Source: a bacterium
Lineage (GTDB): Bacteria > Electryoneota > JAOADG01
Length of the DNA stretch: 64,000 nucleotides
Reading direction: 5' to 3'
Assembly (NCBI GenBank): GCA_963681965.1
Contig: OY820579.1
Coordinates: forward strand, 2,256,835-2,320,834
Part shown: positions 1 through 64,000 of the stretch, piece by piece
How positions within the stretch are numbered: the stretch's first letter is position 1
Layout of the letters: every line of letters starts with the position of its first letter
Made by a program: the position numbers and the translations under genes
The notes under the pieces: generated by a model
Told to the model about the DNA's origin: nothing
Databases searched by the model: none
The model's input: only the letters and a program-made list of their open reading frames with translations

Positions 1-52
1 CCCAAGAAAACAAGGGCGTATGCCATACGCCCCTACGATAGAAAAAAGGCAC

Positions 53-880
53 ATGGCAAAAGTCACCATCGATGGACAGCAAATTGATGTAGCAGACGGA
101 ATCACGATCCTCTGGGCAGCACGCCAGTTGGGACGCGACATTCCGACGTTCTGTTACTATCCGTGGTTCCCCCCGCAGGGGAATTGTCGGATCTGTCAGG
201 TCGAAGTGAAGGGGATGCCGAAACTCCAGATCTCGTGCAACATCCCGGTGCGTGATGGCATGGAGATCTTCACCGACAACGAGCGGGTATTGCAGGCACG
301 ACGCGCAGTGATGGAATTCTTGTTGATCAATCACCCCCTCGATTGCCCGATTTGCGATCAAGCCGGTGAATGCGACTTGCAGGATCTCGCCTTCCGGCAT
401 GGTGCCGCCGTCGGACGCTTCCGCGAAGCGAAACGAACGTTCCCGAAAGTCGATTACGGAGTGAAAATATCTCGCGAGATGAATCGCTGTATCCATTGCC
501 GTCGCTGTGTGAAGCTTGCCGAAGATTATATGGGTGTGTCGGTGATTGGCGCATTGGAACGCGGCGACCGTACCGAAATTGGTGCCTATATTGAAACGAT
601 CATCGACAGCCCGTATGCCGGTAACGTGATCGACATTTGTCCGGTCGGTGCGCTGACCGACAAGAAATTCCGATTTACCGCACGGGTGTGGGATCTTGAA
701 AATGTGAATGCGCATCGTCCCGATTGCGACAAGGGATGCAAGTGCAAATTGGGAATCTATCGCGGCAAGATTCATCGGGTCACGGCGCGATTCAATCAAT
801 ACGGTGTGATGGATGCGATGATCTGCGACGAATGTCGGTACAATCATTTCGATTTATCCGATTGGGTACTTGAGTTGTAG
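53..880 (+). CDS. nuoG: NuoG-like iron-sulfur protein (2Fe-2S plus 4Fe-4S binding region only, no large C-terminal domain)
   Basis: Cys motifs CYYPWFPPQGNCRICQV, HPLDCPICDQAGECDLQD and CIHCRRCVKL; directly upstream of nuoH. Track ORF starts at 20 inside a palindromic repeat, so start moved to Met12. Confidence 0.7.
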   Translation: MAKVTIDGQQIDVADGITILWAARQLGRDIPTFCYYPWFPPQGNCRICQVEVKGMPKLQISCNIPVRDGMEIFTDNERVLQARRAVMEFLLINHPLDCPICDQAGECDLQDLAFRHGAAVGRFREAKRTFPKVDYGVKISREMNRCIHCRRCVKLAEDYMGVSVIGALERGDRTEIGAYIETIIDSPYAGNVIDICPVGALTDKKFRFTARVWDLENVNAHRPDCDKGCKCKLGIYRGKIHRVTARFNQYGVMDAMICDECRYNHFDLSDWVLEL

Positions 881-1603
881 GTCGGAATTTATTCCGACAT
901 CATTTGATCTTTTTCATCTGTCATTGCGAAGCCCCGCAGGGGCTGTGGCAATCTATCATGTGATCTTTATTATTTTTGTATCCTGATTTGTCGTTGCGAG
1001 GACTGCAGCGAAGGAACGTGCGTAGCACTTCCGAAGCGGAAGGACGAAGCAATCTATCTTGTGATCTTTGTTATTTCATCTTGAAGTAGGGGCGGATCCC
1101 CGCATCCGCCCGTATCTTGTTCTTTTTTATCTTTTGATTTTTATTTCCGTAGGGGCGTATGGCATACGCCCTAAGCGGCAGGTAGCACCTGACGCAGATC
1201 TTTATGTAAGACACGGGCGGTTCGCGAACCGCCCCTACCAAAAACAATTTGGGCGTTTGCCCTATGTTGGAGGTGGGGCTTCAGCCCCGCCACATTGAAA
1301 TCTTTTTCTGTCATGCGAAGCCCCGCAGGGGCTGTGGCAATCTATCTTGTGATCTTTATTATTTTTGTATCCTGATTTGTCGTTGCGAGGACTGCAGCGA
1401 AGGAACGTGCGTAGCACTTCCGAAGCGGAAGGACGAAGCAATCTATCTTGTGATCTTTTCGTAGGTACAGACACTCTTGTCTGTACACGTCTGCCGAAGT
1501 CAGACACAACAATATGGTCGACAGACAAAAGTGTCTGTCGCTACTGAAAAGACACGGGCAGTTCGCGAACCGCCCCTACCAAAAAAAATAGGAAGAATAA
1601 TTC
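881..1603. repeat. REP/BIME-like cluster of GC-rich palindromic hairpins between nuoG-like and nuoH
   Basis: Contains gtcggaatttattccgac, gtaggggcgtatggcatacgccc, gggcggttcgcgaaccgcccctacc and two copies of a ~70-nt element tgtcgttgcgaggactgcagcgaaggaacgtgcgtagcacttccgaagcggaaggacgaagcaatc; the same modules recur window-wide. Confidence 0.8.
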
Positions 1604-2656
1604 GTGACCGATTTTCTCTGGCTAATCGTCGAAAAAGCGATCTTCAGCGTCTGTTTGCTAGGCTTCATCATGGGCTTTGCATCCTATGCGACGCTGGCAG
1701 AGCGCCGAATCGCGAGCTGGATGCAGGATCGAATCGGACCGAATCGCGCTGGACCGTGGGGCTTGTTCCAACCGATCGCGGACGGCGTCAAGTTCTTCAC
1801 CAAAGAGGATATCATCCCGGCGAATGTGCACAAAGCGTTTTATCTGCTCGCTCCGGGGATCGCCGCAATCCCGCCGCTGATGCTGGCTGCCGCGATTCCG
1901 TGGGGATATCAATTCGAGCTGTACGGTCGCGTGATTCAATTGCAGATGATCAATCTCAACATCGGAATTCTCTATATTTTCGCCTTCGCCTCGATCGGCG
2001 TCTACGGCGTGATGTTGGGCGGTTGGGCATCGAATAATAAATTCTCGCTGATGGGCGGGCTGCGTGCCAGCAATCAGATGATCTCGTACGAATTGGCGCA
2101 GGGCACTGCTGTCGTCGGTGTCTTGATCCTTGCCGGAACACTGTCGCTGCAGGATATCGTGGTGCAACAGGACACCGTCACCCGCTGGTTTGTCTGGCGA
2201 CAACCGATAGGGTTCTTCCTGTTTTTTGTCACGTCGCTGGCAGAATGTGCGCGTGTTCCCTTTGATCTTCCGGAAGCGGAAAATGAATTGGTCGGCGGAT
2301 ATCACACGGAATACAGTTCGATGAAATTCGGTCTGTTCCAGGTGTCGGAATACATCCACATGACGGTGACCGGCGGTTTGATTTCGGTGTTGTACTTCGG
2401 CGGTTGGCAAATCCCGTTCGTGCACATGACCGATCAACCGACGATTCTGATGGCGCTGCTCGGTTTCGGTGCGATGGTTGCGAAGACTGCGTTCTTTGTG
2501 TTTGTGTTCATGTGGTTGCGCTGGACACTGCCGCGCTTCCGCTACGATCAGTTGTTGCGTCTCGGCTGGAAAGTCTTGCTGGAAGCCGCATTCATCTGGG
2601 TAATTATCACTGCGATTTTAGTTTTGGCGTGGCCATTCTATACCACGTGGTTTTAG
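1604..2656 (+). CDS. nuoH: NADH-quinone oxidoreductase subunit H
   Basis: 350-aa multi-TM protein with typical NuoH/ND1 sequence; operon position; GTG start as in track. Confidence 0.9.
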   Translation: MTDFLWLIVEKAIFSVCLLGFIMGFASYATLAERRIASWMQDRIGPNRAGPWGLFQPIADGVKFFTKEDIIPANVHKAFYLLAPGIAAIPPLMLAAAIPWGYQFELYGRVIQLQMINLNIGILYIFAFASIGVYGVMLGGWASNNKFSLMGGLRASNQMISYELAQGTAVVGVLILAGTLSLQDIVVQQDTVTRWFVWRQPIGFFLFFVTSLAECARVPFDLPEAENELVGGYHTEYSSMKFGLFQVSEYIHMTVTGGLISVLYFGGWQIPFVHMTDQPTILMALLGFGAMVAKTAFFVFVFMWLRWTLPRFRYDQLLRLGWKVLLEAAFIWVIITAILVLAWPFYTTWF

Positions 2657-2959
2657 TATGGTCGGCGGGAGACACGTGTCCCGAGTAGTTTTGGAGGTGG
2701 GGTTTTAACCCCGCCAGATTTGAAATCTTTTTTCTGTCATTGCGAAGCCCCGCAGGGGCTGTGGCAATTGATCTTTTTGATCTTGTAGTAGGGACGGATC
2801 CCCGTATCCGCCCGCTCTTTTGATCTTTTGTATTTTGTCATTTTTTCCGTAGGGGCGAATCGCATTCGCCCCAAGCGGCAGGCAGCGCCTGACGCAGTAT
2901 TGTGGACACGGGCGATTCGCGAACCGCACCTACCAAAATCGAAAGAATAAATATCGAAT
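2657..2959. repeat. REP-like hairpin cluster (nuoH-nuoI intercistronic)
   Basis: ggaggtggggttttaaccccgcc, cattgcgaagccccgcaggggctgtggcaat, gtagggacggatccccgtatccgcccg, ccgtaggggcgaatcgcattcgcccc, gggcgattcgcgaaccgcacctacc. Confidence 0.75.
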
Positions 2960-3460
2960 ATGGCGATCAAGGTTTCTGAAAATAAATGGAAAATGACGTG
3001 GGGAGAGCGTCTCTACATCGCGCCGATCTGGGCGGGGATGCGGGTCACGCTGCGCCATTTATTCATGAAGAAATCTACCATCCCGTATCCGGAAGTAAAG
3101 GCGCCTGTATCGCCGCGCTGGCGCGGTCGGCACGTGTTGAAGCGCAACGAATTGGGTCAGGAACGCTGTGTCGGTTGTCAGATGTGCGAGCTGGCATGTC
3201 CTGCCGATGCGATCTATATCGAAGCGGCGGAAGTACCGCCGGAGAAGCGGCACGAACATCCGACCGAACGCTACGCGAAAGTATATGATATCGATATGTT
3301 GCGTTGTATCTTCTGCGGAATGTGCGAAGAGGCATGCCCGGAAGCGGCAATTTTCCTGACACCATTCTATGAAATTTGTGACGACAGCCGCGAGAAACTG
3401 ATTTACCACAAGGAGATGCTGACCGAAAAAGTCGGCGGACCGATCTGGTATAAGTTATAG
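2960..3460 (+). CDS. nuoI: NADH-quinone oxidoreductase subunit I (2x 4Fe-4S ferredoxin)
   Basis: Two CxxCxxCxxxCP motifs (CVGCQMCELACP, CIFCGMCEEACP); 166 aa; operon context. Confidence 0.9.
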   Translation: MAIKVSENKWKMTWGERLYIAPIWAGMRVTLRHLFMKKSTIPYPEVKAPVSPRWRGRHVLKRNELGQERCVGCQMCELACPADAIYIEAAEVPPEKRHEHPTERYAKVYDIDMLRCIFCGMCEEACPEAAIFLTPFYEICDDSREKLIYHKEMLTEKVGGPIWYKL

Positions 3461-3960
3461 GTGTTGGGTGGTAGGTTGTGGGTGTTGGGCAGTAGGGGCA
3501 ACCCACTGCGATCGCCCACCTTTGAAATCTTTTTTCCGTAGGGGCGTATCGCATTCGCCCCAAGCGGCAGGCAGCACCTGACGCAGATGTATATACGGAA
3601 GATAGAAGCGATGCGTGATCGCCTCTATCATAAAGAACCGGGCGTATGTTCTTCACCCGGAGGTGGGGCTTCAGCCCCGCCACAGCTTGTTCTTTTTTTA
3701 TCTTGTATCCTGATTTGTCGTTGCGAGGACTGCAGCGAAGGAACGTGCGTAGCACTTCCGCAGCGGAAGGACGAAGCAATCTATTTTGTGATCTTTCCGT
3801 AGGTACAGACACTCTTGTCTGTACATGTCTGCCGAAGGCAGACACAACAAATGTGGTCGACCGACAGGAGTGTCTGTCGCTACGGAAAAAAAACGGGCAA
3901 TCAGTATTCGCCCACAGCGAACAAAATTCGCACTAATTATTGACGAGAACTATTGAAACA
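3461..3960. repeat. REP-like hairpin cluster (nuoI-nuoJ intercistronic)
   Basis: ccgtaggggcgtatcgcattcgcccc, ggaggtggggcttcagccccgcc, the ~70-nt cgttgcgagg...gaagcaatc element, gtaggtacagacactcttgtctgtac hairpin. Confidence 0.75.
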
Positions 3961-4515
3961 ATGAATATCGACTCAACCACCATCGTCTTTTCGATCTTAT
4001 CCATCGTCGCGATCTTTTCCGCGATCATGGTGATCTCGCGCGCGAATCCGGTCGCGAGCGTATTGTGGTTGGTGTTGAATTTCTTTGCGCTGGCAGGCTT
4101 GTATGTCCTGCTCGGTGCGCATTTCCTCGCGGCGGTACAGATTATCGTATATGCCGGTGCGATCATGGTGTTGTTCCTATTTGTGGTGATGATGCTGAAC
4201 CTGAATACGATCGGTTCATTCGAACGCAGCGGACTCGCACTGCGTGTCGTGGGTGCGTTGATTGCCGGACTGATGTTGGTGATGATCGCGTTCATGGTGC
4301 GGCAGGATGTCAATTTCACGACGCCGGTTTCGCACACGCAATTTGCGATGGGAAGCGCCAAAGCGATCGGACTCGTGCTCTTCGATCAGTGGACGTTGCC
4401 GTTCCAGATTGTCGGTGTCATGATGTTGGCAGCCATCATCGGTGTCGTGGCGTTGGTGAAGCGCGAGCATGTGTCGAAGCCGCTCAGCGATCCTAGCGGA
4501 GGATCGGAACAATGA
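3961..4515 (+). CDS. nuoJ: NADH-quinone oxidoreductase subunit J
   Basis: Hydrophobic NuoJ-like protein; start moved from TTG (track 3940) to ATG at Met8; stop overlaps nuoK start (ATGA). Confidence 0.85.
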
Positions 4516-4823
4516 CCGGACCCATCGGACTGGAACACTATCTGGTATTGTCTGCGGTGTTGTTCTTTATCGGCGTTGCCGGTGTGCTGACACGACGCAA
4601 TGCCATCATCATTTTTATGTCGGTCGAATTGATGCTCAATAGCGTCAATCTGACGCTGGTTGCGTTTTCATCGTATCTGAAAAGCCCGACCGGACAGGTC
4701 TTTGCCTTTTTCGTGATTGCAGTTGCCGCCGCGGAAGTCGCCATCGGACTCGCAATCATTATTACCGTCTATCGCAATCGCAAGTCGATTCATATCGACG
4801 ATGTGAATCTGTTGAAAGAATAA
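4512..4823 (+). CDS. nuoK: NADH-quinone oxidoreductase subunit K
   Basis: 103-aa three-TM NuoK-like protein; translationally coupled to nuoJ. Confidence 0.9.
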
Positions 4824-5059
4824 TTTTTGGTGTTTTCCGTAGGGGCGTATGGCATACGCCCTGAGCGGCAGGCAACGCCTGACGCAGGTCTTTAAAAAAT
4901 TGAAGATGCGGGCGGTTCGCGAACCGCCCCTACCATGAAAAATGATTTGGGCGTATGCCATACGCCCCTACGGAAAGATAGATTGCCACAGCCCCTACGG
5001 GGCTTCGCAATGACAAATAATTCATCAACAACTCGAAACCAGGAATCGTCTGTAACGTA
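4824..5059. repeat. REP-like hairpin cluster (nuoK-nuoL intercistronic)
   Basis: ccgtaggggcgtatggcatacgccc twice in opposite orientations, gcgggcggttcgcgaaccgcccctacc, cccctacggggcttcgcaatg. Confidence 0.8.
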
Positions 5060-7048
5060 ATGGAAACTGCCGTTAACACTGCCAACTGGAATTATTTGAT
5101 CCTCATCCCGCTGCTTCCGCTCGCGGGCGTGTTGATCAATCTCCTGTGCTACAAAGCGAAATTGCCCGAGAAAGCAGTCGGCTGGTTCGCTTCATTGACA
5201 GTACTTTCCAGTTTCGCATTGTCGCTGATGGCATTCATCCAACTTCGCGCATTGACACCCGAACATCGTTCGATCGAAGTCGTCTTCCTGAAATGGATCG
5301 AAGTCGGTTCGCTCCATCTCGATTGGGCAATCCTGCTCGATCCTCTCTCGTCGCTGATGATGCTGATCATCACCGGTGTCGGCGGTGTGATCCATATTTA
5401 CTCCATCGGCTATATGCACGGCGACAAGAGCTTCAGCCGCTTCTTCATCTATCTCAATCTATTCGTCTTCTTCATGCTCTGGTTGGTGATGGGTAACTCC
5501 TTCGCCACCATGTTCATCGGTTGGGAAGGGGTCGGGCTCTGTAGCTACCTGCTCATCGGTTTCTGGTTCACCGATATGGCGAAAGCGAGTGCCGGAAAGA
5601 AAGCATTCGTCGTCAATCGCATCGGCGACTGGGGCTTTTTGCTGGCAATGCTGCTGCTATTCACGACATTCGGTTCGCTGCAATTCACCAAAGTGTTACC
5701 CGCTGCATTCGAGCAATATCCCAATGGCGCTCCGGTTATCACCGCGATCGCGCTGTTGTTCTTTGTCGGTGCTTGCGGTAAGTCGGCTCAGATTCCGCTC
5801 TACATCTGGCTCCCCGACGCCATGGCAGGTCCCACGCCGGTTTCTGCCTTGATCCATGCCGCCACGATGGTTACCGCCGGTGTCTATATGGTAGCGCGTG
5901 CCAATATCCTCTTTTCGCTGTCGCCGATTGCGATGCAGACGGTTGCAACGATCGGAGCGCTGACTGCGCTGTTTGCCGCGACGATCGGTTTGCGGCAGTG
6001 GGATATCAAGAAAGTGCTCGCCTATTCCACCGTGTCCCAGCTCGGATTCATGTTCCTCGGTGCCGGCGTCGGTGCCTATGAGACCGGTATCGCGCATGTT
6101 ATGACGCATGCGTTCTTCAAAGCCTGTTTGTTCCTCGGTTCCGGTGCCGTCATTCACGCAATGGAGCATGCGTTCCATCACAGCAACGTGCACCTCGATC
6201 CGCAGGATATTCGCTATATGGGTGGGTTGCGCAAAAAGATTCCACTCACCTTCTGGACATTTTTGGTTGCGACGGTCGCAATTGCCGGTATCCCCGGATT
6301 CGCGGGCTTCTTCAGCAAGGACGAAATTCTTTGGAAGACCTATGCCAGCGGTCATGTGGTGCTCTGGATTATCGCCACAATCACTGCCGGACTGACCGCA
6401 TTTTACATGTTCCGGCTCGTCTTCCTGACTTTCTTCGGCACTTTCCGGGGTGGCGCCGACGTCGAACCGCACGTCAAGGAAGTATCGCCACTGATGACCG
6501 GTGTCCTGATCGTGTTGGCATTCTTCTCGGTCTTTGGTGGTCATTTGGCAATTCCCGAATCGCTTGGTGGTCATTTCGTTATCGGCGAGTGGTTGGAACC
6601 GGTCGTAGCGAATTCCCGCTCGCTGGCAACGCTCGCATTCTATAAAGAGCACCATCCATTATCGTTGGAACTCGGCTTGATGGCGCTTTCCGTCGTCGTC
6701 GCACTGATCGGTATCGGCATCGCCGCGCTGCTCTACTGGCGTAAGAAGCAGGATCGCGAAGTATTGCTCCGCCGCGCTACCGGCTATGCCAATGTGCTGG
6801 AAAATAAATATTGGGTCGATGAGATCTACGAAATGCTTATCGTCAAACCGCTCTACAATCTGTCGGTGTTCTTCTGGAAAGTTGCCGACGGGATGGCGAT
6901 CGACGGATTCATCAACGGTACCGGTCGCTTGGTCGATGCGATCGGCGGTAGTTTGCGCCGGCTTCAAACCGGATTTATTTCCAATTACGCTTTACTCATG
7001 TCGGTCGCGATCGCATTTGTCGTCGGCTGGATGTTGTTCGGACGCTAG
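5060..7048 (+). CDS. nuoL: NADH-quinone oxidoreductase subunit L
   Basis: 662-aa antiporter-like subunit with typical NuoL/ND5 sequence. Confidence 0.9.
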   Translation: METAVNTANWNYLILIPLLPLAGVLINLLCYKAKLPEKAVGWFASLTVLSSFALSLMAFIQLRALTPEHRSIEVVFLKWIEVGSLHLDWAILLDPLSSLMMLIITGVGGVIHIYSIGYMHGDKSFSRFFIYLNLFVFFMLWLVMGNSFATMFIGWEGVGLCSYLLIGFWFTDMAKASAGKKAFVVNRIGDWGFLLAMLLLFTTFGSLQFTKVLPAAFEQYPNGAPVITAIALLFFVGACGKSAQIPLYIWLPDAMAGPTPVSALIHAATMVTAGVYMVARANILFSLSPIAMQTVATIGALTALFAATIGLRQWDIKKVLAYSTVSQLGFMFLGAGVGAYETGIAHVMTHAFFKACLFLGSGAVIHAMEHAFHHSNVHLDPQDIRYMGGLRKKIPLTFWTFLVATVAIAGIPGFAGFFSKDEILWKTYASGHVVLWIIATITAGLTAFYMFRLVFLTFFGTFRGGADVEPHVKEVSPLMTGVLIVLAFFSVFGGHLAIPESLGGHFVIGEWLEPVVANSRSLATLAFYKEHHPLSLELGLMALSVVVALIGIGIAALLYWRKKQDREVLLRRATGYANVLENKYWVDEIYEMLIVKPLYNLSVFFWKVADGMAIDGFINGTGRLVDAIGGSLRRLQTGFISNYALLMSVAIAFVVGWMLFGR

Positions 7049-7062
7049 GGGTGTACTAAAGC

Positions 7063-8565
7063 ATGATGCCGTTACTCAGTACACTGATTATGATCCCGCT
7101 GATTGGCGCAGTAGCCATGCTGCTCCTGCCTCGACGCGCCGAAACACTCCAGCGCGGGGTTGCGTTCCTGACCACCGCAGTGACCTTTGCACTGAGTCTG
7201 GGTCTCTGGTTCGGTTTCGATCGGAATACGCCCGGCTATCAGTTTATGGAGCGCTTCGAGTGGATTCCGTCACTTGGTATCACTTACATCGTCGGTATCG
7301 ACGGTATCAGCCTCCTGCTGATCCTGCTAACCACGCTGCTGATGCCGATCTGCATCCTCGCGTCGTGGGATCCGATCAAGACCCGCATCAAAGAATATTA
7401 TTTCAGCTTCCTGCTGCTTGAAGCCGCCATGATCGGCGTGTTTGCCGCACTCGACCTGTTCCTGTTCTATGTCTTCTGGGAATCGGTATTGATCCCGATG
7501 TACTTCCTGATCGGTATCTGGGGTGGTAAAAATCGGCTTTATGCCGCCATCAAGTTCTTCTTGTACACGTTGGTCGGCAGTTTGCTGATGTTGATCGGAA
7601 TTCTGTATCTCTATTTCAATTACGGGCACACCTTCGATCTGATTCATCTGTCTGCGATGTTGAAGCAACACCCGATTGCGTCGAATGTACAAATCTGGTT
7701 GTTTGCCGCATTCTCACTCGCATTCGCAATCAAAGTCCCGATGTTCCCATTCCACACTTGGTTGCCGGATGCGCACACCGAAGCGCCGACAGCCGGTTCG
7801 ATCATTCTGGCTGGTGTCCTGTTGAAGATGGGTACTTACGGTTTCGTGCGATTCTCGATTCCGCTGTTTCCCGATGCCACTAGCGTACTATCGCCGATTG
7901 TGGTTATTCTAGCCATCATCGGAATTATCTACGGCGCGCTTGTCGCAATGGTGCAGACCGATATCAAACGTCTGGTCGCATATTCATCGGTGAGTCACCT
8001 CGGCTTCGTGATGCTCGGACTCTTTGCATTGAATCATCAGGGTCTTTCCGGTGCCGTGCTGCAGATGGTCAATCACGGACTTTCCACTGGCGCCCTGTTT
8101 TTATTGGTCGGTGTTATTTACGAACGGCGCCATACCCGCGATATCGAAGCCTACGGCGGTATTGCCGCATCGATACCGGTATTCTCGACGATCTTCTTGA
8201 TTGTCACCATGTCGAGTATCGGTTTGCCGACTCTGAACGGCTTTGTCGGCGAATTTCTAATCCTGAATGGTGCCATGCAGGCGAGTTGGCAGTGGACGGC
8301 ATGGGCTGCCACCGGCGTGATTCTCAGTGCGATTTACATGCTATGGATGGTCCAGCGAGTATTCTTCGGACCGATCAAGCATGAAGAAAATCGCAATCTG
8401 AAAGATATGAATTGGAAGGAATTGGCTGCGGTGATTCCGCTACTGATCTTCATTGTGTGGATCGGTATTTATCCCGATACCTTCTTAAAAGTGTTGGATC
8501 TCCCGGTCGCGGATTTACTCTCGAACCGCACCGGAATTCATTTACAAACTTTATTACTGAAATAG
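7063..8565 (+). CDS. nuoM: NADH-quinone oxidoreductase subunit M
   Basis: 500-aa antiporter-like subunit (NuoM/ND4). Confidence 0.9.
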   Translation: MMPLLSTLIMIPLIGAVAMLLLPRRAETLQRGVAFLTTAVTFALSLGLWFGFDRNTPGYQFMERFEWIPSLGITYIVGIDGISLLLILLTTLLMPICILASWDPIKTRIKEYYFSFLLLEAAMIGVFAALDLFLFYVFWESVLIPMYFLIGIWGGKNRLYAAIKFFLYTLVGSLLMLIGILYLYFNYGHTFDLIHLSAMLKQHPIASNVQIWLFAAFSLAFAIKVPMFPFHTWLPDAHTEAPTAGSIILAGVLLKMGTYGFVRFSIPLFPDATSVLSPIVVILAIIGIIYGALVAMVQTDIKRLVAYSSVSHLGFVMLGLFALNHQGLSGAVLQMVNHGLSTGALFLLVGVIYERRHTRDIEAYGGIAASIPVFSTIFLIVTMSSIGLPTLNGFVGEFLILNGAMQASWQWTAWAATGVILSAIYMLWMVQRVFFGPIKHEENRNLKDMNWKELAAVIPLLIFIVWIGIYPDTFLKVLDLPVADLLSNRTGIHLQTLLLK

Positions 8566-8588
8566 TGCAACATTAGCGAAACAGATCG

Positions 8589-10040
8589 ATGACTGAAACA
8601 CTACTCACGCAACTGACGACATTGGGTCCGACACTATGGATTGCGGCACTGGCTATGCTGGCGCTGGTGATCGATTTGATCGTTCCCAAACATGAGCGCG
8701 ATATTAAATCAGTCGTGTTAGTCGGTCTCGCTCTGATTTTCCTCTTTACATTCAAGCGGGTTGGCAGTACCGGCGCTGCTTTCTACGGGTCGATCGTCCA
8801 AACCGATTTCACGACTTTCTTCGACTTGTTGTTTACCGCGATTGCCTTTTTTGTGATCATTCTTTCCGGCCCATATTTTCAGCGCACTGGTATGAAGCTG
8901 CTGGAAACGATGGTGCTGATGCTGTTTGCGACCTCCGGCGCTATGCTGATGACGCTCGCGAACGACATGCTCATTCTCTTCCTCGGTCTCGAATTGATGT
9001 CGATCTGTCTCTATGTACTGGCAGGAATGTTGCGAAATCGCGAGAAATCGAATGAAGGAGCGTTGAAATATTTCCTGTTGGGAGCATTTGCTACCGGGTT
9101 CTTCCTCTACGGTATCGCGCTGCTCTACGGTATCTCCGGTTCGACGTTGTATGGCGATATTTCCGCGTGGGTGCTGGGTCGCAATTTCTCGGTCGGTGGA
9201 CTGTTCTGGGCAGGTATCGGATTATTGCTGATCGGATTTTTCTTCAAGACTGCGACAGTACCCTTCCATTTCTGGGCACCCGATGCCTACGAAGGGGCAC
9301 CGACGCCCGTCACAGCATTTTTCAGTGCTACCCCGAAAGCCGCGGCATTCGCCGCTTTGATTAAAGTATTTGGCGTGGCGCTGCCGTCGGTGAATAGTGA
9401 AATATCCGATCTACTCGCGCTGTTTGCCATTCTGACGATGATCATCGGGAACTTTGTCGCGCTGCAACAATCTTCGGTCAAACGCATGTTGGCATATTCG
9501 TCGATTGCCCATGCCGGTTATTTACTGGTTGCAGTGGTCTCGGCAAGCAGCGACGGCTATTCCGCACTGATGCTGTATCTCGCGGCGTATGCGGCTACCA
9601 ATCTGGGTGCCTTCACCATTGCCTATCTGGTGAATCGCAAGAACGAAGGAAATTATAGTTTCGATAATTTCAACGGTCTGGGTGCGAAACATCCCTATTA
9701 TGCCATGATGATGGCGATCTTTATGATCTCGCTGGCGGGTATTCCCCCGACTGGTGGATTCATGGGGAAATACTACATCTTCTTTGCCGCGGTTCGTAGC
9801 GGTCACCTCTATTTGGCGATCGCGATGGCGCTGATTTCGGTTGTGTCGGTGTATTATTATCTTCGTGTGATTGTCCACATGTACATGAAACCGGCAGCAG
9901 AGAATTACGAATCGATCGACACGAACAAGGTGGTGGGGATTGCGTTACTTGGATGTGTCGCAGTGATCCTGCTGATCGGTGTCATGCCAGAGCCGTGGTT
10001 CCAGTGGCTGCAGGCGAGTGTCTGCGCCATCGGCATGTAA
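8589..10040 (+). CDS. nuoN: NADH-quinone oxidoreductase subunit N
   Basis: 483-aa antiporter-like subunit (NuoN/ND2); last gene of the operon. Confidence 0.9.
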   Translation: MTETLLTQLTTLGPTLWIAALAMLALVIDLIVPKHERDIKSVVLVGLALIFLFTFKRVGSTGAAFYGSIVQTDFTTFFDLLFTAIAFFVIILSGPYFQRTGMKLLETMVLMLFATSGAMLMTLANDMLILFLGLELMSICLYVLAGMLRNREKSNEGALKYFLLGAFATGFFLYGIALLYGISGSTLYGDISAWVLGRNFSVGGLFWAGIGLLLIGFFFKTATVPFHFWAPDAYEGAPTPVTAFFSATPKAAAFAALIKVFGVALPSVNSEISDLLALFAILTMIIGNFVALQQSSVKRMLAYSSIAHAGYLLVAVVSASSDGYSALMLYLAAYAATNLGAFTIAYLVNRKNEGNYSFDNFNGLGAKHPYYAMMMAIFMISLAGIPPTGGFMGKYYIFFAAVRSGHLYLAIAMALISVVSVYYYLRVIVHMYMKPAAENYESIDTNKVVGIALLGCVAVILLIGVMPEPWFQWLQASVCAIGM

Positions 10041-10528
10041 TTCATCTTTCCCAACACCCATCTTTTCGGTGGCGCAGGCCTCCGAGCCTGCGATTCGCTT
10101 CTTTTAAGTATGTCGGAATTTATTCCGACTCTTTTTTTTCTTTTGGCGGTTCGCGAACCGCCCGTTTTTCTTTCTTTTCCCACCTCCCAATACCTACCAC
10201 CCACCACCCATCATTTCCGTAGGTCAGAACTTGTTCTGACCATCTCCGGTATCTTTTTCTGGTATCTAGACCTGTCATTGCATAGCCGACGTAGGCTGCT
10301 TTGGTAGCGGCGGACTTTAGTCCGCGTATTGATTTTTACAAGATTCTACAAGAATTGCGGACTAAAGTCCGCCACTACCAAAAGATGGGTGTTAGGGAAT
10401 AGGTGGTGGTAATCGGGAAAAGGTTAAAATAAGGGAGGGCGTATGCACCCACCCGTTCTTTTTATTTTTTATCCATAAATACACTTGATTTGTTTTGATC
10501 TTACCGGTAAATTACAACTGTTGTATAT
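10041..10528. repeat. REP/MITE-like cluster downstream of nuoN
   Basis: gtcggaatttattccgac, ggcggttcgcgaaccgccc, gtaggtcagaacttgttctgacc, and two inverted copies of ggtagcggcggactttagtccgc around a ~35-bp AT-rich core (MITE-like). Confidence 0.8.
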
Positions 10529-10558
10529 GTGATGTTATTCGACAATGATGAGGTGATT

Positions 10559-12295
10559 ATGAAAACCAGCTTTCGAACTTTCCTGCTTCTGTTTATTACC
10601 CTTTCCTTATTCACACTTGTGAATGCACTACCCCTTTCCGGGGTGAAAACCGTTGGTGGTACCAATCCTGACTTTCCCTCATTAACTGCTGCAATCGACT
10701 CGCTCAATGCGCTCGGCGTTGCCAACGGGGGTGTGACATTCATACTGCGTGGCGGAACCTATCGCGAGCATTCCCGTGTGATTGTTACACCGACGAATAT
10801 CAATCGTCCGATTCACTTCACAGTCGAAGATGGTGCTGAAGTCGCAATTGAAATCGATTCGCTGCCAGGCGATACAATCGGATTTCAACTGCAAAGTCGT
10901 CATGTCACGATCGATGGCAGTTGGACGAACGATACGCTCGGACAACACCTCGCGATCGTAGGAACCAACTTACGCATCGGTGTGTGGTTCGCTAACGGTT
11001 CCGACTCGTCGATTGTGAAGAATTGTCGCATCACGCTACCGCGATCCATTACTCACGATCAGACAGAGGGAATCTGGGTCGGAGCATATGACTATTCAAT
11101 AATTGATGGCATCCGAATTCGACAATGTGCTATCGAAGGGGGGCAGGATGGAATTCGAGTGATTGCGCATTCGTCATTCGCAATGAATGGTATTGAAATT
11201 TCGAATTGCGAAATTAGCAATTTTTATTGGAACGGAATTTGGTTATACGCTTACAGTTGCGCAAAGATCTTCAATAACCGAATCTACCAAACAGTGGTGA
11301 CTACCGAAGTTGGAATCGGCATCTATGGCGGCGACTCTTGTCAGATCGTTGCCAATAAAATTGGTCCATTGCTAAGCTCAGTACGCGTGATTGGAATTAT
11401 CGACGGGTCGCACAATACAATTACCAATAATTTCATCAGGCTTGGTGATATGTCGAATTGCGCTGTGTACGGGATTCTAAGTCAGGTTGGTGCCGGGAAT
11501 AAATACCTGTTTAATACGGTTGTAACGTTCGGAACTTCGCGGATCGATTCGATTTCTACCGGGAATAGTACTTGTTTTTGGTCGACGGGATTTAATGTTG
11601 ATTCGCTTTGGGGAAATATTTTCGTCAATACCCGCACGGGACCCGGTCAACACCACGATTGTCTCTATATCGATACGGGACATGATCCGCGTTTCAGTAA
11701 CTATAATCTCTTCTACACCGCTTACGATACGGTGCTCCGAAACTGCTTTCTCGAGCGGCACGATACGGCACACTTTACCGGTTTCATTCATTCTGCGCGC
11801 TGGTTTCCGCGCGATTCCAATTCGATCTTCGGTCTTCCGGATTTTTCCTCCAATAACGATTTACATCTTCGGCACGACACAACCTCAATCGTTCACCATC
11901 GTGCACCACGCCACTGGCTTGTACCGACCGATATCGACGGAGAACCACGTTCTGCGCCTTACTGCGATATTGGTGCCGATGAATGGGATTCGGTGATGAC
12001 TGCTATTTGGCAGAATACTACGACGTTGCCATTGCAGTTTTCTCTGCATCCGAATTATCCCAATCCGTTCAATTCATCGACCACGATCTCGTATGAATTG
12101 CCGCATGCAGCGAATGTCGAGATTAAATTGTTCGATCTGACGGGTCGCGAAGTATCAACGCTCGTGCAGCAATGGCAGGGAGCGGGGAGGTATCGCTTGC
12201 CATTCGCGGGTCGCAATTTATCGTCGGGAACCTATTTTGTCCGGATGCAAGCTGGTGAATTTGAGAAGACGCAGAAGATCGTGTTATTACGCTAA
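10559..12295 (+). CDS. Secreted right-handed beta-helix protein with T9SS C-terminal sorting domain
   Basis: Signal peptide MKTSFRTFLLLFITLSLFTLVNA; parallel beta-helix-like repeats; C-terminal LFDLTGREV...GTYFVRMQ...QKIVLLR. Confidence 0.7.
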   Translation: MKTSFRTFLLLFITLSLFTLVNALPLSGVKTVGGTNPDFPSLTAAIDSLNALGVANGGVTFILRGGTYREHSRVIVTPTNINRPIHFTVEDGAEVAIEIDSLPGDTIGFQLQSRHVTIDGSWTNDTLGQHLAIVGTNLRIGVWFANGSDSSIVKNCRITLPRSITHDQTEGIWVGAYDYSIIDGIRIRQCAIEGGQDGIRVIAHSSFAMNGIEISNCEISNFYWNGIWLYAYSCAKIFNNRIYQTVVTTEVGIGIYGGDSCQIVANKIGPLLSSVRVIGIIDGSHNTITNNFIRLGDMSNCAVYGILSQVGAGNKYLFNTVVTFGTSRIDSISTGNSTCFWSTGFNVDSLWGNIFVNTRTGPGQHHDCLYIDTGHDPRFSNYNLFYTAYDTVLRNCFLERHDTAHFTGFIHSARWFPRDSNSIFGLPDFSSNNDLHLRHDTTSIVHHRAPRHWLVPTDIDGEPRSAPYCDIGADEWDSVMTAIWQNTTTLPLQFSLHPNYPNPFNSSTTISYELPHAANVEIKLFDLTGREVSTLVQQWQGAGRYRLPFAGRNLSSGTYFVRMQAGEFEKTQKIVLLR

Positions 12296-12698
12296 TATTG
12301 TATTGTGGTGGCGCAAGCTTCCGAGCCTGCGAGCATCTTCTTTTTGTAGGTCAGAACTTGTTCTGACCACTTCCTGTGTCTGCCTTTGGTGGCGCAAGCT
12401 TCCGAGCCTGCGATTCCCTGTGTCCGATAAAAAAAAAAGGGCAACAACCCATTCTTGTATCCTGATTTGTCGTTGCGAGGAACGTAGCGAAGGAACGTGC
12501 GCAGCACTTCCGAAGCGAAGAGACGAAGCAATCTTCTTGTATCTTTTTATTTTGATTTGCTATTACGAGCGAAGCACATCATGTATCCTGTCGTACAGCC
12601 GAATTCCGATTCGGCATTTTTTGACTTGGCGATCCACTTGGGTCCGATAAAAAAAAGGGCGGTTCCACAACCGCCCTTGATAATGTCTCTATCCACTC
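12296..12698. repeat. REP-like hairpin cluster
   Basis: ggtggcgcaagcttccgagcctgcg (x2), gtaggtcagaacttgttctgacc, ~70-nt cgttgcgagg...gaagcaatc element, gggcggttccacaaccgccc. Confidence 0.75.
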
Positions 12699-14294
12699 CT
12701 AACACTTCAACCCAATTCCCTGATGTTCCGGTCGCAACAAATCGTTTACGGTCTTCACCGGTGCAAAGGTGGCAATCGGTACTTCCACGAAAAGCGTGAT
12801 CCAATGCGCCATCGCGCCATTCCACAACCCCGGTAACTCCAGCGCCTTGAGCAGTTTCCCGTCCTTCGATTTCTCGGAAATGAATGCCGTCTCCGAATCG
12901 ACAAATTTCGCAAGATCGAAGGGCTTGCCATGGAAATCGCGCACTGCACAGATCAAATCGACCGGATTGAAATGCGTCGATCGATTCCAGATCGCGAGTT
13001 GTTCCGGATTCTTTTTGTCGATCTGTGACGATTCGACAATCTGTCGCGACAGCGCACCGCTGGAAGCCCGCACCCAGAACGGTCCTCCGCCCGGTTCCCC
13101 CTCGTTTTTTACCATCCCGCAAATTCGCAACGGTCGATTCAATAAGTTGAACATGAGTTGTCGCTTGTGCGCAACGGTTGTCGACTGATCGATCTCACCC
13201 ACATCGAGTTGCAGGGTAGTTGTTGCGAAATCCAATGCTGCATTCAGCTCGGCTTCAGGTAGATCAGGTTGTTCAAGCGCTGTCAAATAGTGGCTGAGCG
13301 CTTCCTGAATCATTGCACAATATCCGATCAGGAATCGTTTCCACTGAAACACCAAAGCATTCGCCGGTGCCGGAACGACATTGTCGATATTCTTGATCGT
13401 CACAATATCGCCTTGCAGTGCATTCAAATTCTGCAGCAGCGCACCGTGTCCACCCGGGCGAAACACCAATGTGCCATCGGAATTGCGAAACGGTTGATTA
13501 TCAAGATCGACGGCAATCGTATCCGTCGAAGGCGATTGTATCGAATAATCGATCGAGAATTTCAGCGATGCATGTTCCAACTGCGATCGAATCTGTTCGA
13601 TATGATCTTGTACTTCCTGTTGAAAATCTTCCGGTACTGTGAAATGAATTCGGAGAACATTCGACGCATTACCAGCGAGTGCTGCCGCTTCGGCAAGCTG
13701 TTCGGCAAACGGTGTACGGGTATGATCGTCGTAGCGATGAAATGGAATCAGCCCTTTCGGTAAATTCGCCAGATTCAAACCGGATTGCGACAGAATGTAA
13801 CCGAGTAGCGTTTTTTCGTTGTGATTGGCGAGTAGTTGCGCAATCGTCGTATTGGTCTGATTGATCAATGCGACTAATTCAGCGTAAAACGGCAGATCTT
13901 CCAGCCGTGCGAGCAACTCTTGTACAGCTTTCACATCGGGATCATCGGACGAATCTGTCCACGCAATCTGTTCGCCATTCTGTAACCGGTCGTACACCAC
14001 ATTCAGCGAATGAAACATCCGCGATGCGGCACCGGACGCCGGTACAAATTTGCTGACCCGATTTTGCCGGATCGCATCGTGATGACGTTTCAGCAATTCC
14101 TCGAAATCGGTTGGATCGAGTTTCACAATCCCATCGCCAATTGTACACGGTCGATCAAGTTGCAACGGTTTTGTCCCGCGCTGAAATTGCGCGAGTTGTT
14201 CATGGATACGTTCCGGTGCGACACCATGCAGTTCGATTTGCCGCAGGATTTCGGAATCGAGAGAATTGTCGGGTAGATTGTTCGATTGGGTCAT
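12699..14294 (-). CDS. DUF4301-like family protein (function unknown)
   Basis: Conserved blocks KFVPASGAASRMF, RPGGHGALLQNL, NIDNVVP, GEPGGGPFWV, GLWNGAM, recalled from memory as DUF4301-type. Start uncertain (track 14399); Met36 chosen. Confidence 0.55.
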   Translation of the reverse strand: MTQSNNLPDNSLDSEILRQIELHGVAPERIHEQLAQFQRGTKPLQLDRPCTIGDGIVKLDPTDFEELLKRHHDAIRQNRVSKFVPASGAASRMFHSLNVVYDRLQNGEQIAWTDSSDDPDVKAVQELLARLEDLPFYAELVALINQTNTTIAQLLANHNEKTLLGYILSQSGLNLANLPKGLIPFHRYDDHTRTPFAEQLAEAAALAGNASNVLRIHFTVPEDFQQEVQDHIEQIRSQLEHASLKFSIDYSIQSPSTDTIAVDLDNQPFRNSDGTLVFRPGGHGALLQNLNALQGDIVTIKNIDNVVPAPANALVFQWKRFLIGYCAMIQEALSHYLTALEQPDLPEAELNAALDFATTTLQLDVGEIDQSTTVAHKRQLMFNLLNRPLRICGMVKNEGEPGGGPFWVRASSGALSRQIVESSQIDKKNPEQLAIWNRSTHFNPVDLICAVRDFHGKPFDLAKFVDSETAFISEKSKDGKLLKALELPGLWNGAMAHWITLFVEVPIATFAPVKTVNDLLRPEHQGIGLKC

Positions 14295-14436
14295 GAATAG
14301 TTGCTCGTGTAACGATAAATAATACCGGTAATCGGCGTCGAACTTGTTCGGATGATTCATTAACAGAGGAAAATACGGAGTGGTTCCAACCATCCGCAAA
14401 TCGGTACCTGAAGTGTTAAAGAAAGGATTTTGGCAG

Positions 14437-15252
14437 TTACGTCAGTTTCGGAAACGAACGCTTCCCGTAGATTTCGCCTAACTTGCGCAACTGTTCCGCT
14501 TCTTCGGTCTGAAACCCTTCGTGCCTGCGGACAATCGGTTCGCGATCCCACTTCGAACCGCGCTTCGTGAATGTCGAGATACAATCGACACAAATCGGTT
14601 TATCGAAGAAGCGCGCTCCGCCCCATGCGAACTGCTCTTGCGCAATCACATTCAGCCCGACTTTCTCACACAATCCGCGGAAAATCTGGGCATCCATTTC
14701 TGCCGATCGCCATCCCGGATTGACACTTTCCGCTTCCCAGATCTCCTTTGGTAATCCCGCTAGCCCGCGCCGGACGTATTCTGCGAGATTCGAGTGGTGG
14801 AAGAATCCGACTCCGTCCGATGTCAGCTTTTTCGAGACCTGAATCAAGTAGGAGATAATTACATCGCTCTCGCAATGTACCAGCGAATCGAAACTGATGA
14901 TGAAGTCGAAAGCAGCATCCGGTACCATTTCCAGTGATTTGCCATCATTCACAAAGTATTGTATATGCTTATCTTGGGTGAACTTTCCTTGGCAGACTTC
15001 GATACAATTCGGACTTAAATCCACCAGATACAATTCTTTACACATGTCTTTCAGGTATTGGGTGATTCTGCCATGTCCCGGAGCGATCTCGAGAATACGC
15101 GGTACCGGCAAAAAGTTATGGAGACGGGGCAATAACGAACCATACCAGAGCATTTCCGACCCACCCCAACACCCCGACCAACTCTCACCCTCGCGATATT
15201 TCGTCCAGTCCGCTTCGTCCCACACCCGCAAATTGTCTTGAATCGATGGCAT
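14437..15252 (-). CDS. Class I SAM-dependent methyltransferase
   Basis: Motif I LEIAPGHGRIT followed by acidic LVDLS. Confidence 0.7.
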   Translation of the reverse strand: MPSIQDNLRVWDEADWTKYREGESWSGCWGGSEMLWYGSLLPRLHNFLPVPRILEIAPGHGRITQYLKDMCKELYLVDLSPNCIEVCQGKFTQDKHIQYFVNDGKSLEMVPDAAFDFIISFDSLVHCESDVIISYLIQVSKKLTSDGVGFFHHSNLAEYVRRGLAGLPKEIWEAESVNPGWRSAEMDAQIFRGLCEKVGLNVIAQEQFAWGGARFFDKPICVDCISTFTKRGSKWDREPIVRRHEGFQTEEAEQLRKLGEIYGKRSFPKLT

Positions 15253-15909
15253 TTTACCGTTCCTCTCCCGGAGAATAATTGATTATTCGAACAATTATGG
15301 TGCATTGGATCAAGTTCTATGCCATTTCCATGGTTATTCATAGATATTGGTTCCCATGTCTAAGTGAACCTATTATCTATTGGTAGCGGCGGACTTTAGT
15401 CCGCTTTCAGTTATTTTATTCGTAGTAGCGTATAGTATACGCCGATGGATCAATCATGAACGCACCGTTGTTACAAGAATGGCGGACTAAAGTTCCCCGC
15501 TACCAATCTTTTCCCCCATCACCCAAAACCCACTACCTACCACCCATCCTGTCGGTGGCGCAAGAGTCCGAGCATCATCTTTTCCGTAGGTCAGAACTTG
15601 TTCTGACCACTTTTTGTTTTTTTTCTCTCTTTTCCTACCACCCACCACCTATTCCCTACCACCCATCATTTCCGTATGTCGGAATTTATTCCGACTCCTC
15701 TTGTGTCCCTCAAACACGGGCGGACGCGGGAATCCGTCCATACAGGATACAAGATTCAGGAAAAACGCAGGCTGAAGCCTGCGGCTACGCCCAAGACAGA
15801 AAAAAAAAGCGGACTAAAGTCCGCCGCTACCCTTCTTTTCCCCATCACCTACTACCCACCACCCACCACCCATCCTTATGGCACTGCCTTTGCTCCATTA
15901 CTGGTAAGA
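15253..15909. repeat. REP/MITE-like cluster
   Basis: ggtagcggcggactttagtccgc inverted pair, gtaggtcagaacttgttctgacc, gtcggaatttattccgac, cgcaggctgaagcctgcggctac. Confidence 0.8.
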
Positions 15910-18900
15910 ATGAAGGGGATCACTATGTCGGAACATCAGCCGGTCATCACCATCGGTATCACCAATTTCAACCGGGAAAAATATCTCGCGTTGGCAATCC
16001 AAAGCGCACTCGATCAGGAGACAACCGTCCCGTATGAAGTGCTGCTGGTCGACGACGGTTCTACCGACCGCTCGGTGGAAATTGCCCGAATGTTTGAGGA
16101 TCCTCGACTGCGGATCGTGGAAAAACCGCACACCAATGCTCCCGACACCCGCAATCGCTGTATTGCCGAGATGCGTGGCGAATGGTTGCTCTGGCTCGAT
16201 TCCGACGACCTGCTCCTGCCCGATGCCGTCACTCATTTGTGGGAAGTAGTTCAGCGCTATCCAGCCGTAGACGTCATATACGGCGATTTGGTCACTACCG
16301 ATGCCGATCTCAAAGAAACCGGGATCATCCACTACGAAAGTTGGCGCGGGCATAACGAAGAACTGCTGAAAACAATGCTGACCAAAAACGCGATCCCCAA
16401 TCCCGGAACAATGATTTCGAAACGGATGTTCGAGCAGCATGGCGGGTACGATCTGAATTTTAGTCGTGGTCACGATTACGAGTTTTGGTCGCGACTTGCT
16501 GGCGATGCCAATTTCGAGCATACTCCTCATGTCACCTATGCCTGGCGACTGCACGAGGGGAGTATGACGCCGCCATCGCAGGCAGGCGATAAATCGCGAC
16601 GGATCTCCGAAACACTGGTCGTACGATCGATGCTGGAACGTTATCCGATGCAACGGCTATTCCCCGAACTGCAATGGAGCAATCCCGATAAAGCGCTGCG
16701 ACGCGCATGGGAACTCGCATCGTGGTTGCCGATGATTTCCTGTAATGAAGAGGCAGTGGCGTGGTGCTATTCGAAAATTCAGGAACTCCCGACCATTACC
16801 AGTTCGAAAGCGGCACTGCGCATTCTTCATGTCGGCTGGGGGTATTACTCGAAGGATCTGAATAAATCCGGTCTGGTCGTTTACAATCACCGGTTGGCGC
16901 AGGCTCAACGCGCGCAGGGAAACGAAGTCGCTTGTTTTGTCGCCGGCGATCTGCGCAACAGTGCGACCAATGAACCGTTTGTTACACAGCGTCAAATCGA
17001 AGAAGTACGCTACTATATCGTCGGCAATCGCCCGGTCGTATACAACGATTTTTCCTTTCCGGAACGCGAGATCCACAATCCACCGATTGCGACACTATTC
17101 CGTCAGACGATCGATAATTGGCGACCGGATGTCGTCCATTTCCACAATCTCGTCGGTCTCGGGATGTCGCTCCCGGCTGTGGCAAAAGCGGCGGGTGTCA
17201 AAACCGTAATGACTGTGCACAATTTCTGGTTACCCTGCCCGCGCGGAAATTTAATCAGAGCCGATTTCACGCGCTGCGACGGTCCCGGTGACGGTCTGCA
17301 ATGCGCTGCTTGTGTCGGCGCGATCCCGCAAGCGGCACCGCGCTTTCAGCACCGATTGATGGTAGCGCAAAAAACCGTCGGTGAGCAGATCGACAAATTC
17401 CTCGCGGTATCGCAACGGGTTATCGATCTCTATCGCCAATTCGGTTTCGAACGCAATCAATACGATGTGGCAATCGCATCGGATTCTGCGACACAGTTGT
17501 GGGAAACGCAGGGCGAGTTGCGAACACGGTCGGCATTTCGGATTCCGTTGCGCTTTGCCTATTTCGGCACGATCCAGCCGATCAAAGGTCTCGATGTCCT
17601 CTTGCGGGCAATATTGAAGTTGCAGGAGCTGCGTCGCACCGAACGCAATTCCGGAGATGAGACCGCAAAACCGACATTCTTGAATGAAAAGATTGCGACC
17701 AAACCGACGAAGATCGAATTGTCGATCTTTGGTTTGATTACCGATCAGGAGTATGGGAAGATCGTGAACCGGATGATTCCGCAAATCGATCCGGAATTTG
17801 TTTCGGTGCATGTCCATGGCGAATATCAGCCTGATGAAGTTGGTGCACTGTTGGCAAAGGTCGATGTGGTGATCTCGCCGTCGACTTGCGAAGATTGTGC
17901 GCCACAAGGGGTGATGGAAGCGCTTGGTGCCGGTGTGCCGGTGATTGGATCGCGGATTGGCGGCATCCCCGGATTGATGAATGGGACGATGGGCGGGTGG
18001 TTGTTCGATGCCGGCGATGCCGAAGGATTGGCGAAAATCATTGCCGAATTGATCGACAATCCGCGCGAAGTAGAATTCAAACGTCGGGTGTTGTTGCCGC
18101 CGAAACCGTTTGCGGAGCATGTCGAGGAATTAGATCGTTGCTATCGTGAATTACTTGGCTACAATTTCGAAGAAATGAAACCGGTGACGATTCCGTTGAT
18201 GGGACAACACCGCGAGTTACCGCAGGAATTGAGCCGGAAAACGATTTTCGTCTATTCCTGGGATTCCCCGGAGAATGCCTGTGCCAAGCTGCGGATCTGG
18301 GATCCGATGCAACGCACGAAGCGGTGGGATATGGTAAATGCACACAAAATTCTCAATAACCGCCATTCCGAATTTATTCTCGACCCGAAACCGTCGATGG
18401 TGATTGTGCAGCGGCAATTCCCGATTGTGGTTTCGCGTGCCGGCGAACAATTGCGCAACCGACTTACCGATTGGCATCGCGAAGGGGTGCCGTTCACCTA
18501 CGATATCGACGACGACTTCTTCACGTTGTCGGCGAACAATCCGAATTTTGTGTTCTATCAGCGCTTCCCGCAAGCGTTTTTCCAGACGATACCGTGGTAT
18601 GTCAAGATGACGACATCCACTGAAGTATTGGCGGAACGGATGAAACGATTTGGTGTTCCGATCGAGGTACTCCCGAATCAATTGGATGAGACCTTGTGGC
18701 ATTTGGAAGCATCCGATCCAATACCGGAGCATGATGAAGATAGTCCGATCGTGATTGGGTGGATGGGTACACCGACCCACGAAGAGGATTTGAATCCGAT
18801 CCTGCCGATTTTGGAAAATGTGTTGCGCGATTATGCCGGTCGAATAATTCTCCAATTCCACGGTTGGTGTCCACCCGGTTGGCGCAAGCGCGAAGGAATT

Positions 18901-19332
18901 CGCTTTGTCGAAGGATTGAATCCACATTATGCCGATTTCGTGCGACGCTTTCGTGAACATCCACCGGAGATTGCATTGGCACCACTCTCGCCGATGGCAT
19001 TCAACTTATCGAAGAGCGATATCAAGTTCCTCGAATATGCTGCTGTCGGTGCCGTCGGGTTGTATGCCGATTTGCCGCCCTATTCCGGAACGGTGAAGCA
19101 TCGCGAGAACGGGTATCTGCTGCCGACGAACGACTTCACTCAGTGGGATGCTGCATTGCGAGAATTGATTGAGGATCGTGCGCAGCGACGTGAATTGGCT
19201 GCGAACGCGTATCGTTATGTGAAAGCCGAACGAACATTGGCAACGCAGGCGATTCGCTGGGAAAATATTTATCGCAGCGTCGAGAGTATGATTGCGAAAC
19301 CAATATCCGATACCGAGCGCATCGCAATTTAG
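15910..19332 (+). CDS. Multidomain glycosyltransferase (N-terminal GT2-like, central GT4-like, C-terminal GT-B-like)
   Basis: GT2 signature ITIGITNFNREKYL...LLVDDGSTD...DSDD; GT4-like EDCAPQGVMEALGAGVPVIGSRIGGIP. Track start 15676 reads through repeats; first ATG after repeats used (15925 is an alternative). Confidence 0.75.
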   Translation: MKGITMSEHQPVITIGITNFNREKYLALAIQSALDQETTVPYEVLLVDDGSTDRSVEIARMFEDPRLRIVEKPHTNAPDTRNRCIAEMRGEWLLWLDSDDLLLPDAVTHLWEVVQRYPAVDVIYGDLVTTDADLKETGIIHYESWRGHNEELLKTMLTKNAIPNPGTMISKRMFEQHGGYDLNFSRGHDYEFWSRLAGDANFEHTPHVTYAWRLHEGSMTPPSQAGDKSRRISETLVVRSMLERYPMQRLFPELQWSNPDKALRRAWELASWLPMISCNEEAVAWCYSKIQELPTITSSKAALRILHVGWGYYSKDLNKSGLVVYNHRLAQAQRAQGNEVACFVAGDLRNSATNEPFVTQRQIEEVRYYIVGNRPVVYNDFSFPEREIHNPPIATLFRQTIDNWRPDVVHFHNLVGLGMSLPAVAKAAGVKTVMTVHNFWLPCPRGNLIRADFTRCDGPGDGLQCAACVGAIPQAAPRFQHRLMVAQKTVGEQIDKFLAVSQRVIDLYRQFGFERNQYDVAIASDSATQLWETQGELRTRSAFRIPLRFAYFGTIQPIKGLDVLLRAILKLQELRRTERNSGDETAKPTFLNEKIATKPTKIELSIFGLITDQEYGKIVNRMIPQIDPEFVSVHVHGEYQPDEVGALLAKVDVVISPSTCEDCAPQGVMEALGAGVPVIGSRIGGIPGLMNGTMGGWLFDAGDAEGLAKIIAELIDNPREVEFKRRVLLPPKPFAEHVEELDRCYRELLGYNFEEMKPVTIPLMGQHRELPQELSRKTIFVYSWDSPENACAKLRIWDPMQRTKRWDMVNAHKILNNRHSEFILDPKPSMVIVQRQFPIVVSRAGEQLRNRLTDWHREGVPFTYDIDDDFFTLSANNPNFVFYQRFPQAFFQTIPWYVKMTTSTEVLAERMKRFGVPIEVLPNQLDETLWHLEASDPIPEHDEDSPIVIGWMGTPTHEEDLNPILPILENVLRDYAGRIILQFHGWCPPGWRKREGIRFVEGLNPHYADFVRRFREHPPEIALAPLSPMAFNLSKSDIKFLEYAAVGAVGLYADLPPYSGTVKHRENGYLLPTNDFTQWDAALRELIEDRAQRRELAANAYRYVKAERTLATQAIRWENIYRSVESMIAKPISDTERIAI

Positions 19333-19748
19333 TTTTAAGTAGGGGCGGGCTCCCATGCCCGCCCGTTTTTGTATTTTTTTTTTCTTGCAGTACTGCCGAT
19401 CTCCGAATCGGCATTCTTTCACAGTAGGGGCGACCCTCCGCGGTCGCCCATTTTTGTGTCTTTTTTTATCCTCTCCCACCACCCAATACCTATCACCCAC
19501 CACCTATCTTTTCCGTGGGTCGGAATTTATTCCGACTCCTCTTGCGTCCGAAAAAGATGCGGGCGACCGCGGAGGATCGCCCCTACTACAAGATACATGA
19601 TTCAAAAAACGCATGCTGAAGCCTGCGGCTACAAAGAAAACAGAAATAAAAAAAGCGGACTAAAGTCCGCCGCTACCAAAATCTGAATACACACAAAAAA
19701 AATCGCGGGGTCGTTACAACCCCGCGATCTTCGATGAGATGACTGAAC
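19333..19748. repeat. REP-like hairpin cluster
   Basis: gtaggggcgggctcccatgcccgcccg, gtaggggcgaccctccgcggtcgccc, gtcggaatttattccgac, gcaggcttcagcatgc-type hairpin, gcggactaaagtccgccgctacc. Confidence 0.8.
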
Positions 19749-22700
19749 TTAATTCTGAATCGTGCCGTGTGCGCTCAATTGATTCAGAACTTCCGATGCG
19801 GGCGTGCCCTGCGGAATATTCCGAATAATTCGATCGAACGTATCGCCGTCGCCTAACCATGCCTTCACCTGATAGTGCATCGACGGGCTGTGACGAACTA
19901 CGCCGAGATGCTGCGCAACTGTAGCCGACGTGGTAAAGGTCAAGAAGTAGTAGGAAGCTTCGTTATACGGATTCGATGCATTGAATAGCACCAGATAACG
20001 GGCGACCGATACCGGGAAATTGTTCACCGATTGCGTCACCGGGCTCCAGCTCAACGATGCATCATCCACGGCGGTATTCACAATCAGGTTAGCCGGTGCT
20101 TGCGGCGTCGTCTTGCCACTGCCGGTTACTTCGACTGTGAAGGTGTCGATATCGACGCCATTCGCAATGAACTTAAACGTAGCAGTCTTCGTTCCGGCAC
20201 CTTGCGGTTGGAAATTAATCGAAGCGCTGACGCTGCCATTCGCTGGAATAGTCGGATCGGCTGGCATCGTTACCGTGAAATCGGCATTCGCGCCAGTGGC
20301 AGTAACCGGAGTCAATGAGACATTACCGGTATTTGCCAACATGATGTTTTGACTGGTGCGGTTCCCTGCTTCGGTTAGGTCAAACGAAACTGTCGAAGTC
20401 GCTACCCGGAAGTATGCACCGTTACCGGTACCCGTCAACGGAATGGCAATTGCCGTGTACGGCGAGCTGAACGTGATGTTCAGCGTATCGTAAACAGATG
20501 CAATCGAGTCGGGGGTAAAGGCGATCCGGAACCGCAATGAGTCCGTACCGGTCGCAGTTGAATCGCTGTTCGACAACGTCACCGTGAACCGCGGATTGTT
20601 GTGAGTAAAGGTCAATGCCTTAATCGATAATTGACTGCGGCTGGCAACTGCCACCGTTTGATTCGAGGAAGTCGTACCTACCGGAATGCCACTGTAAGTC
20701 AACGTCGCCGGATTGTAGGATACACTTGGATTCGCCCGGATCGTGAAACTGGTCGAAGAGATGCGATAGATCCACGGATAGTTGACCGCACGGATACGAA
20801 TGCGGGCATTCGTCGTGACCGGTCCCGTGATATTCCACAACACTATCTGCTGCGACGAGGGGAATGTTCCAATCGTTTCCCAGGCACCCGACGAGAAGTT
20901 GCGATTCATTTCAATTAACACGTTACCCGGAACATTCGAAACCGACCACTTGATCGTATCGCCGGACAACACGTTGAATACTTCGCCGCCAATCGGCTTC
21001 GACATATTGATGGCACGCGAAGAGATGCGGAAGTTCGTATCGGAGATATCGGTCGCAATCGGATAACTGACACTTCGGATGCGGACGCGCGCAGTCGTTG
21101 TCGTCGATCCTGCCGGTACGGGATAGGACAGTTGTCCCGCCGAAGCTGCTACTGTACCGATCGTATTGAATGTGCCGGTCGGATAGCTGGTGTTCAATTC
21201 GACCACCACATTCCCCGTCACGTTCGCTGACGTCCACCGTACTGTGGTCGTATCGTAGATGTACCAGTATTCGACGGCGTTGGGACTCGTCACGGTAATC
21301 GTGCGTGCCGCTAACGTCAAGTTGCCGCTGGTGGAATCCATCAGGGTCGGATAGGCAATACTGGAAATACGATACCGGAAATTGGTTACCGGTGTGCCAG
21401 TCAATGTCCAGATAAAACGCTGGTTGGATGCTGCAGTCGAACCGATAATTTGCCACAATCCGGCAGGATAGTTGTTGTTGTATTCCACCCGAACGTTACC
21501 GGTTAAACCGACCTGACTCCAGCGAACGGTATCGGCATCGCCAATATACCGGGTCGCCCCTGCAGCCGGTTCAAGATAAGTCAGCGAGCGATCCAAAACA
21601 GCCGTGTTCGCCGCGGTTTCCGCTGTCTGCGGATACGTTAATGATCGGACGCGGAAACGGGTATTGGTCGAAGCCGGTCCGGTGATTTGCCACGGGAATT
21701 GCAGATCGCTGTAAGTCGCAGTTCCGACATATTCCCAGGTTCCCGATGGATAGTTGCGATTAATTTCAATTGTCACTGCGCCTAGCAAACGCGTGCCAGT
21801 CCAAGCGATCGTCAGCGAATCGCCGGTGAACAGGGTATCGTTGCCCGCAGGGGTCGTCATGGCAACACTACCCAACAAGTCGAAGGTCAACAAGTCGCGG
21901 TTCGTGCCGTCGGTGCGCATGGCATAGAGCACGTAATCGTTGCGATACATCGAAACGATTTGACCGGATGATTGATAAAAACTGTCAACTGGAGTAATGC
22001 TGTTGAGATTGGAAATATCGTAGGTAATAATCCGATTTTGGTTCGTTCCTACATTCACGCCGAGGTACATGTAGTTACCGTCAATGCAATAAGAAGTCGG
22101 ATATCGTGCCAATCGGGCAATCAATACCGGAGCGATTGGAACCGAAACATCCCATACCAAAATACCTTGATATGTTCCCGAATTGACCTGCATATACAGG
22201 CGATTGCCTTCCAAATGCAACTGAATCGGGATCACATTCAATGTGTCGATTGAGGCTGCCAATGCCGGTTGTGCGGGATTGGTCTTGGTAAATACTTTAA
22301 AACCGTTGTCGTGCGAGCAAACCACGAGGTTGTTATTGGCATCGATACTATTCCAGTTGCCGGTACCGTCGTTGTAAGTCGCAGTCACGGTCGGCGAATT
22401 CAACGTCGTTACGTTGACAGTTCGCATTCCGTAATATCCACCGGCTACATACAGGTAGTTGCCAAATTTCACCATGTTCTGCGCATCGTTCGCACCAGTC
22501 TGCGAGCCCGATTGCGTCGGCGACGGATAGTTCGTACCAGCCATATTGTAGGTGCGGATACCGGCGGTATTCACTGCGGAATAGCCGTTATTACCGTCGT
22601 TGATGAATTGGAAGTACGACAAAGTAGTACTGGTGTAGTACCGGTTGAAACTAATATTGTCCGGTGGGGTCGCATTGTAAATACTAATGCGGTTCCCATT

Positions 22701-22892
22701 ACAGACATATAGATAGTTGGTTGCTGTACGATTCGAAATCGAGAAGAATTGACCGTACCCGTAATTGGGCGAGCTGCTACCGGATAGATTCTCGACACCG
22801 ATGTAATAAAGGTGTTGTGAGAATGAAAGTGATGACAGGAGCAGGATGAATAAAATGGACAGGAAGAATGCACGCGTACGCAATAGGGACAT
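19749..22892 (-). CDS. Large secreted repeat protein (N-terminal propeller-like region plus about six tandem ~95-aa Ig-like repeats)
   Basis: Signal peptide MSLLRTRAFFLSILFILLLSSLSFSQ; internal repeats with recurring W..TG..VRVEYN.NYP.G.W motif; no T9SS CTD seen. Confidence 0.65.
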   Translation of the reverse strand: MSLLRTRAFFLSILFILLLSSLSFSQHLYYIGVENLSGSSSPNYGYGQFFSISNRTATNYLYVCNGNRISIYNATPPDNISFNRYYTSTTLSYFQFINDGNNGYSAVNTAGIRTYNMAGTNYPSPTQSGSQTGANDAQNMVKFGNYLYVAGGYYGMRTVNVTTLNSPTVTATYNDGTGNWNSIDANNNLVVCSHDNGFKVFTKTNPAQPALAASIDTLNVIPIQLHLEGNRLYMQVNSGTYQGILVWDVSVPIAPVLIARLARYPTSYCIDGNYMYLGVNVGTNQNRIITYDISNLNSITPVDSFYQSSGQIVSMYRNDYVLYAMRTDGTNRDLLTFDLLGSVAMTTPAGNDTLFTGDSLTIAWTGTRLLGAVTIEINRNYPSGTWEYVGTATYSDLQFPWQITGPASTNTRFRVRSLTYPQTAETAANTAVLDRSLTYLEPAAGATRYIGDADTVRWSQVGLTGNVRVEYNNNYPAGLWQIIGSTAASNQRFIWTLTGTPVTNFRYRISSIAYPTLMDSTSGNLTLAARTITVTSPNAVEYWYIYDTTTVRWTSANVTGNVVVELNTSYPTGTFNTIGTVAASAGQLSYPVPAGSTTTTARVRIRSVSYPIATDISDTNFRISSRAINMSKPIGGEVFNVLSGDTIKWSVSNVPGNVLIEMNRNFSSGAWETIGTFPSSQQIVLWNITGPVTTNARIRIRAVNYPWIYRISSTSFTIRANPSVSYNPATLTYSGIPVGTTSSNQTVAVASRSQLSIKALTFTHNNPRFTVTLSNSDSTATGTDSLRFRIAFTPDSIASVYDTLNITFSSPYTAIAIPLTGTGNGAYFRVATSTVSFDLTEAGNRTSQNIMLANTGNVSLTPVTATGANADFTVTMPADPTIPANGSVSASINFQPQGAGTKTATFKFIANGVDIDTFTVEVTGSGKTTPQAPANLIVNTAVDDASLSWSPVTQSVNNFPVSVARYLVLFNASNPYNEASYYFLTFTTSATVAQHLGVVRHSPSMHYQVKAWLGDGDTFDRIIRNIPQGTPASEVLNQLSAHGTIQN

Positions 22893-23235
22893 CAGTGCCT
22901 CCAGAACGAGATTTAGCGAGATAACAGAATTACTATCTCTAGACACACTATTGAAGATCGAGGTTTAAGTAACGATCCATTTGCAGTAACTTTACCGCTT
23001 ACCGCAGCCAATTCGCACTCAATGACCTCTTCGAGCGAGTTCGAACCCGCTCGGGTATGGTTAACAAATCACAAACTTCAATATACCGTGGAACCTGTCA
23101 TGTGACAATCGAATTCGAAAAAAATCGAATTTTCTAACTGAATCGGCAGGAATGATTGATTTCAACCCAAAAAAATAACGCCCGAATTGTACGATAGGCA
23201 TGATACAATCCGAGCGTTAAATATCTGAATTTATT

Positions 23236-24168
23236 CTATTTCTGCAATAACTGTTTAAAATAGGCTATCGTATTGTCAACACCTTCATTTAATTTGATCG
23301 ACGGTTCCCAATTCAAATAGCGATGTGCTTTCGAAATATCCGGACAACGTTGCCGTGGATCGTCGGTCGGGAGTGGTTCGAAGACGATCTTCGAGGGGCT
23401 GTGAATTTTCGAAATGACCAATTTGGCGAAATCGAGGATCGTAAATTCTTCGGGATTTCCAATATTGATCGGACCGTTGGTTTCAGTCTGATCCATCAAC
23501 TTGATCAGACCCGTGATCAAGTCGTCGACATAGCAGAAACTGCGGGTTTGGTTACCCTGTCCGTAAATCGTGATGGGTGCGCCATTTAACGCTTGTACGA
23601 TGAAATTGCTGACGACGCGACCGTCATTCACTGCCATCCGTGGTCCGTAAGTGTTGAAAATACGGGCAATCCGGATATCGACGTTGTTCTGACGTTTGTA
23701 GTCCATCATCAAACATTCTGCTGCGCGCTTCCCTTCGTCGTAACAACTACGCGGACCGATCGGATTGACGTGTCCCCAATACTCTTCGGTCTGGGGGTGG
23801 ATCTCCGGGTCGCCGTATACTTCGGATGTCGATGCAAGCAGGATTCTGGCGCGTACCCGCTTTGCCAATCCGAGCATATTGATCGTGCCGATCACATTGG
23901 TCTTGATCGTCTTGACCGGATTGTAGTTGTAATGGATCGGCGATGCGGGGCAGGCGAGGTGATAGATCTGATCGACTTCGAGCAAGATCGGTTCGACGAC
24001 GTCGTGCCGGATCAATTCGAAATGGTCGTTGTGCAACAGGTGGCGGATATTCGCTTTCGAACCGGTGAAGAAGTTGTCGAGACAGACGACATCGTCGCCT
24101 CGGGCAAGCAACTGGTCGCAAAGATTCGATCCGAGAAATCCGGCACCGCCGGTGACTAAGATGCGCAT
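23236..24168 (-). CDS. UDP-glucuronate decarboxylase (NAD-dependent epimerase/dehydratase family)
   Basis: [16 protein letters not shown]ossmann motif, YDEGKR active-site motif; 310 aa. Confidence 0.9.
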
Positions 24169-24745
24169 AGTTCGATCCTATTCTGATTGGACACGGATAA
24201 TATACTAAATTTCCAGCGAATGAAACCGGTTTCATTTTATAGCAATTGACGGGTATCCATGAATCTTTTATTCTCTTGTAGAGGAGTATCCCCGCAAGCC
24301 CCAGTTCTTCTTCACTTTTCGTTATCCTTTATCCTAGAGTAGGGGCGGGTCCCCGCGCCCGCCCGATCTTGTATCTTCTTTTCATCTTTCCCCTAACACC
24401 TACCACCCATTACCCAACACCCATTTTGTTGATTTGTCGTTGCGAGGAAAACCTTGCGGCAGCGAAGCGGCAAGGTTTAGCGAACACCTTTGAATCTTGT
24501 AAATGTCAGGTTCGCAACACAGCGAAGGAACGTGCGCAGCACTTCCGAAGCGAAGAGACGAAGCAATCTATCTTTTGTAGCCGCAGGCTTTAGACTGCGC
24601 TCTTGAATCTTTTTTATCATTTCCCAACACCCATCACCTTTTCCCTACTACCCATCCATTCCGTGGGTCGGAATTTATTCCGACTCCTCTTGTGGTAGGG
24701 ACGTTCTTACACGTCCGCCCGATGAGGCGATGCAGTCTCTTATTT
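24169..24745. repeat. REP-like hairpin cluster
   Basis: gtaggggcgggtccccgcgcccgcccg, ~70-nt cgttgcgagg element variant, gtagccgcaggctttagactgcg, gtcggaatttattccgac, gtagggacgttcttacacgtccgcccg. Confidence 0.75.
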
Positions 24746-25700
24746 TGTAGGTCAGAACTTGTTCTGACCACCTCTTGTGTCCAAAATTGATGCGGGCGGG
24801 CGCGGGGACCCGCCCTTACTGGAAAATTTGTACGATCGTATTGCTGTAGGTCAGAACTTGTTCTGACCACCTCTTGTGTCCAAAAATGATGCGGGCGGGC
24901 GCGGGGACCCGCCCCTATTGGAAAATTTGTACGATCTTATTGCTGTAGGTCAGAACTTGTTCTGACCACCTCTTGTGTCCAAAAATGATGCGGGCGGGCG
25001 CGGGCGCCCGCCCCTACTGGAAAATTTGTACGATCGTATTGCTGTAGGTCAGAACTTGTTCTGACCACCTCTTGTGTCCAAAATTGATGCGGGCGGGCGC
25101 GGGGACCCGTCCCTACTGGAAAATTTGTTCGATCTTATTGCTGTAGGTCAGAACTTGTTCTGACCACCTCTTGTGTCCAAAAATGATGCGGGCGGGCGCG
25201 GGGACCCGCCCCTACTGGAAAATTTGTACGATCATATTGCGGTAGGTCAGAACTTGTTCTGACCACCTCTTGTGTCCAAAAATGATGCGGGCGGGCGCGG
25301 GGACCCGCCCCTATTGGAAAATTTGTACGATCGTATTGCTGTAGGTCAGAACTTGTTCTGACCACCTCTTGTGTCCAAAAATGATGCGGGCGAGCGCGGG
25401 GACCCGCCCCTACTGGAAAATTTGTACGATCATATTGCGGTAGGTCAGAACTTGTTCTGACCACCTTTTGTGTCCAAAAATGATGCGGGCGGGCGCGGGG
25501 ACCCGCCCCTATTGGAAAATTTGTACGATCGTATTGCTGTAGGTCAGAACTTGTTCTGACCACCTCTTGTGTCCAAAAATGATGCGGGCGGGCGCGGGGA
25601 CCCGCCCCTATTGGAAAATTTGTACGATCGTATTGCTGTAGGTCAGAACTTGTTCTGACCACCTCTTGTGTCCAAAATTGATCGGGCGGGGCGGGGACAG
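24746..25700. repeat. Tandem array, ~10 copies of a 99-bp two-hairpin unit
   Basis: Unit gtaggtcagaacttgttctgacc...gatgcgggcgggcgcggggacccgcccctactggaaaatttgtacgatcgtattgct starts at 24746, 24846, 24945, 25044, 25143, 25242, 25341, 25440, 25539, 25638; only point differences between copies. Confidence 0.9.
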
Positions 25701-25828
25701 AGGATACAAGAAAGAAAAACACAGGCTGAAGCCTGCGGCTACGTTAGTCAAATACGCGGACATTAGTTCGCCGCTACGAAAAAACGGCACATCGGATGAT
25801 GTGCCGCTGAAAAATTCATCGGGAAGAA

Positions 25829-26356
25829 CTAGTTGCCGGACTTGTGTCCATCATGTTTTTCTTCTTTCAATTCCTTTTGCTCTTCCTTCATTTCCCGTTT
25901 CATTTCTTTCTTTTCGTCGCGCATTTCTTTGCGCTCACCCATACTGTCACGCATTTCTTTATGCATTTTGTCGAACTGCTCTTTCTGTTCCGGAGTCAGA
26001 ATCGCGCCGATCTCGCTATTCAATTTTTTCAACAGCTCGCGCTCATGCTGAATAAGCGCTTTCTGAGTGATCGTCGTATCCATCCGAAGCTGCATCGTTT
26101 TGGCGTGATGTGCTGCTACGATGTCGCGAATCGATGTTTGCTGTTTTTCGGTCAATTTCAATTGGTCGGTCAAGCGCTCGATAAATTTATCGCCTCGTTT
26201 GCCATCCATCATTGGATGACCGCGCATTTTTTCCGGTTTATCGGATTTTACCGCCTTCTCCGAAGCAGTCGGTTGATCGGTTTCGGCATACGCGCAAGTA
26301 CCCAATACAAAAACTGCAAGTAACATCAGTATGGTGATTGTTCTAGTTAATCTCAT
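25829..26356 (-). CDS. Periplasmic LTXXQ-motif protein (Spy/CpxP/ZraP-like)
   Basis: Signal peptide MRLTRTITILMLLAVFVLGTCAYA; LTEKQ and LTPEQ motifs; charged helical C-terminus. Confidence 0.6.
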   Translation of the reverse strand: MRLTRTITILMLLAVFVLGTCAYAETDQPTASEKAVKSDKPEKMRGHPMMDGKRGDKFIERLTDQLKLTEKQQTSIRDIVAAHHAKTMQLRMDTTITQKALIQHERELLKKLNSEIGAILTPEQKEQFDKMHKEMRDSMGERKEMRDEKKEMKREMKEEQKELKEEKHDGHKSGN

Positions 26357-26404
26357 TGTTCCTCCGAGATTGTGAAATCCTGTCCGCCAAGTAATACGAG
26401 AGTA

Positions 26405-27112
26405 TCAATCGGTCTGAGGGATTGCGTCGGTCTGACCAATCCGCCAGGAAAATGGGTTGTAATCGCGATGAGTATCGACCACATCGCACTGATCGATCCG
26501 TTTCAATGTATTACACGCGAGATAGGTCACTGGAGTTGCAAATACTTCCACACCTACTTTAAAGATGTAATTGGAGAGGATGATGGTCCACAATAGCTCG
26601 CTGCTGATCGTACCGGCGAACGCTATCATGCAGAATAGACCCGTGTCGAGTGCCTCGCCGACCACTGTCGATCCGATTGTCCGCATCCAGAGATGTTTTT
26701 TGGGTTGAAACCGTTTCATGATCGACATGATCGTGTCATTCGACCACGAGCCGAATAAATATGCCGCCACCGATGCCATTACAATGCGGGTGGTCGAGAG
26801 TAATATGCTCTCGTATGCGGCTTGATTGGTCCACTCCGATGCCGAGGGTAACATTCCGACGACGGCGAATAGCGACACTGCCATTAATTGCGCGGCGAGA
26901 CCGATCCAGATCGTGCGACGAGCAATACGGAAGCCGTATACTTCCGTCAGGATGTCGCCAAAGATATAGGAGATCGGAAACAGCAATGTGCCGCCATCGA
27001 ATGTGAAATGACCGAGATTCACCAATTTGGTCGATGCCACATTCGAAATTAGGAGTACTGCTACGAAAAATCCGGTGATTGCCGGTAGCGATTTGTAATT
27101 ACGGTATTCCAT
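26405..27112 (-). CDS. yhhQ: Queuosine-precursor transporter YhhQ family (DUF165)
   Basis: Multi-TM protein with FPISYIFGDILTEVYGF signature. Confidence 0.8.
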   Translation of the reverse strand: MEYRNYKSLPAITGFFVAVLLISNVASTKLVNLGHFTFDGGTLLFPISYIFGDILTEVYGFRIARRTIWIGLAAQLMAVSLFAVVGMLPSASEWTNQAAYESILLSTTRIVMASVAAYLFGSWSNDTIMSIMKRFQPKKHLWMRTIGSTVVGEALDTGLFCMIAFAGTISSELLWTIILSNYIFKVGVEVFATPVTYLACNTLKRIDQCDVVDTHRDYNPFSWRIGQTDAIPQTD

Positions 27113-27677
27113 TGTTCCATTCGATTGATGATTTAAGCGTCATAATATAACGCAAATTCACAGCAAAAGGTAGTCGATCCAGTTAAATATAAGTTTATGA
27201 TTATTAGTAAGAAATATCGAGTTAAGAATTGTCAGTTGGTTATCCATCGCGAAGCGGTGGACTAAAAGAGTCCGCGTATTATTTATCCCGAAAATCTACT
27301 TACACACTTTTTACGTAGCCGCAGGCTTCAGCCTGCGTATTTTTATTTCTTGAATCTTGTATCTTGACATACGTGCGGATCCCCTCGCCTGCCCGTCTAA
27401 TTCTGTTTGGTAGGGGCGTTCTTACGCGTCCGCCCGTGTCAGGTGCATTAGCCACGATAGGGGCTTTTGGCAACCCCGAAGCGCTCACCGAAGGTATTAC
27501 GTCATCATCTTTTTAATTCAATATTTCAATATTCGCATTCTGCCAATTCGACTGTTACGGGCGGACGCGTAAGAACGCCCCTACCAAAAAAAAAGAAGAT
27601 TCGGAGATACCCTCTAATAAAAAAACGGGCGGTTCGAAAACCACCCGTTAATTCTTCTAAGTATCTAGTACCACCCG
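27113..27677. repeat. REP-like hairpin cluster
   Basis: gcggtggactaaaagagtccgcg, cgtagccgcaggcttcagcctgcg, gtaggggcgttcttacgcgtccgcccg with its inverted partner gggcggacgcgtaagaacgcccctacc, cgggcggttcgaaaaccacccg. Confidence 0.75.
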
Positions 27678-30600
27678 TTACTTCATGAACACCACTTTAC
27701 GCGTGGTCTTGAAGTTGTCGGCGGTAATCATCACGTAATACACGCCGCTGGCGTTGCCGCTGGCATTCCAATGCAGAGTATAGGTTCCGGCATCGAGGTT
27801 CCCTTGCGATAATACTGCTACTTCGCGACCGGTTTGATCGAACACCTTCGCCGAAACAAAACCGCTCTTCGGAACACTCAGTTTCATCGTCATCGAGGGA
27901 TTGAACGGATTCGGATACGCTTCCGAAACCACGTAATCCTTCGGTAACATCTGGGTCGCCGGTTGATCGACACCAGTGAATCCATCGGGAGTTTGCGTAC
28001 TGAATCGGATGATGTGGTTGTTGTGCAACTCTTCCGCACCCGGAGATGCGACGTGTGCAAACAACAGATCCAAACCGTCGGTGTGTTCCCAATTCATGAT
28101 GCCCATCGTTGTGTAGTTGTTGGTCTGATCGACATCGGATGAAGTGTGATACTGGAAATCGATAATGTTGTCGCTCGATGGTCCACGACGATCGCCGTAA
28201 AGAATGATTTCGAATTTCTGTCGGATCGGATTCGTTTCAATACCGTACCGCGAATATGCTTCCGCCCATTCGATGATATATTTCCGATCGCCGGGGGTGT
28301 TGTCCATTCGATAGAACAATCGGACTCGACCGCTATCAGCCGGATTCGAACCCTTCAAGTCGTCCCAGTTCGCCGCAAGCAACGTGCGCGGTCCCTGAGA
28401 ATTCGGCAGCGTCCAGTTGTAGAAATCATACATCCAGGTGCTGTCGAAGCTGACCCAACCATTCGAACAAATCGACAAGAATTGATTGTAAGTCCGACCG
28501 TAGAATGTGAATGGGAACGGTATCGCTTGCACATACGTGGTATCGTCTTTCAGAATGAGCGAAGTCCCGTTACCGCCCAGTGCCGTATCCAATTCGATCC
28601 AGTTATAAGTCGGTGTCGGCCACGTTCCGGTCGACGGTACGTCGATCTCTTCGTAGGCGTAGTAGCCGTAATTGTCCGGTCCGGTCGGCATCGTGCTGGC
28701 ACGGGTTCCGCAAGTGATATTGAACCACGTGGTCAATGTATCCGAACCACCGATGATCCAATTCAACATCCGAATGGGAATGATGTGTCCGGGTAGAATG
28801 GATTGGGCGATTTCCGCATCGAATGCTACAAAACCGCTATCGCGAATCGCCATATAATACGCCGCCGGTGTCGTGATATTCATGCCATTCGAGAAGGTGA
28901 CAAACTGGTAGTTGCATGCCGGAATGGCAGCGTTACCCTCACTCTTGAGATGCACTTGAATTGTCGTCGAGCGGCTGACACCCGGTGTTAACGACCCACT
29001 CTCGACGACGATCCCGGAGATCCGCGGTAATGCCCAAGCGACTGGCATGGCGAAATCGACGGCACCCGAAGCGAACGTCAAGCGAAGCGATTCCGGTGTG
29101 CGATCTGCCAGGGATACGACTTTCACGCGATAAGTCAGGGATGTGGTAGCACCGGCATTCACCGTACCGGCATTGGAACTATTGTTGAGAATGACCAACC
29201 GGTTGCGCGTATTCGTTTGCGATAAAATCGCCTGCGAAGCGGCTGCGGTCGTTCCCACATTCTTGATTAAGATGTTGATATCGCCTTCGACACCCGGGCT
29301 GGGCAGTGTATTGGGAATATTGAAGAACACTGAATCGACCCGGAACTGACCAATCAAAGGATTATTAGTTTGAATGTAGTTGATAACTGGACGGTAGTTA
29401 CCGCCGCGAACCGCGATTCTAACGGTATCGTTTGCGACGATCCGCAATGGTAACGTGGCATATCCTTGAGCATCAGTAAGCGAGACTGCTGGATTAGCAC
29501 CAGCATTTCCGACGATCAGCGCTGCAACCATATTCGGCAAAGGATTACCTGTTCGCTGATCGACTGCGCGAATCGTCATCGAAGACGAAGCTGGATTCAA
29601 TGTCGTCGGGAATGTCACTTGCATCGTGTCAGGTGTTTTGTACCATAACGTCAATGACGGATCGCCAAGGATGTTGTAGAACCGGAAATATTGTTCGACT
29701 GCCGTCATCTCATTCGGGAAACCTTGATACACTTCCAATTTTCCGCGCAATGTTGCCGGACCCAGTTTATTGAGACCGTCATTCAGCCAGCCGTGCAGCA
29801 ATCCAGCCAGAATTGGGTTGTTATAGCGTGTGCTGGTATGCAAGTGGGCTGCACCGAAGAAAGCCGGACCGCATTTCGGTACACTTGGCGAACCGGTTTC
29901 AACCCATGCTTCGCCGAAGCATTGGTTGCCGTCGACTTGCGAATTTAATGCGGCATACCGACCATTCTGACAGACGATCGATAGCATTACTGCATCGTTT
30001 CTGGTGACATTAGCCAAGTCACCTCGCTGTAATCGAGGGTAGAGTGGACCTTGGCTATCGCCCCAGCCGCGATAAGTGATTAGCGAAACACCTTGATTGA
30101 TTAACGCAAGAATCGAATCAGTACCTGGTGCCGGTTGCATCGGATAAAGATAGGTACTGACATTGTAACCAAAGTCACGCAACATCTGTGCTGCCCAACG
30201 GGTATTTTCCGTGGGAGTGATCGGTGGGCTACCCGTGTCGGAATAGTTGCCGGCGAAGCAGAATGCTTTATTCATGTAATTCGTATTCGCTGGGTTTCCA
30301 GTTCCGGGGGAATTTTGATGTTGTTGTGTTTTGTTCACGATCGTAGCAAGTCCTGTAGTAGAACCATAGGAGATTCTACCCAGAAATGCTTCCGGCCAGA
30401 AGTCAGAACCATCCAGCAATACATAATTCAAGTCGGAAGGAACCGTTTCCGCTGCCGAAACGGTAAACGGAAACGTCGGGACATTGTCCAATCGGTCGGC
30501 ATCGCCGATAATCGCGACATATTCGACTGGAAGCGTATGTGCCAACGAATTGTAGACATCGGCTATCAACAATTTGATCTGGTCGCCATTGGCTCCGGAC

Positions 30601-31391
30601 GGAATCAAGATCGTAGCGACATTATATCCTTCCATTTTCTTCAAATTGGTAAACGTGAGAAGTTGCGAATTATAAGACGCTGAGGAAGGACGCACGATCA
30701 CGTAAGTACCCGGTCGCCACAACAGGGATCGTCCCATCGAGAATGGGTTATAACCCAAAAACATCGTTTCATAGATCCCGTGATAGGATGGTGTGATCGG
30801 ACCGGTTAATGTCGGTCCTGCTACAGTCGCAGTCAACGTGATCGTTAGTTCGCTGATCGCTTCGATGGTGCCGTCGGATAGTTGGCGCAACGGATACACG
30901 GTCACCGGAACGACGCCGAAATCCTTGAAGACACCCGGTTCGCCGACAGTCACGCGCGGCATCTCGCTGGATTTCGCCAACGGGGTGTTGGGGAATTCCG
31001 GATCGCTGGCGATCGCAACTGCGCCGCCGAGTCGGTCCGTCGTGATATGTTCCGTACGTCCGGCAACGACACTGGCAGTCGCTTTCACCGCAAAATTGAA
31101 GGGGACGAATACGGTCACGCCGGAAATATCGGGGGTACCTAATTTCGGAAACGCTTCGTGTTGTCCACCAACGCGAAGAGCAACGCCGTTGGTCGCTTTC
31201 TCAACCGCGAAGCCATTCAACTTCACTGTGAAAGTGACCGTGGTTGCGCTGCGATTGAGTTGATCGACGTTGGGGGATGGGGTGCCGACTGCCGCGGATG
31301 ACGCTGCATCGGACAGCCAGACGGTTTGCACGGGAGCAGCAAATGCGCCGAGTGCAACGATTAACAGGATCGAAAGAAGTAACCTTCTCAT
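27678..31391 (-). CDS. Peptidase C25 (gingipain-like) family secreted protein with T9SS C-terminal sorting domain
   Basis: Signal peptide; C25-like core around YVAIIGDADRL and the later region with conserved His and Cys; C-terminal KVFDQTGREV...GVYYVMITADNFKTTRKVVFMK. Confidence 0.6.
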   Translation of the reverse strand: MRRLLLSILLIVALGAFAAPVQTVWLSDAASSAAVGTPSPNVDQLNRSATTVTFTVKLNGFAVEKATNGVALRVGGQHEAFPKLGTPDISGVTVFVPFNFAVKATASVVAGRTEHITTDRLGGAVAIASDPEFPNTPLAKSSEMPRVTVGEPGVFKDFGVVPVTVYPLRQLSDGTIEAISELTITLTATVAGPTLTGPITPSYHGIYETMFLGYNPFSMGRSLLWRPGTYVIVRPSSASYNSQLLTFTNLKKMEGYNVATILIPSGANGDQIKLLIADVYNSLAHTLPVEYVAIIGDADRLDNVPTFPFTVSAAETVPSDLNYVLLDGSDFWPEAFLGRISYGSTTGLATIVNKTQQHQNSPGTGNPANTNYMNKAFCFAGNYSDTGSPPITPTENTRWAAQMLRDFGYNVSTYLYPMQPAPGTDSILALINQGVSLITYRGWGDSQGPLYPRLQRGDLANVTRNDAVMLSIVCQNGRYAALNSQVDGNQCFGEAWVETGSPSVPKCGPAFFGAAHLHTSTRYNNPILAGLLHGWLNDGLNKLGPATLRGKLEVYQGFPNEMTAVEQYFRFYNILGDPSLTLWYKTPDTMQVTFPTTLNPASSSMTIRAVDQRTGNPLPNMVAALIVGNAGANPAVSLTDAQGYATLPLRIVANDTVRIAVRGGNYRPVINYIQTNNPLIGQFRVDSVFFNIPNTLPSPGVEGDINILIKNVGTTAAASQAILSQTNTRNRLVILNNSSNAGTVNAGATTSLTYRVKVVSLADRTPESLRLTFASGAVDFAMPVAWALPRISGIVVESGSLTPGVSRSTTIQVHLKSEGNAAIPACNYQFVTFSNGMNITTPAAYYMAIRDSGFVAFDAEIAQSILPGHIIPIRMLNWIIGGSDTLTTWFNITCGTRASTMPTGPDNYGYYAYEEIDVPSTGTWPTPTYNWIELDTALGGNGTSLILKDDTTYVQAIPFPFTFYGRTYNQFLSICSNGWVSFDSTWMYDFYNWTLPNSQGPRTLLAANWDDLKGSNPADSGRVRLFYRMDNTPGDRKYIIEWAEAYSRYGIETNPIRQKFEIILYGDRRGPSSDNIIDFQYHTSSDVDQTNNYTTMGIMNWEHTDGLDLLFAHVASPGAEELHNNHIIRFSTQTPDGFTGVDQPATQMLPKDYVVSEAYPNPFNPSMTMKLSVPKSGFVSAKVFDQTGREVAVLSQGNLDAGTYTLHWNASGNASGVYYVMITADNFKTTRKVVFMK

Positions 31392-32217
31392 CGGTGTTTC
31401 CTCCTCTTGGTGAACAGTCCCGGTATGAAACGAAAACTTCCGACAAAAAAACGCAAGCCGAAAATCAATCCGCTCAGTCGATCCGGGGGCAGCGGTTGCA
31501 CCTGTTTATGATCTCGCCACTGTAGCCGCGAAAGTTTCGAGAGAATCTCAATACTACAGTTACAATATGCATTCAAAGCCGGATAAAAGCAATATGCAAC
31601 AACGATTGCGAATGAAAATCAATCTTGATAACACATTTGCACACAACTTCCCAGAAGTGATTACTATTTATACAGATATTAGCTACTTACCGGAGGTAAA
31701 GGATGCTCTCTGCAGATGATCGGTTGATTTGTCGTTGCGAGGACTGCAGCGAAGGAACATGCGAAGCATTTCCGAAGCGGAAGGACGAAGCAATCTATCT
31801 TGAATCCTGTTTTCTCTAGTAGGGGTGGGTCCCCGCGCCCGCCCGTTCTTGTATCTTTATTTCTCTTTTCCCAATCCCCAATGCCTATTTCTCCATCACC
31901 CATTCTATGCGTCAGGCGCTGCCTGCCGCTTGGGGCGAATGCGATTCGCCCCTACGGAAAAAACGCGGACTAAAGTCCGCCGCTACCATGATGAATTGTC
32001 AGGCTGAAGCCTAACTTCCGATTTCAAGAGACAGATACACCGAACCTGCGATTCGCTTCCTTTCCGTAGGTCAGAACTTGTTCTGACCATTTCTTGTATT
32101 TTTTTTCTCTTTTCCCACCACCTACAACCCACTACCCACCACCCGTTTGGTTGATTTGTCGTTGCGAGGACTGCAGCGAAGGAACATGCGAAGCATTACC
32201 TCAGTTTCTTCCCGACG
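31392..32217. repeat. REP-like hairpin cluster
   Basis: Two copies of the ~70-nt cgttgcgagg element, gtaggggtgggtccccgcgcccgcccg, ccgtaggggcgaatcgcattcgcccc (reverse), gcggactaaagtccgccgctacc, gtaggtcagaacttgttctgacc. Confidence 0.75.
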
Positions 32218-33017
32218 GTGCATCTCTCCTACAAATTGAGCAAACTAAATGAATTGCAATTGAGTTACAGTCGGCGCGTGCGGCGACCGGATGGTGAGGA
32301 TTTGAATCCATTCCCGGAATATCGCGATCCGTTGAATGTCTGGGCGGGAAATCCGAAACTGTTGCCGGAATATGTGAATGTGCTGGAACTCGGTTGTCAA
32401 TATCTGAATGGCGGATTGATGTTGGTACCGGCGCTGTTCTACCGCAACACGAATAATCGCTTTACCCGGGTCACGCAGACACTGCACGATTCGATCGTCT
32501 TGACGACCATGGAAAATCTGGCTTCCGATCAATCCGGCGGTATCGAATTGAATGTGTCGTGGAATCATCAGAAATCGTTTTCGCTTCACGGATACAGTAG
32601 TGTGTTTTTCGATCAGATCGATGCCACCAATCTTAACAATACAATGGAAAGAAGAATGTTACGACGTGGACCAGCAATATCACGATGGATGTCAATTTGA
32701 CCGAGACCAGCCGGTTTCAACTCAACTCGAATTACAATTCGGCACGATTGACGGCGCAAGGGAAAAACAAACCGTCGTATTCGCTCAATTCCGGTTTTCG
32801 ACAAGAATTGTTTGAAGGAAAATTGACGATCACTGCGACCGTCACGGATATCTTCAAGACGATGAAACGGGAATTCGAGTTGAATATCCCGACGCTGCAG
32901 CAAACATCGGTGAATAAGCGCGACTCGCGCGTAATGTACGTCGGATTGAATTATCGCTTCGGTTCGCAGAAGAAGAAAGCGAAAGAAGACCAGATTAAAT
33001 ACGATGACGGGTTGTAG
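32218..33017 (+). pseudogene. Remnant of an outer-membrane beta-barrel protein gene (C-terminal ~265 codons, frameshifted)
   Basis: No signal peptide or N-terminal domain; reading frame switches near 32650-32700 between track ORFs 32218-32700 and 32685-33017; ends with beta-barrel-like ...YVGLNYRFG; 5' side abuts the repeat cluster. Confidence 0.45.
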
Positions 33018-33040
33018 AATAGATCGCCGTAAAATGTATA

Positions 33041-33068
33041 CGGGCGCTTTGCAGCGCCCGTTTTTTTT
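33041..33068 (+). terminator. Rho-independent terminator
   Basis: cgggcgctttgcagcgcccg hairpin followed by an 8-T run. Confidence 0.6.
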
Positions 33069-33134
33069 GTGTTTCTTACACTCGTTCGAATTTCGTGGTG
33101 AAGTGCCGCAGGATCGGTGGTTCGTAGGTGGTCC
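33068..33134. repeat. Left direct repeat: diverged duplicate of the tnaA 3' end (putative att remnant)
   Basis: gtgtttcttacactcgttcgaatttcgtggtgaagtgccgcaggatcggtggttcgtaggtggtcc is ~92% identical to 36341-36405; on the minus strand it still encodes ...TYEPPILRHFTTKFERV-stop. Confidence 0.7.
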
Positions 33135-33201
33135 TTAAAAGCTAGTTCAACATTCGAACTTAGAATATCAATTAATTGATTGCTAGATAATCTGAATTGG
33201 A

Positions 33202-34011
33202 TTAAATGTAAGGATCGTCCAATTTGCAGTAACTAGCATCAAGAATATTGGCTTTACAACAATAATTCATTAACCAAGTTACATGTTCTTCATCGATGGG
33301 TGGGATATCCTTCTTGAACAAAACGGCTCGATCCAATCTTCCGATCCACTCTCGCGCTTTAGTTACTAATTGAACCTCGATGATACGCGATTCTTGGATC
33401 ATAATTAAAAAATGGATAGCACGATAATTAGTGTCGTGGGAGTACAATTTCGGATTGAAATAATAATTTCTGCATCGATAAATTTTTCGATAAAAGTCAC
33501 GCCATATTTTTACTCCTAATTGCGCAAGTTCGTTAGGAGTCTGGACGACTATTCGAAATCGAACCAAGTCCCAAATATCGTATAAATATTCAGGATAATA
33601 CCCTAACCGTTTTCGTTTCTCAATCGATTTTGCGATTGATTCATCTGATTTCAAGTTACCAAATAAATGTTCGAGCGGAACTTGCGATTTCTCGATATAA
33701 TCAAGTAACACGAGTCGGGAAAAGTCAAAGACTTTCTGTTTCTCATTTTTATCCATCACAAAATCAGACCAGTCAGCGATATTTTGACTAATTCGAAAGC
33801 CTGTTTCCGGGATAACTATTAACTTTCTAGATAATAGATCTACTGACTGATCGTGAAGCAATTGAAAATTGGGATCTGCTGAGTTTGTTCCATTCTCAAT
33901 TTTATTGCCTAACTCTAAAAATTCGGTTCGATCTTTGTCAGAAAGTGAGCACCAGAATTGTTTGAACCATTTGTCATGGCACTCGCAGTATTCGATATGT
34001 CTTTGTAACAT
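33202..34011 (-). CDS. RelA/SpoT-like (RSH/small alarmone synthetase-like) nucleotidyltransferase-fold protein
   Basis: Ordered motifs with RelQ-like spacing: SIAKSIEKRKR, DIWDLVRFRIVV, NYRAIHFLIMI, IEVQLVTKAREW...LFK. By-eye match, not HMM-verified. Confidence 0.5.
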   Translation of the reverse strand: MLQRHIEYCECHDKWFKQFWCSLSDKDRTEFLELGNKIENGTNSADPNFQLLHDQSVDLLSRKLIVIPETGFRISQNIADWSDFVMDKNEKQKVFDFSRLVLLDYIEKSQVPLEHLFGNLKSDESIAKSIEKRKRLGYYPEYLYDIWDLVRFRIVVQTPNELAQLGVKIWRDFYRKIYRCRNYYFNPKLYSHDTNYRAIHFLIMIQESRIIEVQLVTKAREWIGRLDRAVLFKKDIPPIDEEHVTWLMNYCCKANILDASYCKLDDPYI

Positions 34012-34031
34012 TGAGCACTCAAAATTATTAA

Positions 34032-34652
34032 TTACGAGAAATAGATATCATTCTTTGCAAATGTTGATCGAACAGAGTCCTTTCTCTCAACAACAGCAAT
34101 TTTTTTTCCTTTCTTATGAAGTAATAGAAATTCTTTGTTTACTAAATCTTTAATGCGATAATACATTTCACTCGGATTTTGAACTTTGTCAACTTGCCAT
34201 CTCTGAAAATTCGTAAATAAATCTTCAAGAGTGATCTGATCTAATGAATACTCGTATATAAATTCAATTATCTTTTTCTGAGTAAAAGATAATTTTCTAT
34301 AAGAATCCACTAATTTCAGTTCTTGATCTGCAACACTAGGAGCACTCTCGATGGGTATTTTAGATACTGATGTAACAGAATAAAGCGAATATTCGTTAGG
34401 TTTTTGTTTTAAATTAGATTTATGTGAAAGATATGTGAACAAAATCACGAAAAATAATCCAATTAATAATTCAAACACACCTATAAATACTATTAACCCA
34501 TTTGGGTGAGCACGATAAATTATATTATTTGTTTGATTATGCCATTCGAAAATTCCTAATAAAATCATAACTGTTCCACCAAGAACAAATATTGCATCGA
34601 TTCTTGCCTTAAAAAGACTTTTTAAAAGTTCGAACATAATGATCCCTTTCAA
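34032..34652 (-). CDS. Membrane protein: two N-terminal TM helices plus ~110-aa C-terminal winged-helix-like domain (paralog 1)
   Basis: Shares with the next gene the pattern ELLK..KA..D.I.VL.G..M.LLGIFEW..Q.NNII.R.HP and a C-terminal block ...YYRIKDL...G..IAV.E. Confidence 0.55.
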   Translation of the reverse strand: MKGIIMFELLKSLFKARIDAIFVLGGTVMILLGIFEWHNQTNNIIYRAHPNGLIVFIGVFELLIGLFFVILFTYLSHKSNLKQKPNEYSLYSVTSVSKIPIESAPSVADQELKLVDSYRKLSFTQKKIIEFIYEYSLDQITLEDLFTNFQRWQVDKVQNPSEMYYRIKDLVNKEFLLLHKKGKKIAVVERKDSVRSTFAKNDIYFS

Positions 34653-34703
34653 AATAATAAATTAGAGATTAATCGCTTTAAATTGAAATGAATTACCGGT
34701 TAA

Positions 34704-35249
34704 TTAAGAGCACAATATATTCTTTTTTTCCAAAGTTAACTGAACAAAACCAATTTTCTCAATGACAGCTATATTTCTTCCAATATTATGAAGATTAATG
34801 AAACCATTATATTTTAGATCTTTAATTCTATAATAAAATTCGTTTTTGTTTTGAATAATTCCAGGTCTCCAGGCTTGAAAACCATCGAAAAGCACTTCGA
34901 GAGAAATTTCATTTAATAAATGTTGGTAAATAAATTGTACAATCAGCATTTGTGTTAATGTTAAATTGTGATAAGATAAGACTAACTGTTCTTCATAGTC
35001 TCGTTTAGGACTTGCCATCTCCGAATGAACTCTCTGTTGAATATAGAAATTAATAATATAGAGTGAAATACCAATTAATGTTAACAGAATCCCAATAAAA
35101 ATGACAAAACTATGAGGATGTGTTCGAATAATAATGTTATTTAATTGACCATTCCATTCAAAAATACCAAGCAGCAACATCGAAGAACCAACAAGCACTA
35201 AGATGACATCAACTTTTGCTTTAAGAACGCCTTTAAGTAGTTCTAGCAT
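34704..35249 (-). CDS. Membrane protein: two N-terminal TM helices plus C-terminal winged-helix-like domain (paralog 2)
   Basis: Paralog of 34032-34652; start overlaps the stop of the upstream NTase gene (35243-35249). Confidence 0.55.
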   Translation of the reverse strand: MLELLKGVLKAKVDVILVLVGSSMLLLGIFEWNGQLNNIIIRTHPHSFVIFIGILLTLIGISLYIINFYIQQRVHSEMASPKRDYEEQLVLSYHNLTLTQMLIVQFIYQHLLNEISLEVLFDGFQAWRPGIIQNKNEFYYRIKDLKYNGFINLHNIGRNIAVIEKIGFVQLTLEKKNILCS

Positions 35250-36130
35250 GATAAAGCTCGTCTTGGAAGAGAAATATGATTTTTTTCGATAAGTACAATT
35301 TGAGTACTAAATTTTATCTTTACTCTTATAGCGCAATCGGCTGAAAAGCAATTTGGGTGGTTGCCCTTAGTCGACTCAAATAAAAGAATATTTTCTTTCA
35401 TATGAATTGGAAGCGATGATTGTAATGGCATTTGATAATAATTTTGGACGTACTCCTTCATACAACAAAAATAAAAATAGTATGCTGTGGCTTGTTGAAT
35501 CGGTAGAGTGCTGACTTGCAGTGAATCAATAATTTTGTGTTCTTTTAACCACCAATCACATAAAACAAGAAACTCGTAATCAACCAATCCCCCAGCACCG
35601 CTTTTAAAATCCCAATAATGTGGCGATTTTGGGTCGTCGTATTCATCGCTGCGATGTGGGTTTCCGAGGAAGAATCTGTGCAAATTATCGAATGAAGTAT
35701 TTTTCAACCAATACTTGAATTTACTAATAAATTCTTGGTAGATCGACTGGTTTCCTGCAAGAAATCGAAGGTGAGGAAAAGAGACAAGTAATGGAAAAGA
35801 GTAGGTGTCGATTGCTTTATCGAGAGAATTAATGATGAAATGCGTTGGATGATTTGGTGTGTATCGTTTAAGTAGCGATTTTATCAAATCGCGATCAATG
35901 TTTGGTGATCGATAAAGAACGAAGAAATCAATATCGGAAAACTGATTTGGATGACCGCGAGCGTAGCTTCCCCTTAAACAGATAGCAAAAGTTTGATTAT
36001 TCAAAAATGAAGAAATATGCTCTTCGGAAAGATAGGCGTGAAGTTGTTCAACTCGTTTTAAGAATTTCTCTTGATATGTCAGCGATAATTTTAAGAATGT
36101 TGTCGGGTTGTTTGTGATAAACATAAACAA
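35243..36130 (-). CDS. Nucleotidyltransferase with Pol-beta-type motif and GlnD/GlnE-like second motif
   Basis: GSYARGHPNQFSDIDFFVL (GS-x10-DxD) and ~120 aa later DFKSGAGGLVDYEF, resembling the GlnD/GlnE uridylyl/adenylyl-transferase signature. Confidence 0.55.
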   Translation of the reverse strand: MFMFITNNPTTFLKLSLTYQEKFLKRVEQLHAYLSEEHISSFLNNQTFAICLRGSYARGHPNQFSDIDFFVLYRSPNIDRDLIKSLLKRYTPNHPTHFIINSLDKAIDTYSFPLLVSFPHLRFLAGNQSIYQEFISKFKYWLKNTSFDNLHRFFLGNPHRSDEYDDPKSPHYWDFKSGAGGLVDYEFLVLCDWWLKEHKIIDSLQVSTLPIQQATAYYFYFCCMKEYVQNYYQMPLQSSLPIHMKENILLFESTKGNHPNCFSADCAIRVKIKFSTQIVLIEKNHISLPRRALSC

Positions 36131-36300
36131 TACCTATGCAAACTTCATTCGATCACAGTAGTAAAAAAATCCATAAATAGTTTCTTCATGAGGCAATTAG
36201 TATTCTTGTAAAGATAATAATAAACTAAACAAATTCAAAATGGTATTTGGTAAAATATAAACAATCAACTTACATGTTGACGAGATATCTAAAAAATAAT

Positions 36301-36320
36301 TCCGGTAAAACTATACCGGA
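36301..36320 (-). terminator. Candidate terminator for tnaA lying inside the island
   Basis: Hairpin ccggtaaaactataccgg immediately 3' of the tnaA stop, followed on the minus strand by a T-rich run. Confidence 0.4.
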
Positions 36321-36338
36321 ATTATCAATTAAGTTAAA

Positions 36339-36405
36339 TTGTGTTTCTTACACCCGTTCGAATTTTGTGGTGAAGTGCCGCAGGATCGGCGGTTCGTAAG
36401 TGATC
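36339..36405. repeat. Right direct repeat: functional 3' end of tnaA
   Basis: gtgtttcttacacccgttcgaattttgtggtgaagtgccgcaggatcggcggttcgtaagtgatcc; encodes ...ITYEPPILRHFTTKFERV-stop in frame with tnaA. Confidence 0.7.
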
Positions 36406-37715
36406 CGCAGACCTTTGATTTTGTGAGCGCGATCTTTCAACTTCTTCATCCCGTCGGCAACAAATTCGAGATGCGAATTCGTGTATGCGCGTCGCGGAAC
36501 GCAAAGCCTTAGCAATTCCAATTTCGGATAGCGGTTTTCGCGGGTTACCGGATCGCGATCCGCCAGTACCGTGCCAATTTCCACACCACGGACACCCGCC
36601 TCGATATAGGCTTCCACGCCCAGCACCTGCGCCGGGAACGCTTCGCGCGGAATATTCGGCAACAATTTCAAGGCATCGACGTAGATCGCATGTCCACCTG
36701 CCGGCTGTACGATCGGAATGCCGCGTTCCAACAAGAGATCGCCGAAATATTTCACCTGAGCCAACCGGAATTCGAGGTAATCTTCTTCAACACCTTCGCG
36801 TAGACCGACCGCCAATGCTTCCAAGTCGCGTCCCGATTGACCGCCGTACGTCACGAACCCTTCAAACAGAATTCCGAAAATCGAGCACTGACGATACAGC
36901 TCTTCGTCGCGACAGGCAATAAAGCCACCGATATTCACCAGCGCGTCCTTCTTCGAGGACATCGTGCAACCATCTGCCATGGAAAATAGTTCGAGGGCAA
37001 TTTCTTTGACCGATTTCTGTGAATATCCATTTTCGCGCTGTTGAATGAATTTGCAATTTTCGGCATAGCGCGCGGCATCGATGAATAATTTCACGTCATA
37101 CTTGTCGCACAAGGCTTTCACGGCACGGGCATTTTCCATCGAGACTGGTTGTCCGCCGGTGCTGTTACAGGTAACCGTGAGTAATACGAAGGGAATTAAT
37201 TTCTTCGGAGCATATTCCTGCAAAACCGATTCCAGTTTTTTCAGGCAGACATTCCCTTTGAACGGATGGATCAGCTCCGGATCGAAAGCGTTGTCGTCGG
37301 TGCAGTCGATCGCGTGCGCTTTGCGATATTCGATGTGTCCTTTGGTCGTATCGAAATGCGAATTGCCGGGAATGACTTCTCCTTCGTGAACCAATACACT
37401 ATGCAGTACGTTTTCGGCAGCACGCCCTTGGTGGGTGGGGAGGACGAAGGGAAAACCCATGATATCCTGAACCGCTTTTTGGAAATTGTAGAATGAGCGC
37501 GCACCGGCATACGATTCGTCGCCCATCATCAACGCTGCCCACTGCGCATTCGACATCGCGCCGGTACCACTGTCCGAGAGCATATCGATGAAGACATCTT
37601 CCGAATGCAAGCCAAATAGATTGTAGCCGGTTTCCTTGATTTTTTGTTCCCGCTCGTCGCGCGGCAGGAGCCGGATCGGCTCAATCATCTTGATTCGGTA
37701 GGGTTCTGGAAACAT
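36348..37715 (-). CDS. tnaA: Tryptophanase / beta-eliminating lyase family (PLP-dependent)
   Basis: PLP-lysine motif SSKKDALVNIGGF; overall TnaA/TPL-like sequence; start set to MFPEPYRIKMIEP. Confidence 0.85.
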   Translation of the reverse strand: MFPEPYRIKMIEPIRLLPRDEREQKIKETGYNLFGLHSEDVFIDMLSDSGTGAMSNAQWAALMMGDESYAGARSFYNFQKAVQDIMGFPFVLPTHQGRAAENVLHSVLVHEGEVIPGNSHFDTTKGHIEYRKAHAIDCTDDNAFDPELIHPFKGNVCLKKLESVLQEYAPKKLIPFVLLTVTCNSTGGQPVSMENARAVKALCDKYDVKLFIDAARYAENCKFIQQRENGYSQKSVKEIALELFSMADGCTMSSKKDALVNIGGFIACRDEELYRQCSIFGILFEGFVTYGGQSGRDLEALAVGLREGVEEDYLEFRLAQVKYFGDLLLERGIPIVQPAGGHAIYVDALKLLPNIPREAFPAQVLGVEAYIEAGVRGVEIGTVLADRDPVTRENRYPKLELLRLCVPRRAYTNSHLEFVADGMKKLKDRAHKIKGLRITYEPPILRHFTTKFERV

Positions 37716-37916
37716 CGTAACTCCGTTCAATAGTACTTCCCAGCGACACCTTCTTACCGAAAAATCCCGGAAGAAAGTGGTGAAACTTGGTTGATTCGCA
37801 GTATCCGGCAGCGAACTGACATTGTCCGGCAACCTGCCGGGTAAAATATAACCTCGAAAACCGCGATTCCGAAAAGTTTGTTTTTTATCGAAATACCTTT
37901 GAGTTTGCGATACCGA

Positions 37917-38852
37917 TCACGTTTTTTTCAGGGTCGTCGACCACTGCCGCAAAATCCACCCGATAGCCCCGTACACCAAGCTGATCAACGTATTTGCCCG
38001 AATTGCGAGTGGAAACAGCATCGCCTGAGCCGGTGAATATCCCAACATCACCCCGATTTCCGCCGCACCGATATCGGCAATCCCGATCCCGCCCGGAATA
38101 AAACTGCCGACGATCACGAATGTGGTCACACTCATCAACAGCATTGCATCGAACAGCGTCACAGGCGCGTTGAATGCCGCTGCCAGCGCCCACCACATCA
38201 CTGCGATCGAGATCCAGAGGATCAGCGTGAGCGCCAATACCGATTTCCGTTCTAACAGTAAATGCGATGCCGATCGCATCCCCTCGAAGAGACTGCGAAG
38301 TTTCGGCGACCACCGTACCGCCAGCACCAAACCCACGATACCGCAGGCAATCACTCCAATCACCACTCCCAGCACCAGCAGCAGCCGATCGGCGAGGTAG
38401 GTCCGCAGTTTCGCCTGCGTCAGGATGCCGATTGTAGAAAACAACAGCAGTGTCGCAACGTCGACGACACGTTCAACGGCAACGATACCATACTGCGAAC
38501 CACGCTGTTCTCCGAGAATCCGGTGCGATAATTCCGCTTTCAGAAATTCACCGGCATTCATCGGTGTGATCGATCCGAGTCCTTTTGCAATCATCGTGAC
38601 GATCGCGAGATCGCGCCACGGCAGCAGCCGTGGTGTTGCCGAGAGCAGAACACCCCAGCGGATCGTGGAGAACAAGAGGAACACACCGTAGAACAGAAAA
38701 CCAGTGATCAACCACCAGGGTGAGACCCGAAACCCTTCACGGAACAGGTCGGGCGGGGAGCGCCAGATAAAGTAGAGGACAGCGGCAACGATTCCGACCA
38801 GTGTCAGTAACCACTGCAGGATGATGCGACCGCGATGGCTGGATAGCGTCAT
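37917..38852 (-). CDS. Multi-TM flippase-like protein (lysylphosphatidylglycerol synthase TM region / UPF0104-like)
   Basis: About 8 predicted TM helices with the family-typical N-terminal pattern; start set to MTLSSHRG (track ORF runs upstream across coaD). Confidence 0.55.
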   Translation of the reverse strand: MTLSSHRGRIILQWLLTLVGIVAAVLYFIWRSPPDLFREGFRVSPWWLITGFLFYGVFLLFSTIRWGVLLSATPRLLPWRDLAIVTMIAKGLGSITPMNAGEFLKAELSHRILGEQRGSQYGIVAVERVVDVATLLLFSTIGILTQAKLRTYLADRLLLVLGVVIGVIACGIVGLVLAVRWSPKLRSLFEGMRSASHLLLERKSVLALTLILWISIAVMWWALAAAFNAPVTLFDAMLLMSVTTFVIVGSFIPGGIGIADIGAAEIGVMLGYSPAQAMLFPLAIRANTLISLVYGAIGWILRQWSTTLKKT

Positions 38853-39352
38853 TCGCTGGCTTTTCCGTACATCGGATATACTTCGCGCAATCGTCGTTGA
38901 ACGGCTGCCGGTACGTACCGGGCGACATCGCCACCGTGCGATGCGACGTTCCGGATCAGCGAGCTGTTGAGATAGGTATAGCGCGCATGCGGCATCATGA
39001 AGATCGTGACGATTTCCGGGGCGAGTCGGCGATTCATCAATGCCATTTGAAATTCGAATTCGAAATCGCTGGTGGCGCGAACGCCGCGGATCAGGGCGAT
39101 GGCACAATGTTCTTCGGCGAATCGAACCACCAGTCCTTCGTACGTATCGACGTCTACCGACGGCATTTCCGAAACACTCTCCTTGATCATCGCGACGCGC
39201 GTTTCCAAATCGAATAGCGGTTTCTTTTCGGGATTGGATGCGATGCAGACGATGATTTTATCGAACAATACCGAGGCACGACGGATTACATCGAGATGAC
39301 CATTCGTGATTGGATCGAATGTCCCCGGTACAACTGCCACACGTGGTGTCAC
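38849..39352 (-). CDS. coaD: Phosphopantetheine adenylyltransferase
   Basis: VAVVPGTFDPITNGHLDVIRRA motif; 167 aa; GTG start. Confidence 0.9.
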   Translation of the reverse strand: MTPRVAVVPGTFDPITNGHLDVIRRASVLFDKIIVCIASNPEKKPLFDLETRVAMIKESVSEMPSVDVDTYEGLVVRFAEEHCAIALIRGVRATSDFEFEFQMALMNRRLAPEIVTIFMMPHARYTYLNSSLIRNVASHGGDVARYVPAAVQRRLREVYPMYGKASE

Positions 39353-39767
39353 AACGTCTCTCCCTTGGAAAAATCAACATCAATAATGATTTGTCGGTCG
39401 TCTTCCGACGAAGCCGCAGGCATAAGGCTTATTATTAAATTGATTTTGATTTCTCTGGTAGGGGCGGTTCGCGAACCGCCCGTGTCCTATGATAACTCAC
39501 GATTATTTTCGAATTTGGGAATCAAGATGGTCTAATTTACAATCGTTATCCTCAATATTGATCATCCCAACTTTCAACGTTACGGGCGGTTCGCGAACCG
39601 CCCCTACCTCAAAATTCCCATTCAAACGCGAACGTTTTTCGCCGTTACCAAAAACATAATTAATATACACCAAAACGGGCGAACAATATCGCTCGCCCGT
39701 AACACAAGTTATTCTCAATACCGGTTCATTGCCGATAAATTATGCACTGACAAGAATCCGGAAAAAA
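39353..39767. repeat. REP-like hairpin cluster
   Basis: ggtaggggcggttcgcgaaccgcccg and inverted cgggcggttcgcgaaccgcccctacc flanking an AT-rich core; gggcgaacaatatcgctcgcccg hairpin. Confidence 0.75.
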
Positions 39768-40190
39768 CTACTCTTCGGTTTTCTCGTCGGTCTTTTCTTC
39801 TTTCGCTTCCTTGGCTGCTTTCTTCGCATTCTGGAACTTCGGAATGGCATCGGAAATCGAATTCACTAAGTCAGGCAATTTCGCCGTCAGATTATCCAAC
39901 ACGCTCGGTTTCGTTCCGAACAAGTGAATATTGTGTCCATCGATCACGATGAATGCCACCGGCGAGACCGACAATCCCGCGCCGCCACCGGAACCGCCCG
40001 GACCGTCGCCATCCGCTTTGCCCGGTCCCGCGCCGCTTCCGGCACCGACACCCAATGCAACTTTCACCACCGGGACAATGATCTTTTCACCGATCATTAC
40101 CGGTTCGCCGACAACTGTTTTGGTAGCAGCAATATTCTGTAACTTGTCTAACAGCGTTTCCAGAATTTCTTTGGTAGTTCCGCCTGCCAT
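39768..40190 (-). CDS. GerW/YtfJ-family-like protein
   Basis: VGEP..IGEKIIVPV.KV..G.G.G, a Gly-rich loop and ...VAFIVIDG pattern typical of that family. Confidence 0.5.
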   Translation of the reverse strand: MAGGTTKEILETLLDKLQNIAATKTVVGEPVMIGEKIIVPVVKVALGVGAGSGAGPGKADGDGPGGSGGGAGLSVSPVAFIVIDGHNIHLFGTKPSVLDNLTAKLPDLVNSISDAIPKFQNAKKAAKEAKEEKTDEKTEE

Positions 40191-40263
40191 ATTTCCTCCT
40201 TGGTTCTGAATTGGATTGATGACTCAACTCAGGCATCAATCTTTTTGTAAAAAAAATAGTCTC

Positions 40264-41532
40264 TTATTTCACGACTACGATGCGGTAGAGGTTCCCGTGT
40301 CGGACGATCGAAACCCGGAATGGGAGTTTCTGCCACTGCTTAAGCGCATTAGTCAGATCGCTGAGTTCGCCGGAAGCTTCCGATCCGTCGATCGTCAATT
40401 TCTCCGCAGTCGGGATCGCAAACGATTCGTCCGCTTTATAGCTTAAGAACGGTAGATAGAGGGTAAATCGATCCGTCGGTGCATCGTATTTTCCGTTCAG
40501 CGAATCGACCTTACCGCCTTGCATCTTCCAAGCAGCTTTCATCGCCTCGGTTGGATCGTGGTCGGCAATGATTTGAACCATCGCTTCGCCCGACGAGATC
40601 GAGACTAACTCCAGTTTTCCACCCGATTCGGCAATTTGAAGGATCTTTGCAATCAATCCGCCGGGGCTGTCCGAAGTTTCTACCGGTGTTATGTGAGTGA
40701 CGGTATCGGGTATCGAGGTTGCAGCACTTCCCTTCGCACTATCCGTCAGCGGTACTGTATGTGGTACGGCTTTCGGTCGATTGTGGTAGCGATTGCTGTA
40801 AATCATCGCAACTGCACTCAAAATTGCGACAATGGCGGTGATTATGATGACCCGTTTGATCAGGCGGGCACTCTTCGAAAAGTCGAAATTGTGCTGGACC
40901 GGTTCTTCGGTAATGGTCTCTTCCGGAGGAGTAGATCCGGGCTTTTCCGAAAGAGTGTATACCGGTTTTTCGGGAACTCCGGGGAATTGATGCGCCGTCG
41001 GTTGCGTGACCGATAGCGATTTGAAATCGAATGACAACACTTCGCTGATTGGTTGATCGGGCAGTGCAAACCGGATTGCCGAAAGATTGTATCCGTGTTC
41101 CAGCAGGACGCCTTTCCAGAACGCCACTACCGCCGGACGCATCAGTGCGACATCGTGCATGCCGTCGCCGCGATCGCGATAGAGATAGAGATAATAGTCG
41201 AGATCGGTTTGCAGTTGTTTCGATAGTTCCCACGTGATTTGTCGGGGAATTTCCTCTTCCGGCAACGACGGTGTCGGTATTTTCGTCGCCATTCCCCAGG
41301 ATGGCGGTAACCACACTTCGAGATCGGTCGAAGCGGGTGTCGCAGTCGTGAAGATGGTCGAGAGATAAGTTTTGAGTGCCTGAGTTGCAATCTCGGATTT
41401 GGTGATGATTGCTTCCAGCGGGAATGAGGCTTCGGTGGCTGCCGTTTCGACGAATTCGAGGGTCTGTTCCTCACCCTGCAATTCGCCTAATACAAATTCG
41501 TTTTCCCGGACCCAGAGCACGGCAGTATTCAT
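40264..41532 (-). CDS. Hypothetical protein with one central TM segment
   Basis: 422-aa ORF, TM helix ...RVIIITAIVAILSAVAMIY...; no motif recognised. Confidence 0.45.
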   Translation of the reverse strand: MNTAVLWVRENEFVLGELQGEEQTLEFVETAATEASFPLEAIITKSEIATQALKTYLSTIFTTATPASTDLEVWLPPSWGMATKIPTPSLPEEEIPRQITWELSKQLQTDLDYYLYLYRDRGDGMHDVALMRPAVVAFWKGVLLEHGYNLSAIRFALPDQPISEVLSFDFKSLSVTQPTAHQFPGVPEKPVYTLSEKPGSTPPEETITEEPVQHNFDFSKSARLIKRVIIITAIVAILSAVAMIYSNRYHNRPKAVPHTVPLTDSAKGSAATSIPDTVTHITPVETSDSPGGLIAKILQIAESGGKLELVSISSGEAMVQIIADHDPTEAMKAAWKMQGGKVDSLNGKYDAPTDRFTLYLPFLSYKADESFAIPTAEKLTIDGSEASGELSDLTNALKQWQKLPFRVSIVRHGNLYRIVVVK

Positions 41533-41903
41533 TTTGCTCCTCCGGGTTGGGTTGTTGCAATCTTCAAGTACGGGGCGATCCGTTCCCAGTTGCTAGGACC
41601 GATACCGCGCACCCGATCGACGAAATCGGCTGCCGAGTGAAACGGCGTGCGAGTACGTTCGCTAACGATGCGTGCTGCCATTTTCGGTCCAATTCCCGGT
41701 ACCAGTTGTAACATTTCCGGCGACGCCAGATTCGGGTCGAGCGGAAAACGAATGGTTGTATCGGTTAATAATATAATGCTTGAATCGGAGCTATTCGCCC
41801 TTTTTTCAACCGGTTTCGATTTTTCGAACCAAGCTTTCGGAAAACACGCGAATAGGAGCACGATTGTAATAATCAGGATGACACTCCGTTCATAGGGTGT
41901 CAT
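41529..41903 (-). CDS. ComEA-like helix-hairpin-helix DNA-binding protein
   Basis: N-terminal TM anchor plus LQLVPGIGPKMAARIV...FVDRVRGIGPSNWERI tandem HhH motifs; start set to MTPYERSV. Confidence 0.6.
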   Translation of the reverse strand: MTPYERSVILIITIVLLFACFPKAWFEKSKPVEKRANSSDSSIILLTDTTIRFPLDPNLASPEMLQLVPGIGPKMAARIVSERTRTPFHSAADFVDRVRGIGPSNWERIAPYLKIATTQPGGAK

Positions 41904-41937
41904 CCTGATTGAGAACGTTCGGTGGTGATGGGGTGTA

Positions 41938-43245
41938 TCAGACTTCTTTAAGTTTTCCGAATTCTGCGAAGACAATCGGCTTATCCTCTACGACAGCTTT
42001 ATCGCGGATCGCTTTCAGTGTCTTTTGCTGAGCGATTTCAATCTTGATCGATCGGCGACGGACCGGATCCTCGAATTTCTCGCGGATTTCCGCAACCGGA
42101 ACTTTATTGGTCTTGGCATAGACCTGAATTTCATGTTCGATTTCTTCATCGGTCGGTTCGATCGACAACTGCTGGGCAATCCGTTCCGCCAGCAATTCCC
42201 ACTTCGCTTCGTTCTCGGCGGCGGGTTTTACGATCTTCTCGATGAATTCCGGGGGAATTTCAATATCGCGACCTTCGGACAGACGTTCCTTGATCTTCTC
42301 TTCGGCATAGCTGACCAGCGCCGGCGGCAGATCAAGCGTATTGCCCGCAATCACGCTGTCGCGCAACCGGATCAACAACCCTTCTTCGGCACGACGGTCG
42401 GCATTCGCCTGCAATTCGCTCTTCAGCGCATCGCGCAAATCGGCGACAGTCTTGAATTTCGACGTGAACATCTGGGCGTATTCGTCGGTTACTTCCGGCA
42501 ATTCGCGTGTCAATACCCGTTCGACTTTGACCCGGAAGGTATACTTGTTTTCGTGGGTGTGGTCGCCGTGGGTGTGTGTTTCGGTCACTTCCACCTTGCG
42601 CGTTTCACCAGCTATCGCGCCGAGCAACTGGTCGCTGCTGGTCGCACCAAGCGGATCGCCGCTCACCGGGAGCGACTGGATCTGGCGGACAGATTCTTTC
42701 AGTACGAACCCTTCGTCGTCGAGTTGCGCAATTTCACAGGCGAGGAAATTGTCGGCGGTAGCCGCTAAATCGGTATCGAGGTACTTCGCATGTCGGACGC
42801 GCAACTCTTCGAGTGAGGCGTCGATATCGGCTTCGGTCACTTCCACCTGATATTTCCACGCTGCGACGCTATCGAAGCCAACTGCTTCGAATTCCGGTGC
42901 TACCGGGACTTTCGCGGTGAAATTGATATCCTGATTTTCGCCATAGACCACATCGTCGATTTCCGCGGTCGCAACCGGGTCGACTTTCGCTTCGGTCAAT
43001 GCGATCGGGAACGCTTCCTGAATAATTTCTTGTGCCAGTTCCTGCAGGATCGTTTCACCGAACCGCGATTTGATGATGTGCAACGGAATTCTACCGGGGC
43101 GAAAGCCGGGGAGTTTCAATTGGGTTGCGGTGTTATAGAGTTGTTCTTGATAGCGGGTCGACAGCTCTGCGGCTGGAACCGTTACACGGAGTTCGATTGT
43201 GGTCGAATCGATCCGATTGCTGTCGAACTTAATTGCTTCGATCAT
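41938..43245 (-). CDS. tig: Trigger factor
   Basis: N-terminal ribosome-binding signature GFRPGRIP and overall trigger-factor architecture; start set to MIEAIKFD. Confidence 0.85.
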   Translation of the reverse strand: MIEAIKFDSNRIDSTTIELRVTVPAAELSTRYQEQLYNTATQLKLPGFRPGRIPLHIIKSRFGETILQELAQEIIQEAFPIALTEAKVDPVATAEIDDVVYGENQDINFTAKVPVAPEFEAVGFDSVAAWKYQVEVTEADIDASLEELRVRHAKYLDTDLAATADNFLACEIAQLDDEGFVLKESVRQIQSLPVSGDPLGATSSDQLLGAIAGETRKVEVTETHTHGDHTHENKYTFRVKVERVLTRELPEVTDEYAQMFTSKFKTVADLRDALKSELQANADRRAEEGLLIRLRDSVIAGNTLDLPPALVSYAEEKIKERLSEGRDIEIPPEFIEKIVKPAAENEAKWELLAERIAQQLSIEPTDEEIEHEIQVYAKTNKVPVAEIREKFEDPVRRRSIKIEIAQQKTLKAIRDKAVVEDKPIVFAEFGKLKEV

Positions 43246-43314
43246 GAAATTTGTCCTAATGGGTGAATGATTCCGTTCGCATTTGGCAGTACGAACGAAG
43301 AAATAAAACGGGCG

Positions 43315-43396
<82 letters not shown>

Positions 43397-43438
43397 GGAG
43401 AACGCAAATATCCAATGTATCTCATTATTTCGGCTGGA

Positions 43439-44194
43439 TCAAGTTACCGGTTTTCGGTGTTGACGGTACGCAAGCCATAAAAGTAGTACGGTTATCCAAG
43501 GGAACCTTAATATTTCCAATAAGATCCAAATAATAATCCGGAGCGGGACCACTTTCATGATCAACGAAGACTCCCAGCGCCAGACACCTTCGACAAAATC
43601 ACCATCGAATGCCAAATCAAGTCGCTGCGGTTTTAATGGAAGTATTGCACAACCAATACCATAAAGAAAACCAATTTGAGCAGGATCCTCGCCTCCGAAT
43701 TGTATCCGGCAGCGGCACTCCTCGCAACTGGGTACTTTCAGCAGTCGACCGATCATCCGCAGGAATTGCTTTAGGATTTTTACAAATCGTTTCTGTTCTT
43801 CGACGATTAGTGCAAACCATGCGACTTCCGGTTCGGATTTGTCCGCGTTTTTTTTCTTCTGATCGGTGGATGGCGTCAGTTCATCTGATCCACCCGGTTG
43901 ATTTGGTTCCGATGGCGATGATTTTTTCTTGCCGAAACTGAAATTGATGTGAATACCCGTCGATTCCGGTTCCGGTTCGGATGGGGTGGTGATTGCTTTT
44001 CCATCGGATTCTACAGCCTTTGCTGGTTCAGTCGATTTTTTCGCGGGGAAGCTGCTGCGTGATTTGAACCAGAGCCATTGCAGTTCGAAGTAACCGGTTT
44101 TGTCGAGCAGAAAGAATCGAAAGCGCACCGGGAACGCCAAGATGATCGCGAGTACGATCACAATTCCCAGTAGAATTTCGAGGAGGAGCATCAT
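43439..44194 (-). CDS. Hypothetical membrane protein (possibly DUF2953-like)
   Basis: Start set to MMLLLEILLGIVIVLAIILAF after the tadA stop; low-complexity S/E/P/K-rich middle; family assignment tentative. Confidence 0.4.
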   Translation of the reverse strand: MMLLLEILLGIVIVLAIILAFPVRFRFFLLDKTGYFELQWLWFKSRSSFPAKKSTEPAKAVESDGKAITTPSEPEPESTGIHINFSFGKKKSSPSEPNQPGGSDELTPSTDQKKKNADKSEPEVAWFALIVEEQKRFVKILKQFLRMIGRLLKVPSCEECRCRIQFGGEDPAQIGFLYGIGCAILPLKPQRLDLAFDGDFVEGVWRWESSLIMKVVPLRIIIWILLEILRFPWITVLLLWLAYRQHRKPVT

Positions 44195-44700
44195 TCGAGT
44201 AGATCGTTTCCATTGTGAAGCGGTTTGGTGGCACCGGGAAGGCGTTTGCTGCGGAAAAAATTCTGCAACATTTCGGCACAGGCACCTTCGCGAATGCCGC
44301 CAATGACGGTGACTTTCCGCCCGAGCCTGCCGTCTTCGAGGAGATTGTAGAGACTGCCACAGGCACCCAGTTTCGGATCGGATGCACCAAATACGATCCG
44401 GTCGATATGGGCAAGCAGAATCGCGCCAGCGCACATCGGGCACGGTTCGAGAGTAGTATACAATGTACATCCCTCGAGCAACGGTTCGCCGAGCGCTTCG
44501 GCGGCGGCGGTGATCGCAATCATTTCGGCGTGCGCGGTCGGATCGCAGCCGGCGATGATCCGATTATAACCCGTTCCGAGCAGCCGTTCGCCGCGCATCA
44601 CGACGGCACCGACCGGCACTTCGTCGGCATCGAGGGCATATTGCGCCTGACGGAGGGCGCGCTCCATTCCGCGATCCAGTTCATTCATGTTGTGCAACAA
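44191..44700 (-). CDS. tadA: tRNA-specific adenosine deaminase
   Basis: Zinc-binding deaminase motifs HAEMIA and PCPMCAGA; 169 aa. Confidence 0.85.
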   Translation of the reverse strand: MLHNMNELDRGMERALRQAQYALDADEVPVGAVVMRGERLLGTGYNRIIAGCDPTAHAEMIAITAAAEALGEPLLEGCTLYTTLEPCPMCAGAILLAHIDRIVFGASDPKLGACGSLYNLLEDGRLGRKVTVIGGIREGACAEMLQNFFRSKRLPGATKPLHNGNDLLE

Positions 44701-46030
44701 CCCAATTCATTCATAGCGAGAATATAATCCGATGCAATCCGTTTTGGTAGCGGCGGAGTAAAAGAGGCCGTTTTTTTTTTGCGTAGGGGCGTATGGCATA
44801 CGCCCGAAGCGGCAGGCAGCGCCTGACGCCGAGTATGTCTCCTGATATGTAAACAAGAGGAGTCGGAATAAATTCCGACCTACCGAAAAGAAGATGCACG
44901 CAGGTTTGGAGGTCTGCATCACCAACAGGATGGGAGTTGGGGGTTAGGAGTTGGGAATTTGGGGAAAAGATCGGTAGCGGCGGACTTTAGTCCGCTCTAA
45001 GTTCTGCTTTCTTTGTAGCCGCAGGCTTCATCCTGCGTTCTTGTATCTTTTTTGATCCTGTATCCTGCAGTGGGGTGACCCTCCGCGAACGCCCGCTCTT
45101 GTATCTTTTTTACCCCAATACCCACAACCTACCACCCACCACCCATTTTTCGTAGGGGCGTATGGCATACGCCCGAAGCGGCAGGCAGTGCCTGACGCCG
45201 AGTATGTATCCTGATATGTGAACAAGAGGAGTCGGAATAAATTCCGACCTACGGAAAAGAAGATACTCGCAGGCTCGGAGGCCTGCGCCACCAAAGACAA
45301 GACACAGGAGGTGGTCAGAACAAGTTCTGACCTACGGAAAAGAAGATGCACGCAGGTTTGGAGGTCTGCGCCACCATCAGGATGGGAGTTGGGGGTTAGG
45401 AGTTGGGAATTTGGGGAAAAGAGGGGTAGCGGCGGACTTTAGTCCGCTCTAAGTTCTGCTTTCTTTGTAGCCGCAGACTTCAGCCTGCGTTTTTTTTCTG
45501 ATTATGACACAAGAGGAGTCGGAATAAATTCCGACCTACGGAAAAGAAGATACTCGCAGGCTCGGATGTATGCACCACCAACAGGATGGGAGTTGGGGGT
45601 TAGGAGTTGGGAATTTGGGGAAAAGAGGGGTAGCGGCGGACTTTAGTCCGCTCTAAGTTCTGCTTTCTTTGTAGCCGCAGGCTTCAGCCTGCTTTTTTTT
45701 TCTGATTATGACACAAGAGGAGTCGGAATAAATTCCGACATACTTCCTGACACAGGAGGTGGTCAGAACAAGTTCTGACCTACGGAAAAGAAGATGCACG
45801 CAGGCTCGGAGGCCTGCGCCGCCAAAGACAAGACACAGGAGGTGGTCAGAACAAGTTCTGACCTACCGCAACACGATCCTCCTATCACCCAATCTTTTTA
45901 GTAGGGGCGGACCCCCGTGTCCGCCCGCTCTCTTTTTTTTTATTCCCCAACGCCCACAACCTACCATCCACCACCCATCTTGTAGCCCCCGCTGGCGGGG
46001 GTTGGGGGTGGTCGCGCCGGTAGGCGCGTG
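44701..46030. repeat. Large BIME-like mosaic of REP hairpins with partly duplicated 200-300-bp blocks
   Basis: Repeated gtcggaataaattccgac, gtaggtcagaacaagttctgacc, gtagcggcggactttagtccgc, gtagccgcaggcttcagcctgcg, gtaggggcgtatggcatacgccc and G-rich gatgggagttgggggttaggagttggg tracts. Confidence 0.8.
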
Positions 46031-46079
46031 AGCGAAGCAAAAAAAACTCGCAATCAAGTTTTTCTTTAGAATCTTCTTT

Positions 46080-46220
46080 TTAGGACTCTAGAGTCCACTA
46101 AAAACTCTGGACTCGGAATCTTCTGTATCTTTCCTCGTTACCTCTAAAGATTCTTTATTTAGCTCGCAGTATGACTCTAGAGTAAAGACTCTAAAGAAGA
46201 CTCTAGAGATAAAGACTCGG
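46080..46220. other. AT-rich region with iterated gactctagag-type repeats (iteron-like)
   Basis: ggactctagagtcc palindrome, then a run of gactcta(g/a)ag units ~13-15 bp apart; unlike the GC-rich REP families. Confidence 0.4.
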
Positions 46221-46467
46221 TTGATATTTTCATGTTGTTGTGAATACATCGGTTAGACGCGTTTTCTGAGTGATAAATTGGCATCATCGGTGGATAACTC
46301 CGATAATTCAATATAAATAATACACTTATCTAGAATTGTAATGTAAATGCTTCCGAGAGTCCGATTCCGGTTAGGATAATGTGGAGATTTTCGAATTTAT
46401 ATGTTTTGAATAATTAATGGATGCTTAAAATTGTATCGAATTTATTTTGCCGAAACAAAAATAACTC

Positions 46468-46498
46468 TTGACTTTTGCCTAAAAATGTATTATATTAT
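46468..46498 (+). promoter_or_regulatory. Candidate sigma70-like promoter upstream of the OB-fold gene
   Basis: cttgact (-35-like), ~17-bp spacer, tattat (-10-like); by eye only. Confidence 0.3.
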
Positions 46499-46697
46499 AT
46501 ACAAGATGGGGAATAGGTGTTGGGTGATGGGGAGTGGGGAAAAGAAAAAAAACGATTAAAACTTCCATTGGCACTGTGCATTCACATCATCAAACATCAC
46601 CAACCATCCAACTCCGACGCTTACTGCTGCGATCTCTGACCAACAAAGACTCTTTTATAAAAAATCTCACCGTATCTTCCGCGAAAGGAATCCAACC

Positions 46698-47054
46698 ATG
46701 TCCGATATCAATGAATGGTGGCTGCAAGGGCGTATCGGCGCCATTTCACCGCTTATCCCCGATCGCAAAACCAGCTTCTGCAAAGTCACCCTCGTTACCT
46801 CCACCCGCATCGATCACCGCCAGAAAGACATCGAAGACTGGCATGAAATCATCATGGGTCATGATGTCGCGGAACAATTCCTTTCCGAAGCTGCTGTCGG
46901 GAAAAAAATACGCTGTAAGGGATATCTTCTTCGGCGTCGAATCAGACCTAAAAACTCCAACATATCTCCAGAGTCACAAATGATTGCGACTTGGTATTCT
47001 ATCGACTGTGTGAAAAGGTTCAACGAGGCAAATCATATCAGATTCGTTGCCTAA
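46698..47054 (+). CDS. Small OB-fold, SSB-like protein (putative)
   Basis: 118 aa; weak resemblance to SSB/PriB-type OB folds (...DWHEIIMGHDVAEQFL...GKKIRCKGYL). Confidence 0.3.
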   Translation: MSDINEWWLQGRIGAISPLIPDRKTSFCKVTLVTSTRIDHRQKDIEDWHEIIMGHDVAEQFLSEAAVGKKIRCKGYLLRRRIRPKNSNISPESQMIATWYSIDCVKRFNEANHIRFVA

Positions 47055-47204
47055 TCGATCTCCAGTGACGAACACAAAATTTCTCAATTCAGTCGGATTT
47101 TGAGTTTCAGAGTGTTAAAAATGTGGTTATTATATAACACTACATTCTGCACTGCATCTTCGCCAATCCCAACCGATCCATATTTGTTATTGATGAGGTT
47201 TATT

Positions 47205-48878
47205 ATGAAACTCAAGTTATATCTATTCGGAGCGATCGTTCTGCTCCTCTCCTTGGCGCTATTCGGTTGCAACAAGGAAGATTCGAAAACAACCGACAAT
47301 GGCATTGACACAACCGCTGCGGCGGCAAAAGTCAATGAAGCGAATCATCAGTTGGAATTGACGTTACAGTCGATTTTCTCCGGTCCGGAACCGGAACAGC
47401 CTTCCGACATCGATCTTTCGACACCATACGGTCTGTATATCCAAGCATTGGAAAAAGACCCGAACAATAAAACCGCAAACTTCGGCGCCGCGATTTTGGA
47501 GATCGTGATGATCTCGCGCGAAGCGCGCACCAACCAACTATTCACGGCATGGCGCGATTTCGGCGAACGCGACAGCATATTCGAAGTGGCTGCTCCGGCA
47601 CTGTTTATGCGTAAACCGACAACCGTACAACCGGCACTCAAATTCGATGCGCTCGCGATGCCGTTATTCCCATCGCTGCTGATGTTGAACAATCCAGCGC
47701 GAATTCAGGAACTTGCCGTCGTCGATCCGACTATCGCCGATCTGCAGAATTTCGCCGCCACATCGTTTTTACCGCGTATCAGCACTGCAATTTCGCGCTT
47801 GGAAGTCGTCACTCAGGATACCTCGTTCCGGTTTATCGTCACTGCGACTATGCAGAACGATACGCGCGCCGATCCAGTCATCCTCGATTTGACTGAAATC
47901 TATGCGACGCTTGCCGGACTGAATGCCATCAAGGCAATGTTCCTGATGTTCACCTCGTACAATCTGGATCCCGGTGGATTCACCGGCGCTGCCATGCAAT
48001 CGGCGATGACGCGCAGCTCCAATTTCTTCGCGCTGACCTCGACCGGTTCCTCCAATATGCCGGCGGCACGCACTGCGTGGCTCACCGCGCTCGATCGCCT
48101 CAATACGGCGATCTATCGCTTGGAACACGAAACCGGAAATCAGAGCCAACACTTGCTCAAGATCGCCGAACAGGATGGCGTCAAACGTAGCGAACTCGAC
48201 TCGATCAAACTCTATTTGCCGAAGGTTCGCACTACATTCGAAACTTCGCAATTGTGGAATGTGAAAGTCCACTCCGGCGAAACGCACCACTTCGAAGATG
48301 TCCGCTTTTCGCTGAATTCGGTCTTTACCAGCCCGATTCAGAACATAAAGACACTCTTCCCGATGTACGATGTCGTAATGGATACCGTCGAATATCATCG
48401 ATCGACTTGGATCGAGGATACGGTCGTCGCGACTGTCAGTTTCAACGGACAGCTCTATTGGAATCGCAGTGTAACGTATCGCAACGGCGTTGCCAGCAAC
48501 CAGAATTCCTATCAATCGATGGGTGTTCCCGCATTCGATACCTATTGGAACAACAAGATCGCATTGTACCGGAATAAACCGCAAGCGGAACTCCACATGT
48601 GGTGTAATGCTTACTTCAGTGCTTCCGGGTCGCACACGATCAAGGCACAATTCGAAGTCGATTATTACGATATCCACTATCGGACACAGCCGATCATCAC
48701 TTGGGCAGACACCTCGTTTGCAACGTGGCATATTCCCGATCCGACCATGGGCGGGCTATTGCCGGGTATGACCGACAGTGAAATGAAACGATTGATGGAT
48801 ATGCAGGCATCCGATTGGACGCGAACCATGACGATGCATTTCTGGGATGACGAAGCCGATTCGTCGTCTGCGCGGTAA
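47205..48878 (+). CDS. Hypothetical lipoprotein
   Basis: Signal peptide with lipobox LALFGC; start set to MKLKLYLFGAIVLLL; stop overlaps the next gene's start. Confidence 0.55.
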   Translation: MKLKLYLFGAIVLLLSLALFGCNKEDSKTTDNGIDTTAAAAKVNEANHQLELTLQSIFSGPEPEQPSDIDLSTPYGLYIQALEKDPNNKTANFGAAILEIVMISREARTNQLFTAWRDFGERDSIFEVAAPALFMRKPTTVQPALKFDALAMPLFPSLLMLNNPARIQELAVVDPTIADLQNFAATSFLPRISTAISRLEVVTQDTSFRFIVTATMQNDTRADPVILDLTEIYATLAGLNAIKAMFLMFTSYNLDPGGFTGAAMQSAMTRSSNFFALTSTGSSNMPAARTAWLTALDRLNTAIYRLEHETGNQSQHLLKIAEQDGVKRSELDSIKLYLPKVRTTFETSQLWNVKVHSGETHHFEDVRFSLNSVFTSPIQNIKTLFPMYDVVMDTVEYHRSTWIEDTVVATVSFNGQLYWNRSVTYRNGVASNQNSYQSMGVPAFDTYWNNKIALYRNKPQAELHMWCNAYFSASGSHTIKAQFEVDYYDIHYRTQPIITWADTSFATWHIPDPTMGGLLPGMTDSEMKRLMDMQASDWTRTMTMHFWDDEADSSSAR

Positions 48879-59071: not shown

Positions 59072-59830
59072 TTCATGATATGAAGTAGTAGGGGCGGTTC
59101 TCTGCGACCGCCCTTTTTTTATTTCGTAGGGGCGAACCACGAAGTGCTTGCCGAAGGCAAACGATAAAAAGATACAAGATCGGGGGCATGCGGGGATGCC
59201 CCCCTACTAAAAAAGAAAGAGTCGGAATAAATTCCGACTCACGGAAAAGATGGGTGATGGGGGATAGGTGTCGGGTGATGGGAAAAGATAAAAACAGATA
59301 CAAGAACGGGCGGTTCTCTGCGACCGCCATTTTTTTTATTTCGTAGGGGCGAACCACGAAGTGCTCGCCGAAGGCAACCGATAAAAAGATACAAGATCGG
59401 GGGCATGCGGGGATGCCCCCCTACTAAAAAAGAAAGAGTCGGAATAAATTCCGCCCCACGGAAAAGATGGGTGATGGGGGATAGGTGTCGGGTGATGGGA
59501 AAAGATAATAACAGATACAAGAACGGGCGGTTCTCTGCGACCGCCATTTTTTTTATTTCGTAGGGGCGAACCACGAAGTGCTCACCGAAGGCAAACGATA
59601 AAAAGATACAAGATCGGGGGCATGCGGGGATGCCCCCCTACTAAAAAAGAAAGAGTCGGAATAAATTCCGACCCACGGAAAAGATGGGTGATGGGGGATA
59701 GGTGTCGGGTGATGGGAAAAGATAAAAACAGATACAAGATCGGGCGGTTCGCGAACCGCCCCTACTAAAAAAATGAGTCGGAATAAATTCCGCCCCACGG
59801 AAAAGAAGATACTCGCCTCTGTGTGGTGCT
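59072..59830. repeat. BIME-like array: ~3 tandem copies of a ~216-bp unit
   Basis: gtaggggcggttctctgcgaccgcc at ~59088, 59308, 59524, each followed by gggggcatgcggggatgcccccctac, gtcggaataaattccgac and a gatgggtgatgggggataggtgtcgggtgatggg tract. Confidence 0.85.
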
Positions 59831-60037
59831 GTTATCGGTGACTTACTAATACTATCTATCTTACCGTCGTCAATATCGATGAAATAAAAACTTACCTGTA
59901 TTTTACCGGTTTATTCGAAATAATTGCCCCTAGTTAGGGTAATTGAACCTCCGACTTTTTTATAAAACGGATCATTTTGATTGCTGGTTATTCAATTCCG
60001 GTACATATTACCGCTAATCAGACTTGTCGGAGCTTCT

Positions 60038-62191
60038 ATGAACCCCTCGTTCACTCGCAATTGGTTTGTCATTATCCTGCTTTCCCTTTCCTTTTTTACT
60101 CTCTCATTTGCACAATCGTGGATTTGGCAGAATCCGCTACCAAGCGGCAATTGTCTGCATACGGTGAAGTTCTTTGCTTCCGGTCAGGGTTGGGTTGCCG
60201 GATTGTACGGCACGATCGCTCATACCACCGATGGCGGTTTGACTTGGACCATGCAAACGAGCGGAACCAGCCAAGGACTCAACTATCTGACCATGGTGAA
60301 TGAACGCCACGGTTGGATTGTCGGTGACTCGATTCTGTTGCATACCGCCGATGGTGGCAATCATTGGGAAACAGTCACAGTCGCACCCGGATTTACAGCG
60401 AAATCGGTCGCCTTTGCCGACAGCAGTTTCGGCTGGGTGGTGGGTAACAGCGGACAAATCTACTGCACTGCCGATGGTGGTTCGACCTGGAGTCTTCAAA
60501 CCAGCAATAGTACCGCGCAACTCTATTTTGTAAGATGTATCGATCGCTCGCACTGTTGGATCGCCGGCGGTACGGCACTACTTCGCACGGTAAATGGTGG
60601 TGAGACGTGGACAACAACAACCGGCACCCGCACCCCGAGTCGATTCACATTCCTGAATGCCGATACCGGTTGGGGCGTTGGCGCGGAAAATGAGGGTGGT
60701 TATATCTGTCTGCGCACCGTCAATGGCGGTGTTTCCTGGACGACCAACAACGGTGGTTGGTTTGCGCTCGCGAGTATCGATTTCACCGATGCGCACAACG
60801 GGTGGGTAGTCGGTGAAGCCGGTATCATCCATCATTCCACCGACGGTGGTCAATCCTGGCAGAGTCAGTCGAGTGGTGTTACGAACGGTGTCGGATTAAC
60901 CGATGTCAGTTTTGTCGATTCATTGCACGGCTGGGCAACCGGTCACTATGGAATTTTGTTGCACACTATCGATGGCGGAGCGACCTGGGGACCGATGGTT
61001 CCCAGTTTTACCGGTACACTGAACGATGTCTGTTTTGTCGATTCCAGTAACGGTTGGGCGGTCGGAACCAACAACTCAGGCACTGCGCAATGTGCAATTC
61101 TGCATACCGCGAATGGCGGCACCAGTTGGGAGCGACAGACCGGCGGCGGCACCATGACTGGAAAAGGGGTTGCATTCATCAATCCCGATACCGGATGGGT
61201 GGTCGGTGATCACGGCGTCTATAAAACAATCAACGGCGGCGGCGATTGGGTACTTCAGACCGATCTTCAGGCGCTCAACTACAACCACATTTTCTTTTTG
61301 AATGAGCGCCATGGCTGGATGGTGGGACTGAATGGTCGGATCATGCATACCAGCGACGGTGGTGCCTCATGGTTTCTCCAGACCAATAATTATACCGGGA
61401 GTATCGATCGGATTGAATTCGCCGATTCGGTCAATGGCTGGCTGGCAGGATATGACAGCGGGAGCCGGAATTATTATTTGTATCATACCACGACTGGAGG
61501 TACTAATTGGTCGCTGCAGCATACCGGTACCGGATTCGCCGTATACGATTTTGCGGTGATCAGTCCGAGTGAGTGTTGGGTTGCCGGCGGTTCGGTCAAT
61601 ACGACGCCGCAGCATCCATTGTTGTTACACACGCTCGATGGCGGTGCGAATTGGAACGATGTGTCACCCAATGTTTCTTACGAATTGCATGGCTTGGTCT
61701 GGTTCGACAGCAACCACGGCACGATCTGCGGCAGTAACGGCATGATCCTGACGACTACCGACGGTGGAACAATGTGGTCGAGAACTGTCGTGACAAATCA
61801 GAGCTTTACCACCATTTGCGCGACCGATCGCAATCATTCTTGGGTTGTTGGATTGAGCGGTACGATTCTCTTTTCCGGTCGCACGTCGATGTCGGATGTG
61901 ACGGAACCGGTGACCAGCAAATTGCCAAAGGAATTTGTGCTGCATCCGAATTACCCTAATCCATTTAATAGCTCGACGACGATTTCGTATTCATTGCCGA
62001 TTTCGGGAAATGTCGACTTGAAGATTTTCGATCTGCAGGGGCGGGAAGTCCAGTCGGTATATTCGGGATCTACCCATGCGGGAAGTTATCGTGCCAGTTT
62101 CGATGGGAAGGGGTTGGCATCGGGGACGTATTTTGTCCGGTTGCAGATGGGTGAGGCGGTTCGGATTCAGAAAATTGTTTTATTAAAGTAG
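60038..62191 (+). CDS. BNR/Ycf48-like repeat protein with T9SS C-terminal sorting domain
   Basis: Signal peptide; many TxDGGxxW / TxNGGxxW repeats; C-terminal YPNPFNSSTTISYSLP...GTYFVRLQ...QKIVLLK. Confidence 0.7.
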   Translation: MNPSFTRNWFVIILLSLSFFTLSFAQSWIWQNPLPSGNCLHTVKFFASGQGWVAGLYGTIAHTTDGGLTWTMQTSGTSQGLNYLTMVNERHGWIVGDSILLHTADGGNHWETVTVAPGFTAKSVAFADSSFGWVVGNSGQIYCTADGGSTWSLQTSNSTAQLYFVRCIDRSHCWIAGGTALLRTVNGGETWTTTTGTRTPSRFTFLNADTGWGVGAENEGGYICLRTVNGGVSWTTNNGGWFALASIDFTDAHNGWVVGEAGIIHHSTDGGQSWQSQSSGVTNGVGLTDVSFVDSLHGWATGHYGILLHTIDGGATWGPMVPSFTGTLNDVCFVDSSNGWAVGTNNSGTAQCAILHTANGGTSWERQTGGGTMTGKGVAFINPDTGWVVGDHGVYKTINGGGDWVLQTDLQALNYNHIFFLNERHGWMVGLNGRIMHTSDGGASWFLQTNNYTGSIDRIEFADSVNGWLAGYDSGSRNYYLYHTTTGGTNWSLQHTGTGFAVYDFAVISPSECWVAGGSVNTTPQHPLLLHTLDGGANWNDVSPNVSYELHGLVWFDSNHGTICGSNGMILTTTDGGTMWSRTVVTNQSFTTICATDRNHSWVVGLSGTILFSGRTSMSDVTEPVTSKLPKEFVLHPNYPNPFNSSTTISYSLPISGNVDLKIFDLQGREVQSVYSGSTHAGSYRASFDGKGLASGTYFVRLQMGEAVRIQKIVLLK

Positions 62192-62300
62192 GCGCGACCC
62201 TCCGCGGTCGCCCGCATCTTTTTTGGACACAAGAGGAGTCGGAATAAATTCCGACCTACGGAAAAGATGGGTGATGGGTTGTAGATGACGGGATTAGTAG
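62192..62300. repeat. REP-like hairpins
   Basis: ggcgcgaccctccgcggtcgccc, gtcggaataaattccgac, gatgggtgatgggttgtagatgacggg. Confidence 0.7.
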
Positions 62301-62327
62301 GATTGCAATGACGAAGGAGGATCGATT

Positions 62328-63734
62328 ATGAACACAGGCAACAGCAGTTACTTTCGAAACATAGTGACGATTGTGGGTATTCTTGTTTTTGCGACAATCG
62401 GCTTTGCGCAATCGACGTATATTCACACCATACCCCACAATGATTTTTCCGAATGTTCCGATGTGGTTGAAACACCGGACGGCGGCTACTTCTTGCTCTG
62501 CATCATGCAGAATGGAATTGAGAACAATCTGATTTTGCACCGGATCAATTCAGATGGTGAATTGGTATCGACCCACAATTACGGAATCACCGCAGTTGGA
62601 GAATTGTACCGGCAGCGGATTATCTCCGCGAATGATGGGAATTATCTCATAGCCTCGACCTATCGTGGTGAGAGTGGTTGGCTGTTGAAAATCGATTCCT
62701 CGGGGGATACGCTTTGGACCTATCGACCAACTGACAACAACTGGAGCTTTAGCGATCTCTATCAGACGTCCGATGGATCCATTTATATCGTCGGTGGCGG
62801 AAACGGGCGACTGCAACTGCTCAAATTCAGTGCCGCCGGTACACAGCTTTGGTTCCAGACTTATCCCGGAATCAGTCACGGCGGAGGTAGTATTATTCCA
62901 GCAGTCGACAGCGGTTTTGTCATTTCCTCGTGTGTCGAGACTTCCAACTATTACGACATTAGTGTCAAGAAGGTCGATACGGCGGGAATCCAGCAATGGA
63001 CAACGATCTTTGGCGATGGAAACGATCAGATCCCAACTTTTATCAAATCCGATGCGGGGTATGTGGTTGGCGGGTATAATGGTGGCGAATCGTGGAGCGG
63101 CGATAATTTTCGACTGCGTTTAAATTCCGCCGGGGATACTGTATCCTGCCAGCATTGGCAAAATTCGTTTTATCCGGCTTGCACTACACCGCTAAGCGAC
63201 GGCGGTTATATCTATGGCGTTTCCGGTACCGGATCGTTTGGACTAAGTAAATTCGGAGCCAATCAGAATATTCTTTGGGAACGAACCTTTTCGATCGGTA
63301 CCAACAATTATTATTTTCCGCAATTCATCGAAGAGGCATCCGATCATAGTTTGATCGTCACCGGTGTGGTGGTGTATCCCGGTGGAGATCGACACGATAT
63401 ACTGATTGCCCGGACCGACTCGCTCGGTTTGATCGGACAGGCTGTTGTTGGCAAAGACATTTCACTTCCGGTTTCGGTTGCGATGCTGTCAAGTTATCCC
63501 AATCCATTCAATAATGTGACCACAATTTCGTATTCGCTGCCGTCATCCGGGAATGTCGAACTCAAGATTCTCGATCTGCAGGGGCGGGAAGTGCAGTTGG
63601 TATATTCGGGATCTACGCATGCGGGAAGTTATCGTGCCCGTTTCGATGGGAAAGGATTGGCATCGGGAACGTATTTTGTCCGGTTGCAGATTGGTGAGGC
63701 GGTTCGGATGCAGAAAATTGTTCTGTTAAAGTAG
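62328..63734 (+). CDS. Secreted protein (possible beta-propeller) with T9SS C-terminal sorting domain
   Basis: Signal peptide; C-terminal YPNPFNNVTTISYSLPSSGNVELKILDLQGREV...GTYFVRLQIGEAVRMQKIVLLK, nearly identical to the CTD of 60038-62191. Confidence 0.6.
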   Translation: MNTGNSSYFRNIVTIVGILVFATIGFAQSTYIHTIPHNDFSECSDVVETPDGGYFLLCIMQNGIENNLILHRINSDGELVSTHNYGITAVGELYRQRIISANDGNYLIASTYRGESGWLLKIDSSGDTLWTYRPTDNNWSFSDLYQTSDGSIYIVGGGNGRLQLLKFSAAGTQLWFQTYPGISHGGGSIIPAVDSGFVISSCVETSNYYDISVKKVDTAGIQQWTTIFGDGNDQIPTFIKSDAGYVVGGYNGGESWSGDNFRLRLNSAGDTVSCQHWQNSFYPACTTPLSDGGYIYGVSGTGSFGLSKFGANQNILWERTFSIGTNNYYFPQFIEEASDHSLIVTGVVVYPGGDRHDILIARTDSLGLIGQAVVGKDISLPVSVAMLSSYPNPFNNVTTISYSLPSSGNVELKILDLQGREVQLVYSGSTHAGSYRARFDGKGLASGTYFVRLQIGEAVRMQKIVLLK

Positions 63735-64000
63735 GGACGAACTTCAGCGGTCACCCGCTCTTACTAATAAAGAAGGAGTCGGAATAAATTCCGACCTACG
63801 GAAAAGATGGGTGATGGGGGGTAGGTGTTGGGTGGTGGGAGAAGATAAAAAAGACACAAGAACGGGGGCATGCGGGGATGCCCCCCTACTAAAAAACAGG
63901 ATGCAAGATAAATAAAGATGTAAGAATGGGTGAATGCGTTGGAATGCCTGTACCCCTTCTTTTCACCATGAACTATGCACCAGCAACCAAGCACCCATTT
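63735..64000. repeat. REP-like hairpin cluster
   Basis: gtcggaataaattccgac, gatgggtgatggggggtaggtgttgggtggtggg, gggggcatgcggggatgcccccctac. Confidence 0.7.

Follow-up and report, generated by a model that had tools for sequence, protein, structure and literature searches.

An unusually heavy, lineage-specific load of GTAG-tagged REP-type hairpins in the intergenic DNA of an FCB-superphylum bacterium

Repeat clusters of the window and their intergenic location

The window is the whole 64,000-nt stretch of DNA that was analysed, and its repeats were also followed over 82 kb of assembled sequence. It contains a nuo operon, pairs of convergent and divergent genes, a truncated TonB-dependent receptor fragment, tadA and T9SS genes, and the spaces between genes hold clusters of hairpin units. 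The clusters and single features are given below with the order of their modules, where > and < mark the two orientations and the strand is stated where one was assigned. Logan contigs are independent short-read assemblies of the same organism from another run.

881..1603: REP cluster in the nuoG/nuoH gap, A> K> H> F> G< K> L> G<; repeat coverage 85%
972..1055, + strand: example of the 84-nt K element, with an internal GTAG and a 6-bp hairpin
2657..2959: REP cluster in the nuoH/nuoI gap, M> G<
3461..3960: REP cluster in the nuoI/nuoJ gap, F> K> L>; G-rich tract at 3460-3498
4824..5059: REP cluster in the nuoK/nuoL gap, F> G< F<; Logan contig L002 begins within it
10041..10558: REP cluster 3' of nuoN, C> A> G> j> B> D> D<; L002 terminates in its unit C, 10073-10092
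12296..12698: REP cluster flanked by a convergent gene pair, C> B> C> K> H>
15253..15924: REP cluster in the gap of a divergent gene pair, D> D< j> B> j> A> E< D< j>
19333..19748: REP cluster flanked by a convergent gene pair, H> H> j> A> E< D<
24169..25828: largest left-hand cluster, in which a 99-bp composite (B> H<) is repeated in tandem 9.6 times at 24746-25698 (TRF matches 95%, score 1752)
27315..27337, + strand: lone family-E unit, GTAG+CCGCAGGCTTCAGCCTGCG
31392..32217: REP cluster, K> M< D< B> j> K>, adjoining the truncated TonB-dependent receptor fragment
39458..39607: REPIN-like inverted doublet of family G
44701..46533: 1.8-kb cluster between tadA and the next gene (divergent), 23 modules; 204-bp tandem composite x 2.2 at 45301-45743
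50384..51534: cluster in which a 321-bp composite (D> E> H> A< j< B<) is repeated in tandem 2.6 times at 50496-51334
53644..54767: cluster 3' of a BNR/T9SS gene, opening with F> and E> with T-runs (53690-53747)
54577..54607, + strand: example of a G-rich heptad tract, GGGTGATGGGGAATGGGTAGTAGGTGATGGG, adjoining the tag side of an A unit
56855..57829: cluster in which two G-tracts are followed by F> E> H> G> G< G< A< j< K< C< j<; 121-bp tandem x 2.2 at 57096-57357
59072..60037: cluster in which a 217-bp composite (I< A< j<) is repeated in tandem three times at 59092-59750
62192..62327: lone family-A unit between two T9SS genes; Logan contig L109 begins within it
63735..64000: cluster at the window edge, A< j< I<, running on to 64298 in L108

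A family-based catalogue gives 128 GC-rich hairpin units in the window and 138 in the 82 kb, intergenic without exception. The exact tetranucleotide GTAG is present in 96 of the 128 and GTGG in another 12; over the 82 kb the figures are 103 and 13 of 138. Intergenic DNA makes up 23% of the assembled 82 kb, and repeats cover 62.7% of its bases against 1.0% of coding bases. Of the 35 intergenic regions that reach 100 bp, 24 contain units, so that the intergenic saturation noticed in the initial annotation, which was made from the letters alone, is borne out. The excess over chance is equally clear: the window has 141 perfect-stem hairpins (stem ≥7, loop 3-10), about 100 of them intergenic, compared with 23-37 in five Markov controls, and GTCGGAATWWATTCCGAC occurs 20 times where 100 shuffles give an expectation of 0.00. 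Logan contigs are 100% identical to the sequence over 8 kb, repeat edges included, and terminate within repeat units; by this independent evidence the repeats are genuine multi-copy sequence.

Anatomy, families and tandem amplification of the units

Each unit is laid out as [TTCC]GTAG, a hairpin and a pyrimidine-rich tail (..YTCTTGT or a T run). In 108 of the 128 window units the tag (GTAG or GTGG) lies 0-2 nt 5' of a GC-rich stem-loop of 7-9 bp, and the majority consist of a bare 22-30 nt hairpin; the canonical REP is defined by a stem of 7 bp or more with GT[AG]G placed 0-2 nt to its 5' side (PMC6006769). At least 11 families coexist, where about ten had been claimed, and GTAG is kept across families whose stems are unrelated. 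The palindromes had been described as running from GTAG to CTAC: the GTAG head stands, whereas the CTAC end does not, the tag being one-sided as in canonical REPs. Likewise, five of the eight long consensus strings proposed, all written GTAG...CTAC, have no exact match, and their best matches break at the far end.

The stems themselves are conserved as structures. Family H has six or more compensatory stem variants, and in the H/I superfamily 99.1% of cells are paired, while slid controls all stay at or below 52%; compensatory changes fall at four of the eight pairs and in 22 cells, compared with 5.7 in shuffles. The loops of H and I (6-8 nt) exceed the published 'short hairpin' rule of 2-5 nt (PMC6006769), an observation that counts against a REP/RAYT reading. 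Family G forms inverted doublets that fold into long, REPIN-like hairpins. Specifically, at 39458..39607 GTAG+GGGCGGTTCGCGAACCGCCC is followed by a spacer of about 100 nt that is not itself a repeat, an inverted copy and then CTAC; the ssDNA fold of the surrounding 186 nt (39440-39625) has -49.2 kcal/mol (z = -11.2), and the region is 70% self-complementary across 157 nt.

Two further components are not simple GTAG hairpins. The G-rich tracts of the initial annotation are real: 28 heptad tracts are intergenic, families A, B, C and I carry such a tract on their tag side, and a relaxed G4 motif is found 22 times, where controls give 1-4 (mean ~2.4). What had been called a ~70-nt imperfect palindrome is indeed a repeated element, 84 nt long with five full and three partial copies in the window (K), but it folds no better than shuffles at significance (z -1.0 to -1.4).

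Units are clustered and mosaic, as first described, and a secondary amplification in place has followed, by local tandem duplication of composite blocks that are 95-100% identical. Neighbouring units stand head-to-tail in 58 cases, compared with 30 inverted pairs with tags outside and 16 with tags inside. Head-to-tail dimers are rare in most described REP genomes (PMC3733652), and their prevalence over inverted pairs here likewise speaks against a REP/RAYT reading.

No GTAG units occur in the syntenic DNA of the three nearest relatives available (L102, L113 and L115), where hairpin density is at chance level. The spacers of the nuo operon sum to 3,860 bp here compared with 127 bp in one relative: in L115 the orthologous nuoG/nuoH, nuoH/nuoI and nuoI/nuoJ spacers measure 12, 9 and 5 bp, and nuoK and nuoL, separated here by a REP cluster, overlap. 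The spacer holding the family-G doublet is 415 bp here and 3 bp in the L102 ortholog. Because the units are absent from the syntenic DNA of the relatives, their presence reflects a lineage-specific invasion that includes the interior of the nuo operon. The comparison with relatives proposed alongside the initial annotation thus came out in its favor, as did the same-organism contigs that break inside repeats.

Spread of the units and alternative explanations

Family A (GTAGGTCGGAATTTATTCCGAC) provides indirect support for a link to RAYT transposases. It is found verbatim in many Proteobacteria, where it flanks 150-aa RAYT (PF01797) genes in Marinomonas, Colwellia and other Gamma- and Betaproteobacteria; in L072, L014, L093 and L075 it adjoins RAYT genes or stands between them. 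These RAYTs carry the motifs DHFH / WQ / YIVANP, which fit subclass 2.5 of PMC6006769, and some proteins in the match list are named 'REP-associated tyrosine transposase' by their sources. The other families were not found in proteobacterial RAYT loci, and this limitation of the tie to family A weighs against a REP/RAYT reading. Four families besides A occur verbatim in phage contigs, and the family-E word CCGCAGGCTTCAGCCTGCG occurs in 21 IMG/VR stretches. The 82 kb examined, of a 4.34-Mb genome, contain no RAYT or other Y1 HUH gene, which also counts against RAYT involvement, and neither tnpA nor tnpB lies in them; tblastn agrees with the initial annotation that the window has no RAYT, and among the 120 top RAYT homologues listed there is no protein of the 4,339,467-bp contig of this genome.

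We consider it probable that the units are REP-type elements in BIME-like mosaic clusters, spread by a RAYT and having a role at the RNA level. The testable defining features (tag, location, mosaics, compensatory stems and REPIN-like doublets) are all present, so that the initial annotation, though idealised and only partly confirmed in its details, rested on a real observation and its interpretation is supported. Primary spread would be due to a RAYT/TnpAREP-type HUH Y1 enzyme, encoded by the host genome at present or formerly, that recognizes GTAG plus hairpin on ssDNA and then cuts and rejoins. Resident units may then act in RNA, where hairpins with U-rich 3' structures could cause termination or mRNA stabilization. 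Families H, D, E and F are mostly sense and A, B and I mostly antisense, statistics that are inflated because tandem copies are not independent events; these biases suggest that a cluster could serve as a bidirectional terminator or insulator.

Alternatively, terminator-like or 3'-UTR hairpins may owe their multiplication solely to recombination, slipped-strand tandem duplication and gene conversion from one intergenic region to another, with GTAG a by-product of shared ancestry. Every unit, read GTAG-first, is a hairpin with a T- or pyrimidine-rich tail, terminator-like sites number 84 against 21.5 expected, and F and E units with T-runs lie immediately 3' of stop codons; the predominant head-to-tail layout, the abundance of nearly identical composites, indicating active duplication, and the lack of a RAYT in the 82 kb fit such an origin as well. 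However, units also lie within the 14-gene nuo operon, mostly in sense, where efficient terminators would harm, and many tails are not U-tracts: in-operon F units continue as ..AGCGGCAGG, with no T-runs, and phage-contig copies of the same words have no T-rich tail. Nor does this origin fit a GTAG common to unrelated stems, or a family-A word that is RAYT-associated in other organisms, and recombination alone leaves unexplained the seeding of ~24 separate intergenic regions whose counterparts in relatives are empty. We therefore regard a RAYT-independent origin as unlikely.

A derivation of the units from another single-strand transposon (such as IS200/IS605 TnpA with PATE-like elements) or from a classical MITE family, as non-autonomous elements rather than RAYT substrates, is quite improbable. 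IS200/IS605 ends likewise use a subterminal hairpin with a guide tetranucleotide (PMC6006769), and no enzyme was pinned to the host genome in the 82 kb; but the units, mostly bare, have neither terminal inverted repeats nor longer conserved bodies, the GT[AG]G tag is a RAYT-specific signature (PMC6006769), and tnpA and tnpB are missing from the 82 kb. The regular spacing of some arrays, such as the 99-bp period, might suggest an assembly artefact, a CRISPR-like array or DNA uptake sequences, all of which are effectively refuted: the assemblies from another run reproduce the repeat edges, the tandem units have no unique spacers (identity across entire 99-bp units is 95%), neither cas genes nor any Rfam match except a tRNA were seen, and the motifs are missing from coding DNA, contrary to uptake sequences.

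Comparison with known systems

The pairing of short intergenic heptad tandem tracts with small mobile hairpin repeats recalls cyanobacteria, whose heptamer tandem repeats (STRR) are reportedly associated with very small dispersed repeats, as Elhai and co-workers are said to have described in 2008. The heptad here is GGGTGRT-like and fixed at the tag side of specific REP families, and we take the resemblance as a lead.

In E. coli REP/BIMEs with TnpAREP (RAYT) and REPtrons (PMC3333891, PMC3479197, PMC8266576), GTAG at the hairpin foot is also the recognition element, different REP types form mosaics, also between operon genes, and roles in termination and mRNA stability have been proposed. However, E. 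coli BIMEs alternate inverted Y and Z REPs and have one known REPtron, whereas blocks of 2-3 co-oriented units alternate here and no REPtron was found in the 82 kb. The family-G doublets resemble the long hairpins of Pseudomonas REPIN-RAYT systems (PMC3116915), although REPIN populations usually have one family for each RAYT and short spacers, while most units here are singletons or head-to-tail blocks and the doublet spacer is long. The RAYTs that the family-A word flanks in Proteobacteria are of the subclass-2.5 type (PMC6006769).

The GTAG super-family described by Di Nocera et al. 2013 (PMC3733652), with the SMAG families of Stenotrophomonas and clustered families such as GTAG-23 of Thermomicrobium roseum among its members, likewise has a one-sided GTAG, sometimes GTGG, and a GC-rich stem of 6-13 bp; its sub-families also show compensatory stem changes as well as G-T pairs. 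A genome may hold several families, the repeats occur as singletons, dimers and large tandem-reiterated clusters, and a family is occasionally common to distant taxa. In that survey GTAG repeats turned up in Proteobacteria, Cyanobacteria, Chloroflexi and the PVC superphylum, whereas Bacteroidetes and Chlorobi had none and carried CGTC repeats instead (PMC3733652); the host here belongs to an FCB-superphylum lineage. The load is thus of the known REP/BIME repeat type, not a new element type, but it is unusually heavy, recent and lineage-specific. It differs in its local density of ~1.7 units per kb with at least 11 families in shared intergenic regions, as striking as first noted, in its predominantly head-to-tail tandem composites and in the G-rich heptad tract carried by some families.

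Tagged hairpin units in the intergenic DNA

The sequence examined amounts to 82,131 bp (82 kb below), that is, the window and one 10-kb extension at each end. Perfect hairpins with a stem of at least 7 bp number 141 in the window, compared with 23–37 in Markov controls, and the excess is almost wholly intergenic; the 4-mers that most commonly flank them are GTAG upstream and CTAC downstream. A catalogue of these GC-rich hairpins by family, here called units, holds 138 in the 82 kb, 128 of them within the window, in 11 families (A–I, L and M). All 138 are intergenic, with none inside coding DNA, and they are dispersed at high copy number over the 82 kb at a local density of about 1.7 units per kb. 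Of the 35 intergenic regions that reach 100 bp, 24 hold units, and seven unit clusters are inserted within the nuo operon. Of the 82 kb, 23.0% is intergenic, and local repeats cover 62.7% of that share versus 1.0% of the coding DNA, the latter being paralogous protein domains.

The initial annotation, made from the sequence alone, had described families of GC-rich hairpins saturating the intergenic space. This observation is real and strongly non-random, though idealised in the strings that were given for it. Its short motifs exist: GTCGGAATAAATTCCGAC is found in 18 exact copies, or 20 when W and one mismatch are allowed, for 0.00 expected. None of the five longer strings given in the form GTAG...CTAC is matched exactly, and their best matches always break at the far end; the actual unit is tagged on one side only. 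An exact GTAG is carried by 103 of the 138 units in the 82 kb (96 of the 128 in the window) and GTGG by 13 (12 in the window), GTGG being the consistent tag of family C.

The unit reads (TTCC)GTAG, hairpin, a linker of 2–4 nt, and YTCTTGT or a T-run, with the GTAG or GTGG lying 0–2 nt 5′ of the hairpin foot. The stems are GC-rich, fully paired and 7–9 bp long. The loops measure 3–4 nt in families A, B, D, E, F, G, L and M, and 6–8 nt in families C, H and I, slightly beyond the 2–5 nt rule of PMC6006769. Stem sequences are wholly different between families and only the tag is common to them, each family having its own extended 5′ context: CCGTAG before F and M, TGGTAG before G, and (T/A)AGTAG before H and I. 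Quentin et al. 2018 (PMC6006769) require of a canonical REP (repetitive extragenic palindrome) a GT[AG]G lying 0–2 nt 5′ of a stem no shorter than 7 bp, a definition that the units fit. The proposed likeness to REPs and to BIMEs, the mosaic clusters of REPs, is supported once the tag is corrected to one side, and different unit types are indeed joined in variable order, as the mosaic description had it.

To what extent the hairpins matter as structures can be seen in families H and I, which form a superfamily GGGCG-NNN, loop YYCYRY, NNN-CGCCC, with an 8-bp stem and 14 distinct variants. Paired cells make up 99.1% of the stem, three cells being U-G wobbles, and compensatory changes affect 4 of the 8 pairs (22 cells, compared with 5.7 in shuffles), while sliding the partner by 1–3 columns lowers the pairing to 42–52%. 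Constraint therefore acts on the structure of the hairpin. Family G, a perfect palindrome, is found as inverted doublets with the tags outside, the arrangement of a REPIN (an inverted REP doublet), which applies to a minority of units only. For the G doublet at 39458–39607, the surrounding 186 nt folds as one long single-stranded DNA hairpin (−49.2 kcal/mol, z = −11.2).

Composite modules, orientation and possible role

The K element and the G-rich tract are modules other than simple GTAG hairpins. K is present in the window as 5 full and 3 partial copies and holds an internal GTAG and a 6-bp hairpin. It corresponds to what had been described as an imperfect palindrome of about 70 nt: the element exists, at a length of 84 nt, and its reading as a strong palindrome is rejected, the fold not being significant (z about −1). 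One tandem array of K stands out:

L110:3964–4534 (window −4433 to −3863), just upstream of the window: K tandem array, six head-to-tail copies, 101-bp period, 97–98% identity

This array fills the 801-bp spacer between nuoC and nuoD, two genes that overlap in the relative L115.

The G-rich tracts, also correctly noted at the outset, consist of about 31 nt of 7–8-nt repeats resembling GGGTGRT (for example GGGTGATGGGGAATGGGTAGTAGGTGATGGG) and occur in 28 intergenic copies. Many of them fit a relaxed G-quadruplex motif, which has 22 matches versus 1–4 (mean about 2.4) in controls. In families A, B, C and I the tract adjoins the unit on the side of the tag, and the two together form a recurring composite about 100 nt long (family D2). 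Of 18 tracts in codirectional intergenic regions (hand count, tandem copies included; window 44–64 kb and 24.3–24.7 kb), 15 have their G-rich strand as the transcribed-sense one, and if the tract is transcribed, its RNA would put G4-prone sequence directly 3′ of hairpin-CUAC. Whole composites are repeated head to tail at 95–100% identity (99 bp × 9.6, 321 bp × 2.6, 217 bp × 3, 204 bp × 2.2 and 121 bp × 2.2). Besides the duplicates belonging to tandem arrays, no exactly duplicated ORFs were found inside the repeats.

Neighbouring units are arranged head to tail in 58 cases, with tags outside in 30 and with tags inside in 16; blocks rather than single units alternate. When read GTAG-first, all units have the form of a GC-rich hairpin ending in a pyrimidine- or T-rich tail. 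At 44–64 kb of the window there are 84 terminator-like sites, for 21.5 expected, with clear cases after stop codons at 53690, 53720, 56979 and 57009. F and E units that immediately follow a stop codon bear T-runs; for F units within the nuo operon a second small hairpin comes next, in place of the T-run. Many units lie inside the nuo operon, or are antisense, or have no U-tract. The orientation relative to transcription differs between families.

Orientation of units in codirectional intergenic regions (sense : antisense). The counts take in tandem copies, so the effective numbers are smaller.
Family H, 15 : 2
Family E, 7 : 2
Family D, 6 : 2
Family F, 6 : 2
Family A, 3 : 14
Family B, 2 : 14
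Family I, 1 : 4

The orientation of A, B and the further module j flips at 32–44 kb. Replication direction as the cause of this flip is rejected, the GC skew showing no change of sign, and orientation follows transcription better, if imperfectly. Given the layout of hairpin and tail, the excess of terminator-like sites and the orientation bias, the clusters may, on their sequence, serve as bidirectional blocks for termination or RNA stabilisation, the role proposed for the BIMEs of E. coli.

Host lineage and relatives without the units at the same loci

The window occupies roughly 697–761 kb of a 4,339,467-bp contig (ENA ERZ21878129 contig_1). The proteins of the window form singleton clusters at 90% identity, and its genes include a 14-gene nuo operon, trigger factor and tadA. 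The closest relatives of the serine hydroxymethyltransferase (SHMT) are entries named ‘MAG: bacterium’ at 77–85% identity, followed at 64–69% by Zixibacteria, LCP-89, Delongbacteria and Marinimicrobia; trigger factor has one relative at 58% and nothing else above 29%. Judged by these protein relatives, the host belongs to a sparsely sampled lineage of the FCB superphylum. Rfam at gathering thresholds matched a tRNA-Leu only.

Several window proteins carry T9SS sorting tails and BNR/Ycf48-like repeats, and two C-terminal sorting domains (61951–62191 and 63494–63734) are 84–85% identical at the DNA level. Direct repeats with a 123-bp period (families D5, D17 and D18) code for BNR/Ycf48-like beta-propeller blades in three T9SS proteins and are not REPs:

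Window 51800–53300
Window 57960–58770
Window 60170–61670

Three syntenic loci of relatives are available for comparison: L115 (NCBI GCA_026417415.1; SHMT 80% identical), L113 (SHMT 85% identical) and L102 (trigger factor 58% identical). The latter two are probably from one organism, because L102 shares a sequencing run with the SHMT locus L112. Gene order is colinear between the window and these loci, none of which holds a GTAG-tagged hairpin, and their hairpin density of 0.6–0.9 per kb is at chance level. The eight spacers from nrdR-nuoA through nuoK-nuoL total 127 bp in L115 versus 3,860 bp here, a roughly 30-fold growth in which every spacer is filled with units. Likewise, the junction from the CTP-transferase to ytfJ measures 3 bp in L102 versus 415 bp here, where it contains a G doublet. 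Presence/absence polymorphism, as envisaged by the initial annotation, is thus found between species rather than strains, as units missing from the syntenic loci of relatives. The repeats are a lineage-specific expansion of REP/BIME-type elements.

An assembly artefact is excluded by independent short-read Logan contigs of run ERR12015701, which are 100% identical over 8 kb and start and end within units. That these contigs end inside units also indicates that the units are multi-copy in the host genome, and the repeats account for short-read assemblies of this organism shattering at nearly every intergenic region.

A fragment of a TonB-dependent receptor/OMP beta-barrel (window 32158–33017; profile positions 164–305 of 408) begins at a truncated K element; the break in this gene seems to have fallen at a repeat. 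The block from Vut_1 to a C25/T9SS protease (25829–31391) is inverted and displaced relative to L102:17109–21299, and both of its edges lie in repeat-rich intergenic DNA (24.2–25.8 kb and 31.4–32.2 kb), which suggests a repeat-mediated rearrangement. Separately, a low-GC island at 33202–36130 (31% GC at 34–36 kb vs about 49% overall) holds four minus-strand genes, one RelA/SpoT-like and one a nucleotidyltransferase. It is missing from L102, bears no REP units, and gave a weak PDC-S09 match and nothing more in PADLOC; possibly it is a toxin or defence island gained by horizontal transfer.

Since the closest sampled relatives are REP-free at the same loci, they give a clean before-and-after view of REP invasion in a compact genome, with an intergenic share of about 23%, the roughly 30-fold growth of operon spacers and a rearrangement beside clusters.

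Transposases, phages and known repeat systems

REP elements are best studied in Proteobacteria, and RAYTs (TnpAREP) are the HUH Y1 tyrosine transposases tied to them. Scanning one genome per GTDB species for the family-A sequence GTAGGTCRGAAYTTRTTCYGAC gave more than 97 stretches among the matches listed. Nearly all of those listed are from Gamma- and Betaproteobacteria (Marinomonas, Lysobacterales, Rhodocyclaceae, Colwellia, Motiliproteus and others), with single matches in Planctomycetia, Pirellulaceae, Deltaproteobacteria and Candidatus Kapaibacterium, and many are close inverted pairs. An ORF of 150 aa is flanked on both sides by family-A REPs in Marinomonas (L072) and Colwellia (L014), and stands beside them in L093 and L075; on each side, family-A REPs and REPs of a second type alternate, as in a BIME. 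A profile of the four ORFs retrieves thousands of PF01797 proteins, several of those listed bearing the name ‘REP-associated tyrosine transposase’ or ‘RayT’ in their source records, and their motifs DHFH, WQ and YIVANP and length of about 150 aa match TnpAREP subclass 2.5 (PMC6006769). RAYTs of subclass 2.4, which have canonical elements among their REP types, are abundant in Cyanobacteria and Bacteroidetes (PMC6006769); an FCB lineage with a RAYT would therefore have precedents.

The initial annotation saw no RAYT gene in the window, and tblastn agrees, finding none in the 82 kb with E. coli RayT and the RAYTs of these loci as queries. The best 120 proteins listed from a profile search of a 5.8-billion-protein collection are all proteobacterial-type RAYTs, none of them from the host's 4,339,467-bp contig. 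Spread of the units by a RAYT is thus an inference and not an observation, to which the RAYT genes beside family-A REPs in L072, L014, L093 and L075 lend indirect support. Should one be found, the system would be a natural one for asking how many REP families one or few RAYTs can service, and would help ask how exact REP words become common to phages and distant phyla.

A scan of JGI metagenomes with a lineage-framed pattern gave two matches only, both from another organism. At L100:60–190 and L101:920–1060, from another organism of higher GC in JGI metagenomes, a family-A unit in the same TTCC frame adjoins a nested palindrome, GTCGTTGCGAGCG...GAAGCAATC, similar to the K-element arms. A Candidatus Kapaibacterium MAG has one family-A REP and two GTCGGGTTGAAACCCGAC-CTAC units between mrp/apbC-like and nifU-like genes (L040:1366–1620), so GTAG REPs also occur in Kapabacteria.

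Verbatim matches to other families occur in IMG/VR viral contigs of 42–69% GC (G in 19 stretches, F in 5, E in 21, H1 in 4), the H1 match spanning the full 26 nt with its T-G mispair included; families A, B and D had no matches there. L117 and L133, which have genes for tape measure, terminase and portal, are tailed phages; several tagged hairpins lie in each, with 11 in 14 kb of L117. L125, L132 and others within L116–L164 also hold exact copies, and the provirus IMGVR_UViG_2710723536_000001 bears both G and E. In L133, family-G REPs lie in frame within one continuous 730-aa ORF, between its portal-like and minor-head-like parts:

L133:5332–5355: intragenic family-G REP, peptide SVGAVREPP
L133:5548–5571: intragenic family-G REP, peptide SVGAVREPP

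No RAYT-like protein was found in the viral loci by tblastn. Exact REP words common to phyla and phages argue for either horizontal movement or strong convergence. We consider it rather unlikely that the whole picture is a cosmopolitan GTAG-word vocabulary that moves between phyla, possibly on phages, that in recent time entered a lineage free of REPs and came to make up about 15% of the local sequence, and that fused with the G4-prone heptad tract into a hairpin and G-tract module not described for REPs, acting as a bidirectional terminator or insulator and maybe spreading without a resident RAYT.

Other classes of element were compared with the units. A CRISPR array is rejected, as the tandem composites are 95–100% identical over whole units, ‘spacers’ included, and no cas gene is among those annotated. 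MITEs are rejected as the units are bare tag and hairpin modules of 22–30 nt in variable order with no recurring TIR-bounded body, and uptake sequences as the units are all intergenic. Some units fit an intrinsic terminator (a hairpin and U-tract, sense, 3′ of a gene), whereas others are within an operon, antisense or without a U-tract. Compared with a BIME of regular REPs in alternating orientation, mosaics of types are present here, and it is blocks, not single units, that alternate.

The closest precedent is the set of GTAG REPs described by Di Nocera et al. 2013 (PMC3733652), in which one genome can hold several families, sub-families differ by compensatory changes, G-T pairs occur, clusters show tandem reiteration and distant taxa have families in common; that survey found no GTAG repeats in Bacteroidetes or Chlorobi. 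What sets the present case apart is a matter of degree and detail: a local density of about 1.7 units per kb, no fewer than 11 families sharing intergenic regions, a dominance of head-to-tail neighbours (58 vs 30 + 16), seven clusters in one operon and the attached G-rich heptad tract. The case is one of very heavy multi-family GTAG-REP load in an FCB-superphylum lineage; what is remarkable is the extreme load, the REP-free relatives and the oddities of G-tract and phage sharing, in a type of element that is already known.

Follow-up and report, generated by a model that had tools for sequence, protein, structure and literature searches.

The window, that is the whole stretch of 64,000 nt analysed here, opens within the operon for complex I, the genes of which, from the nuoG-like gene to nuoN, are listed in Table 1 together with the elements between them. 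All 14 nuo ORFs are intact, colinear and of normal length, and nuoG probably starts at the ATG at position 53 (275 aa, matching relatives) rather than at 20. Gene calls agree with an earlier note on this DNA with regard to gene order and spacer lengths (723, 303, about 500 and 236 nt) as well as the overlap of nuoJ and nuoK and the tight spacing of nuoL-M-N, a repeat-free block (5060..10040) with gaps of 14 nt at L/M and 23 nt at M/N. The interval 881-5059 considered in that note is too narrow, since three further spacers, nuoC/D (801 nt), nuoE/F (248 nt) and nuoF/G (468 nt), are located upstream of the window and are repeat-filled like those inside it. Long spacers are thus present at seven of the 13 nuo junctions, with 236-801 nt each and about 3.3 kb in sum. 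The stretches A-B-C, D-E, J-K and L-M-N are free of REPs, and repeat elements are absent at the overlapping or tight junctions A/B, B/C, J/K and L/M.

Table 1. Genes, spacers and repeat elements of the nuo region and selected loci downstream (z-scores for spacers refer to 30 mononucleotide shuffles).
Feature	Position	Strand	Description
nuoG-like gene, short form	53..880	+	275 aa; Pfam domains; C-terminus same length as in relatives
REP G8	877..898	+	GTAG-GTCGGAAT-ttat-TTCCGAC
nuoG/nuoH spacer	881..1603	+	723 nt; 97% repeated; at least 14 repeat units; -275 kcal/mol, z -6.9
C2 element, CGTC-like REP	918..953	+	TGTC-ATTGC-GAAG-[CCCC gca GGGG]-CTGTG-GCAAT-C
C1 element, 65-nt composite	988..1054	+	TGTC-GTTGCGAGGA…GACGAAGCAATC
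REP G3	1086..1111	+	GTAG-GGGCGGAT…ATCCGCCC; hairpin 1090-1111 terminator-like
REP G2 and companion hairpin	1149..1195	+	GTAG-GGGCGTAT-ggc-ATACGCCC; companion GCGGCAGGT-agc-ACCTGACGC
REP G1	1215..1238	-	GGGCGGTT-cgcg-AACCGCCC-CTAC; minus-strand tag
REP G14	1269..1293	-	GTGG tag on minus strand; plus strand: GGAGGT-GGGGC-ttca-GCCCC-GCCAC
Internal duplicate of 917-1069 (C2, C1 and linkers)	1307..1458	+	153 nt, 98.7% identity
Head-out REP dimer, REPIN-like	1461..1544		G9 plus, small central hairpin, G10 minus; -36.9 kcal/mol
REP G1	1556..1579	-	24 nt upstream of nuoH start
nuoH	1604..2656	+	
nuoH/nuoI spacer	2657..2959	+	303 nt; 82% repeated; -112 kcal/mol, z -3.2
Hairpin	2666..2683		nuoH/I spacer
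G14 variant	2693..2717		nuoH/I spacer
C2	2734..2769		nuoH/I spacer
G3	2788..2813		nuoH/I spacer
G2 variant and companion	2846..2895		nuoH/I spacer
G1	2910..2933	-	nuoH/I spacer
nuoI	2960..3460	+	
nuoI/nuoJ spacer	3461..3960	+	500 nt; 66% repeated; -200 kcal/mol, z -6.6
G-rich heptamer run	3461..3490		
G4-like REP	3491..3516		
G2 and companion	3538..3584		
Unique hairpin	3601..3629		
G14	3659..3683	-	
Multi-REP block	3703..3899	+	197 nt; 93% identical to 1365-1560 (nuoG/H spacer)
C1	3715..3781		
G9/G10 head-out dimer	3799..3883		
Hairpin	3893..3915		
nuoJ	3961..4515	+	
nuoK	4512..4823	+	4-nt overlap with nuoJ; insertion-free
nuoK/nuoL spacer	4824..5059	+	236 nt; 78% repeated; -112 kcal/mol, z -11.7
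G2 and companion	4839..4885	+	
G1	4910..4933	-	
G2	4949..4971	-	
C2	4981..5016	-	
nuoL	5060..7048	+	
nuoM	7063..8565	+	
nuoN	8589..10040	+	
REP cluster 3' of nuoN	10041..10558	+	G13, G8, G1 core, G7, G11 pair
Tandem array, 99-bp unit	24648..25838		G7 REP (+) and G5 REP (-) per unit; about 11 copies, 95-97% identity

That junctions of this kind are typically short, as the note had assumed, holds true for Bacteroidota (53-74 nuo operons), in which median lengths at the matching junctions range from 11 to 43 nt and no I/J gap exceeds 107 nt. The host belongs to an uncultured lineage, and its NuoH shares only 50-58% identity with sequences from Bacteroidota and Calditrichota. When nuo gaps of related genomes were compared, compact operons were found in two relatives at 74-76% NuoH identity and in one outgroup (L087, L209 and L210), which identifies the long spacers as insertions; a third relative, L085, contains REPs that are different and are located at partly different nuo junctions.

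The spacers inside the window consist of repeated DNA to 66-97% and fold well beyond shuffled sequence (z -3.2 to -11.7), in line with the hairpin-repeat filling described earlier, and both a repeat share within this range and folding much stronger than that of shuffled sequence are properties of all seven long nuo spacers. At the nuoG/nuoH junction, the TAG stop of nuoG (878-880) is provided by the GTAG of G8, the first REP, with the protein end unaltered. Between the last REP, G1, and nuoH an A-rich unstructured leader is left (CTACCAAAAAAAATAGGAAG). The other downstream cistrons likewise each keep an unstructured, mostly A-rich leader, the overall range being 25-70 nt. C1 together with a T-rich linker constitutes a 101-nt unit, of which six tandem copies with about 99% identity are present in the nuoC/D spacer. 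In the nuoK/L spacer, a super-hairpin of 130 nt is formed by pairing of G2(+) with G2(-) (z = -11.7).

The repeat unit is a GC-rich hairpin of 18-26 nt with a stem of 7-12 bp, a loop of 3-8 nt and a GTAG or GTGG tag left unpaired at one foot, single units folding with -9.5 to -24 kcal/mol (z -2.7 to -3.6). Of all tetramers found next to the hairpin stem, GTAG shows the strongest enrichment; it occurs at exactly one foot in 83 of 168 intergenic vs. five of 147 coding hairpins and at both feet in none of the 168; a GTGG tag is found on 12 further intergenic hairpins. At least 14 GTAG stem variants, each self-complementary, have the tag and T-rich flanks in common, and a total of 154 elements were classified into 16 families in the 71 kb surveyed, with additional stem variants in L211 and L085. 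Clusters are arranged head-out: among 23 regions, 20 have a "+" element at the left end and 18 a "-" element at the right end. A CRISPR array is ruled out, as whole units of 99, 101, 217 and 321 bp recur at 93-99% identity and no unique spacers occur. In a comparison with Rfam 15, tRNA alone passed gathering scores in the window and no match at E ≤ 1 was obtained for 860-5080.

With regard to their distribution, repeated bases make up 66% of intergenic vs. 2.3% of coding DNA in the 71 kb, hairpin density amounts to 9.7 per kb in intergenic vs. 2.7 per kb in coding DNA, and 129 hairpins were observed in the window vs. about 38 expected after shuffling. All 154 classified copies are located in 17.2 kb of intergenic DNA, because the two elements that appeared to be intragenic are explained by the misplaced start of nuoG and by an ORF that proved spurious. 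About 105 elements reside in co-directional, 36 in divergent and nine in convergent gaps; 56 have the same and 49 the opposite orientation relative to transcription. Three more REPs occupy the etfB/etfA junction. As a pattern, REPs have colonised most of the intergenic DNA in the host lineage, and since the same REPs fill most intergenic space, nuo represents an extreme yet ordinary case and no complex-I-specific device.

The defining anatomy, a short imperfect palindrome of 20-40 bp with a GC-rich stem-loop and GTAG (or GTRG) unpaired at one end, supports an assignment of the elements to the GTAG-tagged REPs, and the repeats that pack the nuo spacers are thus small selfish elements of a type already known. 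GTAG REPs, exemplified by E. coli REP/BIME, Pseudomonas REP/REPIN and Stenotrophomonas SMAG, have been described to carry the tag at one foot, to be extragenic, to form head-out dimers, clusters and BIME-like arrays of alternating orientation and to donate TAG stops from the tag (Di Nocera et al., 2013; PMC3733652). All of these traits, including head-out (HH) dimers such as G9/G10 and tandem arrays such as the alternating 99-bp one, recur here, as do the hairpin length, the occasional GTGG, multiple families in one genome that differ by compensated stem changes and an occurrence between co-directional operon genes. On the other hand, the host is not a member of the Proteobacteria, home of most known REPs, at least 14 stem families with the same T-rich flanks coexist in 71 kb, REPs are very dense at about 2.2 elements per kb and two thirds of the intergenic DNA (66%), many elements reside in divergent regions, and a cognate transposase was not seen in 81 kb of the host genome.

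A second element type, C1 and C2 (TGTC-ATTGC…GCAAT), resembles CGTC-tagged REPs, a group that includes Neisseria dRS3, Rickettsia RPE-4/6 and alpha-proteobacterial families and features stems of 8-9 bp with AT first, loops of 4-5 nt, a short CCA-like tail and TGTC as a listed variant (PMC3733652). The TGTC start, the AT-first stem, the short C-rich tail and the clustering are shared, whereas the outer stem of C1 and C2 measures 5 bp and encloses, in place of a loop, either a nested variable hairpin or (C1) a composite of 40 nt. Given this short stem and a folding of C1 close to shuffles (z = -1.4), the relation to the CGTC superfamily is described here as a resemblance. MITE-type repeats such as Correia, ERIC/IRU, RUP and Nezha are 100-300 bp in length and possess terminal inverted repeats and target-site duplications; they too are short, abundant, intergenic, co-transcribed and able to enter operons, but the unit found here is one tagged hairpin of 20-26 nt.

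Element copies are 87-100% identical, multi-REP blocks are common to several spacers, and blocks of 139-197 nt are shared from spacer to spacer with 87-93% identity. Near-identical copies and common blocks point to recent, lineage-specific insertions and duplications. The view expressed in the earlier note that REP clusters were inserted between nuo cistrons is upheld by the GTAG anatomy and by the compact operons of relatives, and its suggestion of tolerated selfish insertions fits the occurrence in all orientation classes and at the etfB/etfA junction, the lack of conservation and the similarity of the copies.

A RAYT/Y1 gene was not found in the 81 kb read (window, 7 kb upstream and 10 kb downstream) of the 4.34-Mb contig. 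The G2 REP pattern is present in at least 120 metagenomic stretches, about seven of which carry a gene of the RayT family that either contains the REP or has it within about 100 bp. The encoded proteins have kept the HUH motif, and their C-terminal motif aligns with that of E. coli RayT. An REP identical to G2 in or beside a RayT-family gene is reminiscent of REPtrons (RAYT, TnpA-REP, E. coli RayT, COG1943), although the metagenomic REP dimer is part of the ORF itself, with the HUH motif on one side and the C-terminal motif on the other, instead of flanking the gene. Such adjacency was seen for G2 alone and not for the other 13 of the 14 GTAG families.

Intrinsic terminators were defined as GC-rich hairpins followed by a U-tract within 0-2 nt on the transcribed strand. 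Among the internal nuo spacers in the window, one REP qualifies on the sense strand, the G3 hairpin at 1090-1111, and two weak terminator-like sites coincide with the non-REP hairpins 2666-2683 and 3917-3931; region-wide, 19 such sites compare with 12.8 ± 3.9 in shuffles. Since the nuo REP hairpins generally lack U-tracts, REPs were rejected as intrinsic terminators, and the proposal that they act as partial terminators is weakly contradicted by this single sense-strand REP hairpin with a T-rich tail. The stop-proximal element is sense-oriented in 18 of 22 cases and lies no more than 15 nt from the stop codon at nuoE, nuoF, nuoG and nuoK. Sense hairpins in this position at four junctions would also suit a stabilising role.

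Taken together, we consider it likely that the spacers are clusters of GTAG-superfamily REPs with some TGTC/CGTC-like elements, selfish and non-autonomous. By analogy with known REPs, a RayT-type Y1 (HUH) transposase, its gene lying at another genomic location, most likely moves the single-stranded hairpins, and the metagenomic G2 REPs in or beside RayT-family genes lend this indirect support. Clusters have demonstrably grown as units were duplicated in tandem on the spot and as blocks of several REPs were copied from one spacer to another nearby. Elements would persist where they are harmless, presumably as a result of selection. The REPs would be co-transcribed with nuo, and RNA polymerase probably reads through them because U-tracts are missing; stable stem-loops directly after stops would incidentally slow 3'-to-5' exonucleases, as a side effect and not as the cause of their presence. 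The putative neutrality, argued from distribution and non-conservation of the elements, fits the evidence, and an action as RNase barriers that sets complex I subunit stoichiometry, as suggested in the earlier note, is a candidate role.

The clusters might instead be selected intercistronic RNA elements that set complex I ratios through segment half-lives, by exonuclease block or attenuation. Stem-loops located 3' of nuoC, E, F, G, H, I and K would then split the 14-gene mRNA in the manner of the malE-malF REP of E. coli, which is reportedly an mRNA stabiliser (Newbury et al., 1987). Stable intercistronic stem-loops without U-tracts directly 3' of a cistron are common to both cases, but here seven junctions are affected with up to 14 units each, far above the needs of a stabiliser. 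The strong folding of all seven spacers, the stop-proximal sense hairpins, the possibility of read-through and the intact ORFs would all agree with selection, and differential decay within operons is documented as widespread, with malEFG as precedent (Dar and Sorek, 2018; PMC5927463). We nevertheless regard this explanation as doubtful. The head-out order also prevails in divergent and convergent regions, which makes orientation a property of the cluster and not of transcription, overall orientation is unbiased, and G.U-compatible mismatches show no sense-strand excess (17 vs. 11). Moreover, the relatives have compact operons or, in L085, a different set of elements at different junctions, the copies hardly differ from each other and have been amplified in tandem, and REPs occur everywhere in the genome. 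A related and improbable idea is that the REP clusters have been co-opted, and not merely tolerated, as punctuation of the complex I transcript, with segment stability setting subunit ratios. If so, post-stop hairpins without U-tracts would keep 3' exonucleases away from the segments upstream, the A-rich unstructured leader left by the last REP, which is in antisense orientation, would serve re-initiation, and the REP-free junctions would mark translationally coupled sub-modules.

A division of the operon into several transcription units, with some REPs terminating and new promoters in the spacers, appears distinctly improbable. Spacers of this length could house promoters, the site at 1090-1111 could terminate and each downstream cistron retains its unstructured leader, but sigma-70-like sites are rarer than in shuffles (five vs. 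11.2), with a consensus that may not be that of the host lineage. The -7 motif TAnnTTTG, a Bacteroidota consensus that may likewise not apply to the host, is missing from six of eight spacers and otherwise situated 236-625 nt from the start codon (three in total vs. 1.4 expected), and the spacers consist almost wholly of repeats that are also found in non-promoter contexts. Repeat-induced misassembly of a metagenome-assembled genome has to be considered in so repetitive a region and is extremely improbable, as the record consists of one contig of 4.34 Mb found in two sample records, no nuo ORF is disrupted or out of order, REP units join stop codons without any offset, and GTAG REPs at nuo junctions recur in a related lineage that was assembled independently (GCA_030247525.1; a Logan contig).

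Apart from these points, much of the local growth is due to duplication and not to transposition, which counts against the favoured explanation. Behind nuoN, T-runs come directly after the hairpins 10112-10129 and 10145-10162, both of which are terminator-like, and the array of 99-bp units further downstream shows nuo-type elements expanding outside nuo.

The window is part of one 4.34-Mb contig (ENA ERZ21878129 contig_1) and, together with the 7 kb immediately upstream (L081), contains a complete complex I operon in the order nuoABCDEFG'HIJKLMN. Its layout was established from the ORF listing and the sequence, combined with gene calls of the source record and Pfam labels. The gene coordinates agree exactly with the spacer lengths given in the earlier note for the G/H, H/I, I/J and K/L junctions (723, 303, 500 and 236 nt, respectively) as well as with the overlap of nuoJ and nuoK (4 nt) and the tight spacing of nuoL, nuoM and nuoN (L/M 14 nt, M/N 23 nt). 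Three further filled junctions are located in L081, i.e., C/D (801 nt), E/F (248 nt) and F/G (468 nt). With 7 out of 13 junctions expanded, nuo, which ranks among the most conserved and tightly packed bacterial operons, has grown by about 3.3 kb with all of its genes kept, and spans 16.0 kb, compared with 12.7 kb for the compact operon of the relative L087. In 53-74 Bacteroidota nuo operons, median junction lengths range from 10 to 43 nt, the longest I/J spacer does not surpass 107 nt, and a larger summed H-to-N spacer is present in just one of 53. The NuoG-like subunit (window 53-880 and relatives) has 274-281 aa clade-wide and comprises N-terminal Fe-S domains only, without the molybdopterin-like C-terminal domain.

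Coordinates of nuo genes, repeat modules and RayT-family genes (L081, upstream of the window; L103-L205, metagenomic stretches bearing G2 REPs)
Feature	Location	Strand	Basis or details
nuoG-like	window, ends 880		ORF listing, Pfam
nuoH	window 1604-2656		ORF listing, Pfam
nuoI	window 2960-3460		ORF listing, Pfam
nuoJ	window 3961-4515		ORF listing, Pfam
nuoK	window 4512-4823		ORF listing, Pfam
nuoL	window 5060-7048		ORF listing, Pfam
nuoM	window 7063-8565		ORF listing, Pfam
nuoN	window 8589-10040		ORF listing, Pfam
Tandem array	window 24648-25838		99 bp, ~11 copies; unit = one G7(+) and one G5(-)
Tandem array	window 50496-51334		321 bp, 3 copies
Tandem array	window 59092-59750		217 bp, 3 copies
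Tandem array	L081:2598-3180 (nuoC/D)		101 bp, 6 copies
G-rich heptamer runs	window 3461-3490, 10378-10424, 46499-46545, 50697-50743, 54242-54288
G-rich heptamer runs, further	window 56851-56935, 57396-57442, 59243-59289, 63800-63846
Heptamer runs	L081:600-640, 860-910	C-rich strand
RayT gene with G2 REP	L103, L146, L171, L189, L191, L205; L165		L165 uncertain
RayT gene with internal dimer	L146:204-812	minus	REPs 398-419, 451-472
RayT gene with internal dimer	L189:9213-9851

Self-comparison of 71 kb (window plus upstream DNA) revealed another copy for 66% of the intergenic vs. 2.3% of the coding bases, and repeated sequence makes up 97, 82, 66 and 78% of the spacers G/H, H/I, I/J and K/L. Folded as RNA, these spacers reach -275, -112, -200 and -112 kcal/mol (z-scores against shuffles of -6.9, -3.2, -6.6 and -11.7). 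Hairpins with a stem of 7 bp or more have a density of 9.7 per kb in intergenic regions and 2.7 per kb in genes. Coding density is 76%; non-coding sequence makes up about one quarter of the DNA read, and REP material accounts for two thirds of that.

All intergenic hairpins were oriented by their flanks to derive a common design, which reads T-rich lead – (CC)GTAG – stem – loop – stem – (N)ATCTTGT. At the hairpin foot, GTAG is the top enriched tetramer; it marks one foot, and one only, in 83 out of 168 intergenic hairpins vs. 5 out of 147 coding ones, and GTGG is found on 12 more hairpins. Behind this tag, at least 14 distinct, fully self-complementary stems occur (families G1-G14), e.g., GGGCGGTT/AACCGCCC, GGGCGTAT/ATACGCCC, GTCAGAAC/GTTCTGAC and GTCGGAAT/ATTCCGAC. 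Two additional families, C1 and C2, consist of TGTC-ATTGC…GCAAT-C enclosing a variable inner hairpin. Altogether, 154 elements were classified in the 71 kb, none of them truly intragenic, as two apparent cases vanish under better gene calls. Clusters are arranged head-out, with the leftmost tag on the plus strand in 20 and the rightmost on the minus strand in 18 out of 23 regions (typically ++--, +++--- or +-). The TAG stop codon of nuoG is provided by the GTAG of the first REP downstream of it; despite this origin of the stop, the protein terminates at the position seen in four relatives. A second REP-derived stop was noted where the GTAG of a G4 REP (62188-62213) overlaps the TAG of a BNR/T9SS gene (59981-62191).

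The GTAG superfamily of REPs is characterized by a tag at one end only, GTGG variants, several families per genome, compensated stems, a preference for head-out (HH) dimers, clusters, tandem reiteration and donation of TAG stops (Di Nocera et al., 2013, PMC3733652). Every one of these traits is present in the window elements. The designation as REP clusters in the earlier note was therefore correct, and the clusters in nuo are not a new type of system. Families C1 and C2 resemble the CGTC/TGTC superfamily (PMC3733652) only in part, and a literature search on the C-type element sequence gave no relevant match. Among Rfam families, tRNA alone reached gathering scores, and the spacers had no match at E <= 1. 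What is notable is the host lineage, how many stem families share a single tag and the load in a conserved operon. REPs with a GTAG tag, which are best known in Proteobacteria, have proliferated here in an uncultured Bacteroidota-related lineage, whose NuoH reaches at best 54% identity to Bacteroidota in the genome contigs scanned. Eight spacer ORFs of 60-97 aa were rejected as small proteins, being without Pfam match and built of repeat units, and annotators should be aware that the many spacer ORFs of 50-100 aa are repeat-derived non-genes. Long minus-strand ORFs at 56576-56991 (136 aa) and 57267-57731 (154 aa) are likewise probably spurious, originating from repeats; at 56576-56854 the source record instead places a 92-aa ferredoxin on the plus strand.

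With regard to intergenic lengths, four related lineages were available from NuoH homologues at 74-79% identity. Two of these, L087 (74%) and L209 (76%), are fully compact with junctions of at most about 20 nt and share the upstream synteny SHMT-NrdR-nuoA with the window, rpiB preceding in both relatives; the operon of the outgroup L210 (58%) is compact as well. In L082/L083 (79%), small non-repeat ORFs are inserted at C/D, D/E and I/J (L082:5166-5621, 151 aa; 6919-7134, 71 aa; 11654-11878, 74 aa) and a few GGAGGT-type hairpins occur in E/F and F/G. In L085 (77%, GCA_030247525.1), GTAG REPs occupy F/G, H/I, I/J and K/L, and the G/H and M/N junctions carry hairpins of the C or GGAGGT type. A part of these GTAG REPs can be assigned to window families (G2, G3-like, G9-like), with an order and positions unlike those in the window. 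Compactness is hence the ancestral state, and the clusters are lineage-specific. L085 also has a non-repeat ORF at G/H (1595-1897, 100 aa), and its nuoN (8341-9796) is called as two ORFs, possibly due to a frameshift.

Judging from sequence identities, the clusters are young within the present genome. The C/D spacer contains six 101-nt units that are about 99% identical, G/H has an internal 153-nt duplicate (98.7%), and blocks are common to G/H and I/J (197 nt, 93%), G/H and H/I (171 nt, 81%) and F/G and K/L (139 nt, 87%), growth thus being largely due to local duplication and block copying among neighboring spacers. Tandem amplification of multi-REP units at 93-99% identity is also seen elsewhere (see table). 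Junctions A/B, B/C, J/K and L/M are unexpanded in all three insert-bearing lineages, a pattern that, coming from three lineages only, would fit protective selection on gene pairs that overlap or are tightly coupled.

Throughout the window, most intergenic regions are filled with the elements described above, however the neighboring genes are oriented. Co-directional gaps contain about 105 of them, divergent gaps 36 and convergent gaps 9, revised gene calls shifting about seven from divergent to co-directional ones. Relative to transcription, neither orientation is preferred (56 elements same, 49 opposite), and a rule by which stop-proximal elements have the same and start-proximal elements the opposite orientation was discarded, as it reflects the head-out cluster architecture found in all region types. 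Complex I is not what the repeats are about; by extrapolation, there would be several thousand elements genome-wide if the window is representative. A second conserved operon invaded by REPs lies about 4.5 kb past the window end, where the 155-nt etfB/etfA junction (L211:16392-16546) carries three GTAG REPs, all sense-oriented and with stems absent from the window, such that more than 16 families exist.

Partial termination at the hairpins, one of the functions considered in the earlier note, is weakly contradicted by the finding that on the sense strand just one REP hairpin in the internal spacers (1090-1111) is followed by a T-rich tail, which renders read-through of the internal clusters plausible. 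Two REPs with clean T-runs follow nuoN. The genes nuoE, nuoF, nuoG and nuoK each have a sense hairpin at most 15 nt from the stop codon, and the downstream cistrons each retain an unstructured, mostly A-rich leader of 25-70 nt. Stem-loops of this kind can serve as barriers to 3'-exonucleases, an example being malEFG (PMC5927463). Some incidental effect of the nuo REPs on segment stability is likely, and the RNase-barrier function also considered in the earlier note is hypothetical. Nothing indicates selection for such an effect, because the orientation rule is a property of clusters in all contexts, the elements are not conserved in relatives, and neither G.U-compatible mismatches on the sense strand nor promoter-like motifs in the spacers are enriched. 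RNA-level selection was rejected on 17 G.T vs. 11 A.C sense-strand mismatches, which is not significant, and internal promoters on unenriched sigma-70-like sites and TAnnTTTG motifs, from which the promoter consensus of this lineage may differ. The other explanation offered, tolerated selfish insertions, is better supported by the occurrence of the elements in all gap types and their lack of conservation in relatives. The operon lends itself as a test bed for the tolerance of a long polycistronic mRNA for structured untranslated inserts, for the question which nuo junctions selection protects and for REP hairpin diversification behind a fixed tag.

A gene for a Y1 (RAYT) transposase was not found in the 81 kb of this genome read, nor a Y1_Tnp domain among 30 window proteins. 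RayT from Escherichia coli and six Bacteroidota/Chlorobi-type RayTs gave no tblastn match in the window, L081-L087 or L211, and none of the best 120 of at least 8000 database proteins retrieved with a metagenomic RayT originates from the 4.34-Mb contig. Scanning metagenome contigs with the G2 pattern (GTAGGRGCGWATNGCATWCGCC) yielded at least 120 stretches, whose GC content of 29-70% points to many unrelated organisms. The other families occur on none of those listed, and a common REP repertoire was rejected, G2 alone being shared. About seven of these stretches contain a RayT-family gene with a G2 REP inside or within about 100 bp, where roughly 0.1 would be expected by chance. The encoded proteins are part of a family with at least 8000 members, labeled 'REP element-mobilizing transposase RayT' by JGI, from Bacteroidales, Flavobacterium, Chitinophagales and Chlorobium; alignments of family members with E. 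coli RayT cover the HUH motif as well as the WQRNYYEH…YI.NP segment. G2-type REPs are hence RayT-associated, and a resident RayT-type enzyme may exist in this genome and could serve the other 13 stems via the shared tag. Some metagenomic RayT genes carry a head-out G2 dimer within the reading frame, located after the HUH motif and ahead of a C-terminal motif that aligns with E. coli RayT (alignment A2). Peptides encoded by the dimer include RGVSHTP…GVCDTPLR; insert length is hypervariable (proteins of 173-288 aa), with tandem copies in protein P0129. The RayT gene seems to contain its own substrate.

G-rich heptamer runs, (GGGTGDT/GGGGAAT)n of 30-50 nt, form a separate recurrent module between REPs. 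The runs are similar to the STRR heptamers of cyanobacteria and could adopt G-quadruplexes. A low-GC island at 33000-36200 (28-38% vs. about 50% GC) is almost free of repeats, encodes a RelA/SpoT-domain protein, a nucleotidyltransferase and two proteins without Pfam match, and is probably recently acquired DNA. At 32140-33017, the remnant of an OMP_b-brl_3 outer-membrane gene consists of two overlapping fragments (32218-32700 and 32685-33017) that begin at profile position 164 and adjoin a truncated C1 element (32140-32200), suggesting that a REP cluster was the site of a deletion or rearrangement.

Follow-up and report, generated by a model that had tools for sequence, protein, structure and literature searches.

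The window analysed in this work is a stretch of 64 kb that corresponds to bases 697,304-761,303 of ERZ21878129 contig_1, an ENA metagenome contig of 4.34 Mb. Together with about 10 kb on each side, approximately 84 kb of this 4.34-Mb source genome were covered. The genes in the window are those of an ordinary chromosome, i.e., the nuo operon, glycosyltransferases, trigger factor and a tRNA-Leu, and a T9SS C-terminal sorting domain is present in many of the proteins that the window encodes. Four long open reading frames of 592, 501, 422 and 343 amino acids (47100-50383, 40264-41532 and 43439-44470) have no Pfam match at E<=0.001. A low-G+C island is present at 32000-36200 (0.37 compared to ~0.50 elsewhere), which contains two adjacent fragments of a TonB-dependent receptor/OMP beta-barrel (32218-32700 and 32685-33017), a RelA/SpoT-domain protein (33202-34011), a nucleotidyltransferase-domain protein (35243-36130) and two open reading frames without Pfam hits. 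This island may have been acquired, or it may be a defence/toxin locus that disrupted a receptor gene.

The window carries an unusually heavy load of palindromic repeats. A census of perfect hairpins (stem of at least 6 bp, loop of 3-8 nt) returned 224 in the 64 kb compared to ~78 in shuffles, and 96 of the 224 are tagged, i.e., their stem is preceded by GTAG within a few bases or followed by CTAC, compared to 4.3 of 78 in shuffles. Consensus searches for GTAG-tagged REP units revealed at least seven families with ~100 units in 64 kb, and 12-mers present three or more times cover ~10.5 kb, or 16% of the window, mostly in the larger gaps between long open reading frames. The main families are the following:

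Family A: 16 units, GGTAGCGGCGGACTTTAGTCCGC
Family B: 14 units, GTAGCCGCAGGCTTCAGCCTGCG
Families C, Cp and Cq: 27 units combined, GTAGGGGCG...CGCCC types
Family D: 21 units, GTAGGTCGGAATTTATTCCGAC
Family E: 22 units, GTAGGTCAGAACTTGTTCTGACC

The 23-mer of family A, here called module A, occurs in 16 copies on both strands of the window with up to three mismatches, whereas 100 shuffles gave 0.00 copies, and its 16-nt palindromic core occurs 17 times with 0.07 expected. It consists of an unpaired (G)GTAGC head, a G+C-rich stem of 6-7 bp (GCGGAC/GTCCGC; canonical 7-bp form GGCGGAC/GTCCGCC) and a TTTA or TTCA loop. GTAG is found directly 5' of the palindrome in all 16 copies, 2-3 nt from the stem, and none of the 16 copies in the window lies inside a called gene. 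A single module A is predicted to form a 6-bp hairpin with the GTAGCG head unpaired and a dG of -6.3 kcal/mol. A scan of the whole window with Rfam matched a tRNA only, which places the REP modules outside the curated RNA families, and a literature search for the module sequences returned nothing relevant. Six of the 16 copies are arranged as three inverted pairs, listed here with arrowheads giving the orientation of a unit:

10303-10325, plus strand: module A, left arm of dimer 1, GGTAGCGGCGGACTTTAGTCCGC, with GTAG tag, 6-bp stem and TTTA loop
10326-10356, plus strand: spacer of dimer 1, 31 nt, AT-rich, gtattgatttttacaagattctacaagaatt, homologous to the spacers of dimers 2 and 3
10357-10379, minus strand: module A, right arm of dimer 1, with one mismatch (GTAGTGG), followed in its own orientation by AATTCTTGTA
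53811-53886, plus strand: dimer 2, A> at 53811-53833, 30-nt spacer, A< at 53864-53886 (loop TTCA)
15382-15504, plus strand: dimer 3, A> at 15382-15404, 77-nt spacer, A< at 15482-15504 (two mismatches)

The original prediction had placed an element of ~80 bp with ~23-bp inverted arms at 10300-10385, with the same architecture at ~53812-53890 and ~15385-15505. This element is real, with an exact span of 10303-10379, and both further copies were recovered at the corrected positions 53811-53886 and 15382-15504, the latter with a core of 77 nt. All three are head-to-head homodimers with GTAG pointing outward. The 23-nt arms match each other at 22/23 positions in dimers 1 and 2 and at 21/23 in dimer 3, and they can be lengthened to 26 nt (TTTGGTAGC.../...GCTACCAAA), so that 10300-10382 reads TTT-GGTAGCGGCGGACTTTAGTCCGC-(31 nt)-GCGGACTAAAGTCCGCCACTACC-AAA. 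The spacers are homologous (alignment A1), starting with (G/A)TATTG.TTTT and ending with TTACAAGAAT(G/T). The 77-nt spacer of dimer 3 is the 30-nt spacer with ~47 extra nt. With distances of 30, 31 and 30+47 nt between the arms, the pairs are not spaced at random. The motif ttacaagaat, which had been described as part of the core, is literally present in dimers 2 and 3, while dimer 1 has ctacaagaatt beside its right arm and ttacaagatt just upstream of this. The conserved part of the doublets begins with TTGGTAGC and ends with GCTACCAA / GCTACC(A/G)A, and directly outside of it the flanks are unrelated. The extra ~47 nt in dimer 3 include another GTAG-tagged palindrome, GTAGCGTATAGTATACGCC, at 15425-15443. 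A nested insertion was considered for this long spacer, and it is suggestive only, because the extra palindrome is unique in the window.

As single-stranded DNA, each doublet is predicted to fold into one long hairpin with a dG of -30.6, -31.7 and -31.4 kcal/mol and z values of -10.7, -12.8 and -6.9, respectively. If all 16 A units are placed at random but confined to the ~10.5 kb of repeat-bearing DNA, the mean number of head-to-head pairs within 100 bp is 0.52, and three or more occur with P=0.01. The perfect 22-mer is present in every solo A unit and in all three left arms, while the right arms each carry 1-2 substitutions. The doublets share a right-arm tail, CATTCTTGTAA, and their specific spacer, both absent from the solo copies, which suggests that they descend from one ancestral doublet, copied as a whole to three unrelated positions. 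No target-site duplication consistent across the doublets was found at any of 81 boundary shifts, and a lone 4-nt flank match is at chance level, as 30% of random sites equal it. No transposase of any kind was detected in the 64-kb window.

The interpretation as a miniature element was borne out insofar as the doublet is a discrete unit with conserved ends and spacer at three unrelated loci that can form one long hairpin, and with these properties it looks like a miniature non-autonomous element. The accompanying contrast to a simple REP did not hold, as each arm is itself a GTAG-tagged palindromic REP, which stands alone in ten of the 16 copies. Likewise, the anticipated biology of terminal inverted repeats and target-site duplications was mistaken, and the absence of such duplications is what a Y1/HUH (RAYT) mechanism predicts.

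The ten solo copies represent six independent loci, so that the doublets account for three of nine independent A loci. Their positions and surroundings are as follows:

15809-15831, minus strand: solo module A; a T9 run and module B (15766-15788, minus strand) come next; left end of the composite 15586-15831
19655-19677, minus strand: solo module A, followed by a T-run and then by B (19610, minus strand), C (19561, minus strand) and D (19515, plus strand)
31965-31987, minus strand: solo module A, with a Cp-type REP 9 nt later (31933, minus strand)
44973-45866, plus strand: REP cluster containing solo A units at 44973, 45425 and 45629, each with B 19 nt after it
50496-51334, plus strand: tandem array with 2.6 copies of a 321-bp unit, order per copy F< A> B> C> D< E<
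50550, 50861 and 51182, plus strand: A units of the 321-bp array, one per copy
54407-54655, plus strand: another, independent occurrence of A>B>[C-type]D<[G-rich]E<, its A unit lying at 54407-54429

Module B follows nine of the ten solo A units in tandem at a distance of 12-22 nt, and the solo A unit is the first element on the left of a composite with the order A>B>(C-type>)D<[G-rich]E< and a length of ~170-270 bp, which is found at five or more independent loci (alignment A2), including 15586-15831 (minus strand), 19505-19687 (minus strand), about 44973-45866, 50550-50790 and 54397-54663. The edges of the composite are formed by outward GTAG tags, with A on the left and D or E on the right. 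Several of the solo copies originate from tandem duplication rather than from transposition; besides the 321-bp array, a 204-bp tandem repeat (2.2 copies, 45301-45743) lies within the cluster at 44973-45866.

It is to be considered if the unit that replicates is the single REP or the whole ~170-270-bp composite, with the A-A doublets being incidental by-products, for example of two insertions at one hotspot or of an ancestral doublet copied by recombination. The position of B 12-22 nt behind nine of the ten solo A units, the same order and orientation at no fewer than five independent loci, the outward tags at the composite edges, the perfect conservation of the solos next to the mutated right arms of the doublets, and the 321-, 204- and 99-bp tandem arrays, which represent spread by duplication, are all in agreement with this explanation. 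However, the spacer and the tail that are specific for the doublets are missing from the solos and point to a common doublet ancestor, and head-to-head pairs are also formed by other families of this genome, with three cases of Cp>(38-48)Cq<, all within the nuo operon, and two of Cq>(101-102)Cq<. This explanation is regarded as rather unlikely.

Further elements are shared among the REP units. Many are preceded by T-rich sequence (..CTTTTCC-GTAG) and carry the tail CTTGTR on their 3' side. The octamer TTCTTGTA occurs 19 times with 1.3 expected, e.g., at 10347-10354, 15472-15479, 53854-53861 and 50749-50756, and its CTTGTA/CTTGTG variants are located 2-20 nt 3' of A (right arms only), B, D and E units. 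It may constitute a common cleavage or target motif of the REP system. A G-rich stretch, GATGGGTGGTGGGGAATGGGTGGTAGGTG..GGGAAAAG, adjoins many REP units in either orientation, e.g., at 10380-10425, 44925-44970, 50705-50742, 54175-54200 and 56854-56944, where it forms a 38-bp tandem repeat, and it may be able to form G-quadruplexes. At 24746-25698 a unit of 99 bp is repeated 9.6 times in tandem with 95% identity, each unit containing a single E-type GTAG REP plus a palindrome rich in G+C, GCGGGCGGGCGCGGGGACCCGCCCC.

RAYTs (REP-associated tyrosine transposases) are Y1/HUH enzymes of the IS200/IS605 type, which act on single-stranded hairpins and leave no target-site duplication. Neither the window nor the ~10 kb adjoining each of its ends yielded a RAYT/Y1 transposase, and these flanks also contain no further A units. 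Six-frame open reading frames of the window and of all loci collected for comparison were searched with an HUH/Y regular expression and with a home-built RAYT HMM made from 120 RAYT homologues, and a RAYT was only obtained in L037, a locus from WWE3. None of the best 120 homologues of this WWE3 RAYT lies on the 4.34-Mb source contig. These negative results speak against the RAYT explanation given below, and its key partner is putative in this genome.

In other organisms, the REP class to which module A belongs (GTAG-Y, 7-bp stem, TTYA loop) flanks RAYT genes at three of three loci, i.e., L037 (WWE3), L052 (Scalindua) and L053. The L037 enzyme is a Y1 transposase of 163 amino acids (351-842; PF01797, E=3e-12) with the motifs HLHQLI and YIFENPV, and it clusters with a RAYT named in a candidate division WWE3 MAG. 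Positions 1-1000 of L037 constitute a compact REPtron, in which GTAGCGG-type REPs, arranged as head-to-head heterodimers, flank the RAYT on both sides. Module A itself is found 5 kb from this RAYT. At the two other loci, which are on long contigs, the RAYT has GTAG-(C/T)-stem-TTYA REPs on each side with GTAG outward. All three RAYTs score 100-110 bits against a cutoff of 80 for the NCBIfam 'REP-associated tyrosine transposase' equivalog and below the IS200 cutoff, and their sole sequence match in the PDB is E. coli TnpA-REP (4ER8). Among the GTAG-Y-N7-TTYA-N7 units of all fetched loci, 34 of 46 distinct ones keep six or more of seven Watson-Crick pairs compared to 0.6% in an untagged control, and 12 or more different perfectly paired stems exist, which constitutes covariation. 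No variation is seen in the head, in stem pairs 1 and 2, in the closing C-G pair or in the TTYA loop. Covarying stems with a constant head and loop are the pattern expected of a hairpin that is recognised by a protein. Based on the REP anatomy and on the REP-RAYT association in these other organisms, we infer that a RAYT is present in this genome and mobilises these REP units.

The exact module A was additionally found in three GTDB genome contigs, with one hit each in unrelated MAGs, and in 42 JGI metagenome contigs. It is usually present there as a single copy and nearly always as GTAGC-GGCGGAC-TTTA-GTCCGCC-AT, and it often lies head-to-head with a different unit of the same format, such as GTAGC-GGAAACC-TTTA-GGTTTCC, ...GGCAGGC..., ...GGCGGGC-TTCA... 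or module B. A recent cross-phylum transfer, suggested by the identical 22-mer, was downgraded, as the exact string was searched for and only ~4 stem positions vary, so that its recurrence in a very large metagenome collection needs no recent transfer. In a far-reaching reading, the composite would be mobilised as a unit, a super-REPIN, by one or more RAYTs, and the A/B class would have spread between phyla (CPR/WWE3, Omnitrophota, Planctomycetota and this lineage). We consider this doubtful; if true, a spread of A/B between phyla would contradict the view that REPIN-RAYT systems are almost solely inherited vertically. One of the exact 23-mers, at 4327-4349 of the Cytophagales MAG contig CAXTIG010000050.1, lies in frame within an FG-GAP/VCBS-type repeat protein and encodes ..NDGRGGLKSAATTALP.., equal in length to the repeat beside it, ..NDGKGGFTDQTTRLAS... 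Because of this equal length it is not a simple insertion; it represents either a REP-like conversion inside a gene or a coincidence.

The nuo operon allows comparison with related genomes, the nearest NuoN homologues being 65% and 56% identical. The nuoG-H, nuoH-I and nuoK-L gaps measure 723, 303 and 236 bp in the window and are filled with REP clusters, compared to 0-53 bp in the relatives, and the nuoI-J gap measures 500 bp, whereas the 56% relative has 5 bp there and the 65% relative 322 bp with a small ORF. Between 880 and 5060 the nuoG/H, H/I, I/J and K/L clusters, viewed against the loci L048 and L051, consist mostly of Cp>Cq< pairs and D units. As the genes downstream of nuoN differ in the closest relatives, the comparison there refers to the intra-operon gaps. 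The essential nuo operon is invaded by REPs without being broken up. The window has 1.5 tagged hairpins per kb compared to 0-0.05 in the relatives with 65% and 56% NuoN identity, which are nearly free of tagged hairpins and have compact nuo operons, indicating that the REP expansion is lineage-specific.

These relatives also bear on the possibility that the repeats are not mobile DNA but functional host structures, i.e., terminators, mRNA-stabilising hairpins or protein-binding sites, that are kept by selection at each locus. In the solo A units at 15809 and 19655 (both minus strand) the stem is followed by T7-T9, giving a terminator-like score, and terminator-like sites are enriched between 10 and 20 kb of the window (26 compared to 11.7 in shuffles). 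It was furthermore reported that REPs are mostly located downstream of genes and function at the level of RNA (Di Nocera et al., 2013, PMC3733652). Some solo copies with T-runs probably double as transcription terminators. In contrast to these two solos, the three doublets are not canonical intrinsic terminators, as on either strand the T-run comes before the hairpin. One doublet is located in a gap between two genes that start divergently (15252, minus strand, and 15925, plus strand), and the gene ending at 19749 has its own terminator with a 16-bp stem upstream of the A unit. As the relatives lack the elements even within the same operon, the elements are unnecessary for expression of these genes. 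A primary role of the repeats as host structures appears very unlikely.

Classical bacterial MITEs, such as the Correia elements and Nezha, derive from DDE-type insertion sequences. That the doublets are such deletion derivatives, with terminal inverted repeats of 23-26 bp, mobilised in trans and generating target-site duplications, is highly improbable, for although they resemble MITEs in their small size of ~80 bp, AT-rich core, near-perfect inverted termini, sharp boundaries and intergenic multi-copy occurrence with three unrelated loci, target-site duplications are absent at all 81 boundary shifts, each terminus (doublet ends TTGGTAGCGGCGGAC) is an autonomous GTAG-tagged hairpin typical of REPs that is also found singly, the same arm pairs with different hairpins in other organisms, and in the 64-kb window neither a DDE transposase nor a parent insertion sequence is evident.

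We consider it likely that the doublets are GTAG-REPs in a REPIN arrangement that fold and are copied by a RAYT, the single or composite form being the more common one here. The single-stranded unit would fold either as two small hairpins or as one long hairpin. A RAYT encoded elsewhere in the genome would recognise the hairpin together with the GTAG tag, and it would cut and rejoin single strands, so that sharply bounded copies would arise at new intergenic positions, free of target-site duplications. The composites of different GTAG-REP families, A>B>(C>)D<[G-rich]E<, would spread at least partly by tandem duplication. In descriptive terms, the doublet is best described as a REPIN-type head-to-head dimer of a presumably new GTAG-REP family, 24 families of the superfamily having been described (Di Nocera et al., 2013, PMC3733652).

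REPINs were described in Pseudomonas fluorescens SBW25 as two inverted REPs that form a hairpin and that are associated with a RAYT, and they are predicted to be better conserved as doublets than as singlets (Bertels and Rainey, 2011, PMC3116915). Both REP dimers and REPINs were proposed to be non-autonomous elements mobilised by RAYTs (Bertels and Rainey, 2011, PMC3116915; Di Nocera et al., 2013, PMC3733652). The doublets resemble REPINs as inverted REP pairs with a short spacer and one long hairpin, by their extragenic location, sharp ends and absence of target-site duplications, by their occurrence over chance (three compared to 0.52 expected, P=0.01) with homologous spacers, and by the higher-order tandem clusters that include flanking DNA. 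However, the doublets are in the minority here, with three compared to ten singlets (six independent loci; a small sample from ~84 kb), the singlets are no more decayed, whereas each right arm of a doublet shows 1-2 mismatches, and a cognate RAYT was not found in ~84 kb of this genome. The host also differs, being an uncultured T9SS-bearing lineage, whereas the host of the SBW25 system is a gammaproteobacterium.

Members of the GTAG REP superfamily are units of 20-40 bp that form a stem-loop with a short loop and a stem of 6-13 bp. Within the superfamily, head-to-head dimers typically have conserved spacers of 20-100 bp, head-to-tail dimers are rare in most genomes and the common loops are TY or CMA (Di Nocera et al., 2013, PMC3733652). 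The repeats of the window share with this superfamily the unpaired GTAG at one end, a stem of 6-9 bp, a short loop, a high intergenic copy number, the coexistence of families and head-to-head dimers with conserved spacers in this range, as well as heterodimers, 'hybrid' dimers, tandem-reiterated clusters and REPs within genes. They differ in the loop, which is TTYA, and in that the most common arrangement of module A is the head-to-tail heterodimer A>B>. With the E. coli REP/BIME system and TnpA-REP they have in common GTAG/CTAC-tagged palindromes that often form inverted pairs, and 4ER8 is the only PDB match of the RAYTs associated with this class. The sequences are unrelated, though, and BIME dimers of E. 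coli join REPs with different loops (Di Nocera et al., 2013, PMC3733652).

Work on REP/REPIN-RAYT systems has dealt almost exclusively with Proteobacteria, while here a clear GTAG-REP system is found in an uncultured lineage. Its most noteworthy features are the REP density, the ordered composites and the operon invasion. The expansion is recent and massive, with the nearest sampled relatives (56-65% NuoN identity) lacking the repeats. This provides a natural before/after comparison for the effect of a REP invasion on operon expression and genome architecture, and the system allows one to ask if the replicating unit is a single REP, a doublet or a multi-REP composite.

The repeats also affect assembly and annotation. 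The only other assembly (Logan) ends 44 nt past nuoN, and short-read contigs of the same organism (L055 and L005; Logan, ERR12015701) stop within tens of bases of REP clusters; REPs thus fragment short-read assemblies of this genome. They furthermore give rise to spurious gene calls. A gene call of 195 amino acids in the ENA annotation (25135-25722, minus strand) lies wholly within the 99-bp array and has only short, scattered Pfam matches below the curated cut-offs; for these two reasons it is probably a spurious open reading frame. Some gene calls for the RAYT of L037 (184-aa cluster members) run upstream through the REP.

Follow-up and report, generated by a model that had tools for sequence, protein, structure and literature searches.

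The repeat array described here occupies the intergenic region between two co-directional genes of the minus strand. It was analysed within a window, that is, the whole stretch of 64,000 nucleotides, whose sequence is found identically in ENA ERZ21878129 contig_1 (4,339,467 bp). Transcriptionally upstream of the array lies the gene of an LTXXQ/Spy-CpxP-like periplasmic protein (25829-26356, minus strand), and transcriptionally downstream lies the gene of an NAD-dependent epimerase resembling UDP-glucuronate decarboxylase (23236-24168, minus strand). A canonical intrinsic-terminator-like hairpin with a T-run (25783-25808, minus strand) stands right after the LTXXQ gene and precedes the array in the direction of transcription; between the two, a REP (GTAGCCGCAGGCTTCAGCCTGTG; 25720-25742, minus strand) abuts the right end of the array. 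The left side carries further palindromes on the plus strand: two REP-like hairpins, the GTGG-tagged GTCGGAATTTATTCCGAC and GTAGGGACGTTCTTACACGTCC, just before the array (24664-24716), a REP of another class (GTAGCCGCAGGCTTTAGACTGCG; 24577-24599), and a solitary copy of the element that we call REP-B (GTAGGGGCGGGTCCCCGCGCCCGCCC; 24339-24364), oriented opposite to the copies within the array.

Tandem Repeats Finder delimited the array at 24746-25698, with a period of 99, 9.6 copies, 95% matches, 0% indels and a score of 1752. Cutting the sequence in register gave nine full units (24746-25636) and a truncated tenth, of which about 60 nt are kept (25637-25698). The tandem arrangement reported in the earlier note therefore stands, with 9.6 copies in place of its ten, as does its statement that head-to-tail units differ by point substitutions only, since 11 of the 99 alignment columns vary and do so exclusively by substitution. 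The two hairpins that it saw were found in every unit. In the common layout, a T (column 1) and the tetranucleotide GTAG (columns 2-5) lead into hairpin A (GGTCAGAAC TT GTTCTGACC; columns 5-24), which is followed by the spacer ACCTCTTGTGTCCAAAAATGATGC (columns 25-48), hairpin B (GGGCGGG CGCGGGGA CCCGCCC; columns 49-70), CTAC, the minus-strand GTAG (columns 71-74), and the linker TGGAAAATTTGTACGATCGTATTGC (columns 75-99). This 25-nt linker occurs nine times against an expectation of zero in 100 shuffles.

The units, all numbered along the plus strand, differ in detail. Unit 1 (24746-24844) carries a degenerate REP-B tag, GTAA. Unit 2 (24845-24943) has the tag ATAG and a G to T change in column 93 that creates a TAA in the frame of a minus-strand ORF; the same change produces a second in-frame stop in unit 4 (25043-25141), where the REP-B tag is intact and a C to T change in column 68 introduces a stem mismatch. 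Unit 3 (24944-25042) keeps the GTAG of REP-B, and a GA to CG change in the loop turns its hairpin B into a perfect 10-bp palindrome. Unit 5 (25142-25240) is nearest to the consensus, with REP-A and its GTAG at 25143-25165, hairpin B at 25190-25211 and CTAC at 25212-25215. Unit 6 (25241-25339) has ATAG and a G in column 1, unit 7 (25340-25438) differs from unit 5 at one position and shows a G to A mismatch in the REP-B stem (column 54), unit 8 (25439-25537) differs from unit 6 at one position, and unit 9 (25538-25636) again has ATAG. In unit 10 (25637-25698), REP-A and the spacer are intact; only half of hairpin B follows, in degenerate form (CGGGCGGGGCGGGGAC), and similarity stops there. Given the single-position differences between units 5 and 7 and between units 6 and 8, the pairs 5-6 and 7-8 look like a duplicated block of 198 bp.

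Hairpin A has a 9-bp stem and a 2-nt loop and is invariant in all ten copies, while hairpin B has a stem of 7-8 bp and a loop of 6-8 nt; the two fold as separate stem-loops, whether as DNA or as RNA. Both carry at the foot the GTAG that is the hallmark of REPs, a feature that the earlier note had overlooked. REP-A consists of GTAG followed by GGTCAGAAC-TT-GTTCTGACC on the plus strand, with the tag present in 10 of 10 copies, and REP-B consists of GTAG followed by GGGCGGGT-CCCCGC-GCCCGCCC on the minus strand, with the tag intact in four of the nine units and changed to GTAA or ATAG in the others. Their spacing is constant in each unit (a 24-nt spacer, then a linker of about 25-26 nt to the next unit), and both show the stem-loop of 20-40 nt, with a stem of 6-13 bp and a short loop, that is typical of the superfamily of GTAG-tagged REPs. 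Because both hairpins are tagged and lie in opposite orientation, the unit is a mosaic of two REPs: a head-to-head REP heterodimer, as Di Nocera et al. (2013) use the term, with its GTAG tags pointing outward.

The array is embedded in a dense population of similar elements. Outside it, a GTAG or CTAC foot was found on 58 of the 140 perfect hairpins with stems of at least 7 bp, compared with 0-2 of 32-55 in 10 dinucleotide shuffles, the background chance being about 1% per side. About 94 elements composed of GTAG and a hairpin are present outside the array in the 64 kb, with T-rich flanks and at least 12 stem classes. Except for a few chance matches they are intergenic; the coding density is 76%. 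When 14 distinct GC-rich REPs were compared, the stem cells paired in 96% of cases, against 38-49% in slid registers, and double compensatory changes affected four of the eight stem pairs. The covariation score of this set was 0.53, compared with 0.16 in shuffles, and none of 500 shuffles reached the observed value. G-U-compatible stem variants also occur among the REPs. Structure is thus the conserved property of REP stems. REP-A itself differs from the GTCGGAAT..ATTCCGAC REP by two compensatory stem pairs, and a G-T intermediate is found at 50438.

The dimer has relatives elsewhere in the window. At seven sites (15708, 19549, 50662, 50983, 51304, 54533 and 62225), the spacer core GGACACAAGAGG, with GCATC(T/A)TTTT, again separates a GC-rich REP from a GTCGGAAT-type REP. 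Tandem arrays of repeat modules are also recurrent, six of them, including the present one, lying within 82 kb. The others have periods of 204 bp (45301-45743), 321 bp (50496-51334), 121 bp (57096-57357) and 217 bp (59092-59750), and the one between nuoC and nuoD comprises 5.8 copies of 101 bp. REP clusters occur between genes of the nuo operon, and REP density is about one element per kb in the 82 kb read of the 4.34-Mb genome.

Type IX secretion sorting domains occur in proteins of the host. The lineage is poorly sampled and very isolated: for the trigger factor of the host, a single relative reaches 58% identity, and all others are at 29% or less. The sole known relative has neither the array nor any REPs at the syntenic 3' end of the LTXXQ gene. 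An exact search for the 23-mer of REP-A gave no match in either the GTDB representative genomes or the metagenome collection. No second strain was found in the collections searched, and exact look-ups of three flanking proteins returned only the genome itself and its own short-read contigs. Searches with the epimerase protein gave best matches at 69-70% identity across many phyla, so that this protein is too conserved for its matches to inform on taxonomy or synteny.

We consider it very probable that the array is a non-coding, BIME-like cluster in which one REP heterodimer has been tandemly amplified. By definition, a BIME-2 element combines two REP types, and its tandem copies at any one locus are well conserved (PMC3333891); clusters of GTAG REPs are known to include hybrid heterodimers and "dimers reiterated in tandem" (PMC3733652). 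A copy number that differs among strains at a given locus is a further trait of BIME-2 clusters. Here, two distinct, oppositely oriented and GTAG-tagged REPs alternate with fixed linkers, and their 9.6 tandem copies are conserved at 95% identity within the locus; the suggestion of an amplified BIME made from the sequence alone was thus well founded. The features of GTAG REPs are likewise present in the 82 kb examined of the 4.34 Mb: the tag at the foot, dispersed extragenic elements in high copy number, and stem variants that keep complementarity. The array is unrelated to the E. coli consensus and does not contain the y and z2 palindromic-unit sequences of enterobacteria, so it is BIME-2-like in architecture and lies outside the enterobacterial family.

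The nearest known match is the E. coli BIME-2 element REP325, located between yjdM and yjdN and composed of 12 hairpins in six two-hairpin units, which terminates transcription and stabilises mRNA (bioRxiv 10.64898/2026.03.23.713779). Both loci share two GTAG-tagged palindromes in alternating orientation with fixed short linkers, a two-hairpin unit repeated head-to-tail in near-identical copies, and co-directional gene neighbours. However, the unit described here is longer (99 bp), and the array holds 19 hairpins and a remnant compared with a stated E. coli maximum of 12 palindromic units. Its stems are also perfect, whereas E. coli REPs carry the mismatch that TnpA-REP requires for binding (PMC3333891). 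The perfect stems, and the fact that just four of nine REP-B tags are intact, are two observations that run against the BIME-like reading.

The GTAG REPs exemplified by the SMAGs of S. maltophilia (PMC3733652) share with the elements of this window an unpaired GTAG foot, a 6-13-bp stem and a short loop. In both, several stem classes coexist and show compensatory changes, dimers with spacers of 20-100 bp are arranged either head-to-head or tail-to-tail, heterodimers join different families, and clusters contain tandemly reiterated dimers. If the density measured here were to hold genome-wide, which is an extrapolation, it would exceed the approximately 600 copies of E. coli and 1,650 of S. maltophilia. 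The repeats of the REPIN-RAYT systems of Pseudomonas (Bertels and Rainey) resemble the present ones in being non-autonomous, and in both cases the presumed mobilising enzyme is a domesticated Y1 transposase present as a single copy. A REPIN, however, has two near-identical arms able to fold into one long hairpin, whereas the present unit comprises two unrelated palindromes that fold separately. Other types of element were rejected: an integron attC array for its want of cassettes, iterons or a replication origin given the chromosomal housekeeping context and the lack of a skew switch, and a MITE because no terminal inverted repeats were seen. A blastn search of two units against plasmids and phages gave no match.

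Alternative readings of the array must be weighed against this identification. A real minus-strand gene encoding a protein of 33-residue repeats is suggested by the consensus unit, which is open in one minus-strand frame, and by an ORF of 195 aa (25135-25722) that begins with GTG, runs across units 5-10, yields the repeat peptide described in the earlier note and is annotated as a gene in the output of the ENA pipeline. Yet the frame said to be free of stops is open in the consensus only: TAA codons interrupt units 2 and 4, leaving about six open units, and past the stop of unit 2 the same frame resumes as a second spurious ORF of 78 aa (24634-24870, minus strand). Across the nine units, the 19 differences from the consensus in this frame comprise 12 nonsynonymous, 5 synonymous and 2 stop changes, and the frame crosses two palindromes that are present about 100 times elsewhere in non-coding DNA. 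The 195-aa ORF had no Pfam match and no homologue among 5.8 billion protein clusters, the latter being weak evidence, as the self match was likewise not recovered. Considering the stops in two of nine units, the 12:5 ratio of nonsynonymous to synonymous changes and the lack of homologues or Pfam matches, the 33-codon frame is not a gene and the 195-aa ORF is an artefact, as had been proposed, so that the coding alternative is highly improbable. There is practically no probability that the locus is a CRISPR-like array in degenerate form, or a repeat locus of another kind that acquires spacers. The likeness resides in regularly spaced, short palindromic repeats and in a single weak Rfam match to CRISPR-DR29 (22.5 bits, E 0.077) confined to unit 3, which falls below the gathering score of 39; apart from this chance match, Rfam searches at gathering and E-value thresholds returned only a tRNA elsewhere. 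The inter-hairpin segments, which would have to be the spacers, are identical in all units, and this is what sets the locus apart from a CRISPR array and bears out the same conclusion in the earlier note. Furthermore, leader and cas context are lacking, with no cas-like protein among the approximately 30 window proteins scanned with Pfam, and the hairpins are scattered singly over the whole window, the repeats being dispersed genome-wide as singletons and dimers.

The two remaining alternatives accept the repeat as real, and we regard both as unlikely. In one of them, copy number or unit order would be an artefact of assembly, through expansion or collapse. The array is present on one long contig only, and short-read contigs of the organism, which break at REP clusters, end at the edges of the repeated DNA: those of Logan ERR12015701 stop at 24367 and 25657, contig L004 ending just past the solitary REP-B. 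Copy number consequently rests on the single long contig. Nevertheless, these short-read contigs independently confirm both flanks. The units also have distinct substitution patterns that follow a higher-order structure, and the 953 bp are free of indels, which is unlike a collapsed or mis-polished repeat. In the other, selection would maintain the array at high copy number primarily as a functional RNA element, which might serve as a multi-terminator, as an insulator or as the source of two-hairpin small RNAs similar to the naRNAs proposed for E. coli REP325. Terminator-like sites number 13 compared with 2.6 +/- 1.6 expected, and nine of them are the minus-strand REP-B copies with their U-tracts. 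The position between two co-directional genes is that of REP325, which yields a ladder of transcripts ending in hairpins, and stem variants are G-U-compatible. Against this, a canonical terminator stands ahead of the array, there is no matching Rfam family, the lineage's only relative does without the array and without REPs at the syntenic site, and tags and stems decay inside the array as they would in neutral DNA.

If the array is indeed a BIME-like cluster, its history may be sketched in two steps. A REP-A/REP-B dimer, of a type known at seven other sites of the window, would have sat downstream of the LTXXQ gene and would then have been amplified in place by unequal recombination or by replication slippage between direct repeats. 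An extra partial unit at the end of the array brings the copies of REP-A to n+1, and the units with ATAG-tagged REP-B (2, 6, 8 and 9) were themselves propagated, indicating that array growth did not need an intact REP-B tag. The terminal partial unit, the 198-bp block, the ATAG units and the matrix of pairwise differences together support a host-type, in-place expansion of several units. As to a likely effect, a minus strand transcribed from the LTXXQ side would present nine GC-rich hairpins with a U-rich tract behind each of them, and by analogy with E. coli REP325 these hairpins would attenuate read-through to the epimerase gene and block 3' exonucleases. The canonical terminator ahead of the array may keep transcription into it low, which weakens this functional inference, and the array may equally be neutral selfish DNA.

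The mobility of the ancestral dimer is a separate question. A REPtron consists of a gene for a RAYT (REP-associated tyrosine transposase) with its own REPs on either side, and such a gene in the host would complete the classification. Neither a RAYT nor any other Y1 transposase was detected in the window or in 18 kb of its flanks (together 82 kb, or 1.9% of the genome), using Pfam on about 30 window proteins, gene tables of the flanks and tblastn with the RayT of the metagenome locus L155. At this locus, a 149-aa Y1_Tnp/RayT gene is bordered on either side by tandem heterodimers of the sister REP GTAGGTCGGAATTTATTCCGAC. The window has nine copies of this sister REP, and REP-A is separated from it by two compensatory changes in the stem. 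The sister REP matches at least 120 metagenome contigs exactly, arrays of 2.6-3.8 copies of 65-79 bp are present in L155, L162 and L171, and a RayT-flanking REP sharing 22 identical nucleotides with a REP of the window comes from metagenome contigs of 35-68% GC. No protein of the 4,339,467-bp contig was among the best 120 of 1,845 homologues of the L155 RayT. On the strength of the GTAG tag, and because the sister REP forms part of a classical REPtron in another organism, we infer that a RAYT (PF01797) may have seeded the dimer. A bolder proposal, to which we give a small chance, is that the array captures one moment of an active REP/RAYT system with several families, which would have invaded this deep-branching and almost unsampled lineage after its split from the only known relative, possibly by transfer across phyla. 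The array would then grow by transposase-catalysed strand transfer or by rolling-circle addition of BIME units, and not by host recombination.

The array itself is an ordinary though large cluster of BIME type. The setting is more notable: a very isolated lineage has a genome in which GTAG REPs, belonging to at least 12 stem classes, occur about once per kb. For annotation, this means that the 195-aa ORF and the many short ORFs that cross such palindromes should not count as genes, and REP clusters explain why short-read assemblies of this organism shatter into contigs of 1-5 kb. The survey of Di Nocera et al. (2013, PMC3733652) found GTAG REPs in Proteobacteria, Cyanobacteria, Chloroflexi and the PVC group. 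Should the full genome hold a set of RAYTs, the biology of REP/RAYT systems would extend past the surveyed phyla, and the genome would exemplify a massive colonisation by REPs that is recent and in which tandem amplification is abundant. If growth driven by a transposase proved true, the genome would constitute a natural system for the study of BIME amplification.

The 99-bp tandem repeat between the LTXXQ gene (25829..26356, minus strand) and the NAD-dependent epimerase gene (23236..24168, minus strand) is a non-coding, BIME-2-like array in which a GTAG-REP heterodimer has been amplified in tandem. Tandem Repeats Finder delimited the array at 24746-25698, with a period of 99, 9.6 copies, 95% matches and no indels. 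The earlier note had counted ten tandem copies; the head-to-tail arrangement stands, but in register the array comprises nine complete units, with a tenth cut off after about 60 nt. Its description of a two-hairpin unit varying by point substitutions only was borne out, since both hairpins were found in every unit and the 11 variable columns among 99 involve substitutions alone. Hairpin A, GGTCAGAAC-TT-GTTCTGACC, is the same in all ten copies, and hairpin B, GGGCGGG-CGCGGGGA-CCCGCCC, occurs once in every full unit. Folded as single-stranded DNA or RNA, the two form separate stem-loops on both strands.

The hallmark of REPs is a GTAG beside a short palindrome. The unit, 5'-T GTAG-[hairpin A]-24 nt-[hairpin B]-CTAC-25 nt-3', carries GTAG at the foot of both hairpins on opposite strands (REP-A on the plus strand, REP-B on the minus strand), a point missed in the earlier reading. 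In E. coli the REP-associated transposase needs the tag to bind and to cleave (PMC3333891), and the tag is the defining mark of a REP superfamily present in many phyla (PMC3733652). In the terms of the latter study the unit counts as a hybrid heterodimer in head-to-head orientation, its tags outside and its two different REPs separated by a 24-nt spacer, and successive units are joined tail-to-tail through a 26-nt linker. The proposal of an amplified BIME is thus upheld: both hairpins are tagged and the heterodimer is present in tandem copies. With 19 hairpins the array is larger than the stated maximum of 12 palindromic units in E. coli; its sequences are new, but this kind of element is already known. 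None of the 23 columns of REP-A varies across ten copies, which is barely unusual (P about 0.045). Only four of nine units retain an intact REP-B tag, and a loop mutation in hairpin B of unit 3 creates a perfect 10-bp palindrome.

The array belongs to a genome-wide population of REPs. Outside it, the window contains 140 perfect hairpins (stem of at least 7 bp) compared with 32-55 in dinucleotide shuffles, and GTAG or CTAC lies at the foot of 58 of them, compared with 0-2 in the shuffles. A more permissive scan of the window yielded about 94 GTAG-plus-hairpin elements outside the array, with T-rich flanks on the GTAG strand and at least 12 stem classes having two or more copies. The GC-rich classes constitute one superfamily, GTAG-GGGCG-NNN-CCCCGC-N'N'N'-CGCCC, in which 96% of stem cells are paired and double compensatory changes are seen at four of eight pairs; none of 500 shuffles and no slid register reaches its covariation score. 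REP-A differs by two compensatory pairs from the abundant GTCGGAAT-TT-ATTCCGAC class, with a G-T intermediate half-way between them at 50438. Solitary copies of REP-A (11) and REP-B (2) were also found, and the 13 nt preceding REP-A in the array are the same at the solitary copies at 50427 and 45870. The dimer type (a GC-rich REP, the spacer GCATC(T/A)TTTT-GGACACAAGAGG and an AT-richer REP) recurs with different hairpins at seven other sites. These shared classes, spacer and upstream nucleotides indicate that the unit was built from the standard building blocks of the genome. The coding density of the window is only 76%, and half of all its intergenic gaps measure at least 300 bp, some of them inside the NADH dehydrogenase (nuo) operon, where clusters of REPs, 236-723 bp long, lie between successive genes (881-1603, 2657-2959, 3461-3960 and 4824-5059). 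G-rich modules of GGGTRG type (C-rich on the other strand), such as GGGTAGTGGGTAGTAGGTGGTAGG, recur beside REP clusters (56854-56944, 24370-24425 and 24610-24660) and might form G-quadruplexes.

Tandem amplification is common in this region of the genome. Tandem Repeats Finder detected four further arrays in the window, with periods of 204 bp (45301-45743), 321 bp (50496-51334), 121 bp (57096-57357) and 217 bp (59092-59750), whose units each combine several repeat modules, for the most part GTAG REPs from different classes. In the 8 kb preceding the window, a 101-bp array of 5.8 copies with 98% identity lies between nuoC and nuoD, 4.4-3.9 kb upstream of window position 1 (3955-4535 of the retrieved upstream stretch, L096). 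Its module, TTGTCGTTGCGAGGA...GACGAAGCAATCT, differs from the 99-bp unit, closes the nuoC-nuoD array as an inverted copy and is also present at 24430-24570, adjoining the 99-bp array.

Other identities for the array were considered. A 195-aa minus-strand ORF (25135-25722) is indeed present and was called as a gene by the ENA pipeline, without a Pfam match. The frame is not free of stops as had been claimed: TAA codons in units 2 and 4 interrupt an otherwise open frame, which is not a gene. Of 19 departures from the consensus, 12 are nonsynonymous, 5 are synonymous and 2 create stops, and there is no third-position excess beyond chance. A search of 5.8 billion protein clusters, which did not return the ORF itself, gave nothing similar. 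The in-frame stops, the kinds of substitution and the lack of a similar protein agree with the earlier view of the ORF as an artefact, and an open frame is not surprising in a 99-bp unit dominated by two palindromes. A CRISPR array, already dismissed in the earlier note, is ruled out because the segments between hairpins are the same in all units. Rfam gave no match for the array at gathering thresholds and, at E-values up to 1, a single CRISPR-DR29 match (22.5 bits, unit 3 only). Neither cas nor transposase domains were detected among about 30 window proteins scanned, and blastn of two array units against plasmid and phage collections returned no match.

The array probably grew where it lies, through unequal recombination or replication slippage. 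It ends in an extra REP-A, the spacer and a decayed half of REP-B, the n+1 pattern expected if duplication begins between two direct repeats. Only one position separates unit 5 from unit 7, and likewise unit 6 from unit 8, whereas neighbouring units differ at 3-5, which points to duplication of a 198-bp two-unit block. The ATAG variant of the REP-B tag is common to units 2, 6, 8 and 9, which shows that a defective tag did not keep a unit from being copied. Given these three details, the transposase-based models of BIME amplification proposed for E. coli (PMC3333891) are unnecessary, and expansion was probably driven by host recombination. The window sequence is identical to part of ENA ERZ21878129 contig_1 (4,339,467 bp), and the unique flanks of the array are confirmed by ERR12015701 short-read contigs, which stop at 24367 and 25657, and the copy number is thus read from the long contig alone. 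The Logan contigs of this run (L002, L004, L095 and L097) are only 1.3-4.7 kb long, and the two mapped to the window break off at the margins of the repetitive DNA that surrounds the array (L002 at 25657, L004 at 24367). Their short size and break points fit the genome-wide REP load.

No Y1 transposase was found in the window or in 18 kb of flanks, which together represent 1.9% of the genome. An indirect link to a transposase is offered by a sister REP, GTAGGTCGGAATTTATTCCGAC. It has nine copies in the window (e.g., 877-898, 44862-44883 and 50675-50696), and this 22-mer is exact in at least 120 metagenome contigs, mostly as a dimer with a GTCGGGTTAAAACCCGAC partner (GTCGGGTTAAAACCCGAC-CTAC). 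The 80 contigs listed (L098-L177) range from 35 to 68% GC and come from soil, sediment, bioreactor and TARA ocean samples, among others. Identity of the REP core among such different genomes suggests horizontal REP/RAYT spread or strong transposase constraint. One TARA ocean contig (L155 13400-14364) is a textbook REPtron, with a 149-aa RayT between tandem GTAGGTCGGAATTTATTCCGAC/GTCGGGTTAAAACCCGAC heterodimers on both sides; the protein has a Y1_Tnp match in Pfam, and its homologues bear the annotation REP-associated tyrosine transposase or RayT. The GTAGGTCGGAATTTATTCCGAC class is thus transposase-associated in other genomes. Three GTAGGTCGGAATTTATTCCGAC loci also contain short tandem two-hairpin arrays (65-79 bp x 2.6-3.8).

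Several secreted proteins carry a type IX secretion sorting domain, which suggests, by inference only, affiliation of the host with the Fibrobacteres-Chlorobi-Bacteroidetes group. The trigger factor (41938-43353, minus strand) has no FKBP-type PPIase domain. In 5.8 billion protein clusters it has a single relative, 58% identical, and all other matches are at most 29%, so the host lineage is extremely poorly sampled. Gene order around tig is the same in that relative. Over 21 kb, however, its coding density is 92% (estimated from the gene table), its terminators are ordinary and none of its hairpins is GTAG-tagged, so that the REP load is specific to the lineage of the window. With respect to the tig block, the relative has the peptidase C25 - Vut_1 - LTXXQ block in reverse orientation, and there this block ends, without an array, in a bidirectional terminator with a 17-bp stem (L086 16449-16513, compared with 25700-25830 of the window). 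The array consequently lies at a synteny breakpoint. A low-GC island (33000-36300; 31-42% compared with about 50% GC) encodes RelA/SpoT-like and nucleotidyltransferase-domain proteins and unannotated ORFs, and adjoins an outer-membrane beta-barrel gene that is broken into two ORFs (32218-32700 and 32685-33017). The island is missing from the syntenic region of the only relative and is probably a foreign insertion.

The LTXXQ and epimerase genes share the minus strand, LTXXQ first, and on that strand REP-B presents a GC-rich hairpin followed by CAUCAUUUUU. Our scan found 13 terminator-like sites, compared with 2.6 +/- 1.6 expected, and nine are REP-B sites. The closest studied analogue is REP325 of E. 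coli, six two-hairpin units between co-directional genes that act as a partial terminator and mRNA stabiliser and give rise to a ladder of transcripts with hairpin ends (bioRxiv 10.64898/2026.03.23.713779). If the array worked in the same way, it would reduce read-through into the epimerase gene. Yet transcription would meet a canonical terminator (25783-25808) before it reached the array, and within the array both tags and stems are in decay. A selected function is therefore no more likely than neutral selfish DNA. The array itself is of low interest, and the more interesting setting is the REP-saturated genome of an almost unsampled lineage.

Follow-up and report, generated by a model that had tools for sequence, protein, structure and literature searches.

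Within the window, by which we mean the whole 64-kb stretch of DNA analysed here, the 3' end of tnaA was found in two direct copies enclosing a 3,204-bp AT-rich islet (33135..36338) with a four-gene operon on the minus strand. The islet is an att-flanked, integrase-less, CIME-like element, a kind already known, and its cargo belongs to a gene triad that recurs in other metagenomic loci. We consider the locus as a whole best explained by att-type integration at the tnaA 3' end together with a three-component cargo in which a nucleotide-derived ligand would gate an effector, and we place the probability of this combined reading at about 0.6. The original prediction for this DNA missed two things, namely the conserved three-component cargo with its swapping of TIR and two-transmembrane (2TM) effectors, and the position of tnaA at a synteny breakpoint.

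An AT-rich islet between two copies of the tnaA 3' end

The tnaA gene (36348..37715, minus strand) was intact and encoded a 455-aa beta-eliminating lyase of the tryptophanase subfamily (NCBIfam PRK13238 at 674 bits, cut-off 285; PF01212, 1.8e-77), which aligned over its full length to the proteins of relatives at no more than 82% identity; the TnaA equivalog model fell just below its cut-off (716 versus 750). Copy B of the repeat (36339..36406, minus strand; attR-like) is the tnaA 3' end now in use and consists of 59 coding nt of tnaA with the TAA stop and then 9 nt. At a spacing of 3272 nt it recurred as copy A (33067..33134, minus strand; attL-like), a displaced relic holding the last 19 codons, the stop and the 9-nt trailer. 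The copies were identical at 63 of 68 positions; thus a repeat predicted at ~66 bp with five mismatches proved real and 1-2 nt wider. In the tnaA frame copy B translated to ITYEPPILRHFTTKFERV and copy A to TTYEPPILRHFTTKFERV, with ...TYEPPILRHFTTKFERV-stop common to both. All five differences were transitions, and alignment in frame bore out the claim that four are synonymous, the remaining one being an I/T exchange at the inner edge of the repeat. The synonymous bias is suggestive only and statistically not decisive (P ~0.05 under pure neutrality, ~0.2 if one copy stayed under selection). Since an in-frame TAG lay four codons upstream of copy A, that copy is a relic outside any gene, and copy B ends the intact tnaA, in agreement with the view that one copy is the displaced original 3' end. 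A 50-nt core pattern of the repeat matched twice in the 64-kb window, at the two copies, with 0 matches expected from shuffled sequence. Both copies encode the C-terminal peptide TTKFERV, which among the 120 best TnaA matches occurred only in this genome; this indicates that the element's copy of the tnaA tail came from this lineage.

Between the repeats the GC content was 32.2% compared with 50.3% for the rest of the window, the change to AT-rich DNA at the inner boundaries was abrupt, and the 64 kb held no other deep low-GC block; the islet thus deserves its earlier description as the one clearly foreign, AT-rich block of the window. As had also been noted, its four genes were co-oriented, all on the minus strand, and each was intact. 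A terminator-like hairpin and T-run borne by the element (36295..36326, minus strand) lay 22 nt downstream of the tnaA stop, in keeping with a predicted terminator for tnaA, and would keep transcription of tnaA from running on into the cargo operon. At the other end of the islet, a bidirectional terminator-like hairpin (33040..33061) is probably the original terminator common to tnaA and the convergent outer-membrane gene. The latter was a truncated TonB-dependent receptor/OMP_b-brl_3 pseudogene in the left flank (32218..33017, plus strand; PF14905, 1.9e-19) that comprised the C-terminal barrel in two overlapping frameshifted fragments (160 and 110 aa) and had lost the N-terminal part of the gene. 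Dispersed repeats occupied 31392-32217, upstream of this pseudogene.

To follow up an earlier call for an empty-site comparison, we compared the locus with relatives, the nearest islet-free genome being only 82% identical in TnaA and none being conspecific. Three relatives with TnaA 70-82% identical (L018, L022 and L024) kept the genes upstream of tnaA, i.e., trigger factor, HHH_3, Spore_YtfJ, a coaD-like gene (in 3 of 4 loci), LPG_synthase_TM and tnaA itself, and lacked the four islet genes. In L018, the only relative whose 3' end was read, tnaA and its stop were followed by a short spacer, an A-run, a bidirectional terminator hairpin and a T-run, with no second tnaA tail, and this is the layout of copy A and the 33040-33061 terminator. 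Other genes stood downstream of tnaA in L022 and L024. Relatives carrying the same four genes without the repeat, which had been named as evidence against integration, were not encountered, the genes being absent from all of L018-L021, L022 and L024. A TnaA search of GTDB representative genome contigs gave best matches of only ~54% identity and no conspecific empty site; the lineage is therefore absent from the GTDB representatives. The downstream neighbourhood of tnaA differed in every relative and an adjacent block was inverted with respect to L018, so that the history of this site, as a rearrangement breakpoint, may be a more complex one.

Origin of the islet

No recombinase domain was detected in the four islet proteins by PADLOC, Pfam, NCBIfam or PHROGs searches, and no integrase or transposase was detected among the larger ORFs of the window by Pfam scan or in the precomputed Pfam annotation (L001); an element-encoded tyrosine, serine or DDE recombinase was accordingly not found. 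The original prediction, which saw no such gene inside the block and offered a decayed element or one mobilised in trans, had thus named the right pair of options. A CIME is defined by retention of attL and attR with loss of the integration and transfer genes (PMC5704250), and this is the arrangement we observed: direct repeats hold the target 3' end (68 nt, 63/68), an element-borne copy leaves tnaA intact at full length, and integration and transfer genes are lacking. The islet differs from a CIME in being very small (3.2 kb) and free of relics of conjugation or recombination modules. A degenerate att pattern had no matches in viral contigs or JGI metagenome contigs, and no partner element with a cognate integrase was found in the 64 kb of this 4.3-Mb genome that the window covers. 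To our knowledge, tnaA has not been described as an integration target.

The extent of the repeat, the sharp AT-rich boundaries, the terminator and the islet-free relatives all support the proposed footprint of integration into a gene's 3' end. We suggest that recombination took place between the tnaA 3' end of the chromosome and a 68-bp copy of it on a small foreign DNA circle, itself most likely the remnant of an integrative element that had been larger and had carried an integrase. The final 19 codons of tnaA, with the stop and the 9-nt trailer, would then be element-supplied, wholly or in part depending on the crossover position; the element would also have given tnaA a new terminator, and the original tail would have been pushed 3.27 kb away, beside the old terminator. 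Lacking a recombinase today, the islet has either become immobile or, like a CIME, depends for movement on an integrase encoded outside it.

An unlikely alternative dispenses with an integrase altogether: a single RecA-dependent homologous (Campbell-type) crossover of circular or looped DNA from a close strain, in which part of the tnaA 3' end of that strain lay beside the cassette, would leave the same direct-repeat topology. Such a crossover is consistent with the host-like GC of both repeat copies (50-51%), with the lineage-specific C-terminus that both encode, and with an islet that has neither a recombinase nor recognisable remains of one. The longest perfect stretch between the copies was only 23 nt with mismatches on both sides, which is compatible with either model; however, RecA works poorly on 68 bp at 93% identity, the repeat ends sharply 9 nt after the stop and the element brings a terminator, so that it looks more like an adapted attP than a chance fragment, and the same triad sits on an integrase-bearing element in another locus (L025). 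Much less probable is formation of the repeat on the spot, whether by a long target duplication or by duplication through replication or repair at insertion, with the five differences acquired later. This would account for the same lineage-specific peptide in both copies, and the synonymous pattern fits selection on one of them (P ~0.2), yet 7% divergence implies an old event while the islet retains a GC content 18 points lower than that of its host and four intact genes, and we know of no transposition mechanism that makes 68-bp target duplications. Finally, a chimeric join at a short repeat can be set aside almost completely even though the source is a metagenome-assembled 4.34-Mb contig, since a second assembly (Logan L002, ERR12015701) matched at 100% identity along 7,330 bp that include both junctions, and two copies with five differences could not have been taken for identical repeats and so collapsed or wrongly joined.

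Cargo genes and their recurrence in other loci

The operon encoded a 293-aa nucleotidyltransferase (NTase) of the Pol-beta superfamily (35243..36124, minus strand), with the motifs GS...SDxD and K.G.GG..D.EF, a weak GlnD/MntA/DrrA-like similarity and a GlnD-like helical half; two effector paralogues; and a 269-aa small-alarmone-synthetase (SAS)-like RelA/SpoT pyrophosphokinase, here called Rel (33202..34011, minus strand). Effector paralogue 1 (181 aa; 34704..35249, minus strand), whose start overlapped the NTase stop by 7 nt, was 41% identical to paralogue 2 (201 aa; 34032..34637, minus strand), and both had two N-terminal TM helices, a linker and a ~95-aa C-terminal domain (CTD). Rel had an RSH synthetase fold with intact catalytic motifs; its SAS fold was confirmed, lying near CapRel, FaRel and Tas1, and it carried an extra N-terminal helical region of ~65-110 aa. 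None of the cargo proteins scored above a curated threshold in any of PADLOC, NCBIfam and PHROGs, the last of which returned no matches. An AF2 model of the 2TM effector, built from a two-sequence alignment, had a pLDDT of 49, too low to be of use. Searched against Pfam, the CTD gave only weak matches, to several winged-helix families; its top PDB profile matches were the death-effector domains of cFLIP, an assignment we rejected because the E values were no better than 0.2-1 and the RxDL motif did not fall in register. From these comparisons a winged helix may be the better guess for the CTD fold.

The combination of NTase, effector and Rel recurred in ~12 other metagenomic loci. Wherever full-length Rel homologues (26-35% identity) lay on a sufficiently long contig, an NTase homologue and a CTD effector adjoined them, and the catalytic motifs of both enzymes were invariant across the triad loci. 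The middle gene encoded either a TIR domain (8 loci) or two TM helices (five or six loci), always fused to the same CTD; in the present islet it was duplicated. These effector homologues were identified via gene neighbourhoods, because a homologue search with paralogue 1 recovered only itself, missing its 41%-identical neighbour, and is not evidence of absence. The NTase family was rare (48 representative clusters out of 1.84 billion). Several triad loci lay on DNA bearing an integrase, a relaxase or an IS: an integrase, HTH_17 and Phage_CRI in L025, a relaxase, T4CP and ParDE in L033, a TraI_2 relaxase in L034 and IstB in L035, and in L038 the triad again formed a compact low-GC islet, adjoining tRNA-Leu. 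Flanking direct repeats at the other loci were not convincing and none was comparable to the tnaA repeat; plasmids gave no matches to NTase and Rel by tblastn, and viral contigs gave none to a Rel profile. More distant Rel homologues (L043 and L048-L058) had no triad partners by HMMs, those read adjoined sigma-54-type activators, and they were left out of the family count because of this different context. No system combining RSH, TIR and NTase was found in the literature searched, although an earlier description is still possible.

A candidate function for the cargo

We take the cargo to be a candidate abortive-infection system under a nucleotide-derived signal. NTase and Rel would make or modify a nucleotide-derived ligand, and because RSH enzymes pyrophosphorylate 3'-OH groups, this step could consist in adding a 3'-pyrophosphate to what the NTase has made. 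Through the shared CTD this ligand would gate the effector, and the infected cell would be killed or arrested; in the present islet the effector would disrupt the membrane, and in the TIR variants it would deplete NAD+. The most specific version of this proposal, a new class of immune system in which a Pol-beta NTase and an RSH enzyme in series build a 3'-pyrophosphorylated (oligo)nucleotide or protein-linked nucleotide that the CTD reads, gating TIR or two-TM killers, is offered tentatively and with a low probability.

The nearest mechanistic analogy is Hailong (HalB NTase and HalA membrane ion channel), which likewise sets an NTase beside a membrane effector and in which oligo-dA from the NTase binds the cytoplasmic part of the effector and gates it (PMC13434031). 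Hailong, however, has two genes, no RSH enzyme, no TIR variants and no homology to the cargo: the HalB model NF051895 scored 12.8 bits against a cut-off of 190, a profile comparison with HalB structures gave an E value of 0.056, and in a PDB set confirmed to hold HalB entries the full-length effector profile had no matches and the CTD profile matched only unrelated chains, so that HalA was also rejected. CBASS, Thoeris and Pycsar resemble the cargo in pairing an enzymatic module with an effector composed of a swappable killing domain (TIR or TM) and a ligand sensor. They differ in that the cargo enzymes are not CD-NTases, TIR cyclases or pyrimidine cyclases, that the CTD is not SAVED, STING, SLOG or Macro, and that the cargo always has two different nucleotide enzymes; PADLOC gave weak domain-level matches only (PDC-S09, PDC-S66, PDC-S33, and ThsB at 0.0036).

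It is improbable, in our view, that the cargo is not immune at all and is instead a toxSAS-type toxin neutralised by the NTase, similar to a type VII toxin-antitoxin (TA) pair, or an alarmone unit with membrane-anchored winged-helix regulators. Membrane-tethered winged-helix proteins can act as transcription factors, and the SAS fold close to CapRel, FaRel and Tas1 and the weak similarity of the NTase to the MntA antitoxin both point toward such an addiction or stress module, as does the small operon, a conserved architecture of this kind being an indicator of toxSAS toxicity (PMC7229694). Exchange of TIR and 2TM domains on one conserved CTD, by contrast, is characteristic of a killing effector that can be exchanged and not of a regulator or antitoxin. 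Moreover, Rel was only 13-21% identical to RelQ/SAS1, RelP/SAS2, CapRel, FaRel and Tas1, possessed the additional N-terminal region and lacked the fused pseudo-ZFD sensor of CapRel, and its partners were the NTase and TIR/2TM effectors, with no SAH, Panacea-domain or other small neutraliser of a known toxSAS antitoxin class in the cargo. Like the cargo, the type VII pair MntA-HepT has an MNT-like NTase of the Pol-beta type, which could nucleotidylylate a partner and so neutralise it, but the islet NTase is three times longer and has the GlnD-like half; we rejected MntA-HepT on an NF047752 score of 18 bits against a cut-off of 60 and on the lack of a HEPN domain or partner.

With regard to the insertion itself, the islet shows cleanly, in a natural setting, how an att-flanked element without an integrase restores its target gene and shields itself by a terminator of its own, a useful case of a known kind. 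The cargo outweighs it, as a rare conserved triad that was named by no defence or annotation library searched, and its catalytic residues, effectors and ~13 natural variants make it directly testable. If the candidate immune role is correct, the triad would link alarmone-synthetase chemistry to effector gating, and the CTD would be a new ligand-sensor domain beside SAVED, STING, CARF and others. If, in addition, the two enzymes do act in series, RSH chemistry would extend from alarmones and tRNA ends to immune signalling.

A low-GC islet between two copies of the tnaA terminus

The original prediction placed an AT-rich insertion at the 3' end of tnaA, between direct repeats of ~66 bp that differ at five positions and both encode the TnaA C-terminus. 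The aligned repeat was found to be 68 nt long, stop codon included, with the left copy (copy A, 33067-33134) and the right copy (copy B, 36339-36406) identical at 63/68 positions and spaced 3272 nt start to start. The tnaA gene (36348..37715, minus strand) encodes 455 aa when its start is set at M40 of the longest ORF, where both the gene call and the NCBIfam alignment begin; the raw ORF opens 39 codons too early. Copy B consists of the final 59 coding nt of tnaA with the TAA stop and a 9-nt trailer. Translated in the tnaA frame, copy B gives ITYEPPILRHFTTKFERV and copy A TTYEPPILRHFTTKFERV, each followed by a stop. All five differences between the copies are transitions, four of them synonymous as anticipated and the remaining one an I/T change at the inner edge, a bias that is suggestive only (P ~0.05 for five random transitions, ~0.2 with one copy kept under selection). 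An in-frame TAG lies four codons upstream of the repeat in copy A, which is thus a relic, in line with the proposal that one copy is a displaced tnaA 3' end. The possibility of a dispersed repeat was checked within the 64-kb window, where the 50-nt core pattern matched twice, in copies A and B only, compared with zero matches expected from shuffles.

The islet between the copies (33135-36338; 3,204 bp) has a GC content of 32.2%, compared with 50.3% for the remaining window and 50-51% for the repeats, and no other deep low-GC block occurs in the window. It holds four closely packed genes, all on the minus strand, with the stop of the nucleotidyltransferase (NTase) gene overlapping the next gene's start by 7 nt. 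A terminator-like hairpin and T-run just past the tnaA stop (36326-36295, minus strand) could terminate tnaA, and a bidirectional terminator-like hairpin (33040-33061) lies beside copy A. The AT-rich composition, the co-orientation of the four genes and this tnaA terminator had all been predicted, as had the lack of an integrase or transposase inside: no recombinase domain was found in the four islet proteins with any library scanned, or elsewhere in the window among the larger ORFs scanned or bearing precomputed Pfam matches. The 10-mer TATCAATTAA occurs in the same orientation just inside each islet end (33166-33175 and 36322-36331), the left copy within the perfect palindrome ATCAATTAATTGAT. 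The 10-mer may be a binding motif for a recombinase or may have occurred by chance in AT-rich DNA. The window derives from a metagenome-assembled contig of 4.34 Mb, ERZ21878129 contig_1, and a second assembly (Logan, from ERR12015701), whose reads may overlap with those of the contig, was 100% identical through both islet junctions.

Synteny breakpoint and origin of the insertion

No close relatives were present among GTDB representative genomes (top TnaA match, 54% identical); we compared the contigs of protein-database relatives with TnaA 82%, 75% and 70% identical (L018, L022 and L024). The genes upstream of tnaA are kept in all of them (trigger factor, HHH_3, hypothetical, Spore_YtfJ, coaD-like and LPG_synthase_TM), except that the coaD-like gene was not called in L022. 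The four island genes are absent from every relative contig compared. In L018, the sole relative read at the 3' end itself, there is no second tnaA tail, and the tnaA stop is followed after 14 nt by a bidirectional terminator, a layout that matches copy A with its neighbouring terminator at 33040, and also the empty site that had been envisaged. Downstream of tnaA the neighbourhood differs in each relative: a 182-aa gene, Vut_1 and a C25 peptidase in L018; YCII, LplA and then the nuo operon in L022; and HATPase, SpoIIE and STAS genes in L024. The Vut_1 and C25-peptidase block of the window (25829-31391) is inverted relative to L018, the closest relative (11441-16595), with one inversion breakpoint at the tnaA 3' end; an adjoining LTXXQ-like gene is placed as expected had it moved with the block. 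The distance from nuo to tnaA is ~26 kb in the window versus ~1.4 kb in L022. In this lineage, the downstream flank of tnaA is a hotspot of rearrangement.

On its left (32218-33017), the islet is flanked by a cut-down, frameshifted TonB-dependent receptor/OMP_b-brl_3 gene, a pseudogene surviving as two overlapping C-terminal fragments, 160 and 110 aa long and out of frame with each other. Between it and the C25 peptidase gene, 0.8 kb of non-coding DNA (31392-32217) is made of dispersed repeats, of which 31725-31869 is matched at 984-1135, 1373-1450, 2841-2896 and 3711-3788, and 31956-32144 at 50707-50889, 51028-51210, 54251-54439 and 54577-54675; related palindromic units also lie at 39440-39625. 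These are MITE/REP-like elements that may have served as substrates for the local inversion. Thus, the divergent downstream flanks of the relatives, the inversion, and the truncated receptor and repeats on the left mark the site as a breakpoint of synteny as well as a point of insertion.

The window also contains a tandem array (24746-25698; 99-nt unit, 9.6 copies, 95% matches) with a 195-aa ORF inside it (25135..25722, minus strand), each unit combining the GC-rich palindrome GGGCGGGCGCGGGGACCCGCCCC with the motif GTAGGTCAGAACTTGTTCTGACC, also present at 32060-32090. A CRISPR reading was rejected because entire units repeat. Many large secreted proteins with a Por_Secre_tail (type IX secretion) sorting domain (10529-12295, 27678-31391, 51433-53643 and 57761-63734) point to an FCB-group bacterium.

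Both inner repeat boundaries show a sharp change to AT-rich DNA, and the topology is that of a single reciprocal crossover that joins a circle bearing the 68-mer to the tnaA end on the chromosome. The longest identical run between the copies is 23 nt with mismatches on both sides, as expected of attL and attR derived from slightly different attB and attP, and the repeat bounds, one 59 nt inside the gene and the other 9 nt beyond its stop, together with an element-borne tnaA terminator, look like an adapted attP. The TTKFERV C-terminus encoded by both copies was found in no other genome among the best 120 TnaA matches, which with the host-like GC of both copies indicates that the att segment was shaped in this lineage; unlike it, the cargo is foreign by composition. 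We favor a reading in which a larger element once integrated site-specifically at the tnaA end and would later have lost its integrase, leaving a CIME-like state (for the definition of CIMEs, see PMC5704250). The alternative is that the islet, itself devoid of a recombinase, is mobilized in trans rather than decayed. A purely homologous Campbell insertion is a less probable route. Duplication in place is unlikely.

The islet proteins and their homologues at other loci

The 293-aa NTase scored above the cut-off for Pfam NTP_transf_2, with weak matches to GlnD, MntA and ANT(4') and only 12.8 bits to the HalB model. Its residues G52, S53, S63, D64 and D66 are invariant and K174, G176 and G178 nearly so. 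Members of the family are rare, with 48 representative clusters among 1.84 billion proteins at E<1e-3 and 32% identity for the best. The two effector paralogues (181 and 201 aa; 41% identical to each other) each begin with two predicted TM helices, followed by a soluble C-terminal part. This C-terminal domain (CTD), with conserved L..TQ, E...R...L, G and V and with T119, Q120 and R161 invariant, gave weak Pfam matches to several winged-helix families and non-significant matches to cFLIP death-effector domains; the AF2 model was too poor for assignment of the effector-domain fold. The 269-aa RelA_SpoT protein (Rel) exceeded its Pfam cut-off and conserves RSH synthetase motifs (G118, K121, D145, D148, R151, R153, CRNYY, Y196, R197, H200, E212 and Q214).

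For Rel, 14 full-length homologues were recovered (26-35% identity). Contigs of seven of them and 22 further metagenome loci were scanned with purpose-built HMMs, and every well-flanked locus with a close Rel homologue had an NTase homologue and an effector sharing the CTD of ~95 aa. The full triad was present in the window and at L025, L027, L029, L031, L033, L034, L035, L038, L045, L046 and L047, while the cut contigs L041 and L042 showed effector and Rel. The N-terminal half of the effector is a TIR domain at eight loci, L029 and L031 among them, and two TM helices at five or six, counts that rest on short metagenome contigs. At L033 and L035 the NTase gene is downstream and convergent.

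At L025, an element (2339-10474) carries an integrase (Arm-DNA-bind_5/Phage_integrase), an HTH_17 excisionase-like gene and a Phage_CRI replication gene, and its 2TM-type triad follows immediately after the gene for a 530-aa caspase-like protein (Peptidase_C14; weak NCBIfam match to 'caspase, EACC1-associated type'). Neighbours elsewhere include a relaxase, a coupling protein and ParDE (L033), a TraI_2 relaxase and SLFN_AlbA_2 (L034), and IstB (L035). L038 is a second case of a triad-only islet (5500-8103; 28-30% GC versus ~40%), compact and abutting a tRNA-Leu gene, with neither integrase nor flanking repeat detected. These neighbourhoods support a mobile, defence-island-like cargo. More distant Rel-like homologues lie beside genes whose products, by eye, resemble sigma-54-type AAA+ activators (L050, 4387-7936; L052, 1565-4579; L056, 2961-7777), a conserved context separate from the triad; L050 and L052 also encode a ~270-aa protein whose C-terminus resembles nucleoside 2-deoxyribosyltransferase.

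Possible function of the cargo

Abortive-infection effectors show this kind of exchange, here between TIR and 2TM modules carried by a single conserved domain, and we put a defence function for the triad at roughly 60%. Both constant enzymes belong to families acting on nucleotides. The product of a Pol-beta NTase carries a free 3'-OH, and NTase and Rel might together, in two steps, make or modify a ligand derived from nucleotides that regulates the effector by way of the common CTD. RSH enzymes pyrophosphorylate the 3'-OH of nucleotides or tRNA ends (PMC7229694; 10.1101/2021.04.30.441581). The ligand might activate the effector, as in CBASS and Thoeris, or control could resemble that of Hailong, for which PMC13434031 describes constitutive repression that phage relieves. 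We infer this two-step control through the CTD as the most economical model. That the two chemistries act in series we consider unlikely. The main rival is a toxSAS-type addiction module in which the NTase would be a modifying antitoxin; MNT antitoxins are among the solved structures nearest to the NTase profile, with ANT(4'), DrrA and GlnE (HalB, E 0.06), a likeness limited to the nucleotidyltransferase core.

No triad protein reached a curated cut-off in PADLOC 2.0.0, NCBIfam 20.0 (June 2026) or PHROGs, and the NTase/TIR-or-2TM/RSH combination was not found in the literature searched, coverage of which was incomplete. The insertion is a further example of an already known kind of element, and its cargo appears to join known domains in a new way, along with a sensor-like domain that is as yet unclassified.
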